Positions 1-64,000 of a stretch of DNA of 64,000 nucleotides are shown here, piece after piece. A program made the position numbers and the translations under genes. Numbering within the stretch: the stretch's first letter is position 1; every line of letters begins with the position of its first letter. The notes below the pieces were generated by a model, which saw only the letters and a list, made by a program, of their open reading frames with translations, was not told the origin of the DNA and ran no database searches. Source of the DNA: Dictyostelium discoideum. Taxonomy: Eukaryota. Where the stretch lies: positions 4,256,001 to 4,320,000 of the forward strand of contig CM000150.2 of assembly GCA_000004695.1 (NCBI GenBank), given 5' to 3'.

Positions 1-142
1 AATTAAAATTGTGATGGTATTTAAATACCACCCTAAAACGATTTTTTTATTTTTTTTTTATTTTTTTTTTTTCGTGCGGCATTTGGTTTTTTTTGGTCGT
101 TTTATTTTTATTTTTTCTATTTTTTTTTTTTTTCAGTTTTGG

Positions 143-180
<38 letters not shown>

Positions 181-210
181 TAAGAAAAGAGTTAATATAA
201 TAAGTGTAAA

Positions 211-1860
211 GATGAAATCAATTACATCTTTTTTCCTCATTTTATTTATTTCAATTGTCTCTTCACTAATTGAATCAGAATGTAATTTACTTTTTTCGAA
301 AAAAAAAATAAAAAAATAAAAAATAAAAAAATAAAAAAATGATATATTAATTTTTTTATTTATTTTTATTTTTAAAAAAAAAAAAAAAAAAAAAAAGATT
401 CTTGTTTTTATAAATTTGCACGTGATTGTGGTAATTTAGCTACTTTTGGTGATGCTACCAAAGGTTATGATTTTTGTTACCTTCCAACATTAATCAAATG
501 TAATTCCGATAATGTTACATCCATGCAAGTATTTTTTTTTTTTTTTCCCACCATTTTCACCTTTTACAAAAAAAAAAAAAAAAAAACAAAACAAAACTAA
601 CAATTTTATAATAAACAAATTTAGAAATTGGCAATTTCAATGTAAAAATTCAAGTTTTATTTTAACACCATCCTATTTAGGTTGCTTTCAACAATTGGGG
701 TATTTATCAATATCATTATTAAATGTATCATCAGATTTCATATATAATAAAGTTGAAAATGCAAGTGATATAAATTTTGATCAAATTAATATTGAATCAA
801 TTACAAATTATATTCCATATTATAAAATATTTTCAATAAGTTCAAATAAATTTATTCTTGATGGTGTACAATTAAAATATTTTCAAAATGTTCAACATTT
901 GTAAGTTTTAATATTTTTTATTTTTTTATTTTTTAATTTTTTATTTATATTTATTAATTTTTTTTTTATTTTTTTTTTTTTATTTTTTTTAATAATTCTA
1001 TTATTAATAATACAGTTATTCACCTACATCTTTAATTAATTTATTAAATGATGGAACAATACCTCAAAATAAAACTCTAATTGATATGTCTATTAAATCA
1101 AATAAAATTCCAGATTTGACTGGTTTTGATTCAATTCAATCTTTGTATGTATTAAATTATAATTATAATAATTTTTATTATTAATTATTAATTTTTATTT
1201 TTTTTAAAAAAAAAAAAAGAAATTTAATTTTACCAAAAACATTTGATAGTTCATCATTTAGTAATTTAAAAAGTTTTTCAAAATTATCATCTTTTAGGTT
1301 GAGACAAGATAGTCCATTATTTTGTTTTGATTTTATTAATGATATTAATCAATTATCAAGTAAATCCTTAATTTCACTCTCAATTATTGGATGTACGAAA
1401 CCATTAACAAGTTTATATTCTTTAAAAAATATTTCAAATAATCCAAGTTTTAATTTTGACATTGATGGTCCATTATACTATTTAAATAATAACAATGAAA
1501 AATTTTTCCCATTCAATGAAATTCAACCAATTCAAATATTGTAAGTGCGTCAAAAAAAAAAAAAAAAAAAAAATAATAATAATTAATATTAATATTAATA
1601 TTTTTACTAGTTCAATGAAAGGTGGAAGTTTTAAAATGGTTAATATTGGTAGTTTATTCCAAAATGTTGCAACAGTGTAAGTTTATTATTATTATTATTA
1701 TTATTATTTTATAGTAATAGTGTGGTGTGTGTTTTAACTTATTTTTTATTTTTTTTATTTTTTAGACTTTTAAGTAGTAATGGTATTGAAGCTATTTTTG
1801 AACCAAGAATTGGAAATTATCCAATTAGTTTAGATATTTCAAATAATTCTGTAAGTTTTA

Positions 1861-1900
<40 letters not shown>

Positions 1901-4120
1901 TCTAATTTTTATTTTAATAATTTAATAATTTAGATAACTGGTAACTTAGATTCAACATGGTGTTCAACATTAATTGTAATTAAAAATAATAATTTTACAG
2001 GTGATATACCATCATGTTTTTATTGTTATTTTGATGATCCATTAATTAAAAATATGATTACACCTGGTAATCAATTTAATCAAGTGAAAACAGAATGTAC
2101 TTCAATTATACCAAATTTAAAAATAGTAAATCATGAAATTGTTATTTATGGTACAGATTTACCATTACTTACGACTCAATTTAAAACAGTACCAAATTTA
2201 TCATGGTATATAAGTTCAAGAGGTAAAGAAATTAAAGTTAATTATGACTCATTACCATCATCACCAACACAACTTAAAACAATTGATTTATTAATTTTTG
2301 AAGGAAAATATAATTTCACACTTGCGTTGGACCAAAATCAAGCACCAATAATTTCAAAAGTAGCATTTGTGTCATCAAATAGTGTTTTAATTAGTGGTAG
2401 TTATTTCAGTTATGATAAATCATTGATTTCATTTGAGGTTGATCATCAACCTTGTATAATTACGTCGAGTACATTCTATGAAATTCAGTGCTCGTTAAGT
2501 GCATCATTTATAAATGTAGCAAGTTTAGTTTTATCAAATTTAAAAATTGGTAATCATTCAAGTGAGGATATTTTAATAGACACTTCAATTTCATTTATTA
2601 ATTTATATTGTAATGAAAATTGTAAAAGTGTTGGATATGGTATTTGTAATATGAAGGATCAAACTTGTGTAGAATGTCCATCAAATTGTTCAAATCAAGG
2701 TACATGTAATATTTTCACAAACAAATGCGAATGTTTTAATGGATTTGCAAATGATGATTGTTCAGGTATTCAATGTAATCCAAGTGCAAATTGTAATGGT
2801 AATGGTATTTGTGATACCAGTATGGGTAAATGTAATTGTGATATTAATTGGGCATCATCAGATTGTAACACTACAAATCATTATGTTAGTAGTGTGATTT
2901 CCACCAGCACATCAGGAGGCGTGGTCACCCTGCTGGGCATGTTTGGTGACACGCATAATAACCCGTTAATTAAAATCGGTGAATTGACCTGTTTACCAAT
3001 TATTAAAATTAATTCAACAATGATTCAATGTGAAATCGGGCCTGGTAAAGGACACAAGGCCGTCCAAGTCACCCAAAACGGCATTACATGGTACGGCAAT
3101 GGATTTAAGTACTATGAAACCGCACTACCATGTCCATCACAATGCTCATCACACGGTCATTGCGATACAACAACTGGTATTTGTAAATGTGATTCTAAAT
3201 GGTCTGGCATCGATTGTGCAATCGAAATTCAAGTTGACTCACCACAATCAAACTCAACCATTGATAAAGGCACTGGTGATTCAACTTTAAATAATGGTGA
3301 AACTAAATATTCGATTTTAATTACATCAATTAATGAAATTGACTTTAATGGTAATTCAATCAAAGAAATTAATTTAAAAAATAATTGGATTTTCATTTCA
3401 AATAAATCAAATGATAATTTTTATTATTTTATACAATATTTAAATAACACAAACAATAATGATAATGATACAACAATAATTATATCAACAATTGAAGAAG
3501 TTAAAGAAAGTAAACAATTTTCATTTGCAGATATTAATTTTAATGTTGAAAGTGGTTCAATTAAATTTACAACTACAATTAAAAATTGGAAATATTCAAG
3601 TGTTTTAAATACATTACAATTAAGAATGAATACAACTGTTGATAAAATTATAAAAAATGATCATGATGATTGTAATGAAGATGTAAATATTTCTATTATT
3701 AATGGCGATGATGACGATATTGATATTGATAAAGTTAGTTATATGACAATTTCAAAGAATGGAAAAGTATTATATGGTAGATTTTTAGAAAAGGCATTAT
3801 CAGATTCAAGACCTTCTTATATTCAAAATAAAATAATTAAAAAAAACGAAAATTCAATATTAATTGGTTTAAATTTACCACATTGTGTCGACTCATGTAT
3901 TGTAGATCCTGATTTTTCAGTTTTAGTAAATCCAGATTTCTCATCAAATTGTAATAGTAGTGATAATAGAAAGAAATGGTTAATACCTGTTGCTGTTGTT
4001 GTACCAATTGTTGGTTTATCAATTGTTGCAATCATATTTTATGTACTTTATAGAAAAAACAGTACACTTATTAAAGTTCATTTATTTTCAAAAGTTAAAT
4101 TAAGAAATATGAACAACTAA
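211..4120 (+). CDS. Multi-exon gene: secreted/membrane protein with N-terminal LRR-like repeats, several EGF-like Cys modules, an IPT/TIG-like domain and a C-terminal TM helix. Resolved 3' exons are 1220..1540, 1611..1676, 1766..1850 and 1934..4120. Earlier exons at about 211, 398, 625..900 and 1015..1144 are only partly phased.
   Basis: A signal-peptide ORF begins at the ATG at 211 (MKSITSFFLILFISIVSSLIES). Exon phases are consistent across GTAAGT/GTATGT donors at 901, 1145, 1541 and 1677 and AG acceptors at 1014, 1219, 1610 and 1933. The large terminal ORF carries CxC-spaced EGF-like repeats (CNENCKSVGYGICN..CVECPSNCSNQGTC..), a TIG-like beta segment (GGVVTLLGMFGD...CLPIIKINSTMIQCEIGPG) and the TM segment WLIPVAVVVPIVGLSIVAIIFYVLYRK before the stop at 4118-4120. 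I could not find a phase-compatible donor for the putative exon at 398-530. Confidence 0.6.
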
Positions 4121-4143
4121 TAAACATTTTATTTTTTTTTTTT

Positions 4144-4932
4144 TTAATTAAATTTTAATGTATCAATTTCATTATTTGGATTAATAATTACTAAATTTGA
4201 ATTATTATTTGTTGAGATGATTGAAATTGGTGGTTTAGAACTTGAATATTTTTCATTATTAACTTTAATTGATTTAATTGATTGTCCTTTTTCAATATCC
4301 CAAATATTTAAATAAAGATGGGATATTTCATTATTATTATTATTATTTTCAACAATTGTTGTATGTCTATTCCAATGAATTAATGTATTTTTAATATTTG
4401 TAATGAAACTACCATCTTGGATTTTAGTTGTTTCTTTTTCAAAATCAATAAACCAAGTTTTACCAATGGTTTTCTCGAAATTGTGAATGATGATATCCGA
4501 TTTTGTGAATATTAATAAATATGGTTCTTGGATTTTCTTTGGAGATACGAGATCGTCCCTATTAATGGTCCAATTTTCAATTATTTCATCACCACTTTTA
4601 CTTTCATTATTAATTAATCTAACACTAATTTGAATTTTATTTTGAAAAATTGAAGTTACAAATAATTTCTTAAAATCACAACTTGTTTGAATTTGTAAAA
4701 ATATTTCACCAGCAATTGGTCTGAATATACAAATAAATTCACCTTGACCTGAAACAAAATTAAAGCAATCAACTTTAATAAATTCAATTCTTTTATTTGG
4801 ATCTGCAATCGTTGGTAATTGAATTCTACTCCATTCATTAATTAATTCATTACTAATTGGATATGATCTACCATAAATATAATCATTTGATTTATAAATT
4901 TTTTCTTTTTTTTTTTTTAAAATGAATTAGTA

Positions 4933-4974
<42 letters not shown>

Positions 4975-5313
4975 ATTTGATAAATTTAAAATTGAATAAT
5001 GATAATAATCATCGGAATATAAGCATTCAATAAAGATTGTGTCATTATTTAAAAATTTGGTATTTTTTTGACAATTTTGATGATCTTTACAAATATTTGA
5101 AAATTTTTTAAAATGATTTGTTTTATCATTAGAATCAAGTTCGAATAATGTAACTTCACCACCACTAGTAGATTTAAAACAGACTACAAATTTTTCATTA
5201 TAAATTCCAATAACTTTTAAATCTTGATCATTTTTAAATGTTTCATTAATTTCAATTTTTAATTGTTTACCTGGAGTTGCAAATAATGGATATTCAACAT
5301 CAGTGGAATTCAT
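4144..5313 (-). CDS. Hypothetical protein of about 370 aa in two exons, 5313..4974 and 4904..4144 on the minus strand.
   Basis: The minus-strand ORF MNSTDVEYPLF... ends at a G|GTAAAA donor (intron 4973..4905, which is mostly poly-A on the minus strand) and is in phase with a roughly 250-codon open frame that ends in ...NNEIDTLKFN and a TAA at 4146-4144. I recognised no family. Confidence 0.5.
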
Positions 5314-6006
5314 TGTAATCGTTTGAATAGGTTTCCTATTTTTTTTTTTTTTTTTAAACAATGAATGAATGAATAAAAAAAAAAAAAAAAAATAAAATTA
5401 AAATATGAAAAAAAAAAAGATTTTTTTTTTTTTTTAAAAAATAAACCATTTTTCATAGAAATAAAATTTTAAAATTTGAGTGATGCAATATTTGCAAGCA
5501 TAAGGTGGGAAAATGGATTAGTTTATGAAAAAAAAAAAAATTCATAGTAAAGCAATGAAATTTTATTTTTTATTATTATTTTGAGATTTGCATTTTAAAT
5601 TATTTTTTTTTTCTTTTTTAAACAAATAAATTTTGTTAAAAATAAATTTTTTTAAATTTTTTTTGATTTGTTTGGTTGTTTAATATTAAATATAATTTAT
5701 TTTTTAAATAATTTGGAAATTATATTTTAATTATATTTTTCTTTTTTTTAACAATAGATTTAATTAAGATTTATTACATATAGAAAATAAAATAAAATAA
5801 ATAAAGTATTCCAACAAAGGTTTTTTTTTTTTTTGATTTTCATTTTTTTAATTTTTGCACCTCACCTGACAACAAATCATTTTTTCTTTTTTTTTTTAAT
5901 TTTTTTTATTATTTTTATAAATTTTTCATTTTAATTTTTTTTTTTTTTTTTTTTTTTTAATTTCATAAATTATTGAGATAACAATAATAATAATAATATT
6001 AATATT

Positions 6007-7138
<1,132 letters not shown>

Positions 7139-7563
7139 ATAAATGGAAAAAAAAAGTAATGATAATTAACAATTAACAATTAATAATTAATAAATAATAA
7201 ATAATAATAATTAAAAATTTTTTAAAAAAAAATAATAATAAAAAAAAAATATATTTTATTTCAAAAAAAAAAAAAAAAAAAAAAATAGATATTATTTTAA
7301 TTTTATTTATTTCTATTTTTATTTTTTATTATTTCTAAATTTATATTTTTAAATTAAATAAATTCAATCAATATTTTAAGTAGTTTCAGGTTAATTTTTA
7401 TTAAACAATTAAATAATATATATTTAGATTTTTTTTTATTTTTTTTTTTTATTAAAAAATATTTTAAGAAAGTGTTCTTTATTTATTTTTTTTTTTAAAA
7501 AAAGTTTTTTAAAATTTAATTATATAAATTTCGTTTAAACAAAAAATAAAAAAAAAATAAAAA

Positions 7564-7758
7564 ATGGGTTTCGATTGGGTTTCTCCAAATGTTGTAGCTA
7601 TTGTAGACAGAATTGGTCAATTAAGAGATCAAAAAATTGAATGGGAAAGAGTCACTATTATAATAAATAATGAATTTGGCAATTTAAATCCACCAAATGG
7701 TTTTACAATGTCTCAACTTAAAACTTATTATTGTCGTTTAAAACCAAATAACTTATAA
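7564..7758 (+). CDS. Small 64-aa ORF with a Myb/SANT (MADF-like) tryptophan spacing.
   Basis: MGFDWVSPNVVAIVDRIGQLRDQKIEWERV...FTMSQLKTYYCRLK shows the W..(19)..W..(n)..Y pattern of SANT/MADF domains. It is isolated in an AT-rich region, and I cannot confirm expression. Confidence 0.25.
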   Translation: MGFDWVSPNVVAIVDRIGQLRDQKIEWERVTIIINNEFGNLNPPNGFTMSQLKTYYCRLKPNNL

Positions 7759-8116
7759 TTCAAATATTAGAATATTCCTGAACAATACAACTGTTCACAA
7801 AAAAAACATTGTTTTTTTTTATTTTTTTTATTTTAGTAAATCAATATTACTTTTTTTAATTTTCAAATTTTTTTTTTATTTTCGAAATAAAAAAATAAAA
7901 AAATAAAAAAAAATAAAAATAAAATAAAAATAAAAATAAATAATACTAAATTGAGAAAAAGGGAATAATTTTTTTTTTTTTTTTTTTTTTTATTTTTATC
8001 AATTCCCTCTTATTTATTCAATAATTTTTTATACATATTTCCTAATTTAAAATTTTAAAAAAAAATAAAAAAAATAAATAAATGAATAAAAAAAAAAAAA
8101 AAAAAAAAAAAAGAAA

Positions 8117-8158
<42 letters not shown>

Positions 8159-8498
8159 CTTTTAAAATTAAAACCAATAAAATAATCAAAAAAAAAAGAA
8201 AAAAAAAAAAAAAAAGAAAAAAAGTTTGAAAATACACCTTCAAATAAATACCTTTTTAAAAAAATTAATATTAAAATAAATAGTAATAATATTATTAATA
8301 ATAATAAAAAAAATTAAAATTAAAGAAAAAAAAAATAAAAATACAATATTATTATAGTTATAATATTTACTCACACCCTTCAACTGTCGTTTTTCATGTG
8401 TCAGTGTTGTTTACGACCTATAATTTTATTATATTACTTTTAAAAACTTTTTAAATAATATATATAAATCATAGATTGCATCAAATAAAAAAAATAAA

Positions 8499-8585
8499 AT
8501 GAAAAAGAGTGATAGTAGTAGTAGTTTAGTTTTTAGTGGTATTCAAATTGAAATTAATAATAACTATGGTAGTGGTAGCGGAAGC

Positions 8586-8621
<36 letters not shown>

Positions 8622-8960
8622 ATTAATAATAATAATAATCCAAATAATAATCCAAATAATAATGGACCACCACTTAGACCATCTTCAGAATGGGTATTAC
8701 TCTCTTCATCTCAACCAACAATAGCCACTACAACCAACTTAACGACAAATGCCCCACTAAGCGATAGTATGATAATGAATTATGTAGGAAATGATAATTT
8801 AAATACCCCAATTACACCATCAACTAGCTCTCCCTATTTAAAAAGGAATAATAGTAATTTAAATAGTATAATCGAAAATAGTAACAACTCTTCACCAAGT
8901 AATGCAATCACTAGAAATAATAGTTTTAATATGGATCCTAACAATAATAATAATAATAAC

Positions 8961-9000
<40 letters not shown>

Positions 9001-9632
9001 GTGAATATATGAATTCAAGTATAGTGTTCGATAATAATGTAAATAATAATAATAATAATCCAAATAATAATCCAAACAATAATGTTCATAGTAATTCACA
9101 TAATACAAATAATAGTATAACTCATAGTGGTAGTATTACCAGCAGCAATAGTAATAATAATAATAGTAATAATAATAATAATAATAATAGTAATAATAAT
9201 AATAATATCAATAATAGTGTAAATAGTGTAAATAGTTTAATGATGAATTCTGATAAAAATTGCAATCATCAATTCCCATCTGACGATGTTTTAATTAGTA
9301 ATGAACATGATATCATTGATTTAGCATTGAATAAAGAGTTCTTAAATCAATATCGTATTCAAACTAATAGTATTTTCATAAATTCACAACATGTAATAAA
9401 TCAAGATGTTCAAAGTTATCAAGATTACGAATCATTATTATCCTCATATAATACCATTTTAAATCAATTATTACTAATTACTTCTTCAAATAAAAATAAT
9501 AATAATAATAATAATCCAAATAATAATAATAATAATGTAACATCTCCAAATTCATTATTATCACCACCATCAACTTCTCAATTACAGCAACAACAACAAC
9601 AACAACAACAATCTCCTTCACCACCATTAAAC

Positions 9633-9725
<93 letters not shown>

Positions 9726-11253
9726 TATTATTTAATGAGCACATCAACAATGAGTTCAACCACAACAAACCTATCAACTAGTACTAATTCAAATATAAAT
9801 ACAAATATACCAACCAATTATAATATGAGTACGTCAATTACAGCGACAACTACTACTACTACAGCAACAAATACTATAGCAATAGGTACAACAACTACTG
9901 CTGCAATAACAACTGCTGCAACAAATTCAACAAATTCTAATAATTTAAATTTATCATCAACTAATTTAGGATTAGATAATAATTTTCTTTATCAAAGGAT
10001 TTTACCAGAGATACTTTCATTATTAGAAAAGTTAACAGTGTTTTCTAGAAATAACGATACAGAAATTTTCAACAGGTTAGGCAATAATGTAAAACTAATA
10101 TTCGATCATTTAAATCTAATAAAGAATGATATTTTAGAAGCAAACTTTTCACACCTAAGGTATGTTTTTTATTTTTTTTTTTTTCATTTTTTTATTTATT
10201 TTACATTTATTTCCTCTCAAGAAAATTAATATTAAATAATATTATATTGTTTCAAATTATATATATATAGTGGTATCTTTACAATTTATAATCATACCAT
10301 TATTAGTAGTGATAAAACTACTAAACAATTTGTATTTAGGTTTTTACATTCATTAGCACCAATGACTGTACCACCTGCGATTGTAGTCACCCCAGAATTA
10401 AAAAAAGTTGTACAAAAAATTCATTTTTCAAAACCAACTTTCACTCCATTATGTATTGAATGGAAAGGTTCTTTTACTTTTACAAAAAGTTTTTTTGGTA
10501 ATTATTTTATTTAAAGAAAAAAACAAAACAAAATAAAACAAAACATCTATATATCTCTATATATATGAATGTACTAATTAATTTTTAATTATTTTAGAAA
10601 TTTGTAAATATATTGATGTATTGAAATCAGTTTCATTATTTATAGCACAAGTTGGTCAATATTGTTTTTTAAATCAATCAATAATTATCAATGATGAATT
10701 ATTGTTTATACCATCAATTTATGTTTTATTTGATAATATTCAAAATCTATCAATGAAAGAAGAAAGATTTCATATCGAATATATTCTACATAATTTAAAG
10801 TTCATTGTATCCAAAATACCAAAACAAACTAGAGAATTCACAAAAACTGAAATTGAAAGATTATATTCATATATTAGAGGTAATCCTTCATATGTAAAAG
10901 AAATTTTACCAAAATTATTGAAAAATATTTATATCGATCCTTATTTCTATCATTTATGGAATAATCATTGTATACATTTATTAAATAATAATATCAATAA
11001 TAATAACAATAACAATACAAATAATAGTAGTAATAATAGTAATAATAATAATAATACCAATATTAATATTGGTAAGGATATTGGAAATGACTTAACACTA
11101 CTTTTGGTTAGTAATAAAAATTCTTTCCTTCTATCTTTTGATGAAAGACATTTCTCAATATTTTATAGTTCAATCAGTAATAGTACAACCACAACAATAA
11201 CACCAACAATAACGTCCCCAAATAATAATAGCAATAGAATCAACAACAATAAC

Positions 11254-11299
<46 letters not shown>

Positions 11300-11334
11300 T
11301 CAATGTAAATAATAATGTAAATAATAATAATGTA

Positions 11335-11365
<31 letters not shown>

Positions 11366-11780
11366 GCAATCAATATATTGTAAATTATTTTGATAATACA
11401 ACATCACTTTTAAATTTTATAGAATCGAATCAATTTAAATATATAATTTTATCAAATAAAGAAGTAGAGACCATTAAATTCTTTAAATCAGTATTACCAG
11501 TCACATTACCATTACCACAACCATCAAGTCGACAAGCAATTCTACAACAACAGCAACAACAAAATTATAAACCTAGAATATTATGTGGACCTTGTTTATC
11601 AAGATTTAAAACAATTTTAGATGAATTTGATAATGAAGAATCAATAGAGAATCAAATTTATTCAAATTATTTAAATAATATTAATAATAATGAAAACATT
11701 GATCCTAATTTAATAGATGGTAATGAAAATAAAATTAATGGAAATGATAATAACAATAATCATGATGATGATGAAAAAAC

Positions 11781-11833
<53 letters not shown>

Positions 11834-12846
11834 TTTATAATAATAATAATATTGAAGATTATAATAATAATAATGATAATAATTATAATTTTGAAAATGA
11901 AATAAATGATAAAGAAAATGAATTTAGAGAATTAGAAAAAGAAATTAATGAAATTGAAAAAGAAGAACAAGAATTAATTAAAGAATATTTAGAATTAGAG
12001 AATCGTAATCAAATTAATTTAGATATTAAACAAAAACTTGAGGATATTTTAAAGGAAATTAAATTGGAAGAGAAAACTCATTATGATCTTGTAAATAACT
12101 ATTATCAAGAATATTTCGATCTTAAACAAGAAGATGAAATTTATACGAATCAAATTAATGCGATTAGGGATCAACTTGAGAGAGTTTCACAAATTGATAT
12201 TAATAAAATCACTTTTAAAATTGAATTACCAAATACTGGTGTCAATGGTGGTATTGTTGGTTATAATGAATCATCAAATACAACAATTTCATCTATTAAT
12301 GGTTTTAGATTAGGTACTTTATCAAATTTAAAAGTTGATTGGGAAGAAATTAATAGTGCATGGGGTGAAACATCATTACTATTATATGTTTTGGCAAGTC
12401 AATTAGAATTTAATTTTCAAAATTATAAATTAATTCCAATGAGTAGTAAATCGATAATTCAATCAAAAAATGATAAAATGTCCTATACACTCTATGGTGG
12501 TGATAATATTCAATTCTCGAGATCATTCCTTTGGTTTGGTGCAAGTGATCAAAGATTTGATAGTGGTATGGAAGCATTCCTGTCTTGTGTCAATGATATT
12601 GCCACCTTTGTACAATCAAAGAAACCTTCAATCAATTTTAACTATCGTATAAGTAAAGATAAAATTGGTGATTCCAATAGGCTACTCTCTATAAAGATTG
12701 CTGGTAATTCCGAATTAAATTGGACAATGGCTCTAAGATTCATGTTAAGCAATTTAAAAAAGATTTTAGATAATTTAGATTCAATCGTTGAATCAAAACA
12801 AAAACAACAACAATTACAAAGACAACAAAGTTTAAATAATTTATAA
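8499..12846 (+). CDS. atg6A: Autophagy protein 6 / Beclin-1 homolog with a long Asn/Thr-rich N-terminal extension. Exons are 8499..10159, 10340..10497 and 10598..12846, giving about 1367 aa.
   Basis: The C-terminal exon encodes a coiled coil (ELEKEINEIEKEEQELIKEYLELENRN...) followed by the BARA domain (INGFRLGTLSNLKVDWEEINSAWGETSLLLYVLASQ...NWTMALRFMLSNLKKIL), which closely matches Beclin-1. Splice phases check out: GTATGT donor at 10160 (phase 2, ag+g=Arg), acceptor AG at 10338-10339; GTAATT donor at 10498, acceptor AG at 10596-10597 (g+aa=Glu). The length matches the long Dictyostelium Atg6 paralog. Confidence 0.85.
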
Positions 12847-13118
12847 CAATAAAATTTTTTAATTTTTTTTCTTTTTTTTTTTTTTTCTAATATTATTTCT
12901 AGATTTTTTTTTAGATTTATTTATTTTTAAAATTTTTTAGATTTATTTATTTTTTAGATTTATTGATTATTAAAAAAAAAAAAAAGAAAACAACAAATAT
13001 CTAGTCATTTTTATATTTTTTTTTAAAAAAGTTTTTTATTTTTATTTTTTTTTTTATTTGTTTTTTTTTTTTTTTATAAATTTTTTTTTTTTTAAAAAAA
13101 AAAAAAATGTTACTATAT

Positions 13119-14264
<1,146 letters not shown>

Positions 14265-15252
14265 CTTTATTATGTATATATGTGTTTTTTTTTTTTTTTT
14301 TTTTGTTTTGTTTTTGTTTTTGGTTTGTTGTTATAACGTTTAAGTTGTAATAGTTGAAAAATTAAAATTATATAATCTATATTTTATAAAATTGAATTAA
14401 AAATTAGTATTTATGAACAAAAGACTATATATTTCGGATTTGGTTTATATAAATTTGGAGGAGATGGGTTACACAAAAAATAAAAAAATAAATTAAATAT
14501 AAAAAAAAAAAAAAAAAATTTATGTGTCAAAAAAAAAAAATAATATAAAAAAAAAAAAATAAAAAAAATAAAAAAAAAGTTTTTGTGGGAAAATAAAAAA
14601 AAAATTAAAAAAATTAAAAAAAAAAGGTGGTTTTTAATTTAGTGGTGTGTGAATGTATTCTTTTACAAAATAAAAAAAAATATTATTATATTATTAATTT
14701 TATTATTAATTATCATATAAAACTATTAAAAAAAAAAAAATAATAATAATAAAAATAAAAATAAATAAAAATTTAAAAAAAAATTTTAAAATAATTTGTT
14801 CACGAATTTATTATTAATATGATTTTATTATTATAAAAAAAAAAAATAAAAAAAAATAAAAAAAAAATAAAAAAAAACAAAAATAAAAATAAAAATTGTG
14901 TGGATTAAAAAAAAAAAAAAAAAAAAAAGGATAATAATTATTATATATACTTTTTATTTGTTACTATTATTACTTTGATTTCAATTTTTTTTTTTTTTTT
15001 TTGTTTTTTTTTTTTTTTTTTTTTTTTTAAAATTTTTATTTTTTTTATTTTTTTTTTTTTGGCACCTCCAAAAAAAAAAAAATAAAATAAATAAAAAATA
15101 TTTTATTTGATTTTAAACTGGTTGTTAAGCAGTTTTTTTCAAATTTCAACAAGTCTGGGAATGAAAAAAAAAAAAGTAAATGAAAAAAAAAAAATAAAAA
15201 TAAATTAAATTAAAAAAATAAACAAAAAATTAAACCATACTATTTTTTTTGT

Positions 15253-15287
<35 letters not shown>

Positions 15288-15506
15288 TAAAATAAAATAA
15301 AAAAATAAAAAATTATATAATTGTTAATCACAAAAAAATTTTAAAATGTTCTGTTGCGTATTTGGTGTGATATTAAACAAAACATATGTGCTGGATTGTC
15401 TTTAAAATGAATATACTTTTTTTTTTATTTTTTTTTTTTTGGTTTTTGTTTTGAAAAATAAATAAATAAATAATATTCTGAAAAACAGTGTGGCTTTGTA
15501 TTTAAA

Positions 15507-15543
<37 letters not shown>

Positions 15544-15882
15544 AAATTTTAAAAGAAATCGAAAAAAAAAAAAAAAAAGAAACAGCAACGCAAATCGTTT
15601 TTCAATTAAAAAATTTAATAAAAAAAAAAAAATAAAAAAAAAAATAAAAATAAAAAATTCGTTTTTTTTGGGACAAATAATAAATGATATATATCGTTAT
15701 CTATTTTTTATTTAAATATATTCTTTTTTATTTTATTTTATTTTTTTTTTAAAAAAATTTGTTTTTGACTTTTCCATATTTACAATTATTTATTTATTTA
15801 TTAATTATTTTATTTATTTATTTAATTAATTATTTAATTATTATTATTTTTTTATTTTTTTTTTTTTTAAAAAAAAAAAAAA

Positions 15883-16478
15883 TTAATGAGAATGATTTTC
15901 TTCATGACCATGGTCATTATGATCACCATGTTCATGTTCACATTCGCACTCTTCGTTTTGTTTTGGTTTTTGTTTTATAGCTCTATGTTCGTCTTCACTT
16001 TCATCACTACTTTCATCATAAGGTTTCTTTTTATGAAAGATACAACATTCTTATTTAGAAAATAAAATAAAAAAATATTAGTCTTTGACTTATAGTTTTG
16101 TTTTTATTTTTTATTATTATTTATTATTATTATTTATTTATTATTTAAATGACATCAACAATAAAGATGAACACATAAAAAAAAAAATATATATATATAT
16201 ATATATAATAGGACCTTTATTCCTATTATAACATTTAAATAAATAAACATACTTTTTGATTTTTTTTTTGATAAATTTTCGTTATCTACAATCCCTTCAT
16301 TCCATTGAACTCTCTTTTTATCTTTTTTTGGTGGTTTTCCAAGAACAAGTCTTAATGTTGGTGGAGAATTTGGACCACTATTAGTACTGCCACTACTTTC
16401 AGTTTGAAGAAGAGTTGTTGTTGTCGTTGTTGTTGTAGTTGGTGAACTTGCTAAAGTTGGTGATCTTGTTGTGTGCAT
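15883..16478 (-). CDS. Protein phosphatase 1 regulatory subunit 11 (inhibitor-3 / Ypi1)-like protein in two exons, 16478..16253 and 16049..15883 on the minus strand.
   Basis: Exon 1 carries the RVxF-type motif KKRVQWNEGIVDNENLSKKKSK. Exon 2 carries the signature CCIFHKKKPYDESSDESEDE followed by a His-rich tail, ECECEHEHGDHNDHGHEENHSH*. The minus-strand donor is GTATGT at 16252 (phase 1) and the acceptor is at 16051-16050. Confidence 0.7.
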
Positions 16479-16880
16479 TTCCTGTTGTTTTTCTATTTCT
16501 CCACCTGATAAATGAATTTTTTTTTTTTATGATTGTTTGAATTATTGATATTGTTTTTTTATTATATATTATATATTTTCATTTCAATTCTGCGCTAAAT
16601 GAAGTAATGTTATGTTTGTTGTGAAAAATAAAAATAAAATTTAATTTTAAAAAAAAAAAAAAAAATTAAAAAAAATAAAAAAAAAAAAAAAAAAATAAAT
16701 AAATTTTTTTTTCATTTTATGATAATTGTTTAAAGAAAATGGTAAACACACCACACTTAACATATTACCAAAAATATTAATTTTAATTAATTTATGAATT
16801 AATTTCTATAAATTTTATTTTTAATGGGGTTTTTTTTATTATTTTATAAAAATAAAAATATAGAAAGTAAAAAAAAAAAA

Positions 16881-17020
<140 letters not shown>

Positions 17021-17480
17021 ATTATTATTTATATTGTTTTTATAATTACTATTGTTATTAATTATTATAAAAAAATAAAAAGAAAAAAACTTTTCTACAA
17101 ATTAATTTCCAAAAATTGAATATTATTTGAAATTTCTATTGTAACTGAAAAAAACAAAAACTAAAAAAAGTAATAATCAGAAAATTTTATAAAAGTAAAA
17201 GTCAAATTATGATAAATATTTTTTATTTAGGTACCTCATCATTTGGAAAAAATATCTTGTGTGCAATAAAAGAATAAAATGGAAAAAGTTGGAAAAAATA
17301 GTGTTTTGCTGTGTATGTATTAACAAAATTTCATTTTCATTTTTTTTTTATTTTTTTTATTTTTTTTTTATTTTTTTTTTTTTTATTTTCAAAAATTTTT
17401 TTTTTGTTTTTTTTTTTTTTTTTTTTTATTTTTTTATTTTTCATATTTACATTCACAATTTAAACATAACATCATCAAAA

Positions 17481-17768
17481 ATGATCTCAAATGTTTTAAA
17501 GAGAGCCTCTGTTTTGGCTAGATCAAATGGCATTCAATCAGCCTTTTGTACGTATTTTAAAATACAAAAACAAAATAATAATAATAAAAAAAATAAAAAT
17601 AAAAAATAAAAAAAATAAAAACAGTGATCAAAACTCGAATTTATACAATGAATAATAATTAATATTTTTTTATTTTTATATATAAATAGATACTACAACT
17701 GCTAAAACTGAAGCATCTTCATCTCCACAAATGAAAATTAAAACTGCTGAAAAGAAAGATCACTGTAG

Positions 17769-17814
<46 letters not shown>

Positions 17815-18624
17815 AAAAAAATAAATAAAAAAAAAAAAAAAATTAGTTTATTAATAATTGATTAAAAAAAAAAAAAAAAAAAAAAAAAAATAAAAATTTT
17901 AGTTGTTAATTTCCAAGTTTATAGATATAATGAAGAAACAACAGCAAAACCATATATTCAAACTTATAATATTAATCTTAAAGATTGTGGACCAATGGTT
18001 TTGGATGCATTATTATTAATTAAGAATAATATTGATCCAACATTATCATTCCGTCGTTCATGTCGTGAAGGTATTTGTGGTTCATGTGCAATGAATTTAA
18101 ATGGTAGCAACACATTAGCATGTACCAAAAAGATCACCGATTGTTTATCAGGTGATACAGTTAAAGTTTACCCATTACCACACATGCATGTCGTTAGAGA
18201 TTTAATTCCAGATTTATCACATTTCTATACACAACACAAATCAATTAAACCATGGTTAGAGCCAGCCGTTGATGTACCAAGATACAATGGTAAGGAAATT
18301 CTTCAATCAAAAGAAAACAGACATAAATTAGATGGTCTTTATGAATGTATTTTATGTGCTTGTTGTTCAACCTCTTGTCCAAGTTATTGGTGGAGTGAAG
18401 GTGGTGATGGTGGTTATTTAGGTCCAGCCGTCCTCTTACAAGCTTATCGTTGGATCGCTGATTCTCGTGATTCAATTCAAAAAGATAGATTAGCAATCCT
18501 CTCTGAAGATCAAATGAAAGTTTACAAATGTCACACCATTATGAATTGTACTGCTGTTTGTCCAAAAGGTTTAAATCCAGGTAAAAGTATTGCTAATATT
18601 AAATATTTATTAGCACACAATTAA
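17481..18624 (+). CDS. sdhB: Succinate dehydrogenase (complex II) iron-sulfur subunit in three exons, 17481..17547, 17690..17764 and 17903..18624.
   Basis: A mitochondrial presequence ([22 protein letters not shown]) is followed by ...[39 protein letters not shown]...[21 protein letters not shown]...[16 protein letters not shown]...[18 protein letters not shown]. All three Fe-S Cys clusters are present. Donors are GTACGT at 17548 and GTAGGT at 17765, both phase 1. Acceptors are AG at 17688-17689 and 17901-17902. Confidence 0.9.
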
Positions 18625-18681
18625 TTTTTTTACCAATTAAACTTTATTTTATAAAAAAAACAAAACAAAACAACATTCAAA

Positions 18682-18717
<36 letters not shown>

Positions 18718-18865
18718 TATTTTTTTAAATAATAATTTTCATTTTAATTTAAATAATATAAATAATAATAATTATAACAAAATTAAAAAAAAAAAAAAAA
18801 AATAACAACAACTTAATAGTAATTGATATAATAAAATATAAATTAAAAAAAAAAGGTTTTATTTT

Positions 18866-19400
18866 GTTTTATTTATTTTTTGAAAATAAAATTAAAATTG
18901 GTTTTTGATGTAATTTAAAACCTTGTGTTTGATTTAGAGCTAAAGTTGCTAATTGGATGGTTGGAAATGTTATGAATGCTTGATTTCTTAATTTACCTTC
19001 TTTATGATAATCAATAATTAATTGTTTTTTCATTTCAGTGACACTATTAAAATGTCTTCTAAATAATGATTGAAAATCTTGATATGAAGCATGTTTTGAG
19101 ATATTTTTTATGTAAATTTTATTTGTTGGTTCACCAATTTCAATCTTTTTCTTATTTATAATTTCAATCTCTTCTAATGTTGCTTTATTATTATTTAATT
19201 GTTCAATATTAATTATATTTTTAATTTCTTCTTCTTCTTTTTCTTTTTCTTTTTCTTCTTTTTCTAATTCTTTATTTTCACATCCAGTTTCAATTCCATT
19301 AATTTTGAATTGTATTTTTTTGATGGAAGTGGTGGTGGTACAAACATTATTTTTAGAGGTTAAAGTATTTGTAATGTTTGTATTTTGTTGTTGTTTATTA

Positions 19401-19490
<90 letters not shown>

Positions 19491-19999
19491 GGAATTGATA
19501 ATTGTGATTTTAAAGATTTAGATTTTGAATTTTTAGTAGTGTTTAATATTTTTGAAGAGATTAAAGATGGGAATAGTTGATTTGTTTTTTCTATAACATT
19601 TGGATCTATTGATTTATAAGGTTCGTCATCTGACATCCATTCCTCTTCTTCTTCTTTTTCTTCCTCTTCTTCTTCTTCTTCTTCCTCTTCATTTTTATTT
19701 TCTTTTCTTTCATCTTTATTTAATTTTCTTTTCTTTTTATTTTCTTGATCACAAGTTAAATTTTGTGGAATAATCATATTTTGTTGAAGTGGAATATTTG
19801 AATAAATTGGTATATTCATTAACCTAGCTAAATTTAAAACCTGTGAAAAGAATTCTGGTTTTGTTTGAAGGTAAAAACTAATTTCATTAATAATATCTTG
19901 TGATGGTTCTGCATATCTACCAATATTAATATCATATGATGATGATAATAATGACGATGAAAATCCTTGATTTAATACATTCGATGGTGGAGGTATTGA

Positions 20000-20080
<81 letters not shown>

Positions 20081-20206
20081 TACATTTTGATTATATAGTT
20101 GTTGAACAATATTTTCAAGATTATCAATTTTTTCCATATCATCTTGTCTTTGTTTCTCATATTTTAATTTTTTTAATTTGTTTTTTGATAATGCCACTCC
20201 AGTGGG

Positions 20207-20266
<60 letters not shown>

Positions 20267-20658
20267 TGTATCCTTTTTTTGTTTTTGAAGAGGAGGAGTC
20301 CTTTTACCAGTTGAAATCTCAGCTTTTAAAATTTTACCACCAAATTCAAAGTTATTTAATTGATTTAATATATTGTTTGTTTCATCAATGCTTTTGAAAT
20401 CTAAGAATACTGTTCCTTTCTATTATAATTAATTATTATTATTAATTATTATATTTCTTTGGTTTTATAAAATTATAAAATTGAAAACACACACAAACTT
20501 TTTTTTTTTTTTATTTTATTTTTTTTTTGCGAATATACATACAAGTGGTCCATTTAAAATTTTTATATTGATAGGGTTATATGAATTGAATAATGCATTC
20601 AATTCAGAGTCTGGTACTGAAGTTGGAACATTTTTTACGATTATTTTACAATTTGGTA

Positions 20659-20698
<40 letters not shown>

Positions 20699-20719
20699 AT
20701 TATCAGTTACATTCTCCAT
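18866..20719 (-). CDS. Two-RRM RNA-binding protein resembling the U11/U12 snRNP 65K protein (RNPC3). Exons are 20719..20543 and 20419..18866 on the minus strand, giving about 576 aa.
   Basis: The N-terminal RRM is CKIIVKNVPTSVPDSELNALFNSY...KGTVFLDFKSIDETNNILNQLNNFEFGGKILKAEIS. A central motif, EISFYLQTKPEFFSQVLNLARLMNIPI, looks like the RNPC3-specific motif as I recall it (from memory, not verified). An acidic poly-E stretch follows. The C-terminal U1A-like RRM is KIYIKNISKHASYQDFQSLFRRHF...KEGKLRNQAFITFPTIQLATLALNQTQGFKLHQKPILILFSKN. Poly-Q and poly-N tracts are encoded by (CAA)n and (AAT)n. The donor is GTATGT at 20542, phase 0. Confidence 0.6.
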
Positions 20720-20813
20720 AGTATAGATAGAAATTGTTTTAAGTTGTCATTATTGGGTAAATAAATTTTTTTTTTTCATTTTCAGAAATAAACGAAAAAA
20801 AAAAAAAAAAAAA

Positions 20814-20851
<38 letters not shown>

Positions 20852-21081
20852 AAAATAAAAATAAAAATAGAATTCAAGATTTTAATCATCAATCCGAATT
20901 AAAAAGAATTTTAAGTGTTTATTTTTTTTTTTTTTTAATTTACAGGTATGGATTTTATTATGTACATGGGTTTTTTTTTATTTTTTATTTTTTTTTTATT
21001 TTTTATTTTTTAATTTTTTTTTTGGATTATTTACAGTTGGGTTTGGATTTTTTTTTTTTTATTTATAAAATTATTCCTTAT

Positions 21082-21826
21082 TATTTACATCATTTTACAA
21101 ATTGAAGTTTTAGTTTGTTTTACTCTTGTATTTATTTTTTTAATTATTTTACTTGTATTAACTAATGGTTTTTTAGAGTCACTATCTTTTGATGGTTTAT
21201 GACTTTGTGGATCTTCTTTTCTTTTAACTATACGAACTGTTTCATTGAAAACTTCTTCAACATTTGTTCTATTTTTAGCGGAAACTTCCATGAATGACAT
21301 ACCTAAACATCGTGCTAAATCTTTACCTTCTTGAAATGTAACTTGTCTTTCATCATCTAAATCAATTTTATTACCAATCATCATTATTGGTACATCATCA
21401 CTATCCAATACACGAATGATTTGTTCTCTAAAGAATTGAATTTGGTCAAATGATGATCTTGATGTAACCGAATAAACCAATATGAAGCCTTCACATGATC
21501 TAATCCATTGGTCTCTCATAGCGGTTAATTCATCTTGACCTGCTGTATCTAATATATCTAACATATAAACTTGATCATCCACCAAACATTGTTTACGGTA
21601 TGAATCTTCAATTGTTGGATCATAATAATAAACAAAATGATTTGAAATAAATTGAATTGTTACTGCTGTTTTACCAACACCACCTTTTAATATTTTTAAA
21701 TTAAATGAAAAAAAAAAAAATTAATATTAATAAAACTTGGAAATTATTTTTATTTTTTTTTATTTTTTACATACCATCACCCATTATACATAATGATATA
21801 ACATTATTATTTTTATAGGAAGTCAT
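21082..21826 (-). CDS. Ras-family small GTPase (rasU–rasZ type paralog) in two exons, 21826..21775 and 21683..21082 on the minus strand.
   Basis: Sequence is [17 protein letters not shown]|[67 protein letters not shown]...[12 protein letters not shown]...SAK...CKMM. It has the Ras G1–G5 motifs and a CaaX box. The phase-1 intron sits inside the P-loop codon, with a GTATGT donor at 21774 and acceptor at 21685-21684. Confidence 0.85.
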
Positions 21827-22114
21827 TTTTTTATTTATTTATTTATTTATTTTTATTTAGTTTAATAATAATTAATTGATTGAATAATTTTAAAATTCTA
21901 ATTTTATTATAATTGAATTTTCTTTTTTTCTTTTTTTAATTTTATGGAAATAATAATAAATATAATTATTTTTTTTTTATTTTTTATTATTTTTTTTTAA
22001 TTAAAATAATAATAATAATTATTATTATTCTTATTTTATTAAAAATTCTCTTTTACTCTATTTTATTCTCTTTTTCTATTTATAAATAATTTGAATTACT
22101 ATTTATTTGTTTGC

Positions 22115-22146
<32 letters not shown>

Positions 22147-22283
22147 TATAATATTTAAAAGGGATAGGTAATTAATTCTATTTAAATAATTTTACAAATT
22201 GTATTTAAATAGGAATAATTTTTAAAAAATTAATTTTTTTTATTTTATTGTAATTTTTTTTAAAAATTAATTCCGGTTTGTTA

Positions 22284-22333
<50 letters not shown>

Positions 22334-22658
22334 TTTTTATTATTGTAATTTTTGTCGTTACAAAAATATTGGGGGGTGGGTGTGATAATAAGATTAAAAT
22401 TAAAAAATCTTTTTTTATTTTTTATTTTTAATTTTTTGTTTTAAATTATATTTTTGTTTTAATTTTTATTATTTTTTTTTTTGTTGATGATTTTATTAAA
22501 TATCTTATCTATTTTTGTTATCTTTTTATTTGTACTTTTTATTGCAAATTTTAAAATAAAAAAAAACAAAACATAAAAAAATAAAATAAAAATAAAAAAA
22601 AAAAAAAAAATAAAAAAAAAATTAAAATGAATAAAAAATAAAGCTTTATATAATAGAA

Positions 22659-22701
<43 letters not shown>

Positions 22702-22835
22702 ATGATCACTTAATTCAGAGAATCAATTTTTTTTTTTTTTTTTCTATTTTTTTTTATTTTTTTAATTTTAAAATTTGGGCAAAATTATGTGAGACTCTCA
22801 ATTAGTTAATAAAAATTTATGATAAATTTTGATAG

Positions 22836-22872
<37 letters not shown>

Positions 22873-23031
22873 ATGTAAAATATTAATAAAAGAGAGGTGA
22901 GCAGTGCTATTATAAATAAACTTTTTTTTCCCCCACTAATTTTTTTTTTATTTTTTAGTCAACTTTTTTTCAGTTATCCAAAACAAACAATGGGGCGAAG
23001 TCATATAGTATTAAAAATAAAATAAAATAAA

Positions 23032-23070
<39 letters not shown>

Positions 23071-23827
23071 GTTCAATCAGTAATTAAATATAATCAAAAT
23101 CTCAAAACACACACTTCCAACTGACGCTGATCAAAAAAAAAAAAATAAAAATAAAAAAATAAAAAAAAAAAAAAAATATAATATTTTTATAGTTGTGGTG
23201 AAAATATTATTAGCCTCCAATCAAAAATCTTTATTAGGAATTCTAGATCACCACACTTTACTTTTTTTTTTTTAATTACTAAGCCGCAAGGTACCTTTTG
23301 TTTATATTTTTATAGTAATGAAATTTTTTAAAAAAAAATAAATATTTGGTTCTTTTTTTTTTTTTTTTTTTTTTTAATGATTTTTATTTTTATTTTTTTT
23401 TTTTTTTTTAATCACTTTTTATTTTTATTACTTTTTTTTTTTTAAAAATTAAATTAATATATTACCGAAAAGGTTTACTTAAAAAATTTACTAAAAATAC
23501 GGAGTTTTAAGTAAGTTCCTTTTTATTTCCAAAATAAAATGATATTATTATTATAATATTTTAATTTACCGATAAAAGATATTTTTTTTTTTTTGATTTT
23601 TATTTTTTTTTTTAATTAATAAATTGATTTTTTTTAGAAAGTTGGAAAAAAAAAATTGGAAAATATCTATAGATATTATTTTTATATACAAAAAATTAAA
23701 ATTCATTCAATTTGAATGAAAAATTATAATTTATAATTTTATTTTATTTATTTACAATATAATATTACATTTATAATTATTATTATTATTATAATCATTA
23801 TTATTATTATTTTTATTATTTTTATTA

Positions 23828-24520
23828 TTTTTACATAACTTTACAAATTTCATTAATTTTTTTTTTTAATGGATTTTTGTTTTTTTTTAATATTTTTACA
23901 TGTTTTGATTTAATTCTATATAATTCTTCTTTTCTTTTAACACAACAAACTGCTTCATGAAAAACTTCATCAATATTTGATCTATTTTTAGCAGAGACTT
24001 CCATGAATGACATACCTAATCTTTGAGCCAATTCTTTACCTTCATGATAGGTAACTTGTCTTTCATTAACCAAATCTGATTTATTACCAATCATCATAAT
24101 TGGTACATCATCTCTATCCAATACACGTATTATTTGTTCTCTAAAATTTAAAACTTGATTAAATGATGATTTACATGTAATTGAATAAACCAATACAAAT
24201 CCTTCACATGATCTAATCCATTGATCTCTCATTGCGGTTAGTTCATCTTGACCAGCAGTATCGAGAATATCCAAAATATATGATTTATCACTAACACAAA
24301 TTTGTTTACGATATGAATCTTCAATTGTTGGATCATAATAATAAACAAAATGATTTGAAATAAATTGAGTTGTTACTGCTGTTTTACCAACACCACCATC
24401 GCCCATAATACAAAGTTGTACAATATTATTTTTATTATTATTATTACAATTATTTTCATTTATAAAATTATTATTATTAATAATAATATTTTTTTTAAAA
24501 TTTTTAATTTTAATTGACAT
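23828..24520 (-). CDS. Ras-family small GTPase paralog, a single exon of 229 aa.
   Basis: Sequence is ...[85 protein letters not shown]...[10 protein letters not shown]...CKVM. The P-loop has no intron. Confidence 0.85.
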
Positions 24521-25892
24521 TTTTTTTAATTATTATATTTTTTTTTTTTTTTTTACTTAATAAACTTCAAATAATTTATAACTTTTGAATTCTTATTTTG
24601 AATGAATATATATAAAAAAAAATAAAAATTATTTTACTTCTATTTATATTTTTATTTTATTTAATTTATTTTATTTTATTTTATTTTGTTTTATTTTCAG
24701 TTTTATTGTTTTTAAATTATTTTCAGTTATAAATAATTCACTAACAGATTTTTTTTTTTTTTTTTTTATGAGATTATTTTTTTTTTTATATGCAGTCACA
24801 GAGTGGTGATTATTTTAAGTGTAAGTAATTTAGAAATATTATGGTTTTGGAAAGGATTTTTTGCAAAACAATCATAAATGAAAAAAGAAAAAAAAATCAG
24901 TTAAAAATATCTTGGTATTCTCACTTAATTTCTCAATTTTTTTTATTATTTTTATTTTAATAAAAATCACACTATAATATTTCGCTTTTTTAAAAATAAT
25001 TTATTAATATTATATTATGTATAAAAAAAAAAAAAAACTATTAACTTTTTGCATAGAGAGAAAATTTATTATTAATATTTTTTTTTTTTAATAATTAATA
25101 CTATCGATATCACGTGTGATTATTATTATTATTTATTAATATTATTTTTTGGTTTTGTATTTATTATTATTATTTTTTTTATTTTTTATTTTTTTTATTT
25201 TTTTTTGCACAAGATTTATTTTAAATTGCACAAATTTTTGTTGACAATCAAAAGTTAACATAATAATAATAATAATAATATAATAATAATAATAATATAT
25301 TTGAATAAATGAATGAAATAAAGAGTTTTTTTTTTATTTTTTTTTTATATAAAAATAAATTATTGGAAAAAATAAAAAATGAATATAAATGGCAGTTATC
25401 GAAATTTTTTTTTTTTTTGGATAACTAAATTATTTGAACAATCTTTGGAATCCTTGTAAAAGTTTTAAAATAATATTAAAAAGTCATCAATGACTAAATT
25501 TAAATTCAATCTATTATAATGGTGGCATTTTTTTTTTATCTTTTTTTATTACTTTTTTTTAATTTTATTTCTTTTTTTAATTTTATTACTTAAACACACT
25601 CACACACAAAAATAAAAAATAAAAAAAATTGATTAAAATTTCATTAAGGTGTAAATTTACTTTCAACTCCACATTGAAAGTTATTTAATTTTTTTATTTA
25701 TTTTACTTTTTTTTTTTTTAGTTTATACACTTTAGATTTACAATTATTTTCATTTTACTTTTTACTTTTTTTTTTTTTTTTTTTTTATATTTATATATTT
25801 ATTTATACACACAAGTAAGAATCTTACTCGATATCGGTGCGCGCGAATTATTTACAATTATTAATTTTTACATATATATTTTAATTCCAAAT

Positions 25893-26537
25893 TATTTACA
25901 TCATTTTACAAATTGAATTTTTAGTATTATTTACTTTTTGATTTAATTTTTTAATTATTGAATTTTTCTTTTTAATATCTTTTCCATCTTTTGATTTATC
26001 TTTATTATGTAAATCATATTTTCTTTTTACACAACGAACTGTTTCATTGAAAACTTCTTCAATATTTGATCTGGTTTTAGCAGAGACTTCCATGAATGAC
26101 ATGCCAAAACAACGTGCTAAATCTTTACCTTCTTGATAGGTTACTTGTCTTTCATCATCTAAATCTGATTTATTACCAATCATCATTATTGGTACATCAT
26201 CACTATCTAATACACGATTAATTTGTTCTTTGAAGAATGCAATTTGGTCAAATGATGATCTTGATGTTACTGAATAAACCAATACGAATCCTTCACATGA
26301 TCTAATCCATTGATCTCTCATAGCGGTTAATTCATCTTGACCTGCTGTATCTAATATATCTAACATATAGACTTGATCATCAATTACACATTGTTTACGA
26401 TATGAATCTTCAATTGTTGGATCATAATAATGTACAAAATGATTTGAAATAAATTGAATTGTTACTGCTGTTTTACCAACACCACCATCACCCATAATAC
26501 AAAGTTTAACTAAATTATTATTTTTATATCCTGACAT
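25893..26537 (-). CDS. Ras-family small GTPase paralog, a single exon of 213 aa.
   Basis: Sequence is [77 protein letters not shown]...CKMM. Confidence 0.9.
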
Positions 26538-26540
26538 TTT

Positions 26541-26572
26541 TAATTTTGATTTATTTATTTATTTATTTATAT

Positions 26573-26607
<35 letters not shown>

Positions 26608-26674
26608 TATTTATTTATTTATTTATATTTATTTATTTAAATTTATTTATTTATTTATTTATATTATACAAAAT

Positions 26675-26720
<46 letters not shown>
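26541..26720. repeat. An (ATTT)n-type tetranucleotide array immediately upstream of the Ras paralog whose start is at 26537.
   Basis: The sequence atttatttatttatttatt... carries occasional TATT variants. Confidence 0.85.
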
Positions 26721-26725
<5 letters not shown>

Positions 26726-27223
26726 TTTTTTATATGTATTTTTACAATTTATAGTTATACAATTTATTTTTTTATACAATTGTTTTAAAATTAATGATTG
26801 GAAAAAAAACATTTCTTTTTTATAATGTTTTTTTTTTTTTTTTTTAATCAAACAATTAATTTTCAACGAAAATAAAATTATGAAAATTTTTATTTTATTT
26901 TTTTTATTTTTTTTTTTTATTTTTTTTTTTATTTTTTTTTTTATTTTTGTCACCACATAGTGTTGTCATTTAATTTTTTTGTGTTAATAAAAATAGAATT
27001 ATTAAGAAAAATTTGGTAGTTTCCCGAACTGACATTCAAAAAAATAATTATGAAAAAAAAAAAAAAAAAAATAAAATCTTTGTTTTGCAATGAGAATAAG
27101 TTAATAATTTTCAATCAGTGAAACTACCCTTAATGTAAATGTAACCCCCAAAAAAAAAAAAAAAAAAAAAAAGATAAAAATATAATAAAAAAAAAAGATA
27201 AAAATAAAATAAAATAAAAGATT

Positions 27224-27275
<52 letters not shown>

Positions 27276-27404
27276 ATATTTTTTTTATATTTTTTAATTT
27301 TATTCTTTTGATTATAATTTTATATATTCATTTGCATCATTTCACAAAAGATATTGATGAAACTTGCCCAGAAAAAAAAAAACAAATAAAAAAATTGACT
27401 ATTA

Positions 27405-27468
<64 letters not shown>

Positions 27469-27587
27469 ACTAAAAATAGAATTAAAACAATATTAAAAAA
27501 ATAAAAATTATCTTTACAAGAAATTCAATCAACATTTTAAATTGAAAGAATAATTTAAAATTTTATTTACAAAAGATTTCTATTATA

Positions 27588-27622
<35 letters not shown>

Positions 27623-27626
<4 letters not shown>

Positions 27627-28369
27627 TACATCATTTTACAAATTGATATTTTGGCACCATTTACTTTTTGATTTAATTTTTTAAAGATTGAAGATTTTTT
27701 AGAGTGATCACCTTTACCATCTTTTGAATTATCTTTTTTTAATAATGATTCTTCTCTTCTTTTTACACAACGAACTGTTTCATTGAAAACTTCTTCAACA
27801 TTAAGTCTGGTTTTAGCAGAGACTTCCATGAATGACATACCTAAACAACGTGCTAAATCTTTACCTTCTTGAAATGTAACTTGTCTTTCATCATCTAAAT
27901 CTGATTTATTACCAATCATCATAATTGGTACATCATCTCTATCTAATACACGGATAATTTGTTCTCTAAAGAATTGAACTTGGTCAAATGATGATCTTGA
28001 TGTTACTGAGTAAACCAATATGAAACCTTCACAAGATCTAATCCATTGGTCTCTCATAGCGGTTAATTCATCTTGACCTGCTGTATCTAATATATCTAAC
28101 ATATAAACTTGATCATCTATTAAACATTGTTTACGATATGAATCTTCAATTGTTGGATCATAATAATGTACAAAATGATTTGAAATAAATTGAATTGTTA
28201 CTGATGTTTTACCAACACCACCTTTTTTTAAAAAAAAAAAAATAAAATAAAAAATTAATATTATTAAAACTTGGAATTTATTATTTAAACATAGGTTATA
28301 TTTTTTTAACATACCATCACCCATTATACAAAGTTTAACTAAATTACCATTACTTTTATTTGTTGTCAT
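27623..28369 (-). CDS. Ras-family small GTPase paralog in two exons, 28369..28315 and 28221..27623 on the minus strand.
   Basis: The ORF track reads straight through a stop-free 93-nt intron ([31 protein letters not shown]), placed exactly between GDG and GVGK. It has a GTATGT donor at 28314 and an AG acceptor at 28223-28222. The spliced product is [18 protein letters not shown]|[12 protein letters not shown]...CKMM. Confidence 0.85.
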
Positions 28370-28601
28370 TTTTTTTTATTTTTTTTTATTTTTTTATTTT
28401 TTTATTTTTTTAAAAAAATTATTTATTTATATATTTAATTATTTATTATTTATTTTGAATAATGGTAATGAATAAAAAAAAAATTTTAATTTCATCTTGC
28501 TATTTATATTTTTTTTATTTTTTAATTTATTTTTATTATTAATCCATTTTTAGGACAAAAATAAATTAATCAATCAAATAAGTTCAGCGAAAAATGTTTT
28601 T

Positions 28602-28645
<44 letters not shown>

Positions 28646-29179
28646 TATTCAAATAATATCAATAATATCAGACTAATGAATATATGAGGAATTATTATTA
28701 TTAAAAAGGTTTTTATTTTGAAAAAAAAAATGAATAGTTAAACGATCTGATAAAAAAAAAAAAAAAAAAAATAAAATTGTGAATAAGGAATTTGATGGTT
28801 GTAATAGTCAAATTAAAATTTTAACGTTAAATAGTTTTTGAAATATGTTCTTTCATATCCATTGTGATTTTTTTTATTTTTATTTTTATTTAAATAGACA
28901 ATCCGAAATGAGATTTTATTTGATAAAAAAAAAAACCTCTTAATCTTAACAAATTGTTAACACATCCAACTGATCTATAAATTATTTTAATTTTTATTAA
29001 TATATTTTTTTATTTTATTTTTTTATTTTATTTTTTATTTTTTTTCAAAAGTGCACAAAGTTAACTTCTTCCTAAATTAAAAAAATATTTTTTAAAAAAA
29101 ACAAAAAAAAAATTAAAAAAATAAAAATTTTGAAAAAAAAAAAAAAAAATAATGAAAGATATGATCCAACACACACACA

Positions 29180-32100
29180 ATGATTACATCAAATAATAAT
29201 AATAAAAATAATAATAAAAAAGATGTAGAGATGAAATCAAACGAAGAAGAAGGAGATGAAATTTTTTTTTCAATATTGAGTGGTGATACAAACAATTTAT
29301 TTAAATTTTTAAATAATAATAATAGTAATAATAATAATAATAACAACAACAACAATATAAATAATTCAATTGATATTTATTTACCATATATTATCGTTGG
29401 GATATTAGAAAAGAATAAAGATCTTTTAGATGAAGATGAAAACCTTAAAAAATTATTTTATTCACCAATTTATTCAAAATCTATTCATAATATAAATCAA
29501 TATCAATCATTAAACTTTGATCACATTAATGAATTTATAAAAGATCAAGTTAGAATTAGAAAGAAATTAAATCATGTATGTTTTAATTATTATTAATTCA
29601 AAAAATACATATTTCAAATATGTATTAATAAAAATTTTTATTTTATTTTTTTTATTTTTTTATTTTTATTTTTATTTTTTTTAATTTTAATTAGGTAAAT
29701 CAAGATAAAAAAGATACTTATTTAGATAATATTGATAACCCAAAATATCAATTTGAAAATGGAGATAAAGAGGTTAAAATGAAATTGGTTTTATCAGATA
29801 TCATTGCTTTATTAGAATTTTCAGAGATGCAACAATCATTAACAATTTCAAAAGAAACAAAATATGATGCCCCATTTATAGATACCCCAATTTATAATAA
29901 TGAATTAAATTTAATTTTTCCAATTATATGTTATAAATGTTTAAAACATATTGATTTTAATGTTTGTACTTTCTTTTATTACTATTATTAGTAATTATTT
30001 TTTATAAAAAAAAAAAAAAAAAAAAAAAAAGAAAAATAAAAAAAAAATATTAACTTTTTATTTTTTTATTTTTTTTTTAAGAAATTAACTTTATCAATAT
30101 TATTTTTAAATCAAGCAAATTATCTTATTAAATTATTACTATCAAATAATCCAAATGAATTCAATGAAATTATTGAGATTGTAATTTCAAGTATAGGATT
30201 AATTGGTGTTGAAAAGGTTAAAAGAGTATTACTTGAAATTTGTAAACTTTCAAAATATTGTAGTAGATTCATTAGAACCGAATTAATTAATAGACAAATG
30301 TTACCAGATTTAGTATTATTAATAACAAGTCAATTTGTAAAGGATGAAATTGATTTATTAAGTAATATCATTTCAAATCGTATAGAGAATCAATGGTTAA
30401 AAGAATACATTTCACAAAAGGATCAATTTTCAACTTTTAATGAAATTAGAGATAGTTTATTTTCAACTTTAGAATTAATTTCAAAAGAAATATCATCAAA
30501 TAGTAATAATAATAGTAATAATTTAGAACATTCATTCATTGTAAAATCTATAATAAGATTATATTGTGGATTTAGTGGCTTATTAGGTATAAAAATGAAT
30601 CAACAAGAAATTTCAATCTCTTTATCTTTTATAGAAAAATCAATTTTTAAAAAGTATAATTCATATATATATAGTTAATTTCATATAAAAAAAAAAAATT
30701 ATTTATTATATATTAATTTTTTTTATTTTTATTTTTTATTTTTTTATTTTTTTTTTTTTTATTTATTTTATTAAAAAAAAAAAAAAAAAAAAAAAAGTTA
30801 TTCAAAAATATTTTTATGTTTTTTATTAGTTTGTGAAGGATTAGTAAAGACAATACATCCAAAGAAAGAATTAGTTGGATATTTAAATCATCTTTGTAAA
30901 GTTGGAAATTGTGATGAATTGTTATTATTAATTTCAATTTATTTTCATACACATCAATTACAGAATATAGCATTATTAGTAAAGAATATTTTAGGATTTA
31001 GACCATCGATTCATACTGAATCATTGAATCAAATTGGGGAGATTTTAACCAAAGAAATCTATACTGAATCATTGGTAGCTAAAAGAGCACAACAATTACC
31101 AATCATTGAAAAGTTAAATACAAATCATCAAAATATTTCAATAGTTTGTGTTTATCATTTATTATCAGAGAGAATCTTTGAAAAGTATGAAACTGATGTT
31201 GGTAATTGGTGTTGGTCACAATTAACTAAATCTTCAACACCAATTCATTATTTATTACCATCATTATTAGATCAACTTTGTAAAAATATAATTGAACCTT
31301 CAATTAATAATAATAATACATCTTCAACAACTTCAATTATAAATACATCAACTACAGCAGCAGCAGCATCAACAACAGCATCAAATGCAAATACAACAGC
31401 AGCAACAACTACAACAACAACAGCAGCAACAATCACAACAGCAACAACAACAGGTACAACAACAGGTATATCACCATCATCATCAACAACAACTACTTCA
31501 AGTACAGGAGGAGCAACATCAACATCGATATCATCACCAAATTCAACATCTTTAGGAAATTCATATTTATTTTCAACATTTTCATCAACATCATCATCAT
31601 CATCATCAGGGTTACCATTTTATATGAAAAGAATATCGGAATCAATTATAATGAATTCAATACAACAATCACAATCAAATTTATCAGTTCAAATATTAAT
31701 TATTTACTTTGTTTTAAGATATAATGATTCAGTTATAAAGTTTAAGAGTGAACAAAAGGGTAAACCAATTCAATTCCTTATAGAGACAACACAACTTAGA
31801 GAATATAATATTGAATTTTTATCGAAATTACCAATTCAAAATTGTATAAACGTTATATTATCAAATCAATCTGATTACTTTTACATTATACCACCTTTTC
31901 TTTATTTAATTTTATCACAATTTCCACAATTTTTTAATATTAATTTATTATTATTAGAAGAAGAAAGATTATTAAATCCAATTGAAAAGTTTATTTATTT
32001 GCCAAATTTTTATTCAATTAATGGTGGTGCTAATAATAATAGTGGTGGTATAACAAATGAATTTTTAAAAGATACTTTAAAAAGAACATTATCACAACCA

Positions 32101-33651
32101 ACATCAGTACAATTAATTTTAAGATATTTAAATACATTATCAGTTAAAGAATTATTACCATTTACAACAACTTTATTAGATAATTTATTACCAATTATTA
32201 TTAAAAATAGATCTTTACCTTCAGTTTCTGCTTTAATTTCACCATTTGTTGAAATTTGGGAAAGAGTTTTCCCAATTTCTCAATCATCAATTGCATTAAA
32301 AACAATTAATATTTTAACATGTATAAATGATGATAAAAGTACAAATAATAATAAAGATTTAGAAGATTATAATAACAATAATAATAATAATAATGATGAT
32401 GTTAAAATGAAAGATAAAGAAAAAGAAGATAAAGAAGAAGAAGAAGAAGAAGAAATATTATTACCAATTTCAAATTATACCTATACAGATATTATTTCAG
32501 ATCCATTAGTAATTTTTAGAAGTCATCCAACTGTATTTACATGTCCACCATTATTTAAAATTTTATTACAAATTTTATTCTTTTATATGGTTTCTTCAAA
32601 AAAGAATTTACAAAATCAATTACATACTAGTAGTGGTAGTGGTAGTGGCACAACAAGTAATGTTACATTAAATAAACAACAACAAGAAGATGTTTCAACA
32701 TTAATTTTAACACAAGAATCAACAATAATTCAAATATTATTAGAGATTTGTTTAATTGATGGAATTGATACAAAAGGTTTAAATAAGATATTAAGAAATA
32801 AGAATAAAAAGTTTAAAGAATCATATGATCCTGTTGACATTGAAGAGATTAGATGTCAAATTTGTAGTTTTATTCATCAAATGTTTATTGATAAACCATT
32901 GATAATTAAATTGGTACATTTCCAAGGCTATTTATCACAACTATTACCAATTACAGTTACATTGATACCAAGTATGCATATTTGTTTCGAATTTATACCA
33001 GAGCTATTAGCACAACCCTCATTGGAGAAACAAATATTCGCAATTCAATTACTATCTTATTTATCAGAGAAATTCCCAATTCCAAAGAGTTTGAAAATTT
33101 GTAGACAATCTCAAACTAGAATCTCTTTTAATTTAAATAGTAATACATTATCCTATGATGATAGAATTAAATTCTTACATTCAATCCTACCATCAATAAC
33201 TAGAATCACTAAAACCTTTCCTTTATTAGCCGAAGATTTCGTTTCAATCCTTATGGAACAATTACCAAACAAACATAATTATCAACAAAATTTAAAATCT
33301 TTTATATCATCAATTGATTTTAATTTAAATTCAAATTTAAATAATTATACGAATTCAATTTATTTACAAAATAATAAGAATAATAATAACTCAAGTAATA
33401 ATAATAATTCAAATAATCAAAATGATTTATTAAATATTGATATTGATAATAATATTAATAGTAATAATAATAATAATTTAAGAAATATAAACTTTAAAAA
33501 AGTTTCAAATGATGATAAATCATTCTTTAGTAAAGTTTCTAAAAATGAATCTTGGCTTTCCATAAAAGAGAATAATGACCCATTTAATATTCCAATTGAA
33601 CAAGAAATTCATCAAGCAATTCAAATAATAATTAAAAACCTTTCAAAATAA
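29180..33651 (+). CDS. ints2: Integrator complex subunit 2 (INTS2) homolog in four exons, 29180..29575, 29695..29961, 30082..30652 and 30830..33651, giving about 1350 aa.
   Basis: The C-terminal exon contains QILLEICLIDGID...IRCQICSFIHQMFIDKPLIIKLVHFQGYLSQLLPITVTLIPSMHICFEFIPELLAQPSLEKQIFAIQLLSYLSE..PIPKSLKI. I recognise this as the conserved INTS2 C-terminal block (..LVHFQGY..LLPLTV..IPSMHICLDFIPELIAQPELEKQIFAIQLLS..). Donors are at 29576 (GTATGT), 29962 (GTTTGT, weak) and 30653 (GTATAA, phase 1). Acceptors are at 29693-29694, 30080-30081 and 30828-30829. Low-complexity S/T/N inserts are present. Confidence 0.75.
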
Positions 33652-33929
33652 TAATAATTTTAGTAAAAAAAAAAAAAAAAATAAAAAAAAAAATAATAAA
33701 AAAAAGATAAAAAATAGATTATTTTGTTTTTATTTTTGTTTTTTTATTTTTAATTTTATTTTTTATTTTCACATTTTTTTAATGTGTTGGCGTTTAATTT
33801 TTTATAGTTTTTTTTTTTTTTTTTTTTTCTTTCCATTTATTTTTTTATTTATTTTTTTATTTATTTTTTTATTTTTTTTTTATTTTTTTTGGGCTGCCAT
33901 CTAGTCTCATAGTTATAATAATAGTAAAA

Positions 33930-34114
33930 ATGGCAGATGATTTAATTGATAATCCTTTAAAATTTATGAGGAGAGAAGAAATAAAGAAAGCGAAAAAAGA
34001 AGCAACAAAGAAAGCTGCAATAATGACAAGAGGACAATCAACAATTACCTCATTCATGTCAAGTGGTAATTCACCACCATCAACTAATAAACAACGTCAG
34101 CCAATATCCAATAT

Positions 34115-34185
<71 letters not shown>

Positions 34186-35399
34186 ATAGTAGATTTAGAA
34201 GTAATGGATCATTAAGATCACCACCTTCCTCACCACCTAATGATTGGAAATCAAAACCTGAACATCCAGCAAAGAGAACCATTATATCAAATGGTAGACC
34301 TCCACCAACATCTTCAATTAGAAAACCTCCATCATCATCATCATCTTTATCAAGTAATACAATACCTCCAAAACCAACTTCATCAACTTTAAAAAAGAAA
34401 TCATCAGCTACAACTACAACTACAACATCAACTACAGCAACAGAGAAATCAAATAAAAGAAAAACAATGGATACAAAATCTGATATAGAATCAGAATCTG
34501 ATTATATTTTACCAAAAGGTTCTAAAAAACTATATAACATTTCATTAGATGATTTATTAAAAGAAAAGATTGAAAAAGGTTCATTTCAAGAAAATATCGA
34601 TACTGATAAAATGTTATTCGTTGATGATCCAACTTTAAAAACAAGTAAAATTAAAGATGATTCAAAAATTGATGTAAATTCATTATTAGGAAAAGGTCAT
34701 GATTTTGATGAGAATGCAATTAATCAATTATCAAATGTAAGAATAATAAATAATAAATAATAATAAATAATAATAAATAATGCTAATAATACTAATAATT
34801 ATTATTTATTTTTATTTTTATTTCTATTTTTAGTTATATACTACACAAGATTTATTTTTAGAGAATTCATATCAAAATTGTATAGATACAGATAAACCAA
34901 TACCAAATGTAATCGATTTGAAAATGACCAAAAGTGATCTTTTAAAATATCCAATTTTACAAGTTATTGGAGATTCTGTTGATTTTGCCCTATTAAATAC
35001 TTTACAATGTATGCTCGAAATATCTTCAATTGAAAATTTACCACCAGTTTTCATTCATTATATATTTTCAAATCGTATGTATATTCATCATTATATATAT
35101 ATATATATATATGTTAATAAATATACTAACATATATTATAAATATATATATAGTTTGTTATGAACAAAATGATTTATTAGTTTCACAATCATTTGAATTA
35201 TTAAAATCAGTTAGTAAAAAAATATTTAATTCAAATCATTTTAATGTTGGTGGTGATAAGATTTCAAATACTTTTTTAACATTTAATGATTATATTAGTG
35301 TTTTTAAAAGTTATAATATTGATATTGATTTCGATACAATAAATTATTTTAATGATACTTCAAAATCATTCTCTTCAATTCCTAAAACAAATAGTAAGT

Positions 35400-35439
<40 letters not shown>

Positions 35440-36995
35440 TTAAAATAATACTCTCACTTACTAACTAATTACTTTTTTTTATTATTATTATTTTTAGTTA
35501 GTAAAAATTTCCCATCAATTAATTTATATAAAATTTTAGAATTATTGAAAATATCAATTGAAAAACAAAGTTTTAACATTTATCAAATTAAAAAATTAAT
35601 TAAAATTATTATAACATTATCATTGGATTCAAAATATTCACCAAAGATACCAATGAATCAAAATAATGTTACACCATCAGATGGAAAGAATGGATCACCA
35701 TCTTTTTTAACATCAATTCAAACTTTATCAAAAGATCAAATTACAAGTGAAACTAAATTAATGAATTGTATAACATTAATGAAATCAATTGTAACTCTTT
35801 TATTAAATCAATATTTTGATGAAAATAATCATTTAAAAGAATTTCAATTAAAAAAGAATAATAATAGCAGCAGCAGCAGCAAGAAGAATTTAGATAACGA
35901 TATTGATAATGATTCTGATATTGATATTGATATGGATAGGGATGATGGTATAGATTATAATTTTCAATTTAATTTAATTGAAACTATGGTAGAATTATTT
36001 GAAGAGATAATTTCAGTTGTTGGTGATAAATTTAAATTTAGCTTATATACAAAGATTGCAAAATTTTTACCAACAAATACAAAATATAGAATTCATGAAC
36101 GTTTCTCTTTATTTTGTATTTTTAAAATATTAGAACATAGTAAATCTTTAAAAAAGAAAGAAAAATCGAAAAAAGATAAAAAGAAATCAAAGAAATCAAA
36201 GAAATCAAAGAAATTATCACCTGAAAATGAAAATGAAAATGAAAATGAAAATGAAAATGAAAATGAAAATGATAGTGATATTGAACAAAAAGAAAAAAAA
36301 AAAGAAAAAGAAAAAGAAAAAGAAAAAGAAAAAGAAAAAGAAAAAGAAAAAGAAATGGAGAAAGGTTTTGATATGATATCAGTTGAAATATCTGCAAAAG
36401 ATATACCATCAGTGGTATCACCAACAACAACTACAACAACATCAACAACATCATCATTATCTCCATCAGACTCACCATTATTAACAACTACAACGTCAAC
36501 TTCTACAACGACATCAACAAATGAAATTATTATTGAATTTTTAAAATCAAATGATATTTTAAGCTCATTAATTAAAATGATTGAACCATATGTTTTAAGA
36601 ATTAAACAAAATGATTGTGTAATTTTAATGGTAAATCTTGTTCAATTAGTCAGTATTGCTATTGATAGTGTTTCTGAAATTAGAAAACATGCTTCAGAGA
36701 TTGGTTCTGTCATTAGAAATTGGAATGGAAATATTAGAGAACCTGAAAATATTGATTTTAATAAATCAAGAGTAATCTATTTTTTTTTTTTTTTTTTTTT
36801 TTTTTAATAGATTAAAGATACATTTTTTAATCAGCCAATTAAAAAATTAATTTACTAACTTTTTTTTTTTTTTATTTTTTTTTTTAATAGATTAAAGATA
36901 CATTAGTTTTAATTCAAAGCAAAATATCTGGTTTAGTTATAAAACCAACTGACACAATTGAATGTTATTTCGATAGAATTAAGAAGATTAATTAA
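33930..36995 (+). CDS. Hypothetical Ser-rich protein of about 890 aa in five exons: 33930..34736, 34834..35074, 35154..35393, 35498..36771 and 36891..36995.
   Basis: All junctions are in phase. Donors are GTAAGA at 34737, GTATGT at 35075 (phase 1), GTAAGT at 35394 (phase 1) and GTAATC at 36772. Acceptors are at 34832-34833, 35152-35153, 35496-35497 and 36889-36890. TACTAAC branch-point heptamers lie 25-40 nt upstream of three of the acceptors. The coding sequence includes poly-Ser encoded by (AGT)n, a KEKEKEKE/ENENEN block and an acidic patch. I recognised no family. Confidence 0.55.
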
Positions 36996-37248
36996 TAATA
37001 AAATTTTAATTATAATCACGGGATTAAATTTTATTTTTTTTATTTTATTTTATTTTATTTTATTTTATTTTATTTTATTTTATTTTATTTTGTTTTATTT
37101 TATTTTATTCCAATAAAAAGGAGAAAAAAATAAAATGAAAATTAAAAGGAAGGAAAGAAATAATATTATATTAATATTAATAATATATATAGTAGTAGCC
37201 TAAAATTGTCTATACTAAATTTTTTTTTTTTTTTTATAGTTAAATTTT

Positions 37249-37282
<34 letters not shown>

Positions 37283-37862
37283 TTGATTTCTTTGAAAAAT
37301 AAGCTTATTTTTCAATTTTAAATTATAATGGCCAATAACGCCACATTGACACATATGAATTTTTTGATTTGAATAACGGTTTCGTTTCATTTCAGCAAAA
37401 TAGGAGAATTTTTAAAAAAAAAAAATAAAAAAAATGAGAAAAAATAATTAAAAATTTAATTCTTAAATTTTTCCCCCTGATTTTTCCTATTGTTTTTATA
37501 AAAAAAAAAAAATAAAAAAATAAATTTTTTTATCAATTATTTTCACATACACACCCACTCAACAACAATAATAAAAATAATTATTATTATTTAGCTTTTA
37601 GAAAATAAACAAATAAATAAAAAAAATAATAAACTGATCTGTTTATTTAATTTTTTTTTTTTTTTCAATACCAAGTTTCTGTGAATTTTATATATGAATA
37701 ATTTACAATTAATTTTTAAATTAATTAAATTTTATAAAGACTATAGATAACATCTGTCAATTTTCAAATCAAATAAATAATAAATAAATAAATAAATTAA
37801 TAAATAAATAAATAATAAAAGAAATAAAGAAAACATTTCAATAATAAAAGGAATATTTAAGA

Positions 37863-39737
37863 ATGGATGAAGAAGATTCTTACTCTCAATCTCAAGAATT
37901 AGAAGTTTTAAAATCAATCTATGGTGATGATTTTTTCTCTCAAATGGAATATTATGAAAATGATATTCATAACCATAGTAATGAAAATTATAGTAGTGGT
38001 TGTAGTGGAAGTGAAGATGAAGATTTAGAAGATAAACATTCTCAAAACAAAACTTCAACTACAACTACAACCACTACCACCACAACAACAACTACAACAA
38101 CAACAACAACTACTACTACAACTTCATCATATAATGATGATGATAATAATAATAACTATAATGATTATGAAGATGATGATGATGATGATAGTTTTGATGA
38201 AAAATATAAATATAACGTAAGTATTTTAAATAATAATGATAATAATAATAATATAATAATAATAATAATTATAAAATTAAATAATAATAATTATTATTTT
38301 TATTAACATTTTAAAAAAAAATAGATAAAAATTAAAATTGATTTACCAAATGAATATAAAATTAAAATTAAAGATGAAGAATTAGAATATCCAATAGTAT
38401 GTTTACCATCAATTAATCTTGGATTTATTTATCCAAAAGGATATCCAAGTAAAAGAGCACCAATCATTACATTATCATCATGTTGGTTAACATTGAAACA
38501 AATGAAATCATTATTGGATGAATTAATAAATAATCAATGGGAGTGTGGAGAATTGGTAATTTTTAAATATGTAGATTGGTTAAAAACAAATTTGGTCGAT
38601 TATTTAGGATTAAGAGAATCATTGACATTAGATGGTGAACCAATTGATTTCGAGAGTGAATTATGGGATCAAGGTGTATCATGGGATCATGAAGCTGATT
38701 GGCAATCGATGCAAAATGCAATTCCAATGTTAAGATCATACAATTCACATGAAGGTAAAAGAATATTTGATCAACAGTATCATTGTTGTTTAATTTGTGA
38801 TCATGAAGGTTGTGGTCAAACTGATTTCACTCAAATATCAACATGTGCTCATTTCACTTGTAATGAATGTATAGCTAGTATTATCAATGTAAATTTAAGT
38901 AGTGGTCAATTGGCATCAATTAAATGTCCAACACTTGGTTGTAAACAGTTGTTGGATCTTTCAATCATTAGAAAGTATGTTTCATCCGATCAAGATTACA
39001 ATAGATATCAAGATTATTTAAAACAACAAAGAGGTTTAGTAAAATGTTTAAGATGTCCTGATGGTTGGAGTTTTGTTGATAACTTAACAAGATCAACCTT
39101 TTGTTCAACTTGTTATTACTCATTTTGTTTATTTTGTCGTAATCAATTTCATCCTGGTGTAAATTGTGATGATAACAATGCAAAAAGAGGTGACAATAAT
39201 AATAGAATCGATAGAAATAATCCAACTGGTCTTGGTTTAATTAGAATTTGTCCAACTTGTGGTTGTTTAATTACCAAATCTGAAGGTTGTAATAAAATGA
39301 CTTGTTCAAATTGCTCAACTCGTTTTTGTTGGCTTTGTTTGAAAGCAAACATTGACTATAACCATTTCGGTTTACGTTGTGAACTCTTTCAATTCACCCC
39401 TTCAAGAATTAACCATGCCAATAGAATCGTTAACAGTGGTGTTGTCGATGCTACAACCGTTTGTAGATGTAAACAACTTCTTTATCGTCATTCAGGTTCA
39501 AATACAGTGGTTTGTCGTAATTGTGATGCTACCTATTGCTTCCTTTGTAAAACTAAAATTAAAGGTACAAGACATTTTATGAATAGTGATACTTGTACTC
39601 AAAATGGAAATCCTAAAACTTTTAAACCTGATAAATCTTATGTATTTTATAATTTATCAAATAATGAAACAATTACACCAGAAATTAAATCTAAAAAAGA
39701 TTATTATATTTTTGAAGGTTTAATTATAAAAAGATGA
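37863..39737 (+). CDS. RNF14/ARA54-like E3 ubiquitin ligase with an RWD domain and a RING1-IBR-RING2 (RBR) module, in two exons, 37863..38216 and 38325..39737.
   Basis: The N-terminus has the RWD signature (ELEVLKSIYGDDF ... LPSINLGFIYPKGYPSKRAPIITLSS). The C-terminus has three Cys-rich zinc modules: CCLICDHEG..CAHFTCNEC.., then CP..GC.., then C..C..C..CNKMTCSNCSTRFCWLC. The donor is GTAAGT at 38217, phase 0, and the acceptor is at 38323-38324. Exon 1 contains poly-Thr and acidic low-complexity sequence. Confidence 0.8.
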
Positions 39738-40111
39738 ATTATAATATTAATCAAATAAAAAATAAAAAAATAAAATAAATATAATAAAAATAAATTAAAT
39801 ATTATATAATATTAAATATTATACAATAAAAAAAAGTGAAAAAAAAATATTTTTTTTTTTTTTTTCTTTATTTAAAAAAAAAAAAAATTAACTTTCGGCT
39901 GTTTTTTTTTTATTTTCAAATAAATCAATCAATTTTTAAAAGAATTTGTGATTTTCACTTTTTTTTTTTTTTTTAACTTTTTTTTTTCTGATTTTTCAGA
40001 AAAAAAAAAAAAAAAGTATTTTTTTTTAATATTTAATCTCCTTTTTTTTTTTTTTTTCATTTTTAAAAACTTTAAAGCAAAAAAAAAAAACCAAATAAAT
40101 AAATAAATAAA

Positions 40112-40573
40112 ATGTCAATTACAGTAGCAAATCAACAAGAATTAAATGAAGCATTAGCAACCTTTAAAAATTCACAAAATGGTCATTGGTTACTTGTAAC
40201 TTATAAAACACCAACTCAATTACAATATAAAGCATCAGGTGAAGGTTTAGAAAGTTTAGCTGCCGAGTTGAACGATAAAGAAATTGCCTACTATTTAATT
40301 AGATTAGTTTATAATTCAAATGATGCCGGTTTCAAAGATGCTGTCATTGGTGAAGCTGCAAATACTAAAGATATCTATGTAAACTGGATTGGTAGTGGTG
40401 TTGGTATCATTGAAAAAGGTAAAAAGAAAACTCATTCTGGTGATGCTCAAGCTTTACTCTCCCCACATCATAGTACTTTAGTTCAAACAAGTAAAGATTT
40501 AAATGGTAACTTTACTGAAGCTATCATTAAAGATAGAAGTGGTCCATTATCTGGTTCTCATATTATTGATTAA
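40112..40573 (+). CDS. ADF-H domain protein, coactosin-like, 153 aa.
   Basis: It shows an ADF-H/coactosin pattern, HWLLVTYKTP...ASGEGLESLAAELNDKEIAYYLIRL...VNWIGSGV..EKGKKK, in a single exon. It is a paralog of the next gene. Confidence 0.65.
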   Translation: MSITVANQQELNEALATFKNSQNGHWLLVTYKTPTQLQYKASGEGLESLAAELNDKEIAYYLIRLVYNSNDAGFKDAVIGEAANTKDIYVNWIGSGVGIIEKGKKKTHSGDAQALLSPHHSTLVQTSKDLNGNFTEAIIKDRSGPLSGSHIID

Positions 40574-41044
40574 AAAAAAACAAAAAAAAACATAAACAAA
40601 AAAAAACAAACAATTATTTATTATAAACTTTTAAAAAAAAAAATTATTTATTATTTTATTTATAAAAATATATTTATATATTAAAAAAAAAAAAACATAA
40701 TTAATAAATATTAAATTAATCACGCCTTTTTTTATTTATTGTAAATTAATTTATTTATTTTTTCTAAACACTTTTTTTTTTTTTTTTTTTTTTTTAAAAT
40801 TTTATTTTATTTTAAAAACGAGTTCATCATTTTCAAATAATATTTTATACCCAACCCAAACTTAATTTTTTTTTTTTTTTTGATTTTAATTTTTTTTTTT
40901 TTAATTTTTGATCAATTTATTTTAAAAAAAAAAAAATCAACTGATTTTTAGACTTTTTTTTTTTTTTTATTTTTTTTATTATTATTTTATTTTATTTTTT
41001 TTTTTACCTTCAAACAAAAATAAATTTAAATTTCATTTATTAAA

Positions 41045-41503
41045 ATGGTCTCATTATCAAATCAACAAGAATTAAATAACGCACTTGAAAAATATAATGG
41101 CTCAGAAAATGGTCATTGGGTACTTTTAACTTATAAAACACCAACTCAATTACAATTTAAAACTTCAGGTGATGGTTTACAATCATTGGGTGCAGTATTA
41201 CAAGATAATGAAGTTGCTTACTATAAAATTAGATTAGAATATAATTCAAATGATGCTGGTTTCAAAGATGGTGTTATTGGTAACAAAGCAAATACAAAAG
41301 ATATTTTTGTAGCTTGGACTGGTCCATCTGTTGGTATCATTGAAAAAGGTAAAAAGAAATCTCATGTTGGTGATGCTAAAGCTTTCTTCCAACCATTCCA
41401 TTCTGAACTTACTCAAACTAGTAAAGATCCAAAAGGTAACTTTACTGAAGCAATCCTTAAAGATAGAAGTGGTCCATTATCTGGTTCTCATATTATTGAT
41501 TAA
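41045..41503 (+). CDS. ADF-H domain protein, coactosin-like, 152 aa, a tandem paralog of the gene at 40112.
   Basis: It is about 65% identical to the upstream copy (HWVLLTYKTPTQLQFKTSGDGLQSLGAVLQDNEVAYYKIRLEYNSNDAGFKDGVIG...DRSGPLSGSHIID). The C-terminal 20 residues are identical. Confidence 0.65.
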   Translation: MVSLSNQQELNNALEKYNGSENGHWVLLTYKTPTQLQFKTSGDGLQSLGAVLQDNEVAYYKIRLEYNSNDAGFKDGVIGNKANTKDIFVAWTGPSVGIIEKGKKKSHVGDAKAFFQPFHSELTQTSKDPKGNFTEAILKDRSGPLSGSHIID

Positions 41504-41731
41504 GAATTAAAAAAAAAAAAAATAATAATATATTATTTATTGAAAAAATAGCGAAAATAAATGTATAAGATAAAAATAAAATAAAATAAAATAAAAAAAT
41601 GTAAAATTTATAATAATTAATTAAAATTATTTTTATTTTTTTTTCATTTTAAGTTATATATATAAAAAAAAAGGAATATTTATAGAAAAAAAAAAAAATA
41701 TGTATTATTTGATTAAATTATTAAAATAATT

Positions 41732-42097
41732 TTAATTTATTAATTTTTTAGTTTCATCATCATTATCTTTGCCATTACTTTCAAGATCAACTTGATTTGG
41801 AATTACAAGAGTAAATAAATGAAGATTTTCTTGGTAATATTCCAAAACTGCTGGATTAAAATCAGCTATAGTTGTTTTGAAATATTTAAATATATTATTT
41901 CTTCTTTTTCTTTCAAAATTAGAAATTGTACCATCTGGATAATTCTTTTCTACAAATTTAGTAACTGCTTGGTTAATAGTTTCGAGAGTACAGTATTTTA
42001 ATAGCTTCATTCTTTCCAATGAATTTGCAGAATTTTTTGATTCAACAAATTTAGTCAATGTTAACTCTTGATAATATTCAAAAGTGTTATTATACAT
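41732..42097 (-). CDS. Hypothetical protein, 121 aa.
   Basis: A clean ORF with ordinary composition: MYNNTFEYYQELTLTKFVESKNSANSLERMKLLKYCTLETINQAVTKFVEKNYPDGT.... I recognised no family. Confidence 0.4.
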   Translation of the reverse strand: MYNNTFEYYQELTLTKFVESKNSANSLERMKLLKYCTLETINQAVTKFVEKNYPDGTISNFERKRRNNIFKYFKTTIADFNPAVLEYYQENLHLFTLVIPNQVDLESNGKDNDDETKKLIN

Positions 42098-42263
42098 TTC
42101 ATATTTCAGATCCTTGAAAATGAATAAAAATTTTATTACCGCAAATAAAATAAACTTTTTGATTAATGTTTTTTATAAAATAAAATAAAATTAAAAAAAA
42201 AAAGAAAAAAATGATATTGAAAATAAAAAAAAAAAATAATTTACAAAATCACTTTCAACTATG

Positions 42264-42274
42264 GGAATCGAACC
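42264..42274 (-). promoter_or_regulatory. External B box (ex-B, GGTTCGATTCC) about 40 bp downstream of tRNA-Val.
   Basis: A second B-box consensus lies just 3' of the tRNA on the minus strand, as described for many Dictyostelium tRNA genes. Confidence 0.6.
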
Positions 42275-42313
42275 GACGATTCTAATCATATGATTTTTAA
42301 AATCGATAGTTTG

Positions 42314-42387
42314 TATTCAGAGCGGGAATCGAACCCACGACCTAATCCGTGTTAAGGATTCGTGATAACCGACTACACCATCCGAAC
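42314..42387 (-). tRNA. tRNA-Val with anticodon AAC, 74 nt.
   Basis: The minus-strand sequence is GTTCGGATGGTGTAGTCGGTTATCACGAATCCTTAACACGGATTAGGTCGTGGGTTCGATTCCCGCTCTGAATA. The cloverleaf has a 7-bp acceptor stem with two G-U pairs, a D arm GTGT/TCAC, an anticodon stem AATCC/GGATT, a loop TTAACAC (anticodon AAC), a T arm GTGGG-TTCGATT-CCCGC and discriminator A. Confidence 0.85.
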
Positions 42388-42884
42388 AAATCGTTGAAAT
42401 TCAAAAAAAATAGCTTTTCCAATATTTTAATATTTTTTCCCCATAAATAATAATTCTAATAATAATAAAATAAAAAAAATAAATATAATTCAAAAAAAAA
42501 ACCATATTTTAATATTGCTTTCTTACAAAGAAATTTTGAATCATAAAATTATTTATATTTAAAATAATTATAAATTAAAATTAATTTTAATCAACCCACT
42601 TTTATTAATATAATTTATAATTAAAATAAAAAATTATCATACAAAAAACTCTTAAATTTAATATTTTAAGTGTGATACTAAGGTGACATAAAATAATGAA
42701 AGGTTAAATAATTTAATTAATTTTAAATTAATTTTTCAAATCAAAATAATCTCAATTTATATTGATATTATGATAATATTTTCTGAAAACATTATTAACA
42801 TGATTTTCAAAAAAAAAATTTTTAATCTATTTTTAAAAAGATATATAAATTTCCAAAAAAAATTTTTTTTTAAAACAATTCATG

Positions 42885-42919
<35 letters not shown>

Positions 42920-43010
42920 TTTCAAAATAAAAAATAGTTTGGTTATTTATTTTATTTTCTTAAAATTAATTAATAAAAAAACAAAAATAATAAAATATAA
43001 TTTAAGTAAA

Positions 43011-43651
43011 ATGTCAGCCTTTATATATAATAACAGTAATAATAATAATTCGATGCGTCTTTGTGTTATGGGTGATGGTGGTGTTGGTAAAACATCGATT
43101 ACAATCCAATTTATTTCAAACCATTTTGTAAATTGTTATGATCCAACAATTGAAGATTTATATAGAAAACAATGCCTAATTGATGATCAAGTTTATATGT
43201 TAGATATACTTGATACAGCCGGTCAAGATGAATTAAATGCAATTAGAAACCATTGGATAAAATCATGTGAAGGTTTCATATTAGTTTATTCGGTTACATC
43301 AAGATCATCATTTGACCAAATTCAATCATTTTTAGATCAAATTAAATTTTTAAAAAGTGAAAAAGTTCCAATTATAATGATTGCCAATAAATCAGATTTA
43401 GATGATGAAAGACAAGTAACATATCAAGAAGGTGAAAATTTTGCCAATCGATTTGGTATGTCATTCATGGAAGTTTCTGCTAAATATAAATTAAACATTG
43501 ATGAAGTTTTTAATCAAATAGCCCAACATTGTGTGAAAAGAAGATGTGATCACATATATATTAATAAATCAATAAGGAATAAGAATTCAATATTTAAAAA
43601 ATTTAATCAAAAATTAAATAATACATTTCATTCTATTTGTAAAATGATATA

Positions 43652-43652
<1 letters not shown>
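43011..43652 (+). CDS. Ras-family small GTPase paralog, a single exon of 213 aa and the most divergent member of the cluster.
   Basis: Sequence is [101 protein letters not shown]...[12 protein letters not shown]...CKMI. The ORF track starts upstream at a TTG/poly-F artefact, and the true ATG is at 43011. Confidence 0.8.
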
Positions 43653-43700
<48 letters not shown>

Positions 43701-44315
43701 GTAAATAAAGTTTAATGTTCTTTCAATTTGTTATTGATAGAATTTGTATATATCTTAAAAAATATTATTTCTTTTAAAAAAAAAAAATTAAAATAAAAAC
43801 CATCAAATATTTTTTTTTTTTATAAATTATAAGGAGGGGATATCCTAGATATAAAAACCAAAAATAAAAAAAAAGAGGTGACAATCTCCGCTTAAAATTA
43901 CTTTTCACCACTTTAATTTTTATATCTGGCTAACCTTAATAAATTTTAATTTTTCTTTATAATATAAACCAAAATAAAAAACAAAAAAATAAAAAGATAT
44001 ATTAAAAATAAGATGTTACTTAGTTTCAGAAATATTTTTTTAAAAATTGTTTTCTATTTTTTTATTTGAAATTTAATATTATAATTTATTTTAGCGAAAT
44101 CTATTTAAAGATTTTTTTTTTTTTTTTTTTTTTCAAAAAAAAAAATTCAGAGAAATTTTTTTTTTATTTTTTTTATTTTCTTTGACAAAAAAAAAATATA
44201 TAAAAAGAAAAAAATGATTTTTCCTATCATTCAATTTAAAAATAAACAAATAATTAATATATATAATTTGTAAATAAATATAAATAAATAAATAAATAAA
44301 TATAAAAAATTAAAA

Positions 44316-44960
44316 ATGGCATCATATAAAAATAATAATTTAGTACGTCTTTGTATTATGGGTGATGGTGGTGTCGGTAAAACAGCAGTAACAATTCAAT
44401 TTATTTCAAATCATTTTGTTTATTATTATGATCCAACAATTGAAGATTCATATCGTAAACAATGTGTAATTGATGATCAAGTTTATATGTTAGATATATT
44501 AGATACAGCAGGTCAAGATGAATTAACCGCTATGAGAGATCAATGGATTAGATCATGTGAAGGTTTCGTTTTAGTTTATTCAATTACATCAAGATCGTCA
44601 TTTGATCAAGTTCAATTCTTTAGAGAACAAATTATCCGTGTATTAGATAGAGATGATGTACCAATTATGATGATTGGTAATAAATCAGATTTAGATGATG
44701 AAAGACAAGTAACCTATCAAGAAGGTAAAGATTTAGCACGTTGTTTAGGTATGTCATTCATGGAAGTCTCCGCTAAAAGTAGAGCAAATATTGAAGAAGT
44801 TTTCAATGAAACTGTTCGTTCTGTTAAAAGAAGAGAAGAATCATTATTAAAAAAAGATAAATCAAAAGATGGAAAAGATATTAAAAAGAAAAATTCAATA
44901 ATTAAAAAATTAAATCAAAAAGTAAATAATACTAAAACCTCAATTTGTAAAATGATGTAA
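44316..44960 (+). CDS. Ras-family small GTPase paralog, a single exon of 214 aa.
   Basis: Sequence is [154 protein letters not shown]...CKMM. Confidence 0.9.
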
Positions 44961-45126
44961 ATAACATTTGAAAAAAAAAAAAAAAAATCTGTAAAATATG
45001 TATTCTGTAAATAATAAAATGTACAATAAAAATTAAATCTTTCGATGTGGAATTGGAAGAACGATTTATTTAAAAATAGTTTTTTGTTTTTTTTTTTTTT
45101 GAAATTCCTCATAATCTTTAATATTT

Positions 45127-45329
45127 TTGGTTTAGTTTATGAGGGCATAAAGAGTTTATGTATGGGGTAATATACCACTATTTAGTGGGATCAGGTGAAC
45201 AATCCTAGTTTCATGTATTCGAATTCGATTGCCTTGTTGTTGAATTTTTGTAATTTTAGCTGGACAATAAATTTGATTGTTCAAAAAAGAGTGGTGTAAT
45301 CCATACATAAACTCCTTAAGCCCTCATAA
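45127..45329. mobile_element. A 203-bp element bounded by 29-bp terminal inverted repeats (27/29 match), MITE-like or hairpin-like.
   Basis: The left arm ttatgagggcataaagagtttatgtatgg pairs with the reverse complement of the right arm ccatacataaactccttaagccctcataa. Pairing continues inward, with ggtaatataccact on the left against agtggtgtaat on the right. The element lies about 60 bp beyond the ex-B box of tRNA-Val. Confidence 0.5.
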
Positions 45330-45345
45330 TATATTTACCAAAAGA

Positions 45346-45356
45346 GAATCGAACCT
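45346..45356 (-). promoter_or_regulatory. External B box (GGTTCGATTCTC) about 36 bp downstream of the second tRNA-Val.
   Basis: The plus strand reads GAGAATCGAACC. It sits at the same relative position as the element next to the first copy. Confidence 0.55.
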
Positions 45357-45391
45357 ACGGTCTTACAATCATTAACTTTAAAAGTTAGTTG

Positions 45392-45465
45392 TATTCAGAG
45401 CGGGAATCGAACCCACGACCTAATCCGTGTTAAGGATTCGTGATAACCGACTACACCATCCGAAC
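45392..45465 (-). tRNA. tRNA-Val with anticodon AAC, a second copy.
   Basis: The 74 nt are identical to the copy at 42314-42387 and the immediate flanks are similar. Confidence 0.85.
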
Positions 45466-45610
45466 TAATCGATGAAATAATAAATAAATAGCTCAGTGGT
45501 ATTTTTATAAATGAAAAAAATTATCTCATGAAGTAACCAAAAATTGCGTTATTCCATTCAAAAAAAATAAAAGAAAAAAAGATCATTCAATTTTAAGTCA
45601 AAAAACTAGT

Positions 45611-45613
<3 letters not shown>

Positions 45614-45665
<52 letters not shown>

Positions 45666-46160
45666 CCTTTACTGTTTAATATAAATTGAAGGGACACTAA
45701 AATAACTGTCTGACAATAACTACATGAATGGAAAACAATAATAGATAGGTATCTATTAGTATTGAAGGGTCAGAATTATTGATTGTTTATAATTTGGTAT
45801 TGAAATACCAATGAATGATTGTGATATTGATAATGTTTGAATTGGTTTTCAGTTGATGATGCTTTTGAATCGATGATTGCCCATTTAAGAACTACCATAG
45901 TTCGAATTATCATCAACTTGAATTTTAAAGAAGTTTTGCCTGTATCTCCAATTTGTTTTAATGGGCAGTATATTTAATACAAATAGCGAAATTAATGATT
46001 GAAGTTGCTTGATCGAACCATTCTAAAGTTACATCATTTTGATTGGTTAAACCTCTCATTGGGTCTGTCAATGTTTTCAATGGTGTTGGAGTTGGTCGGT
46101 TTTGAATAATTTGATTCTGTAGGATTATCATTAATCAGATTTTTATTATTCATTTCTTTA
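45614..46160 (-). other. Decayed coding-like segment ending in a 52-nt A tract on the minus strand, possibly the 3' remnant of a tRNA-targeted non-LTR retroelement (TRE-like) or a pseudogene.
   Basis: Positions 45614-45665 are T52 on the plus strand. The adjacent 500 bp have distinctly higher GC than intergenic DNA but only short, frame-broken minus-strand ORFs (MNNKNLINDNPTESNYSKPTNSNTIENIDRPNERFNQSK*, then NQNDVTLEWFDQATSIINFAICIKYTAH* in another frame). The A tract points toward the tRNA about 150 bp away. Confidence 0.3.
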
Positions 46161-46708
46161 ATTTGTTTTTTTTATAGAAGTTAAAATTTTAAAAATAAAA
46201 AAAAAAATAAAAATTAATTTTTTAAACGTTCCCAAAACTTTTTCATTTTCCACCAATAATTCTTTAATAAACCAATTATTTTATGAAAAATTGTTAATAA
46301 TTTATAATTATTACTAATTTTTTTAAAATTAAAATTTTTTTTTAAATCTTTCTATTAAAAGAAAAATTCAAAAAATTTTCAGTATGATTTTTCAAATTTA
46401 ACTGGTTTAAAATTTAATAGTATCCAATAAAAATCATACTTCTTTAATTTTTTTAAAAATAATAACTACAAATCTTTAATTATTTTTATTGGTTAAGATG
46501 GTTATTTTTTATTTTATAGTCAAAAAAATTGTTTATTATTTTTTTAATTAGAAAAAAAATTTTAAAAAATTTAAGTTGCCTTAAATTTTTTGGGGTTGTT
46601 TTGAATTAAAAATAAAAAAAAGGATGAAAAAAATCAATTTAAACTTTTTTTTTTCCTTATTTCCATATATATTAAACTTTAATTCTTTAAATAAATAAAA
46701 ATAAAAAT

Positions 46709-47116
46709 ATGAAAATTTCTAATAGTTTTGTTTCATTATGTGGAGTATCAAATGCTCAAATGTTTGGTGGTACATGTAAATTACCAGAAATTCCTCAAAC
46801 TATGGATAATGGTTCACAAAGTGTATCTTGTTGGCTCTATTATTACAAAATAATGTTGTTATTAGTTCATATAATCATACATTTCCAAAAGGTACTGGAT
46901 CAACATTTTTCAGTGATTCAAATAAAGATAGTGTTTACAACTGGTGAAAATCTCCATGTTGAATATAAAATAACTAAAGGTTATAGTGGTGTTTTTTATA
47001 GCGAAGATTGCAAAAGTAAAGATCAAATTCCAACTAGTTCGGATATTGTAAAGTCTTATAGTGGTGGTTTTGCTATGATGGGTAGTACATACAATTACCA
47101 ATATAAACTTACTTGA
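46709..47116 (+). CDS. Possible small secreted protein with a putative intron at about 46831..46896.
   Basis: A signal-peptide-like N-terminus (MKISNSFVSLCGVSNAQ) is present. An in-frame GTATCT donor and AAAAG acceptor would remove a hydrophobic poly-LIH stretch of AT-rich sequence. The C-terminal part is YKITKGYSGVFYSEDCKSKDQIPTSSDIVKSYSGGFAMMGSTYNYQYKLT. Confidence 0.3.
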   Translation: MKISNSFVSLCGVSNAQMFGGTCKLPEIPQTMDNGSQSVSCWLYYYKIMLLLVHIIIHFQKVLDQHFSVIQIKIVFTTGENLHVEYKITKGYSGVFYSEDCKSKDQIPTSSDIVKSYSGGFAMMGSTYNYQYKLT

Positions 47117-47850
47117 AGTAAAGTTTAAAAAAAAAAAATTTCTAAATTAAAATAATAATTTATTTCTATTTAGAAAACTTGTTTTGATTTACGTCAAAAA
47201 AAAAAAAAAAGTATTTTTATTTAATACTATTCTCCTTTTACCAACGGCTTTATAATTTTTAAATATATTATTACAAATTGAAAAGAAAGTTCATAAAATT
47301 GTCAGAGAATACTTAAAACTGGAGGGAATTAAATGAATGTCGGTATCTACAGCATTTTCAACAATATCAATATTTAAATGAGCTGTACATCTAATACCAA
47401 TTGATGTATTTAAAATAGTGTAAATATAAAATAATATTAAATTCAATTCAGATTGTTATTCTTGTTTTCTACAGATTGAAGCTACTAATAAATATAAAAA
47501 TAAAAAATAAGAATATTAAATTATATTAATAAAGATAAGAATATCAAAAAAAATAAAGATATAAATAGAGGAAAAATTTATATCTTTATTAGTGAATTTT
47601 TTTTAAAAAAGATTTTATTTAAAGAATTTTTTGTATTTGACACTTTGTCAACTTTCTCTTCTGCTATTGCAAAATTAAATTTATATTCCAATATTCCTTT
47701 AAAAAAAAAGGATTTTTAATAATATTCTTTACAAATTTAAATAAAAATAAAAAAAAAAAAAAAAAAAAAAAAAATAAAAAAAAAAATCAATTAGTTTATA
47801 TTTACATAAACATTGAGAACTGGAATATCCAAGTTCAATATTTTTCTCTC

Positions 47851-47936
<86 letters not shown>

Positions 47937-48001
47937 TATTATTATTATTATTTATTATTATTATTATTAATTATTATTATTAATTATCTATTATTAATTA
48001 T

Positions 48002-49998
48002 CTATTATTCATTAAAAATTTTTGAAGAAGATCTTCCTTTTAAAGAAAGAAAAGGTTTACTATTCTCTCTAACAGGGCTTAAAGGAGTAATTGGTGAAGA
48101 ATGAAAAGCTGAATGATCAGGAGTTGAAGGTGTAGAATTTGTAGTGGTGGTAGATGATGATGAATCTTTTAATTGTTTATCTTTTTTATCTTTTTTATCT
48201 TTTTCTTTTTTAATATCTTTTTCTTTTTTCTTTTCTTTTAATTTCTCTTGTTCTTTTAATTTCTCTTGTTCTTTTTCTCTACGTTTTTGAGCTTCCAAAG
48301 CTTTCTTTGGTATCATCATATTTGCTTGATCAACATGAGTGAATCTTCGTTGAATGAACCTTGGTACCATATTATCGTCAGGAAAAGTTTGAAAGTATTC
48401 AGTTTCAATTTGATCTCTCATAATTGATCTAAGATGATTTACATCATTTGAAATTTGAGGTTTAATTGATTGACCACCACTATTTGTAATTGTATTCATT
48501 GTTGAATCGATTATATAAATATAATGCATTGATGATAATAATATCTCTCTATATTTTCTATCTGAATCTTTCTTTAAATCTTGTTCTTTCTTTAAATCAG
48601 TTTCTAATTCACCAACTCTTAATCTTAGTAATTGTAATTCCATTTGCATTTTATTAAATTCAATTTGATCAGGTGTTGGTTGTTGTTTTGTTAAAATTAC
48701 AGTATGATTTTTTGAGCCACCACCACCGCCACCATCATCAAGTAAGAATGAAGACGATCTTGAACTTTGATTACTTATTGATAAATCACTATCAGTGACA
48801 CTATCATCACCACCACTACTATTACTTAATAATGATTTTTGATGATTATTAATTATAATTTGTGGTGAAGTAAATTGTTTTGAAGAATTTCTTTGATGGT
48901 TAATTAAATTTGTACGATTTTTAGTGATCCAAGGATGTGATAATAATTCTTTAGCTGTTGCTCTTTCTTCTGTTGATTTACAAAAACAACGTTCCAAGAA
49001 ATTTGCCAATTCTGAAGAGATGTCATCTGGTAGTGGTGGTCTATCATCTTGACAAATTCTATACATTGCACCCAATGGATTTAAATCGAAATAGGGTGGA
49101 TAAGAAGTGAATAATTCAATGATTGTACAACCTAATGACCAAATATCAGATACTTGACAATGACCACTAATCTCTATAACCTCTGGCGCCATCCAATATG
49201 GAGTACCAACCACACTATAACGTTTATCTGATTCCTTTATAATTTCACCTGCAGTACCAAAATCACTCAATTTCGCCTCACCTGCTTTATTTATCAATAT
49301 ATTTGCCGCTTTAATATCCCTATGAATAACACCCTCTTGATGTAAATAAACTAATCCTTTCAATACATTCTCAACATAATTACAAATTAATGATTCTGGA
49401 AATGTTCCAAAATTATTTAAAATCGTTGACAATGAACCATTCTCCATATACTCTAAAAATATATATATATAATTTTCATTCTCTTCCCTACCTAAAATTC
49501 TAACAATATTTTCATGATTTAATCTTTGTAATATATCAAATTCTGTCTATATATATATACATATAAAATAATTAATATATTAAAAATATATATATATTTT
49601 ATTTTATTTTATTTTATTTTATAAACACTTACAGAAACACTTGAATGTTGTTCATTTGAAATTTTTGATTTTTCAAAACGTTTAATTGCAACAAAATCAC
49701 CAGATAATGTATTTAAACCTTTAAAGACAGTTGCAAATGCACCTTTTCCAATTGCAATATCAGAGATTACAAATGCACCAATTGTTTTTTTTGATGCTAC
49801 CATTGATTCCCGAAAATGGGATCTATCAGTTTTATTATTTATTGGTGGTAAATTAGATTGTTGTGGTATTACTTTTGATCTAAAATCAACTGTATCGCTT
49901 TTATTATATGTTTCATCACCACTTCCACCACCATATTCATTATATATATCTGAATCATTACTTCCATTACTATAATTTAATTCACTTTTGATATTCAT
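48002..49998 (-). CDS. Serine/threonine protein kinase of the STE group with a Cdc7(S. pombe)/Cdc15-like catalytic domain, in two exons, 49998..49633 and 49546..48002, giving about 636 aa.
   Basis: Kinase subdomains include IGKGAFATVFKGLNTLSGDFVAIKRF ... HENIVRILG ... GVIHRDIKAANILINKAGEAKLSDFGTA ... VVGTPYWMAPEVIE ... SDIWSLGCTIIELFT..PPY. There is a GTAAGT donor at 49632 and an acceptor at 49548-49547, phase 0. The C-terminal half is low-complexity with a KEKEK coiled-coil-like region. Confidence 0.8.
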
Positions 49999-50351
49999 TC
50001 TTTTTTTTAAAAAAAATGAATAAATAAATAAATTATAAAAAAAAAAAAAAATTGATTTAAAATATTAGATTTATAAAAATTATTTTATACAATTTTTCTT
50101 AGTTTTTTTTTTTTTTTTTTTTTTTTGTTGGTTTTTGTTTCTATAAAAATAAATAATGGATAATTTTAATTAATTAATTAATTAATTAATCAGCCAATTA
50201 ATTAATTTTTGATTTTTTGTTGGGTTTTTTTTTAATTTTATTCTTTTATTTTATTCTATTTTTATTGTACAAGTTTTATTGATTTTATATTATTAAATTA
50301 TTATTATAAATGATTTGATTAATACGTTATTTATTTGAAAAAGTTTAAGAA

Positions 50352-50382
<31 letters not shown>

Positions 50383-50469
50383 AAAAATTAAAAAAAACTA
50401 TTTTCCAACAAAAAAAAAAAAGTTAAGGTTTGAATCTTTTTTTTATTTTATTTAATTTTTTTTTATTTT

Positions 50470-50512
<43 letters not shown>

Positions 50513-50993
50513 CTTAATGTTATTTAGTTGATTGACAAAAAAAAAAAAAAAAACAAAAAAAACTAAAAAAAAAAAAACAATGTAAAATTAAAAAAAAAAA
50601 AAAAACTTTTAAAATGTGAGTGTGATTATTTGTGAATGTTTTTGTTGATCAGTAGTGGTGCGTTTTGCGTTTGTGATGCAAATATAATGAATTTTTTTTT
50701 TTTTTTTTTTAATTTTTATATTTTTTTTTTTTTTTTTTTTGTTTTTTTTTTAAAAAAAATAAAAAAAAAAAATTTATACAAATCAAATCTCGACAAACTA
50801 AAAATAATTCATAAAAAAATCTTTTTTTTTTTTTTTTAATTTTTTTTCTTTTTTTTTTTTTTTTCTGATGAAGATAAAATTGGGTTGTTTTCATAATAAT
50901 ATGACGTTTGTTGTTATCATGCCAAGGTGAAAACCATATTTTAAATTTTTTTTTTTTTTTTTTTTTTTTAAAACTATAACATATAATTTGTGT

Positions 50994-51030
<37 letters not shown>

Positions 51031-51212
51031 TATTTTTTTCTTTATTTGTTTTATATTAGGGGACAAAAAAAAAAAAAATAAAAAAAAATAGTTCAGGTTT
51101 CCTAAAAAATTAGGATTCCTAAGATTGTTTTAAATTAAATTTTTTTATTAAAAACAATAGTAATGATGATGGTAATTATTTAATTATTTCACCTTTTGAT
51201 GTTTTTGAAATA

Positions 51213-51671
51213 GTGGAAAAAATTACAATGAATAAAAGAAAAATAATTAAAATTAATAATCAAGATAATAATTTATATGAAACAATTTCATATATTGGAG
51301 AGTATATAAATGGAAAAAAAATAAACAGTTTATCTCAATTAGAAGAACAGGTTATTTTTTATTTTGAAAATTTTTCATCAGACTTCAATAACCATTTTTC
51401 TACTCTTGTTTCAATTTTGGTTGACCATTATAATATAAAAAAAAATCAAGTTATAATTAATTTAAAATCAAAAATAACCCATATATTTAATAATTTTAAA
51501 ATAATATATACGACAAATGGTGAATCACTATTTGAAAAAGCTATAACAGATCTATTTATTTATAATATTGGTATTATTATAAAATTTAAAACTATTGAAA
51601 CTATTCATAAAAATAGTTTTACAATTTTAAAAACATTAGAAAAATTGAAAGTAATAATCTTTAAAAAATAA
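51213..51671 (+). CDS. Hypothetical protein, 152 aa.
   Basis: An open frame with non-degenerate composition (MEKITMNKRKIIKINNQDNNLYETISYIGEYINGKKINSLSQLEEQ...). I recognised no family, and it is convergent with ATP23. Confidence 0.3.
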   Translation: MEKITMNKRKIIKINNQDNNLYETISYIGEYINGKKINSLSQLEEQVIFYFENFSSDFNNHFSTLVSILVDHYNIKKNQVIINLKSKITHIFNNFKIIYTTNGESLFEKAITDLFIYNIGIIIKFKTIETIHKNSFTILKTLEKLKVIIFKK

Positions 51672-51770
51672 TACTTTAATAGTATATAAATATATTTAAT
51701 AACATATATTAGACTATAATATAATATATAATATACAGTTTATTTTTTTTTTTTTTTTTTTTATATTCAA

Positions 51771-52595
51771 TTAAATACGAGGGATATTTGAGAAAGGATA
51801 GTAATCTTTATTACATTTTTCCCAAACTTTATTTACAGCCATTTCAGCAACATCTTTACAATTTGGATTTGATTGAAGTGAACCAATGGCTCTTCTTTTT
51901 GCACATTCTGCTTGATGATTAAAAACTCCAAAATTTTTTTTAAGTGCTTCTAATTGCCATTTACAATCACCACTTAAATTTGCTGCTCTGATCTAATTTT
52001 TTTTTTTTTTTTTTTTTTTGTGTTAGTAAAAAAAAAAAAAATAATAATAATTTAAATAAATGAATTATATATGTATTTTTATAGTTACTTCAGTACAAGC
52101 TAAATGTTCACAATTAAATGGATTTAATTTATTTTTACACATATCATAAGCATGAACAAATTCATGAACTACAGTATTTCTAATATTTAATGGAAAAGTT
52201 GGCATATTATCACAAATGATAACACCTTTCTTTGGTGTGAAACTACCTAATGCATCTAAAGAATCACATGGTTCACATGTAATTACTGGTGGTAAACAAC
52301 CAAGTTTCATCATTTCCTTTATAATAAATTGAAGTATTGGATCCTCTTTAAATGTTTTTTCAACATTTTCTCTACACATTTGATTTGTTGGTTTACGTAC
52401 ATATTTATTTAATGAACCACCACCATTTGTTGTTGTATCATCATCAGTTGGTGGTATTTCTTCATTCTTTGAATTTATTTTATGGCTACATATTATTACA
52501 TCATAATTATCATTTTCTATTTTATTATTATCATTATTTTTATTATTATTATTTTTTAAAAGTAATATATTTTTAATTGAATCTGAAATAGTCAT
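51771..52595 (-). CDS. atp23: Mitochondrial inner-membrane metalloprotease ATP23 homolog in two exons, 52595..52089 and 51992..51771.
   Basis: The HExxH motif [26 protein letters not shown] is followed, after a GTAACT-donor intron, by [73 protein letters not shown]. It has the CEPC...C motif and the conserved C-terminus of the Atp23 family. Confidence 0.8.
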
Positions 52596-53883
52596 TTCTC
52601 TTTAATATAATTTTTTATTCAAACAAAACAAAAAACGAACGAAATTTTTTCATTTTTTTTTTTTTTTAATTTTTTTTTTTTTTTTTATTTTTTTTATTTT
52701 TTTTTTTTTTATTATTCAACTAATTTAAATCTTTTACTTTATATTAAAACCTAAAATAAATAAATTATTTTAAAAAAAAAATTAAACCATGATTATTTAT
52801 TTTTTAGTAAAATAAAAAAAAAAAAAAAAAAATAAGTAAAAAATACATATAAAATTTATATCATGATTTATATTTAATATTTTATTATTATTTTATTTTA
52901 TTATTATTTTATTATTATTTTATTATTATTATATTTTATTTTTATTTTATTTATTTTTTTATTTATTTTTTAATTTTTTTATTTTTAAATTTTTAATATT
53001 TAAAAATTTCGTTGTCAAAATTGTATAAAATAATAATAGTTATTTGCTTTTTTTTTTTTTAAATCACATTTTATTTTCTCTCTCATTCTATCCCCTCTAT
53101 CACACACACTATTTTTTCAATATTAATGAGTATTTGATAATCTATAGATTTTTTTCAACAGAGTTTAAATATCATTCTTTTTAAAATTATCAATAATATT
53201 TTTATGGTTAAATTATAATGAAAAGATTTGCCAAAAAAAAAAAGAAAAATAAAAAATTTTTTAAAACACTTACCACACTTAAAACAAAACAAAAATAAAA
53301 AAATAAAAATAAAAAAACACACACCTACACTTTTTTTTCATTCCCTATTAAATAAAAAAAAAAACTATCTTTACAACAATGAATTTTTTAAATAAAATAG
53401 AATAATAGATTTCTTTTTTTTTTTTTTTTTTTAACTTTTCCACATAATTTTTACATTTTTTTTTATTTAGATGATTTTTTGTGGTTTTGAAATAATTAAA
53501 ATAGATATGTTGTGATATTGTTTACAATATGAGTGGTGTGTTTATTTTTTTTTATTTTTTTTTTTTTAAAGGTGATATGGAAAGATATTGTTTTTAGGTA
53601 CTAATAAAAATATTATTATTATTATTACTACAAATTATGTTTTATTTATTTTATTTTTATTTTTATTTTTTTTTTTTTTTTTTTTTTTTATTTATAAATT
53701 ATTATTTTTACTTTTTTTCTTTTTTTTAATTTTATTTTTACAAATATTAAAAACATAACAAATTCATTTTTATTAAAAATAAAATAAAATAGAAAATCAA
53801 TTAAATAAATAGTATACAAATTATATAACTATTTTCAATATATTTATAATAAATTTAATTTCAAAAATGGTTTCACATAGCAA

Positions 53884-53924
<41 letters not shown>

Positions 53925-55319
53925 AGTCAAAAAAAAAAAAGAAATTTTTTATTAACATTTTTTATATTTTTTTTATTTTTACAAATTAGTTTTATCATCA
54001 TCAATAGTAACTAATATGAATTATAAAATTGAAAGACCAAATAAAATAAAAAGCATAAAAGATATAAATATAGATAATTTATTATCAATAACGTAAGTAT
54101 CAAAAATTAATTATACAAAAGATAAAAAAAAAAAAAAAAAAATATAAACCATTTAATTTTTTTAAAATACTTATGATTTTTTAAATATTATTATTTTTTA
54201 AAATCAGGTTTTTCAGTACCAACTATTTTAAAAACTATATTTCTCAAATTATTACTGCAATTGTATGCATTTGTTTAGTTTTTCATCCAATTGAATTCAA
54301 ATGATTTTCTCAATTTTTTTTAATTATTACAAAAATAATAATAATATAATAATAGTATTACCACAAATAACCTATGTTTGAAAACGAATTTATTCAAACT
54401 GTAAATAAAATCTTTTTAAAATTATGTTTAATTTTTTTTTTTTTTTTAAATTTTTTTTTTTGACAAATATCTAAAAACTGAACTATCAAAAATATTCCAA
54501 GAAGTGTCAATTTTATTTTTTTATTTTCAAATTTTTTTTTTTTTTGTTTTTTTTTTTTTTTTTTCCAAATTGGTTAATTCATTTTTTTTTGTTTTTTTTT
54601 TTTTTTTTTTTTATTTATTTTATTTTATAGTTTCAAAAAAAAAAAAAAAATGAAAAATAATATTGAAGATATAGATAACTGTAGTGATAATACTAAAGAT
54701 TTTATTTTAACTCAAAGTCAAATTCAAAGAAAAATAAAGATAGATTCTGAATATTACCAATTATTTTCAATTGAAGGAACTAATCAAGATCAAGATCTTA
54801 TTGATGCAACCGAGCTCAAAGAACTTAAAGTTCATTGTGAAAGTAAATAATTTTTTTTTTTTTTTTTTAAACATTTTTTTATTTATTTTTAAAATAGTAT
54901 TATTGGAATCAAATAAAAGATGTAAATTCTCAAATAAACTTAATTGAATCAGTTGAAAAATTATCAAAATGTTTGGATAATTTTAAAGAAGAAATTAAAA
55001 ATTAAATTTCAAATAAATTCGATGAATTGAAAAATCAAATTATTGACTCAAATACCGAACTTTTGGGTTGTTTCAATTTAATGAGAGAAGATTATAAAAA
55101 TAAAATTAATATTATTGGAAGCTTTACTTAACAAAATCTCTGATAATAACATTCCAAAAAACATAATAAAAGCTAAAAATGTTAATGGAGGTGTTTAATA
55201 TAAAATTTATAATCATCAACAACCACCTAAAATTAATGAAAATCAAATTGATGATATTATTGAACCAATTGAAAAACCAATAATTAAATCTCCCTCTAAA
55301 AAGCACCCTAAAAATTATA

Positions 55320-55323
55320 AAAC

Positions 55324-55397
<74 letters not shown>

Positions 55398-55450
55398 TTA
55401 ATAATAATAATAATATTAATAATAATAATAATATTAATAATAATAATAAT
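55320..55450. repeat. A (TAA)n / (AAT)n microsatellite in intergenic DNA.
   Basis: A taataataa... run is visible. Confidence 0.9.
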
Positions 55451-55819
55451 ATTAATAAAATAAATAAATATTATTTTTATTTTTTATTTTAAATTTTCAG
55501 AATTTGGATATTTTTTTTTTAAGGCGATTTTAAAATTAATAGTGTTTTAGATTTTTAAAGAAAAAAAAATTAACAATAATAAAAAAAGAAATTTAATTAA
55601 ATATAATCTAAATTAAACAATTTTTATTTTTTTTTATTTTTTATTTTTTATTTTTTATTTTTATTTTTATTTTTTAAAAAATTCCATCCTATAAAAAAAA
55701 AAAATAAAAAAAAAAATAAAAAAAAATTGAAAATTTATCAATGGATTCGTTCATTAATTATTTTATTTTTTTTAATTCATTTTCATTTATTATTAATACA
55801 CAAATATAAAAGATAAGAT

Positions 55820-56311
55820 ATGTCAGAATTGGAAGTTGATATATTATCATTATCTTTGACATTTGATTTCGAAGCATACTTTACAGATAAAACAGATGGT
55901 GATGGGGATGATAAAGGTTTGATTTTTTTTATTATACAACAACGAAAACAACAATAATATTAAATATTTATAAATACTAATTCATATTTTATTTATTCTA
56001 TAGATGGATCAGACATTTGTAGGTTTTTTTTAAAAGGTTCATGCACCAAAGGTTCTGATTGTCCATATAAACATACAAAAGCAGAAAGAGCAGTAGTTTG
56101 TAAACATTGGTTAAGAGGTCTTTGTAAAAAAGGTGAACTATGTGAATTTTTACACGAATATGATTTACAAAAAATGCCTGAATGTTATTTCTTTTCAAAA
56201 CATGGTATGTATAAATAATAATAATAAAAAAAAAAAAACATTTTATCATACTGATAATAATGATAGTTTTTCATTGAAGAATACATATTAATAAAGATGA
56301 TATAAAAAAAC

Positions 56312-56371
<60 letters not shown>

Positions 56372-57145
56372 ACAAAATAAATGAAAAATGTATTATCAAT
56401 ATAAAACAACACAAAAACAATAATAGGTGAATGTAATAATCAAGAATGTATGTATTTACATGTTAATCCTGAAGAAAAGGTTAGAGAATGTCCATGGTAT
56501 AGTCGTGGATTTTGTAAACATGGTCCAAAATGTAGACATAAACATATAAAGAAATTATTATGTGAAAATTATTATTTAGGTTTTTGCCCAGAAGGCCCGA
56601 AATGTAAATATGGTCATCCTAAATATGAATTACCAAAAGAAGAACCAGAGAAAAAAGTTAATATACAGGAACAATTTGAAATGGAACAGCAACAGCAACA
56701 ACAGCAACAACAACAACAATTTCATCATCATCAACAACAAAATCAACAATTTAACGGAATGGGTGGAAATAATAATAATAATGAATTTAGACCTAAACAA
56801 CAATTTCAACAAAACCAACCATTTAATAAAGGTGGACCAATGGAAAATGGATTCAATCCTAATAAACCAATTATTTGTCATAAATGTGGAACACCTGGTC
56901 ATAAATCGAATGCATGTCCAAATTCTGAACAATTTAAACAAGGTAATGGACCACCAGGCCAACAATCTTATGGTGGCGGCGGTGGAGGTTTTAAACCTCA
57001 ATTTAATAATGGCGGTAACCCTCCAAATTTAGAATCTGTAATTTGTAAAAAATGTCAACAAACTGGTCACTATGCAAACAAAGTAATTATCATATAATAT
57101 TATTTTTATTTTTCTCTTTTTATATTTTTTATTTTTATTTTAACA

Positions 57146-57239
<94 letters not shown>

Positions 57240-57372
57240 TTAGTGTCCGAATAAAAAAGTGGGTGGATACCAAGGTTTTAATAATCAGAATCAACCACCT
57301 CAAGGTGGTCAACAAAATATGTATTATCAACAACAACCACCTCAAGGTGGTCAACCTCCCCCTCATTATTAT

Positions 57373-57403
<31 letters not shown>

Positions 57404-57408
57404 ATTGA
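55820..57408 (+). CDS. cpsf4: Cleavage and polyadenylation specificity factor 30 kDa subunit (CPSF4/Yth1-like) in four exons, 55820..55916, 56004..56204, 56427..57082 and 57244..57408.
   Basis: It has five tandem C-x8-C-x5-C-x3-H zinc fingers (CRFFLKGSCTKGSDCPYKH, CKHWLRGLCKKGELCEFLH, CYFFSKHGECNNQECMYLH, CPWYSRGFCKHGPKCRHKH, CENYYLGFCPEGPKCKYGH) and two CCHC zinc knuckles (CHKCGTPGHKSNAC, CKKCQQTGHYAN). Donors are at 55917, 56205 (GTATGT) and 57083 (GTAATT). Acceptors are at 56002-56003, 56425-56426 and 57242-57243. Intron 3 contains an (ATT)n tract. Confidence 0.8.
57150..57240. repeat. A (ATT)n microsatellite inside cpsf4 intron 3.
   Basis: An attattatt... run is visible. Confidence 0.9.
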
Positions 57409-57683
57409 TGTGTTTTATTTTAAAAAAAAAAAAAAAAAAAAAGAAAAAAAGAAAAAAGAAAGAAATCAAAATAAAAAAAAAGATAAAGAAAAAAAAGAGA
57501 AAAATATATTTGTAAATAATTTAAAAGAAAAATAAAAAAAAAGGTTTTAAAAGAATATTCAACATCAATGAAAAATAATAAAAAATTAAATTTTAAACTA
57601 ATTTATTATAACTAGTTGATTTTTTTATTTTTATTTTTTTAAAGTTTTTTTTATTTATATAATTATTATATGTGATCATTGAT

Positions 57684-57832
57684 ATTTTATTGACTAAATG
57701 AACCTTGTGCATCATAATAAACTGAGGCATCAGTATCAACATTTGAAGATGAATTTACACTAGAGTTTGGAGAATTGAATATACTATTATCAATGTTTCT
57801 TGATATGTTACTATTATTACTATTATTATTAA

Positions 57833-57898
<66 letters not shown>

Positions 57899-57913
57899 TA
57901 AAATTATTTTGGA

Positions 57914-57953
<40 letters not shown>

Positions 57954-58268
57954 TACACCCAACACAATAGAATCCATTATTGAATCGGTAATCCCTAAAT
58001 CGTTTGTAGGAGGGTTTATATCATAATGGGATTCTGTAAAGTTGGTATAATGTGGATAAAATTGGTCCACTGTTTGAATTGGTTGTTGTGGTTGTTGATT
58101 TAATGGAGTGTGTTCATCTTTTTCATAGAGATCGCTATCTTCTTCGTCACTTTCAATGAAGGGTTTATAAGTTTGTTCGCTATTATCATTATTATTGTTG
58201 TTGTTGTTGTCATTATTGTTGGTAGTTGTAGTAATGGTGGTGGTTTGGTTATTATTATTTACATTTGG

Positions 58269-58364
<96 letters not shown>

Positions 58365-58966
58365 TTCTTGTTGTTCTTGCTGCTGCGATATATTCTGTTC
58401 TTGATATCCTTTATGTAAATCTTTAAATGAGGCTGTCATATATCTTGTATCTTGTTGTTGTTGTTGAAGTTGTTGCATTATTGGTGATTTTATGAATGAT
58501 GTTTTTGGTCTTTGATTTGCATTTGGTGATGGTGGGGAATGAACGTATGTATTATGCTGTTGTTGTTGTTGTTGTTGATCTTGATGATCTTGATTGTATT
58601 GTTGTGGTTGGTACTGTGAATTTCTAGGTTTATTATTATTACTATTATTGTTGTTGTTGCTATAGTATTCATTTACATTTATTACTGAGCTTGAAGTACT
58701 TTCTAAACTATCTCTATAATTTGTATGATCAAGTTGTATAACTGTTGGTGGACTATATGTATCTATTACTCTAGGGTCAAGTGCTTTTTTTTTTTTTTAA
58801 AAAGTAATCGAAAAAGAATAATAGTTAGAATTGGTTTATGAATAATTAAAAAAATGATTAAATACTTACGATTTGGATCATAGTATTCTTCATATTCTTG
58901 GTCATAGATGAATGGATCATAAGGTGTTTGGGACCTTTTGATACAGCAACAACAAATATTACCCAT
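57684..58966 (-). CDS. Hypothetical Q/N-rich protein with an N-terminal MGNICCCC acylation motif, in two exons, 58966..58870 and 58783..57684.
   Basis: Exon 1 reads MGNICCCCIKRSQTPYDPFIYDQEYEEYYDPN, with a GTAAGT donor at 58869, phase 1. Exon 2 is a long open frame with poly-Q encoded by (CAA)n and (CAGCAA)n, plus poly-N. Confidence 0.6.
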
Positions 58967-59700
58967 TGTTTGTTTTTTTTTTTTTTTTTTTGTTTTTTTT
59001 TTTATAAGATTTTAATATATTATTATTATTATTATTATTATTTTTATTGTTAAGTGTTTAAAAATTTTCTATATTTGTGTAGGTTTATTTTTTAAGTAAA
59101 CTAAAATTGATTAAACTAGTTTGTGGAGGTTTTTTTATTTTTTTAAAAACTTTTATTTTTTTTATTTTTATTTTTTTTTTTATTTTTTTATTTTTTTTTT
59201 TTTTGAATAAAATTATGATGTTTTTTGAGTTTTCAAACAATTTTATTAAAAAAATATAATAATTTAATTATTTTTTCGATTCTTTATTATTTCCCTTTTT
59301 TTTTATTTGTTATTTTTATTTTTCAATTCTTTTTAAATTTAATTTGTTATAATATATATATATTTTTTTTTTAAAAAAAAGAAAATATTGAATTGTTTTT
59401 TGTTTTTATTTTTTGAAAAATAAAATAAATAAATAAATAAAAAAATAAAAATAAAATAAATTTTAAATCTTAAATTGAAATTTTATTATTAAAGTGTTTA
59501 ATTTTATTTTTATTTTTATTTTTATTTTTATTTTTATTTTTATTACTATTACTATTATTATTATTTATTATTTTTATTACTATTATTATTATTATTAATA
59601 TTATTATGTTAAAAAAAAAAAAAAGAAAAAAAGAAAAAATAAACAATTAAAAATGGTGGTGTAGTGTGGTGTGTAAATATTAATTAAATTAAATTTTAAA

Positions 59701-59742
<42 letters not shown>

Positions 59743-60256
59743 AAAATAAAAATTAAACAATTATTAAAAATTTACAAAAATACACGATTTGTAAAGGTGG
59801 GGTATCGCATAAAAGAAATTAGGAAATAAACATTAAAATACAATAAAGAAATAATAATTCTTGTTTTCAAATAATACTATTGAAAGAGTGATCAAAAAAA
59901 AAAAAAAAAAAAATAAAAAAATAAAAAAAAAATAAATAAAAAAAAATAAAAATAAAAAAATTAAATTAAATTAAAAAAAAAAAAAAAGAATTTTAATTTT
60001 TATTTTATTTTATTTTTATTTTTATTTTATTTTTTTATTTTTTATTTTTTAAAAAATTAAGAAATGGTGGCAAAATGTACTCAGCAATGCCAGTCTATTT
60101 TTGGGTTTAAAACGTTAGTCTTCTTAAAATAATTTTATCATTAATAATATTTTAATAATCACCAGACATAATTAAACAGTTTTTTTTTATTTTTTTTTGG
60201 AATTCCAAAAAAATAATTGTTTTTTTTTTTTTTTTTATTTTCAATTTTTTAATTTT

Positions 60257-60293
<37 letters not shown>

Positions 60294-60334
60294 CTTTTAA
60301 TATTATTGGTATTTGGTTGAAATTCACACTAAAT

Positions 60335-62020
60335 ATGGGCATCGATAATAAAAAGATAGTTGATGAATTAAATGAATCAACATCATCATCATCGTCATCA
60401 TCATCGTCAACCTCAATAAAACATGTTATTGATAAAGTTTTAATAAGATCAACAAACACAACAACAATATCACCAAATTTAAAATCTTCAAAGAAACCCA
60501 AAAAAACTATTTTGGATAATAAAAAAGATTCAGAAGATTTATTTGAACAACCAGACCAATTAGAAACAAATGTTTCCTCAACAATTTCATATTTAATTGA
60601 ATCAAAGGTAAATTATTAAATTAATAAATTATTAAATTCATAATTTCTAATAATAATTTTTTTTTTAAAAAAAAAAAAAAAAAAGAAAAAACTATTTAAT
60701 CAAGTTCAAATTGAATTAGATAAATCATCAAATAAAAAAATTGGTATTATAAATTTACAAAATGATATTAAAACATTAGAGATTGAAAAAGAGGAAGCTA
60801 TTAAACGAATTAAAGATGCAGAAGATGGTATAATCAATAGAATTGAAAAGACAGTTTCATTCGATAGAGAATTAAGATCAAGATTATCATCAATCGAGAG
60901 TGTAATTAATATAATTGAATATTTTGAACATTACAATCACCTATTACAACAATATCAACAAGAGATTAAAAGTCAACAATTTATATCAGCAACCAACACA
61001 TTCATTAAAATGTCTGATTGGTTCAATCAATCAAACAATCAACCCTATGAATTATCAATGATTCTATCAGCACCAACTCAACAACCAAGAATTATACCAT
61101 CAATTAAAGATCAATTAAAAAAAAGAAAGAATCAATTAAAATCAACATTATTAGAATCTTTTACAAATTCAATTATTATAACTTCAAATTTTGAAATTCA
61201 ATTATTTCAAATTGAAAATAATAATAAAAAATATCAATCATCATCATCTTCATCACAATCTTATACAGTAGATTTAATTCAATCATTAGAATTATTAGGT
61301 TTATTTAATCATACAATTACTTCATTTACATCTACTTTATTTCAATCATTTTTACAACCAATTATAAAGAAATTAAATTCATTAGTTCAAGATGATAATT
61401 ATTTTATTAATAAAATAAATAAACAACAACAACAACAAAGAAACCTATATAAGGAAGAAGAAATTGATAATGGTGAATTAATTTGTTTTAAATTTTGTGA
61501 AAATGATGATAATAATAATAATAATAATATAGGGAAAATAATAACTATTCCAATGATTTATGAGTTTATAATCAAATTATTTGAATTTTTAAAAAGAAAT
61601 TTATTTGGATCGTCAAATGAAGAAATTATTAAAAAATTTGGACAAGAGATTTGGAGTGATCTATCTCAATGTATATTGGATGAATTATTAAAATATAGAA
61701 TACCAAAAGATATAAATCAATTAAATCAATATCATTCAACTATAAAAAATTCAACAATTGATTTTGAATCAAAAATTACGAATGATATTTTATTTTTAAC
61801 AAATAATAATAATATTATCAATTCATCATTATCATCATCATCGTCATCATCAAAAATTATAAAAACCAATCAATTAACAGAATTTGTAAATAATATTGAA
61901 TTCCATTATTCTGAAAGAAAAAGAATGTTACTTTTATCAAAAGCTAGAGAAATTATATTAAAAGATAGATATCAATCAATTCAATCAAATGATTCAATTT
62001 TATTTTCAAATTGTAATATA

Positions 62021-62116
<96 letters not shown>

Positions 62117-63082
62117 TCAATTTGCACAATTCAAGGATATTATTTCGAAAATAGATTAATATTAGAATCAACTAATTCATTATTATCATTATGTATTTCA
62201 ACATTAAAAGAATCAAAAAATGATAGTAATATATCATTTCAAAGTTGTAGAGATATTTTTGACATTTATCAAGCAATCTATTTAAAACATCATATTTCTA
62301 AATTAGAAAAAGTACCAACTTTAGCATGTTTATTTTATAATAGTTGTTTATTCTTTTCTCATTGCTTTTTAATTTTATCAATTGAAAATAATAATAATAA
62401 TAATAATAATAATGATAATAATAATAAAAATGAAATATTTACATTCATTGATTTTTCAAATAAATTTAAAGAAATTGGTAATATATTTTTTAGTAAATAT
62501 ATTAGAGAACAATTGAAATGGATATTATCATTTTTAGAGAATACGGAATTTTCAAATCGTTTAGAGAATACTAAAGATCAATTAGTGTTTAGTAAAATTC
62601 AAAATAATTTCACAAATATGAATAATGAATTAAATAGATTATCATGTATTTGGAAGGACGTTTTCCCAAGAGAAGATTATTTTGAATTAATTTCAAAATT
62701 CTCTGAATCAATCATAGCAACCATTATAAAGATGATTTTAAAATTACAAAATATTGAAATGGTAGAAACTCAAAAATTATCTGAATTAATATCTTCACTA
62801 TATCCAGTTTTCATTAGATTTTTCATTTTCAATGGTGAATCTGAAGATTTACATAAGAATAGAATGAAATTAGTTAAAAGTTGGAAAAAGTTTTGGCAAA
62901 TTAAAATGGTATTAGAATTACCATTAAGTGAAATAGTTGCACTCTATAATAAAGGTCATCTAAATAAATTATCAAATAATGAATTAAGATTATTAATCTT
63001 AAGTATTTTTGATGATTTTGATTTAAAAACTCAATTCTTATCACAATTAAATAAACAAATTCAACAACAATCTAAACAATAA
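60335..63082 (+). CDS. zw10: Centromere/kinetochore protein ZW10 homolog in two exons, 60335..60607 and 60686..63082.
   Basis: The C-terminal region contains blocks that follow the ZW10 pattern, in order: ..VPTLACLFYNSCLFFSHCFLILS.., then NELNRLSCIWKDVFPREDYFELISKFSESIIATIIKMILKLQNIE, then WKKFWQIKMVLELPLSEIVALYNKGHL...LRLLILSIFDDF. An N-terminal coiled-coil segment is also present. The GTAAAT donor is at 60608 and the acceptor at 60684-60685, phase 0. Assignment of exon 1 is less certain than that of exon 2. Confidence 0.7.
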
Positions 63083-63352
63083 AAAAAAAAAATAAAAAAA
63101 ATACAAATAAATATTAAACAAAAAAAAAATAATAAAATCAAAGAATGATATATATACATATATAATTATAATTATTATTTATAAAAAAAAAAAAAACATT
63201 TACTTTATTTATTTTTTATTTCTAATTATTATTATTATTTTAATTTTTTTTATTTTATTTTTTTTATTTATTAGGATAATGAGAGAGAAGAGGAAGAGAA
63301 AACGATTGGCGAATGTAAGTGTAGTATAATGATATTATTTTAGATTTTATTT

Positions 63353-63383
<31 letters not shown>

Positions 63384-63398
63384 TTATTATTTATAATT

Positions 63399-64000
<602 letters not shown>

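Follow-up and report, generated by a model that had tools for sequence, protein, structure and literature searches.

Two sites of RasU–Z type Ras genes on Dictyostelium discoideum chromosome 1 point to a young family that gains, loses and moves copies

Introduction

Six Ras genes on D. discoideum chromosome 1 lie in two oppositely oriented groups separated by unrelated genes. This layout raises the question of whether a single tandem array was cut in two, or whether the two sites came about in another way. An earlier sequence-only reading of the locus attributed the layout to duplication and dispersal, and offered two specific routes, the splitting of an ancestral array by an insertion or inversion and the transposition of a gene pair. 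We have addressed this question using the 64,000-nucleotide stretch of DNA that contains the locus (contig CM000150.2, positions 4,256,001 to 4,320,000; hereafter the window) and the equivalent regions of related species. Duplication with dispersal is borne out by the comparison and both of the specific routes are contradicted by it. On sequence evidence, RasU–Z appears to be an ordinary young family whose copies are gained, lost and moved, and not the product of a single divided array.

Six named Ras genes and their neighbors

The window contains six intact Ras genes, with W, V, X and Y following one another on the minus strand and U and Z then following on the plus strand (Table 1). Their positions, and their grouping as four tandem genes plus two, agree with the sequence-only reading, as do the names that it gave them. 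The names rasW and rasU are present in the source record, the rasZ protein is 100% identical to the D. discoideum AX4 protein, and a published primer table names RasU to RasZ, with primers that encode all six of the N-termini found here (PMC11187982). The window is AX4 chromosome 1 sequence, and the genes are the six known, already named RasU–Z type Ras GTPase genes of D. discoideum. No seventh Ras member or fragment was detected by tblastn across the whole window. The sole further match in that search was a distant Rab-like gene at ~13.1-14.3 kb.

Table 1. Ras genes and neighboring features, in window coordinates
Feature	Position	Strand	Description
rasW	21085..21826	-	216 aa; exons 21775-21826 and 21085-21683; 91-nt GT..AG intron 21684-21774, between GDG and GVGKT; CAAX tail CKMM
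rasV	23831..24520	-	229 aa; intronless; Asn-rich N-terminal extension; CAAX tail CKVM
rasX	25896..26537	-	213 aa; intronless; CAAX tail CKMM
rasY	27626..28369	-	216 aa; head to head with ints2; exons 28315-28369 and 27626-28221; 93-nt intron 28222-28314, P-loop site as in rasW; CAAX tail CKMM
ints2 (Integrator subunit 2)	29180..33651 (start approximate)	+	Multi-exon; Pfam INTS2 E=2.4e-124 on 30919-33651
Unannotated ORFs, rich in low complexity	33930..36807	+	No Pfam family matched; 34458-36986 conserved in D. firmibasis
IBR-domain (RBR-type, RNF14-like) E3 ligase gene	37863..39737 (extent approximate)	+	Pfam IBR E=6e-15 and IBR_1 on 38493-39737
Two tandem coactosin-like (Cofilin_ADF) genes	40112-40573, 41045-41503	+	Pfam; ~75% nucleotide identity
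tRNA-Val(AAC)	42313..42387	-	Proximal boundary of distal Ras site; kept in 5/5 genomes
rasU	43011..43652	+	213 aa; intronless; CAAX tail CKMI
rasZ	44316..44960	+	214 aa; intronless; CAAX tail CKMM
Second tRNA-Val(AAC)	45391..45465	-	Distal boundary of distal Ras site

The start previously given for the minus-strand array, 21082, is close to the end of rasW but falls 3 nt before its stop codon. The arrays had been placed about 15 kb apart, and the gap between them is 14.6 kb. All the contents listed for it (ints2, a hypothetical gene, an RNF14-like ligase, two coactosin-like genes and a tRNA-Val) were found, but a second tRNA-Val gene had been overlooked. Since this gene lies just past rasZ, there is a tRNA-Val gene on either side of the plus-strand pair, and the flanks of the two are 87% identical (42265-42415 versus 45346-45493). 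As judged by synteny, ints2 is the conserved neighbor of the main Ras array. Two of the genes, rasW and rasY, are interrupted by an intron within the P-loop codons, and the rasY orthologues of three other species are intronless.

All six proteins have the sequence features of Ras GTPases. The Pfam Ras family (PF00071) matches rasZ and rasU at 185 and 181 bits, respectively (cut-off 21.6; E=9e-55), and the W, V, X and Y proteins are 70-91% identical to rasZ or rasU. The G1 (GxxxxGK[ST]), G3 (DxxGQ), G4 (NKxD) and G5 (SAK) motifs are intact in every translation, and each ends in a predicted prenylation (CAAX) box with one of the three tails, CKMM, CKVM or CKMI, previously described for the family. 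The Pfam Ras domain and these four motifs are shared with classical Ras proteins (human H-/K-Ras; Dictyostelium RasG and RasD), and a Lys-rich tail before the C-terminal CAAX box is a further likeness to K-Ras4B. The effector loop, canonical for Ras, is YDPTIEDSY in five of the six genes and YDPTIEDLY in rasU, the most divergent member; the loop of the family is identical to that of H-Ras. Unlike classical Ras, the RasU–Z proteins have the P-loop GDGGVGKT (with Asp at the Ras Ala11 position and Thr for Ser17), a switch II that differs from the DTAGQEEYSAMRDQY of classical Ras, longer tails and, in rasV, an N-terminal extension. A distinctive signature had been ascribed to the whole family; rasU differs from it in two segments, and rasV in having YRKQIC. 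Most likely, all six work as active Ras switches anchored in the membrane, and would differ mainly in their targeting tails and expression.

The two-site layout in related species

Two Ras sites are present in five genomes, those of D. discoideum, D. firmibasis, D. citrinum, D. dimigraforme and a D. cf. discoideum isolate. Reading away from ints2, the main array is Y Z X V W in D. firmibasis and Y Z V W in D. citrinum, both of which have U alone at the distal site (5+1 and 4+1). In D. dimigraforme it is Y, a RING gene, then X V W, with a rasU pseudogene and Z at the distal site (4+1 plus pseudogene), and in D. cf. discoideum it is Y X V W, with U, a degenerate copy and Z distally (4+3). The D. 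discoideum layout is 4+2. The D. dimigraforme distal fragment was assigned to rasU from its rasU-specific residues (AIRN.WIKSC, HFVN), and is interrupted by stops and frameshifts; the extra D. cf. discoideum copy has DTASQ and a broken effector loop. Copy number thus varies among close relatives and pseudogenes are present, and the family is one that evolves by birth and death. No account of the cross-species history of the locus was found in the papers searched.

The surroundings of the two sites are far more constant. The ints2-to-coactosin block between them keeps its gene order and its orientation across the five genomes, and two tRNA-Val genes bound the distal site in D. firmibasis, D. 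citrinum, D. dimigraforme and D. cf. discoideum also. In D. purpureum, INTS2 (minus strand) adjoins a single Ras gene (plus strand) in divergent orientation, with a P-loop intron at the same site. Taken with the collinearity of the block in the four relatives, this adjacency implies that the block is the ancestral neighborhood of the Ras genes, and is neither an insert nor inverted. Genes with the GDGGVGKT / CK.M signature are single-copy in four more distant dictyostelids; in dictyostelids RasU–Z type Ras is a single-copy gene, with expansion confined to the D. discoideum species complex. It had been suggested that finding the same arrangement in relatives would make that arrangement ancestral. 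This applies to the split itself, but the two sites do not have the same members in every species.

Orthology and divergence

Neighbor-joining trees, the one tree method used, recover orthologue groups for U, V and W (bootstrap 100 each) and for X and Y (96 each). The Z group is weakly supported, at 36-56% (246 informative-end columns, 56% on gene ends alone). Within these trees rasZ is found among W, X and Y, and rasU stands apart in its own orthologue group, so that U and Z are not sisters. The Z gene tree tracks the species tree rather than the distal or main-array position of the genes: on gene ends, a group that unites the Z genes of D. discoideum and D. cf. discoideum with the main-array D. 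citrinum Z is supported at 91%. The species tree derives from a single ints2 exon, and joins D. citrinum to D. discoideum at 60% and to D. dimigraforme at 33%. Because the Z tree follows the species, it is equally compatible with one old duplication and three losses, with two independent transfers, or with conversion between the two Z copies. Since rasZ changes address, position by itself is not a sufficient guide to orthology between species.

Silent divergence was calculated by the Nei-Gojobori method with Jukes-Cantor correction, and applies to an extremely AT-biased genome. On this measure rasU and rasZ are well separated (dS 0.48), whereas rasZ and rasX are close (dS 0.19).

History of the two sites

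We propose, with a probability of about 0.72, that the locus began as an ints2-linked Ras gene that was amplified, gave rise early to a distal rasU, later had rasZ relocated, and has since undergone turnover and conversion. The ancestor would have been one intron-bearing Ras gene head to head with ints2, a state apparently retained in D. purpureum. DNA-level duplication would then have amplified it in the ancestor of the clade of D. discoideum, D. citrinum, D. dimigraforme and D. firmibasis. The repeated unit was probably ~0.8-1.1 kb, made up of the coding sequence with ~50-190 nt upstream and 20-250 nt downstream, and the U, V, W, X, Y and Z lineages all seem to predate the species split. At an early stage rasU would have been placed ~15 kb away, in the opposite orientation, in the slot between the two tRNA-Val genes. 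As it probably already occupied this slot before the species split, the division into two sites would be ancestral to the clade. The original rasZ is likely to have been in the main array, between rasY and rasX, with a copy bearing ~130 nt of its own 5' flank later being set beside rasU. The D. discoideum and D. dimigraforme lineages would then have lost the main-array rasZ, and D. citrinum has no distal copy. Birth and death, together with repeated conversion of the core, probably continue.

We give very little credence to the division of one ancestral six-gene array by a 15-kb insertion or inversion. The closeness of the two groups (~15 kb) and their opposite orientation are what such an event would leave, but the single D. 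purpureum Ras gene is already head to head with ints2, the intervening block is unchanged across the five genomes, and an unsplit six-gene array occurs in no relative examined. An inversion carrying rasU would moreover have separated ints2 from rasY by flipping it, and no such separation is observed. It is also highly improbable that rasU and rasZ were copied from the main array to the distal site as one unit. The two genes are adjacent and co-oriented, and resemble each other over ~150-190 nt upstream, but they belong to different, non-sister lineages, and their dS is well above that between rasZ and rasX. In both D. firmibasis and D. citrinum, moreover, rasU is the sole distal gene and rasZ is part of the main array. 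Retroposition is an alternative route for the distal copy, by which a spliced ras mRNA would have been reverse-transcribed and inserted beside a tRNA-Val gene by a tRNA-gene-targeted retroelement of the TRE type. It could account for an intronless rasU descended from an intron-bearing gene and for the tRNA genes that bound the site, and reverse-transcriptase elements or remnants do occur at the distal site in D. cf. discoideum, D. firmibasis and D. citrinum. However, V, X, Z and, in three species, Y are intronless as well, and since main-array copies also lack the intron its absence is not diagnostic of retroposition. In addition, ~150 nt upstream of rasU resemble sequence upstream of its paralogues, as would suit a copy made at the DNA level; the D. 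discoideum window contains no reverse-transcriptase remnant, and poly(A) tracts and target-site duplications are not recognisable in DNA of 80-85% A+T. We judge retroposition to be very unlikely, and are just as doubtful of a more speculative version in which rasU is a functional retrogene at a tRNA-Val landing pad to which rasZ was later added by inverted-array gene conversion.

A more serious contender, although still an unlikely one, concerns the movement of rasZ. This gene might have moved distally twice, in the D. dimigraforme and D. discoideum lineages, or Z might have been distal in the ancestor, its main-array position in D. firmibasis and D. citrinum being secondary. The agreement of the Z tree with the species tree, including the 91% grouping with the D. 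citrinum main-array gene, is as independent moves predict, and a single duplication requires three separate losses. Against this, ~125 nt of 3' flank (+16 to +140) is common to the distal Z genes of D. discoideum and D. dimigraforme (z=17.9) but not to main-array Z (z ~5). Likewise, rasU or its pseudogene is directly upstream of both distal genes, in the same order and orientation, and the Y-Z spacer is kept in the main array (720 nt in D. firmibasis, 729 nt in D. citrinum), pointing to a positionally orthologous main-array Z.

Gene conversion between Ras copies

The D. discoideum W, X, Y and Z paralogues differ from one another by dS of only 0.19-0.30. The corresponding value for ints2 between D. 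discoideum and D. firmibasis is higher, at 0.49, even though the paralogues predate that split. In quartet tests, grouping by species is favored at 11-24 sites and the control topology at 0-3 (binomial p between 0.011 and 5e-6). Most of the species-grouping sites are third codon positions, and all are confined to approximately codons 25-156 (Fisher p down to 7e-9). Consistent with this, genes cluster by species in a tree of the core and by orthologue in a tree of the ends. Compared over three core windows, the distal Z of D. dimigraforme differs from the main-array Y of that species at 0/90, 3/90 and 4/90 positions. Together these observations argue that the G-domain core of W, X, Y and Z has been homogenised within each species by gene conversion, including conversion between the two sites. 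Conversion appears to spare the two ends, namely the first ~25 codons and the hypervariable tail at the C terminus, and so to leave each paralogue its identity there. Silent changes shared within a species could in principle reflect parallel mutation bias instead. The absence of a conversion signal from rasV, an internal control (3-4 species-grouping sites versus 3-7 for the control topology), argues against this; the signal for rasU is marginal.

The paralogues differ essentially at their N- and C-terminal, membrane-targeting ends, and conversion would keep the effector-binding core uniform. Knock-outs of rasX, rasY and rasZ have no obvious phenotype (PMC6304742). The uniform core fits this absence of phenotype in single knock-outs and suggests redundancy. 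As annotation and names already exist for the cluster and its genes, the view of Dictyostelium Ras signalling is unchanged, and the practical value of these findings, in planning multi-gene knock-outs and in comparing rasU–Z genes across species, is modest.

Tandem families that combine birth and death with partial concerted evolution include the globin, histone and MHC-linked families. RasU–Z resembles them in its variable copy number and its pseudogenes or degenerate copies, in a silent divergence that is lower between paralogues within a species than between orthologues of different species, and in the apparent mosaic of converted core and unconverted ends. It is unlike them in that conversion seems to link sites 15 kb apart in inverted orientation, and in that one member is located elsewhere in sibling species.

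The six Ras genes and their copy units

Six complete Ras genes, in two oppositely oriented groups, were established in the window by ORF listing, a whole-window tblastn search and inspection of the DNA, which confirms, with small corrections, the layout described in the sequence-only reading. Comparison of their N-termini with the cloning primers published in PMC11187982 gave the names, and the translated rasZ frame is 100% identical to AX4 rasZ. PMC8370755 lists all six in its set of eleven D. discoideum Ras genes; the cluster is already known and annotated, and had been read correctly from the sequence. Below, rasW, rasV, rasX and rasY, which adjoin INTS2 (ints2), are called the main array, rasU and rasZ occupy the distal site, and U to Z also denote the corresponding lineages in other species.

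Features of the window and of the loci from relatives (L numbers)
Sequence	Feature	Position	Strand	Protein	Intron	Remark
Window	rasW	21085-21826	-	216 aa	21684-21774	
Window	rasV	23831-24520	-	229 aa	none	
Window	rasX	25896-26537	-	213 aa	none	
Window	rasY	27626-28369	-	216 aa	28222-28314	
Window	rasU	43011-43652	+	213 aa	none	
Window	rasZ	44316-44960	+	214 aa	none	
Window	Rab-like gene	~13122-14264	-			multi-exon
Window	Coactosin-like (Cofilin_ADF) tandem pair	40112-40573, 41045-41503	+			~75% nucleotide identity
Window	tRNA-Val(AAC)	42313-42387	-			one edge of rasU-rasZ pair
Window	tRNA-Val(AAC), second	45391-45465	-			directly past rasZ
Window	Upstream motif, rasU	42872-42917				
Window	Upstream motif, rasZ	44139-44184				
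L007, D. dimigraforme	Rab-like orthologue	17628-18688				position matches window
L009, D. cf. discoideum	Reverse-transcriptase elements/remnants	3413-8219				in or beside tRNA bracket
L002, D. firmibasis	Reverse-transcriptase element/remnant	4946-6967				in or beside tRNA bracket
L004, D. citrinum	Reverse-transcriptase element/remnant	13682-14041				in or beside tRNA bracket
L004, D. citrinum	rasU	10001-10624				P-loop substituted
L003, D. citrinum	rasV	12364-13035				CAAX gone
L009, D. cf. discoideum	Distal copies	8750-9430, 10001-10645				

The DNA of the window is extremely AT-rich. Protein identity among the six ranges from 61% (V vs U) to 91% (X vs Z), and the introns of rasW and rasY each interrupt the P-loop (GDG / GVGKT). 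When the window is compared with itself, the similarity between copies covers the CDS together with ~50-190 nt upstream and 20-250 nt downstream; each copy is therefore a unit of ~0.8-1.1 kb that includes its own proximal upstream region. No seventh family copy or fragment was found by tblastn across the whole window, and the spacer between rasY and rasX holds no rasZ remnant at E<=1. The sole other GTPase match in the window is a distant Rab-like gene with 27-32% identity to the Ras genes, a Rab11-like N-terminus and a terminal GCC, which lies outside the Ras U-Z family and has an orthologue in D. dimigraforme.

Orthologues in related species

Orthologues with their chromosome-scale surroundings were obtained by protein search for D. 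firmibasis, D. citrinum, D. dimigraforme and a divergent D. cf. discoideum; in all four, tblastx and blastn showed the neighbouring genes to be collinear with those of the window. The context from D. purpureum was a 13.9-kb contig, and more distant dictyostelids gave single genes.

Order of Ras genes at the two sites in five genomes
Genome	Main array	Distal site
D. firmibasis	Y Z X V W, then RRM gene and sdhB	U alone
D. citrinum	Y Z V W	U alone
D. dimigraforme	Y, inserted RING gene, X V W	Ras pseudogene, then Z
D. cf. discoideum	Y X V W	U, degenerate copy, then Z
D. discoideum (window)	Y X V W	U Z

Neighbour-joining applied to the 30 members of the family and to outgroups, with split-based bootstraps, resolves orthologue groups for U, V and W (100 each) and for X and Y (96 each). 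Each of these five holds one gene per species, pointing to six lineages older than the split of the species. The rasZ-type genes have a common N-terminus (MA.YKNN.LVRLC) and tail, and form a weaker group (56% in the tree of the gene ends), within which the Z genes of D. discoideum and D. cf. discoideum join the main-array Z of D. citrinum at 91%. RasU and rasZ do not form a sister pair. The distal fragment of D. dimigraforme carries the rasU-specific residues AIRN.WIKSC and HFVN together with several stops and frameshifts, which identify it as a rasU pseudogene.

In D. purpureum a single Ras gene lies head to head with INTS2 and has a P-loop intron in the same place. T. lacteum, C. fasciculata, A. 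subglobosum and P. violaceum each contribute one gene to the protein-search list, with the signature GDGGVGKT ... MRDQWIRSC ... CK.M. In the two of these species examined for it, T. lacteum and C. fasciculata, the orthologue is not beside INTS2, and the home position can therefore be traced no deeper than D. purpureum, the only other group-4 species examined.

Origin of the two-site arrangement

The 14.6-kb interval between the arrays contains INTS2, ORFs without Pfam domains, an IBR-domain ligase, two Cofilin_ADF genes and a tRNA-Val(AAC) gene. It had been proposed from the sequence that one ancestral array was split by an insertion or inversion, or that a gene pair was transposed. Since ints2 already stands beside the single Ras gene of D. 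purpureum, and the block from ints2 to the coactosin-like genes is collinear in all genomes in which it was compared, this block was neither inserted nor inverted. We replace the proposed origin with one of birth and death, ectopic duplication and gene conversion, in which the main array would have grown beside ints2. Four genomes (D. firmibasis, D. citrinum, D. cf. discoideum and D. discoideum) have rasU at the site bounded by tRNA-Val genes, and D. dimigraforme has it there as a pseudogene, which indicates a two-site arrangement ancestral to the clade.

The position of rasZ varies. In D. firmibasis and D. citrinum it is flanked by Y and the following gene of the main array, the spacers from Y to Z measuring 720 and 729 nt; D. 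discoideum and D. cf. discoideum have it next to rasU, and D. dimigraforme next to the rasU pseudogene. Distal rasZ has ~130 nt of Z-type 5' flank in common with the main-array Z genes; its 3' flank of ~125 nt is common to the distal Z of D. dimigraforme (z = 17.9) and is not shared with main-array Z (z ~5). The blastn comparisons of the distal site with all loci used the dust filter and stricter thresholds, a permissive run having been dominated by AT-rich low-complexity matches. A tree of one ints2 exon was built from ingroup distances only, D. purpureum being left out because its match was out of frame (2 stops, 78% amino-acid difference). It has the topology (D. firmibasis, (D. dimigraforme, (D. 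citrinum, (D. discoideum, D. cf. discoideum)))), the position of D. citrinum being supported at just 60%. On this tree the simplest reading is a single duplication of Z into the distal site followed by losses: Z would have been duplicated after D. firmibasis branched off, then lost from the main array in D. dimigraforme and D. discoideum and from the distal site in D. citrinum. Z may instead have been transferred twice, independently, because the Z gene tree matches the species tree. Among papers available in full text we found none on the evolution of the locus, subscription journals and book chapters being outside the scope.

The tRNA-Val(AAC) pair encloses the distal site in all five genomes, and in the window the flanks of its two members are 87% alike over ~150 nt. 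Reverse-transcriptase sequences occur in or beside this bracket in three of the relatives; a search of the window for remnants of reverse transcriptase, of the RING gene or of CfaA-like sequence found none. The coactosin-like genes are a second small tandem duplication, within the interval, also present in D. citrinum. A motif, AAAA(C/A)AATTCAGAGAA followed by a T-run, lies upstream of rasZ and rasU and of rasU orthologues in three species. It is short and T-rich, and could represent a promoter element or a remnant of rasU-type flank; for the same reason we rejected it as grounds for rasZ having overwritten a rasU duplicate.

Gene conversion among the paralogues

Within D. discoideum, dS among W, X, Y and Z is 0.19-0.30, as against 0.49 for the ints2 exon between D. 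discoideum and D. firmibasis. These paralogues predate the D. firmibasis split and yet have the lower dS, so on these divergences their silent sites must have been homogenised. We ran four-gene tests on two paralogues in two species, with the third topology as a noise control. In those reported, 11-24 sites group genes by species against 0-3 for the control (binomial p 0.011 to 5e-6). The species-grouping sites are mostly third codon positions and nearly all fall within ~codons 25-156 of rasZ, the G-domain core, and sites in favour of orthology are located in codons 1-25 and in the C-terminal tail (Fisher p as low as 7e-9). Likewise, a tree of the ends groups genes by orthologue and a tree of the core groups them by species (Y/Z/W of D. 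citrinum 89%, Y/Z/W of D. firmibasis 86%, Y and distal Z of D. dimigraforme 80%). In three core windows the distal Z and main-array Y of D. dimigraforme differ at 0/90, 3/90 and 4/90 positions, indicating conversion that spans both the gap and the inverted orientation. The species-grouping signal is absent in rasV and marginal in rasU, which argues against an artefact of mutation bias.

D. discoideum and D. cf. discoideum alone have the P-loop intron in rasY; the gene is intronless in D. citrinum, D. dimigraforme and D. firmibasis. The intron may have been retained, with three independent losses elsewhere, or lost and then regained by conversion from rasW. Within a species its core, ATAATTTCCAAGTTTTATTAATATTA, is almost identical to the rasW intron, so that it has either been kept uniform by conversion with rasW or been regained from it.

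Function, constraint and decay

In all six proteins the motifs G1, G3, G4 and G5 are kept, the effector loop is of the Ras type and a Lys-rich tail precedes a CAAX box. They most likely function as active Ras switches that are prenylated and membrane-bound. With a uniform core and differing ends, the paralogues are probably distinguished by targeting and expression, not by the effectors they choose. Orthologue dN/dS values of 0.04-0.27 indicate purifying selection on all lineages, weakest for U and V. No obvious phenotype followed from knocking out rasX, rasY or rasZ, as stated in PMC6304742 with reference to Kortholt and van Haastert (2008), a result consistent with redundancy.

Several copies depart from this pattern. 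The P-loops of rasU orthologues carry substitutions (D. citrinum; proteins P0029 and P0035): in D. citrinum the motif reads GESGVGKT or GDSGVGKT, placing Ser where Ras has Gly12, and in one D. discoideum isolate it reads GVGGVGKT. Changes at Gly12 activate classical Ras, so these substitutions may alter GTPase behaviour, or may reflect relaxed constraint. The C-terminal CAAX of D. citrinum rasV (P0023) is gone in both sequenced strains, which end in ...ICKSIKL and ...LLSINAVSQ, suggesting loss of prenylation or incipient pseudogenisation. At the distal site of D. cf. discoideum, rasU has 13 residues of switch II in duplicate, resembling a partial conversion tract derived from its neighbour, and the extra middle copy, with DTASQ, a disrupted effector loop (DPTIGEPDYKQ) and a dN/dS of 0.39 vs rasZ, looks like a decaying duplicate.

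Follow-up and report, generated by a model that had tools for sequence, protein, structure and literature searches.

The P-loop intron of the clustered Ras genes of Dictyostelium discoideum: old losses and a probable recent transfer from rasW to rasY

The 64-kb stretch of D. discoideum AX4 chromosome 1 that was analyzed here, referred to below as the window, contains six clustered Ras genes: rasW, rasV, rasX, rasY, rasU, and rasZ. Their positions in the window and their structures are as follows.

21085..21826, minus strand: rasW; exon 1 at 21826..21775, intron at 21774..21684, exon 2 at 21683..21085
23831..24520, minus strand: rasV; intronless; the protein is RASV (Q55CB9)
25896..26537, minus strand: rasX; intronless; the protein is RASX (Q55CB8)
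27626..28369, minus strand: rasY; exon 1 at 28369..28315, intron at 28314..28222, exon 2 at 28221..27626
43011..43652, plus strand: rasU; intronless; the protein is RASU (Q55CB0)
44316..44960, plus strand: rasZ; intronless; the protein is RASZ (Q55CA9)

The spliced translations of rasW and rasY, each of 216 amino acids, are exactly those of AX4 RASW (Q55CC0 / XP_646561.1) and AX4 RASY (Q55CB7 / XP_646564.1), respectively. The Ras family small GTPase domain (Pfam PF00071) was found at full length, with a score of 187.5 bits compared to a cut-off of 21.6, and the GxxxxGK[ST], DTAGQ, NKxD, and SAK motifs as well as the C-terminal CaaX are all visible in an alignment of the six proteins. Mutants of RasX, RasY, and RasZ have been reported to show no obvious phenotype (PMC6304742). 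Literature searches found nothing on the introns of these Ras genes, which are merely mentioned. The comparison gene rasD has three introns, none of which lies in the P-loop.

The initial annotation had described short phase-1 introns of 91 and 93 nt that split GDG/GVGK (the slash marks the insertion site) in two of the six paralogs. Their coordinates, lengths, phase, and distribution were all borne out, and the remaining four genes, rasV, rasX, rasU, and rasZ, read straight through the P-loop codon, as had also been stated. The two introns and the 27-nt core that they share are listed below.

21684..21774, minus strand: rasW intron; 91 nt, GTATGT...AAG, phase 1, GC 7.7%; proposed donor copy
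21716..21742, minus strand: intron core TTCCAAGTTTTATTAATATTAATTTTT in rasW; 0 mismatches
28222..28314, minus strand: rasY intron; 93 nt, GTATGT...AAG, phase 1, GC 9.7%; proposed recipient copy
28250..28276, minus strand: intron core TTCCAAGTTTTATTAATATTAATTTTT in rasY; 1 mismatch

In both genes, the second Gly codon of this motif is interrupted after its first base (GAT G/GT GGT GTT GGT AAA), and this codon is the equivalent of Ras Gly12. It is the single intron of each gene, 52–55 nt from the ATG, and the GC content of the introns is 8–10% compared to 23–29% in the exons. Within the 64-kb window, the rasW intron has the core with 0 mismatches and the rasY intron with 1, there is no further copy, and 0 occurrences were expected from 100 shuffles. 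Judged from their sequences, the two introns are certainly homologous and do not resemble each other by chance.

Judged by sequence, both interruptions are ordinary U2-type GT–AG spliceosomal introns. Reading through the rasW intron leads to a frameshift and stops. The 93-nt rasY intron of AX4 is in frame and stop-free, and reading through it results in a 247-amino-acid ORF (27626..28369) with 31 extra residues. This property would be expected if the 93 nt were coding and formed a true 31-residue insertion in the P-loop, or if they were a retained intron under regulation that gives rise to a second isoform. Such a reading is scarcely credible, and a coding insertion in rasY was rejected on several grounds. 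First, it splits GxxxxGK and breaks the match to the Pfam Ras profile: the spliced protein covers positions 1–161 of 162, whereas the read-through covers 7–160, positions 1–6 being lost. Second, the orthologous rasY introns of two D. cf. discoideum genomes are 116 nt in length, causing a frameshift, and 129 nt in length, with an in-frame TAA as the third codon. Third, a GC content of 9.7% is typical of introns. Furthermore, approximately 3% of shuffled rasY introns are likewise stop-free, so that the stop-free state of this intron is unremarkable, and the reference RASY protein is the spliced form. Orthologous introns of different species are between 76 and 135 nt long and contain frameshifts or stops; they evolve in a non-coding mode, with free change in length, stops, and shifts in composition.

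Within a collection of 15 billion proteins, none is the 247-amino-acid rasY read-through. Exact matches to RASW and RASY came from genome contigs only, and a spliced D. discoideum transcript contig was not recovered. For the T. lacteum homolog, a spliced transcript contig was found, but its intron is its own and is located at a different site. The initial annotation was correct in treating the 31 residues as a false insertion produced by the in-frame, stop-free intron, although the resulting ORF ends at 27626 and not at 27623. It had also warned of an annotation trap; a prokaryote-style ORF caller is indeed misled here, but this is not an open problem, since the spliced models equal the 216-amino-acid reference proteins exactly and both introns are already annotated. 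Annotation is unaffected, as the reference models are already right. Compared to the AX4 RefSeq and UniProt models of rasU–rasZ, the gene structures are the same, and what is added is the evolutionary history alone.

Comparison with other species places the origin of the intron before the family. In D. purpureum, the one pro-ortholog is interrupted at the same G/GT by a phase-1 intron of 76 nt and adjoins the same INTS2-like neighbor, and the gene tree places it as sister to the clade of all U–Z paralogs, which has 100% support. The shared site and phase indicate that the intron predates the expansion of the family and that its absence from the intronless paralogs represents loss. In each of the seven discoideum-clade genomes examined, the rasW ortholog has an intron at this site; these carriers include AX4, two D. 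cf. discoideum, D. citrinum, D. dimigraforme, and D. firmibasis. The orthologs of rasV and rasX and the rasZ-like genes of D. firmibasis and D. citrinum are intronless wherever examined, and so is the one rasU ortholog examined, that of D. firmibasis. Because rasV, rasX, rasZ-like, and rasU genes lack the intron in the sister genomes, these losses are older than the split of D. firmibasis. In every intronless copy the exon junctions are exact, with precise removal and an intact reading frame. In the gene trees, concerted evolution distorts the deep nodes, whose support is 7–52%, and neither an order of the orthogroups nor a count of the losses in V, X, Z, and U follows from them.

As to how the intron was lost, the process that we infer is similar to the precise loss by cDNA recombination or gene conversion described for Dictyostelium (Ma et al. 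2015, PMC4683709), in which removal is exact and the frame remains intact. Unlike in the reverse-transcriptase model of loss, the Ras intron is a single one at 52–55 nt from the ATG, and the signatures of 3′ bias and of adjacent introns are inapplicable and were not seen. Compared to the route of Ma et al., one loss followed by duplication or conversion would be equally good in a converting tandem family.

Such conversion is evident in the cluster. The dS value between rasW and rasY of the same species is 0.22–0.29, compared to 0.36–0.49 between rasW orthologs of different species, and in a tree of synonymous sites the paralogs group by species, which indicates that gene conversion between paralogs is ongoing. 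In addition, one strain carries an X/V chimeric gene, indicating ectopic recombination in the cluster. These results showed that the cluster evolves in concert through inter-paralog gene conversion, and a mechanism for the transfer of an intron is thus at hand. The cluster resembles other tandem families in concerted evolution in that synonymous sites cluster by species and paralog dS is lower than the dS of orthologs between species. Unlike in full concerted evolution, stable orthogroups can still be recognized from amino acid differences and from the C-terminal hypervariable regions. Despite the conversion, five of the six paralogs have each kept a constant state, with or without the intron.

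The remaining paralog is rasY, whose orthogroup is backed by synteny and by 70–78% gene-tree support. AX4 and two D. cf. discoideum genomes carry the rasY intron. In rasY of D. citrinum, D. dimigraforme, and D. firmibasis, ATGGGTGATGGTGGTGTTGG is uninterrupted and the intron is precisely absent. A species tree based on 737 amino acids unites the D. discoideum complex with 100% support and joins D. citrinum to it as sister with 82%, and under this topology retention of the rasY intron requires at least two losses compared to one gain. The three species with an intronless rasY form one clade in 16% of the bootstrap replicates, in which case a single loss would suffice. The distribution and the intron sequences suggest that the rasY intron was probably copied from rasW recently by gene conversion and that the recent event at this locus was a gain. 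The initial annotation had favored recent intron loss and rated gain as less likely. The comparison of sister species that it had proposed for polarizing the change was run and gave a different picture. The intron is ancestral, and the intronless paralogs do reflect loss, as the D. purpureum intron at the same site and phase indicates, but these losses are old and predate the D. firmibasis split; for rasY, whose outgroup orthologs are precisely intronless and whose intron resembles that of rasW in the complex, what happened recently was most likely a gain.

A competing history, which we regard as unlikely but worth serious weight, is that rasY has kept the intron since the rasW/rasY duplication and that D. 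citrinum, D. dimigraforme, and D. firmibasis each lost it in a separate deletion; it is the preference of the initial annotation carried over to rasY. The deletions would have occurred via conversion from intronless neighbors or via cDNA recombination, and the similarity between the W and Y introns would be due to later homogenization; this elaboration is likewise unlikely. Paralog conversion is pervasive, and an intronless rasX or rasZ could erase the intron repeatedly, which makes repeated loss from rasY less improbable than event counts imply. In Dictyostelium, 441 intron losses compared to 40 putative gains were found (PMC4683709), and the intron-bearing gene of D. purpureum is located at a rasY-like position beside INTS2; both observations fit long retention. 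However, this history needs at least two, and probably three, independent precise losses together with an intron-to-intron conversion, whereas transfer from rasW needs one conversion.

The intron sequences also argue for transfer from rasW. Identity between the W and Y introns inside the complex is 77–86%, compared to 53–77% between rasW of the complex and rasW of other species. The longest exact W–Y blocks in the complex are mostly 19–30 nt; the AX4 rasY intron shares blocks of only 12–13 nt with the rasW introns, as its core carries a point change. Exact blocks among the W orthologs are 23–40 nt inside the complex and 9–12 nt, which is background, in other species. That rasY and rasW share such blocks in the complex while the rasW introns of other species are at background speaks against retention and parallel loss, and pairwise identity and exact blocks together would place the split of the W and Y introns near the diversification of the complex. 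A neighbor-joining tree of the introns has the topology that transfer predicts, with 25% bootstrap for the key clade of complex W and Y introns, too little to be decisive, the aligned sequence being short and over 90% A+T; this poor resolution leaves room for retention. Furthermore, the rasW intron of D. citrinum is scrambled to background although this species is the closest outgroup, and such erratic intron divergence weakens clock-like arguments.

The sequence flanking the intron provides a further indication, in the form of a candidate marker.

28325..28327, minus strand: Ile codon ATA, candidate co-converted flank marker; 8–10 nt upstream of the rasY intron

This codon was tabulated for W, X, Y, Z, and the D. 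purpureum gene in five genomes. It is ATA in all seven intron-bearing discoideum-clade copies tabulated, rasY matching rasW, and ATT in nine of ten intronless copies, among them rasY from D. citrinum, D. dimigraforme, and D. firmibasis; the exception is the rasZ-like gene of D. citrinum, which is intronless yet has ATA. The co-varying marker is one synonymous site (ATT to ATA), and that rasY shows the change in none but its intron-bearing copies argues against parallel loss of a retained intron. The rasY-specific markers at −16 and +17 are kept, and a conversion tract would therefore be bounded on both sides. A blastn comparison of the rasY and rasW regions detected no extended flank identity; it returned one colinear match of 849 columns at 82%, running through the intron, and the remainder was low-complexity noise. 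The tract would be bounded to about 100–165 nt, and the event would fall between the D. citrinum split and the diversification of the complex.

An apparent tract that is almost exactly the intron would also be produced by RNA-mediated transposition, in which the excised rasW intron is reverse-spliced into rasY mRNA, reverse-transcribed, and recombined into the genome, with no DNA-level conversion between rasW and rasY. Donor and recipient have identical flanks, GATG/GTGGTGTTGG, which makes reverse splicing at the same site conceivable. We nevertheless consider this route highly improbable, in the mechanism as a whole and in its dispensing with DNA-level conversion, since the co-varying upstream ATA and the DNA-level conversion and unequal crossover in the cluster make gene conversion sufficient. 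In addition, tandem genomic duplication is, according to a review, the only mechanism of intron gain that has been demonstrated in vivo (PMC3443670).

Collectively, these observations suggest a history in three layers. First, a single-copy ancestor common to group-4 Dictyostelium and D. purpureum already had the intron, as shown by the same site and phase. Second, after the D. purpureum split, the gene expanded to six tandem paralogs with the intron kept in rasW alone, and rasV, rasX, rasZ, rasU, and the ancestral rasY lacked it by the time D. firmibasis diverged; the intron distribution of this layer is shown by the comparisons above, and the mechanism of loss is the one that we infer. Third, in the ancestor of the D. 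discoideum complex, a short conversion tract from rasW to rasY would have copied the intron into the homologous site. The tract would have consisted of the intron, approximately 10–15 nt upstream, and fewer than 18 nt downstream. For this last layer, phylogenetic distribution and intron sequence point to the transfer.

Intron transfer between paralogs is reportedly a process whose founding case is the globin genes of Chironomus, described by Hankeln et al. in 1997. It is one of seven mechanisms that have been put forward for intron gain, and a 2012 review counted three unambiguous cases, in Mycosphaerella, Aspergillus, and Chironomus, and none in Amoebozoa (PMC3443670). A genome-wide study of Dictyostelium found no gains that fit any known model (PMC4683709). 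The transfer from rasW to rasY is best read as a further case of this known but rarely documented mechanism. As in the known cases, the existing intron of one paralog appears at the homologous, formerly intron-free site of a sister paralog, the donor can be identified by sequence, and the family is tandem and recombining. Unlike in the known cases, the donor intron of rasW is ancestral to the whole Ras family. The rasY event would therefore be the re-gain of a lost ancestral position and not a case of a new intron spreading.

Few recent intron gains have an identified donor, and the proposed event has a donor (rasW), a recipient (rasY), a bounded tract, a dated window, and independent proof of conversion. 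Moreover, the locus lies in a model organism with efficient homologous recombination, in which the event could be re-created. For surveys of introns, the cluster offers a caution, as presence and absence among paralogs of a converting family cannot be read as loss alone.

A TTTCCA island in the intron persists even where the remaining intron is scrambled, and the rasW intron has been kept in every discoideum-clade genome examined despite pervasive conversion. These two observations raise the rather remote prospect that an element within the intron is under selection, for instance one controlling expression or splicing, in which case the transfer would have imported it into rasY. If so, a recent intron gain by paralog conversion would have had a regulatory consequence.

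Six Ras paralogs were found in the window (G+C content 19.6%) by tblastn with one Ras ORF as the query. With two proposed introns removed, all six translations are identical, letter for letter, to the proteins of AX4, the D. discoideum reference strain, so the window corresponds to AX4 chromosome 1. The exon–intron structures of rasU–Z are already present in the reference annotation.

Ras genes and P-loop introns (positions in the window)
21085..21826, minus strand: RasW, spliced translation identical to the AX4 protein
21774..21684, minus strand: rasW intron, 91 nt, GTATGT...AAG, after 52 nt of exon 1
23831..24520, minus strand: RasV, translation identical to the AX4 protein
25896..26537, minus strand: RasX, translation identical to the AX4 protein
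27626..28369, minus strand: RasY, spliced translation identical to the AX4 protein
28314..28222, minus strand: rasY intron, 93 nt, GTATGT...AAG, after 55 nt of exon 1
43011..43652, plus strand: RasU, translation identical to the AX4 protein
44316..44960, plus strand: RasZ, translation identical to the AX4 protein

The initial annotation had placed a phase-1 intron at the same P-loop codon in two of these paralogs, with the other four uninterrupted. Reading of the minus strand confirmed both introns, each interrupting the second Gly codon of GDG|GVGK, the equivalent of Ras Gly12, after its first base (phase 1), and no break was found in rasV, rasX, rasU, or rasZ, which read ATGGGTGATGGTGGTGT[T/C]GGTAAA. 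The G+C content is 8–10% in the introns versus 23–29% in the exons. A 27-nt core (21716..21742 in rasW and 28250..28276 in rasY) is confined to the two introns in the 64-kb window, where none would be expected by chance, and global alignments of the two introns score 5–7 standard deviations over shuffles. Judged by their sequences, the two introns of AX4 appear to be real, and they are homologous.

It had also been pointed out that the rasY intron, being in frame and without stops, invites read-through by an ORF caller, and this indeed generates a 247-aa ORF. The open frame is unremarkable because about 3% of shuffles of this intron are stop-free too. The chance that the 93 nt form a coding insertion is next to nil: the read-through was not found in a search of 15 billion proteins, Ras profile positions 1–6 are missing from its match, and in the two D. 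cf. discoideum genomes the orthologous introns measure 116 nt (a frameshift) and 129 nt (with TAA as the third codon). The read-through protein was rejected on these three grounds.

Orthologous clusters were compared from D. firmibasis (locus L001), D. citrinum (L002), D. dimigraforme (L003), and D. cf. discoideum (L004 and L010), together with distant best homologs from D. purpureum (L005), Tieghemostelium lacteum (L006 and L007), Cavenderia fasciculata (L008), Polysphondylium violaceum (L009), and Acytostelium subglobosum (L015); D. discoideum rasD (L011) and D. firmibasis rasU (L014) were added. A species tree of 737 aligned residues of the neighboring INTS2-like gene, rooted on D. purpureum, grouped AX4 with both D. 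cf. discoideum genomes (100%; hereafter the complex), with D. citrinum as sister (82%) and D. dimigraforme and D. firmibasis outside; a smaller data set was concordant. In the gene tree, the U–Z paralogs formed one clade (100%) whose sister is a single D. purpureum gene. Orthogroup support was 100% for W and V, 82–95% for X, and 70–78% for Y, and the branching order among orthogroups was not resolved.

The D. purpureum gene adjoins the INTS2-like gene, as rasY does, and is split by a GT-AG intron of 76 nt at a G|GT position identical to that in rasW and rasY. T. lacteum (L006 6001-6787) and A. subglobosum (L015 2001-2782) share a phase-0 intron that follows Lys16 (GGx AAG|ACT) and lies 13 nt 3′ of the Gly12 site of group 4; it is spliced out in a T. 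lacteum transcript contig. The P. violaceum gene (L009 4001-4730), which has neither the Gly12 nor the Lys16 intron, is interrupted only within DTAGQ, at its Ala59 codon; the C. fasciculata homolog has no P-loop intron, and the three introns of rasD are all elsewhere than the Gly12 site. Since D. purpureum has the Gly12-site intron and deeper relatives differ, the Gly12 position is a group-4 feature. Dictyostelid groups 2 and 3 have the Lys16 intron in common in their orthologs, and the Gly12 intron could have arisen by a shift of 13 nt in position or by loss and then gain at a site close by. Within the family, the Gly12 intron is evidently ancestral and older than the U–Z expansion.

An intron of 91–135 nt is found in rasW orthologs of every discoideum-clade genome examined. 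All orthologs of rasV and rasX examined are intronless, as are D. firmibasis rasU and the rasZ-like genes in D. firmibasis and D. citrinum. Absence is the derived state for rasV, rasX, rasZ, and rasU; the intron was lost early in these lineages, in one to several events, and kept in rasW. These losses are older than the D. firmibasis split and thus not recent. The usual signatures of cDNA-mediated loss are inapplicable to a single 5′ intron. The initial annotation had favored recent loss over gain, to be polarized in sister species. That comparison upheld an ancestral intron, as seen in D. purpureum, but not the recency of its loss, and the sole recent event at the locus was most likely the gain of an intron by rasY through conversion from rasW.

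The rasY intron occurs in AX4 and in each of the two D. cf. discoideum genomes, and the syntenic rasY genes in D. citrinum, D. dimigraforme, and D. firmibasis lack it precisely. Retention of the rasY intron since the ancestor, with parallel losses elsewhere, would need two or more losses, probably three, compared to one gain. With conversion this frequent, event counts understate how plausibly rasX or rasZ could have erased the rasY intron more than once, and a single loss suffices in 16% of species-tree replicates; even so, we regard retention as unlikely. Re-acquisition from rasW is the reading we consider probable, in which gene conversion in the complex would have copied the rasW intron into an intron-free rasY site.

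Several observations bear on such a transfer. First, MAFFT-aligned introns within the complex are 77–86% identical between rasW and rasY and 87–90% among rasW orthologs, and the rasW introns of the complex share 71–75% with D. firmibasis, 61–77% with D. dimigraforme, and 53–59% with D. citrinum. The W/Y duplication is older than D. firmibasis, so vertically inherited W and Y introns should be at least as diverged as these orthologs of the outside species; contrary to this expectation, they are less so. Second, after homopolymers were collapsed, exact blocks shared between most rasY introns and rasW introns of the complex run to 19–30 nt; rasW orthologs within the complex share 23–40 nt, and rasW introns from the three species outside it only 9–12 nt, the background level found with D. 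purpureum. A point change in the core limits the AX4 rasY intron to 12–13 nt shared with rasW introns. Third, in a table of W, X, Y, Z, and D. purpureum from five genomes, a single flanking marker, the Ile codon 8–10 nt upstream of the intron, reads ATA in each of the seven discoideum-clade copies with the intron and ATT in 9 of 10 intronless copies, including rasY of the three outside species. Markers of rasY's own flanks are kept (AAACTT at –16 and ACATCA at +17), which bounds the tract to about the intron plus 10–15 nt upstream and <18 nt downstream. A neighbor-joining tree of the introns had the expected shape with 25% support for the key clade, from a short alignment of >90% A+T, and rasW intron decay is erratic, being most scrambled in D. 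citrinum, the closest outgroup. An RNA-mediated route for the rasW intron into rasY is highly improbable.

Conversion among the paralogs is itself evident. Within genomes, rasW–rasY dS (Nei-Gojobori) is 0.22–0.29, lower than the 0.36–0.49 of rasW orthologs between species. At third positions of codons for residues that do not vary across W, X, Y, and Z, genes grouped by species, not by orthogroup (mean p of 0.097 for paralogs within species and 0.145 for the same orthogroup between species). In one D. cf. discoideum genome (GCA_054859205.1), whose cluster has one gene fewer, a single 205-aa gene (L010 10689-11306) joins an N-terminal half of rasX to a C-terminal half of rasV; it is an unequal-crossover chimera, a product of ectopic recombination between paralogs. 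Collectively, these results showed concerted evolution of rasW/X/Y/Z by inter-paralog conversion. The orthogroups are still distinct in amino-acid differences and C-terminal tails (window and L001–L004). We infer that conversion carried the intron between paralogs.

The proposed rasY event resembles "intron transfer," in which recombination carries an intron from one paralog into an intron-free site of its sister. For this proposed gain mechanism, a 2012 review listed three unambiguous cases, none in Amoebozoa, with in vivo demonstration lacking (PMC3443670). A genome-wide survey of Dictyostelium counted 441 precise losses and 40 putative gains in D. discoideum, only two of the gains having a traceable source and neither fitting a known model (PMC4683709). 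Nothing on rasU–Z introns was found in the literature searched, and mutants of RasX, RasY, and RasZ show no obvious phenotype (PMC6304742).

A TTTCCA island is all that the rasW introns of the five species (L001–L004, L010, and the window) have kept in common; it persists in D. citrinum and D. dimigraforme, where the remaining intron is at background, and may be under constraint. TTAAT-type candidate branch sites and a poly-T tract come after the island in the complex and in D. firmibasis. The Ras cluster is rearranged between AX4 and both D. firmibasis and D. citrinum: AX4 rasZ adjoins rasU about 16 kb off on the opposite strand (43011..44960), and a rasZ-like gene directly follows rasY in the main cluster of D. 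firmibasis (L001 8536-9180) and D. citrinum (L002 7569-8213), the next gene being rasX and rasV, respectively. D. firmibasis RasU (L014 5001-5633) ends in ...SIFRMI with the CaaX cysteine gone, and the D. citrinum rasV ORF (L002 10001-10681) ends in ...NICKSIKL with a displaced CaaX, the deposited model adding a long dubious intron; both may be decaying copies. A Rab11-like small GTPase gene (13122..14264, minus strand), with no relation to the Ras cluster, is intron-split, its exon 1 ending in ...EEYDYLYK just before the P-loop.

Follow-up and report, generated by a model that had tools for sequence, protein, structure and literature searches.

The intergenic spacer between rasZ and a tRNA-Val gene on chromosome 1 of Dictyostelium discoideum AX4 contains a long hairpin, which raises the question of whether this structure is an inserted mobile element, a gene for a structured RNA, or the product of a rearrangement of resident DNA. 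An earlier note on this sequence had listed three corresponding options (i.e., a MITE-like non-autonomous DNA transposon, a structured ncRNA gene, and a recombination hairpin). We analyzed the locus within a 64-kb stretch of DNA (referred to here as the window; 19.6% GC), to which all coordinates refer unless another sequence is named. The gene order is a first tRNA-Val(AAC) gene (42313 to 42387, minus strand), rasU, rasZ, the hairpin, an ex-B box (45346 to 45359, minus strand), and a second tRNA-Val(AAC) gene (45391 to 45465, minus strand), the first tRNA gene thus lying beyond rasU as seen from the hairpin. The open reading frame upstream of the hairpin (44316 to 44960, plus strand) encodes a protein that is identical to RasZ of D. 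discoideum AX4 across all 214 residues. The second tRNA gene was predicted by ARAGORN and matched the Rfam tRNA family with 57.9 bits. Its ex-B box, which reads GGTTCGATTC on the tRNA strand, is a direct repeat of the internal B box at 45404 to 45417 (13 of 14 positions identical), is conserved in all strains compared, and forms the right boundary of the variable spacer. The hairpin is separated from the 3' end of the tRNA-Val gene (45391) by 62 bp and from the ex-B box by 17 bp (core arms) or 3 bp (extended arms); the distance of about 60 bp that had been given for the ex-B box is actually the distance to the tRNA gene. Judged from the sequence, Pol III read-through from tRNA-Val would cross two T4 runs ahead of the hairpin.

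The hairpin is a quasi-palindrome of 218 nt (45125 to 45342) that consists of a 5' arm, a loop, and a 3' arm. Its core arms (TTATGAGGGCATAAAGAGTTTATGTATGG at 45137 to 45165 and its counterpart at 45301 to 45329) are 29 nt long each and are complementary at 27 of 29 positions. The near-perfect 29-bp inverted repeats reported by the earlier note are thus real, but they are not terminal at the left end, because the core arm starts at 45137, 10 nt inside position 45127, from which the element had been taken to start. Pairing extends inward (45137 to 45183 against 45286 to 45329, a 47-nt alignment at 83%), in agreement with the stem of about 45 bp that had been ascribed to internal complementarity. 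Pairing also extends outward, where TTTTGGT (45125 to 45131) pairs with ACCAAAA (45336 to 45342) in both the DNA and the RNA folds. Within the structure, TGAACAATC (45196 to 45204) and its exact complement GATTGTTCA (45275 to 45283) form a 9-bp inverted repeat, the halves of which pair in the DNA fold. RNA folding and a search for target-site duplications had been proposed as checks along with the original observation, and the former gave strong folds on both strands: -75.4 kcal/mol on the plus strand (z of -7.85 versus shuffled sequences) and -61.8 kcal/mol on the minus strand (z of -7.02). The DNA fold had a z value of -6.63 versus shuffles. When positions 45125 to 45342 were folded, the plus strand formed 80 pairs (-77.2 kcal/mol) and the minus strand formed 68 pairs (-63.6 kcal/mol); the plus-strand RNA thus has 12 more pairs in total, and it includes 12 G-U pairs. 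The GC content of the quasi-palindrome is 31.7%, versus 16.5 to 17% in the flanking intergenic DNA. The only ORFs crossing the hairpin encode 41 and 50 aa, and none exceeds 52 aa, which bears out the statement that it has no meaningful coding capacity.

In an arm search allowing up to three mismatches, only the two own sites were recovered from the 64 kb, and two matches were obtained in 0 of 100 shuffled sequences. A second copy of the hairpin was found neither in the window nor in ~75 kb of related Dictyostelium loci, its inverted-repeat pattern had no match in prokaryote and viral collections, and the arm sequences did not occur in a full-text literature search. A metagenome scan with a gapped arm pattern returned six matches on contigs of 36 to 60% GC; these showed no extended similarity and were dismissed as chance. 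The quasi-palindrome (45125 to 45342) and the orthologous spacers of two other strains were compared with Rfam 15, and no family was matched at E values up to 1. The regional scan returned tRNA-Val and, inside the rasZ coding sequence (44657 to 44730, plus strand), a SNORD113-like match (22 bits; E value of 0.37) that is below the gathering score and almost certainly due to chance.

The AX4 spacer was compared with three other alleles in which rasZ is followed by tRNA-Val, namely, L004 (D. cf. discoideum) and L005 and L006 (labelled D. discoideum or D. cf. discoideum). Their spacers can be described by three blocks: block A (about 45134 to 45215 in AX4), which includes the core 5' arm; block B (45216 to 45283), which corresponds to the loop; and block C (~150 to 230 nt), which is not in AX4. 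The L004 allele contains blocks A, B, and C; the L005 and L006 alleles contain blocks B and C without block A; and the AX4 allele contains blocks A and B together with the 3' arm (45284 to 45342). Block A, which is ancestral, aligns with positions 4846 to 4925 of L004, and its placement with respect to rasZ and the tRNA gene is the same in both alleles. Block B was recovered by BLAST (45218 to 45283) at 88% in L005 and 83% in L006 and represents ancestral spacer common to all four alignable alleles of the D. discoideum complex. Neither the 3' arm nor an empty site was present in any of L004, L005, and L006. The AX4 3' arm matched the reverse complement of the AX4 5' arm with a score of 56, which was reached by 0 of 500 shuffles; when the same arm was compared with block C of L004, L005, or L006, the match was not significant (score reached by 103 to 479 of 500 shuffles). 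No significant trace of a degenerate 3' arm was found in L004, in which the reverse complement of block A is not similar to block C either. At the level of sequence, these alignments demonstrate that the 5' arm and the loop are orthologous to those of the other strains, that the 3' arm is an inverted copy specific to AX4, and that block C is missing in AX4 only.

Several details of the other alleles bear on the state of the spacer before the 3' arm appeared. TGAACAAT occurs in block A of L004, and GATTGTTC(A) occurs in L004, L005, and L006; because the relatives have its halves, the 9-bp inverted repeat TGAACAATC/GATTGTTCA predates the event. The 3' arm contains AAAGAGTGG, the reverse complement of CCACTCTTT, which is the sequence of block A in L004, whereas the AX4 5' arm reads CCACTATTT. 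The match of the 3' arm to the L004-type sequence indicates that it was copied from an older block A. The ancestral spacers of L004 and L005 fold in an ordinary manner (z of -2.26 and 0.02, respectively, versus -7.85 in AX4), and no conserved structure was detected in them. Block A of L004 (4846 to 4925) alone forms a local hairpin (AGAGTTGTTTAT...GTGAACAATTCT, enclosing CCACCACT-CTTT-AGTGGTG), and nested short palindromes were thus present in this region before the AX4 event.

AX4, L004, and the L005/L006 pair are about equidistant from one another (~5% substitutions), and L015, a more distant D. cf. discoideum allele, differs by ~10%. The polarity of the change rests on parsimony and on the missing 3'-arm remnants rather than on a resolved tree. 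L015 contains a pair of rasZ-like genes, and its spacer is barely alignable. The syntenic locus of D. citrinum (L014) has both tRNA-Val genes and rasU but lacks rasZ, blocks A to C, and any similarity to the hairpin, which indicates that the spacer is young and turns over rapidly. The loci L001 (D. citrinum), L002 (D. dimigraforme), L003 (D. firmibasis), and L013 were rejected as orthologs, as they actually belong to the paralogous rasW/X/Y cluster; L001 to L003 do not contain the hairpin, but being paralogous, they are uninformative in this respect.

We consider it likely that the hairpin is not an inserted element but a quasi-palindrome that formed in place in one lineage, when a reversed block A replaced block C. 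A mobile element predicts that the whole unit is either present or absent; here, only the 3' arm is new, and an event in place is therefore the simplest explanation. In the proposed course of events, the original spacer from rasZ to the ex-B box would have consisted of block A, block B, and block C. A nascent strand whose last bases were GATTGTTCA, where block B ends, would have paired with the nearby TGAACAATC in block A, copied block A backwards, and rejoined the original template just before the ex-B box, with the reversed block A (together with a few bases upstream of it) taking the place of block C in the lineage to AX4. Small deletions and substitutions may have accumulated later or during copying, and in the simplest history, the L005/L006 lineage would have lost block A through a deletion of its own. 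The locus shows what a rearrangement of this type should leave behind, i.e., one arm that is resident and orthologous, another arm that is an inverted copy confined to the derived lineage, and a preexisting short inverted repeat at the junction, where TGAACAATC is the proposed seed of the template switch and GATTGTTCA supplies the last ancestral bases before the AX4-specific arm. A gap of 11 nt obscures where exactly the switch occurred. The 3' arm starts after AAAAAA, 0 to 11 nt off the position expected from a perfect fold-back at the 9-bp seed, which predicts 11 nt more, and this shortfall together with the A-run at the start of the arm makes the exact switch point uncertain. Divergence between the arms amounts to ~7% in the core and, overall, to ~10% substitutions plus gaps of 3 nt and 11 nt. 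Since the arms are not identical, either some time has passed since the event or the copy was inexact, and the junction can be placed only approximately; since their divergence is of the same order as the distance between the lineages, the event is not very recent. Both the template-switch mechanism and the selective neutrality of the product are what we infer for this locus.

Quasi-palindromes and inverted duplications formed by template switching or fold-back have reportedly been described in bacteria, yeast, and human tumors by Ripley, Lovett, Rattray, and Tanaka. Like these, the AX4 hairpin has a short (9-bp) inverted repeat at its junction, one arm that inverts adjacent sequence, a loss of the earlier resident sequence, and no transposase-type hallmarks. 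Unlike them, it has imperfect arms and a junction that ~11 nt and an A-run have shifted or made indistinct; the AX4 event is also old and diverged, and its mechanism is deduced from the end product alone. The kind of rearrangement seen here is known, and the hairpin is a case of it that had not been described. Of the three options listed in the earlier note, the recombination hairpin therefore came closest, although a local inverted duplication is the best account of how the structure came about; the observation itself was confirmed in substance but only in part in its details, and its interpretation was partly supported.

Other origins of the hairpin have to be weighed against this one. A MITE-like non-autonomous DNA transposon (e.g., one related to thug-S or DDT-S) that had landed downstream of the tRNA gene would be expected to look much like this noncoding unit of ~200 bp, the 29-nt near-perfect inverted repeats of which have the quality of MITE termini (27/29 over 29 nt). 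D. discoideum does have such elements, namely, thug-S, a small inverted-repeat DNA element carrying hairpins that yield miRNAs (PMC4894637; PMC6161686). The AX4 hairpin resembles thug-S in being small and noncoding, in occurring in the same organism, and in having long inverted repeats and a fold like that of a Dicer substrate. However, thug-S is multicopy, whereas the hairpin has no second copy in the DNA searched (i.e., the 64-kb window and ~75 kb of related loci, or ~140 kb of Dictyostelium DNA in total, a scope that makes this point weakly informative), has no target-site duplication, and is built from resident spacer; moreover, no published small RNA, including the one derived from thug-S (Table 2 of PMC4894637), matches it at 6 mismatches. 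TA is present at both inner ends (TTA/TGAGGG...CCCTCA/TAA), but it is simply part of the palindrome. Likewise, the AT-only 6-mer ATATTT occurs on both sides (45121 to 45126 and 45331 to 45336), but it is offset from the inverted repeat by 10 nt on the left and by 1 nt on the right, and such a repeat is trivial in AT-rich DNA. In a scan of all boundary combinations, no target-site duplication was found directly flanking the arms; besides the asymmetric ATATTT, only a pair of CCTCATAAT was present (45107 to 45115, plus strand, and 45322 to 45330), the left copy of which is also the inverted partner of TTATGAGG at 45137. This pair was rejected as a target-site duplication because its left copy does not abut the 5' arm but lies 21 nt outside it, and its right copy coincides in part with the end of the 3' arm. 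In L004, CCTCATAAT is likewise present, with a small inverted copy of its own behind it, and the direct repeat thus reflects a small palindrome that was already present in L004. Finally, the strains do not provide a filled and an empty site: L004 shares block A and the loop, L005 and L006 share the loop alone, and the 3' arm is found in AX4 only. A transposon origin, as the earlier note had put forward, accordingly did not hold up, and we regard it as very unlikely. A second kind of insertion is suggested by the position of the hairpin, as TRE3 and Skipper-2 preferentially land immediately behind a tRNA gene and its ex-B box. The hairpin lies right behind both, as do TRE3, TRE5, DGLT-A, and Skipper-2, and its distance falls within the ~100 bp of a tRNA gene or ex-B box that characterizes tRNA-targeted retroelements. 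It could thus be a decayed fragment of such an element (TRE3, Skipper-2, or a solo LTR) that contains an inverted repeat by chance. This reading would fit with the GC content of blocks A to C, which is double that of the spacer around them, with the unrelated stretch of ~450 bp and higher GC content that D. citrinum has at the equivalent site, and with the reverse transcriptase ORF near the neighboring tRNA site in L015. The hairpin nevertheless differs from these retroelements in that no ORF remnant, poly(A) tail, or LTR-like repeat was found in it, nor any similarity to the L015 retroelement or to the other sequences compared, and its inverted repeat was formed where it now lies; nor would a retroelement account for the 3' arm specific to AX4. 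As an account of the hairpin, we consider a retroelement fragment unlikely. A decayed tRNA-targeted retroelement is nonetheless a reasonable guess for the source of blocks A to C, and such a source would not conflict with a fold-back origin of the 3' arm. An assembly or cloning artifact, i.e., a chimeric inverted clone in the AX4 reference, deserves mention in that palindromic chimeras occur in shotgun libraries. It is scarcely credible here, since an artifact would be a perfect copy, whereas the arms have diverged (2 mismatches in the core and indels further in) and the 3' arm keeps an older state than the 5' arm. The composition of the hairpin counts against our own best explanation: intergenic DNA of D. 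discoideum is 86.2% AT and thus ~14% GC (PMC11014262), and 32% GC is unexpected for old neutral DNA.

A function of the hairpin as an RNA gene was considered alongside these origins. According to this reading, the hairpin would be a young precursor of miRNAs or endogenous siRNAs that is transcribed from the plus strand and diced by DrnB. Its size is plausible, given that known pri-miRNA hairpins of D. discoideum measure 101 to 162 nt, and its GC content is elevated. The predicted plus-strand fold (-0.354 kcal/mol/nt) passes the criterion applied to miRNA hairpins of D. discoideum (below -0.2 kcal/mol/nt; PMC6161686), but all listed hairpins of D. discoideum fold more strongly per nucleotide (-0.43 to -1.05). 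The G-U pairs and the surplus of pairs on the plus strand would likewise favor an RNA acting from that strand; the extra G-U pairs, however, are in the G/T-rich loop and could be an effect of composition. A T-run ending in G (45080 to 45101, plus strand), located 24 nt upstream of the palindrome, resembles the T-rich/G motif described for putative start sites of D. discoideum pri-miRNAs (PMC6161686). This motif has low specificity, as 24 such sites per strand are present in the 64 kb (~1 per 2.7 kb per strand), and strains that lack the hairpin have also kept the one at 45080 to 45101. Neither the miRNAs nor the candidates listed by Liao 2018, Meier 2016, and Edelbroek 2024 include the hairpin, and its arm sequences do not occur in the supplements of these three studies; in the files of Edelbroek 2024, the control miR-1177 was found five times, and zero candidates were located on chromosome 1 (NC_007087). 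It is also absent from the other D. discoideum isolates, which argues against a conserved function. In its intergenic position, order of size, upstream T-run/G, and folding energy per nucleotide below -0.2, the hairpin is similar to DrnB-dependent miRNA genes such as mir-1176 and mir-1177. Unlike genes of this type, it has a weaker fold per nucleotide and is missing from published small-RNA lists, and unlike mir-1177, which is conserved across group 4 (PMC11014262), it is not conserved among isolates. The structured ncRNA gene that had been suggested is thus left with its foldability, as the hairpin belongs to no Rfam family, is absent from published miRNA lists, and is not conserved among isolates; such a functional gene appears improbable to us. 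We regard the hairpin made in place as, by best estimate, a neutral structural variant.

As it stands, the hairpin is one more structural variant in a fast-evolving spacer adjacent to a tRNA gene and matters little in itself. The analysis removes a false MITE candidate and provides a worked example of how a 9-bp inverted repeat can give rise to a long hairpin in place, in a genome that is extremely rich in AT, with the ancestral state retained in sister isolates. Dictyostelid miRNAs are mostly lineage-specific, and products of fold-back are therefore plausible raw material for new hairpin-RNA genes. Young MIRNA genes of plants are said to be born by inverted duplication, a view attributed to Allen et al. 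in 2004. The AX4 hairpin is similar to such genes in that it derives from a local inverted duplication and has the long, near-perfect stem typical of young loci. It is different in that the duplicated sequence is noncoding spacer with no obvious target gene and in that the case is known here from sequence. There is a slim chance that the hairpin is such a newborn hairpin-RNA gene, made from plain spacer by a fold-back duplication in the AX4/NC4 lineage, which would be transcribed from the T-run/G at 45101 or by read-through from rasZ and diced by DrnB to low-abundance small RNAs. If this were true, the sister isolates would keep the pre-hairpin state, and the locus would represent a dated, population-level case of miRNA turnover in dictyostelids.

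Additional differences among strains were observed around the two tRNA-Val genes. In L015 (D. cf. discoideum, GCA_054859235), positions 1 to 2219 contain a 993-aa ORF with an RVT_1 domain, which immediately precedes rasU. This position is taken by the first tRNA-Val gene in the other strains, and ARAGORN predicted only one tRNA-Val gene in the L015 locus; the ORF looks like an insertion of a tRNA-targeted retroelement. In D. citrinum, the GC-richer stretch of ~450 bp (L014:8700-9100) is located directly downstream of the second tRNA-Val gene, where D. discoideum has blocks A to C, and the two together suggest repeated independent insertions at this tRNA-proximal site. The coding part of the locus is also variable. 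At the syntenic D. citrinum locus (L014:5432-9226), rasU is followed by a gene with a CfaA_B_C domain and then by tRNA-Val, with rasZ missing, and D. cf. discoideum L015:2750-6898 contains two tandem rasZ-like genes. The best RasZ matches in D. citrinum, D. firmibasis, and D. dimigraforme (92 to 95%) are located in the rasW/X/Y cluster. From these sequence comparisons, rasZ between the two tRNA-Val(AAC) genes (42313 to 45465) is apparently a recent arrival.

Some minor features of the window were also recorded. TAGCTCAGTGGTA (45489 to 45501, plus strand), a perfect 13-mer resembling a tRNA A box, lies on the strand opposite to tRNA-Val, 24 bp upstream of that gene. It occurs once in the window, was matched in 0 of 100 shuffles, and is absent from all other loci, which have TTGCTCTACGCCG, TTGCTCATCCCCG, or TAGTAATTTAAGA at the homologous position; it is probably a chance occurrence or a tiny tRNA remnant. 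Further upstream of the same tRNA gene, a near-unbroken run of ~60 T (45607 to 45666) gave many spurious BLAST and inverted-repeat matches to poly-A tracts. The inverted-repeat listing of the whole window was swamped by poly-A/poly-T pairs, and a GC filter was applied, after which six 12-mer inverted seeds no more than 800 nt apart were retained, the hairpin among them. Apart from two short self-overlapping palindromes (15904 to 15917 and 60195 to 60210), the remaining exact inverted 12- to 14-mers in the window that are spaced by 800 nt or less and are not composed of A and T only number three pairs (37993 to 38006 with 38064 to 38077, 36016 to 36028 with 36416 to 36428, and 58314 to 58326 with 58943 to 58955), which have the look of GTT/GGT-type repeats.
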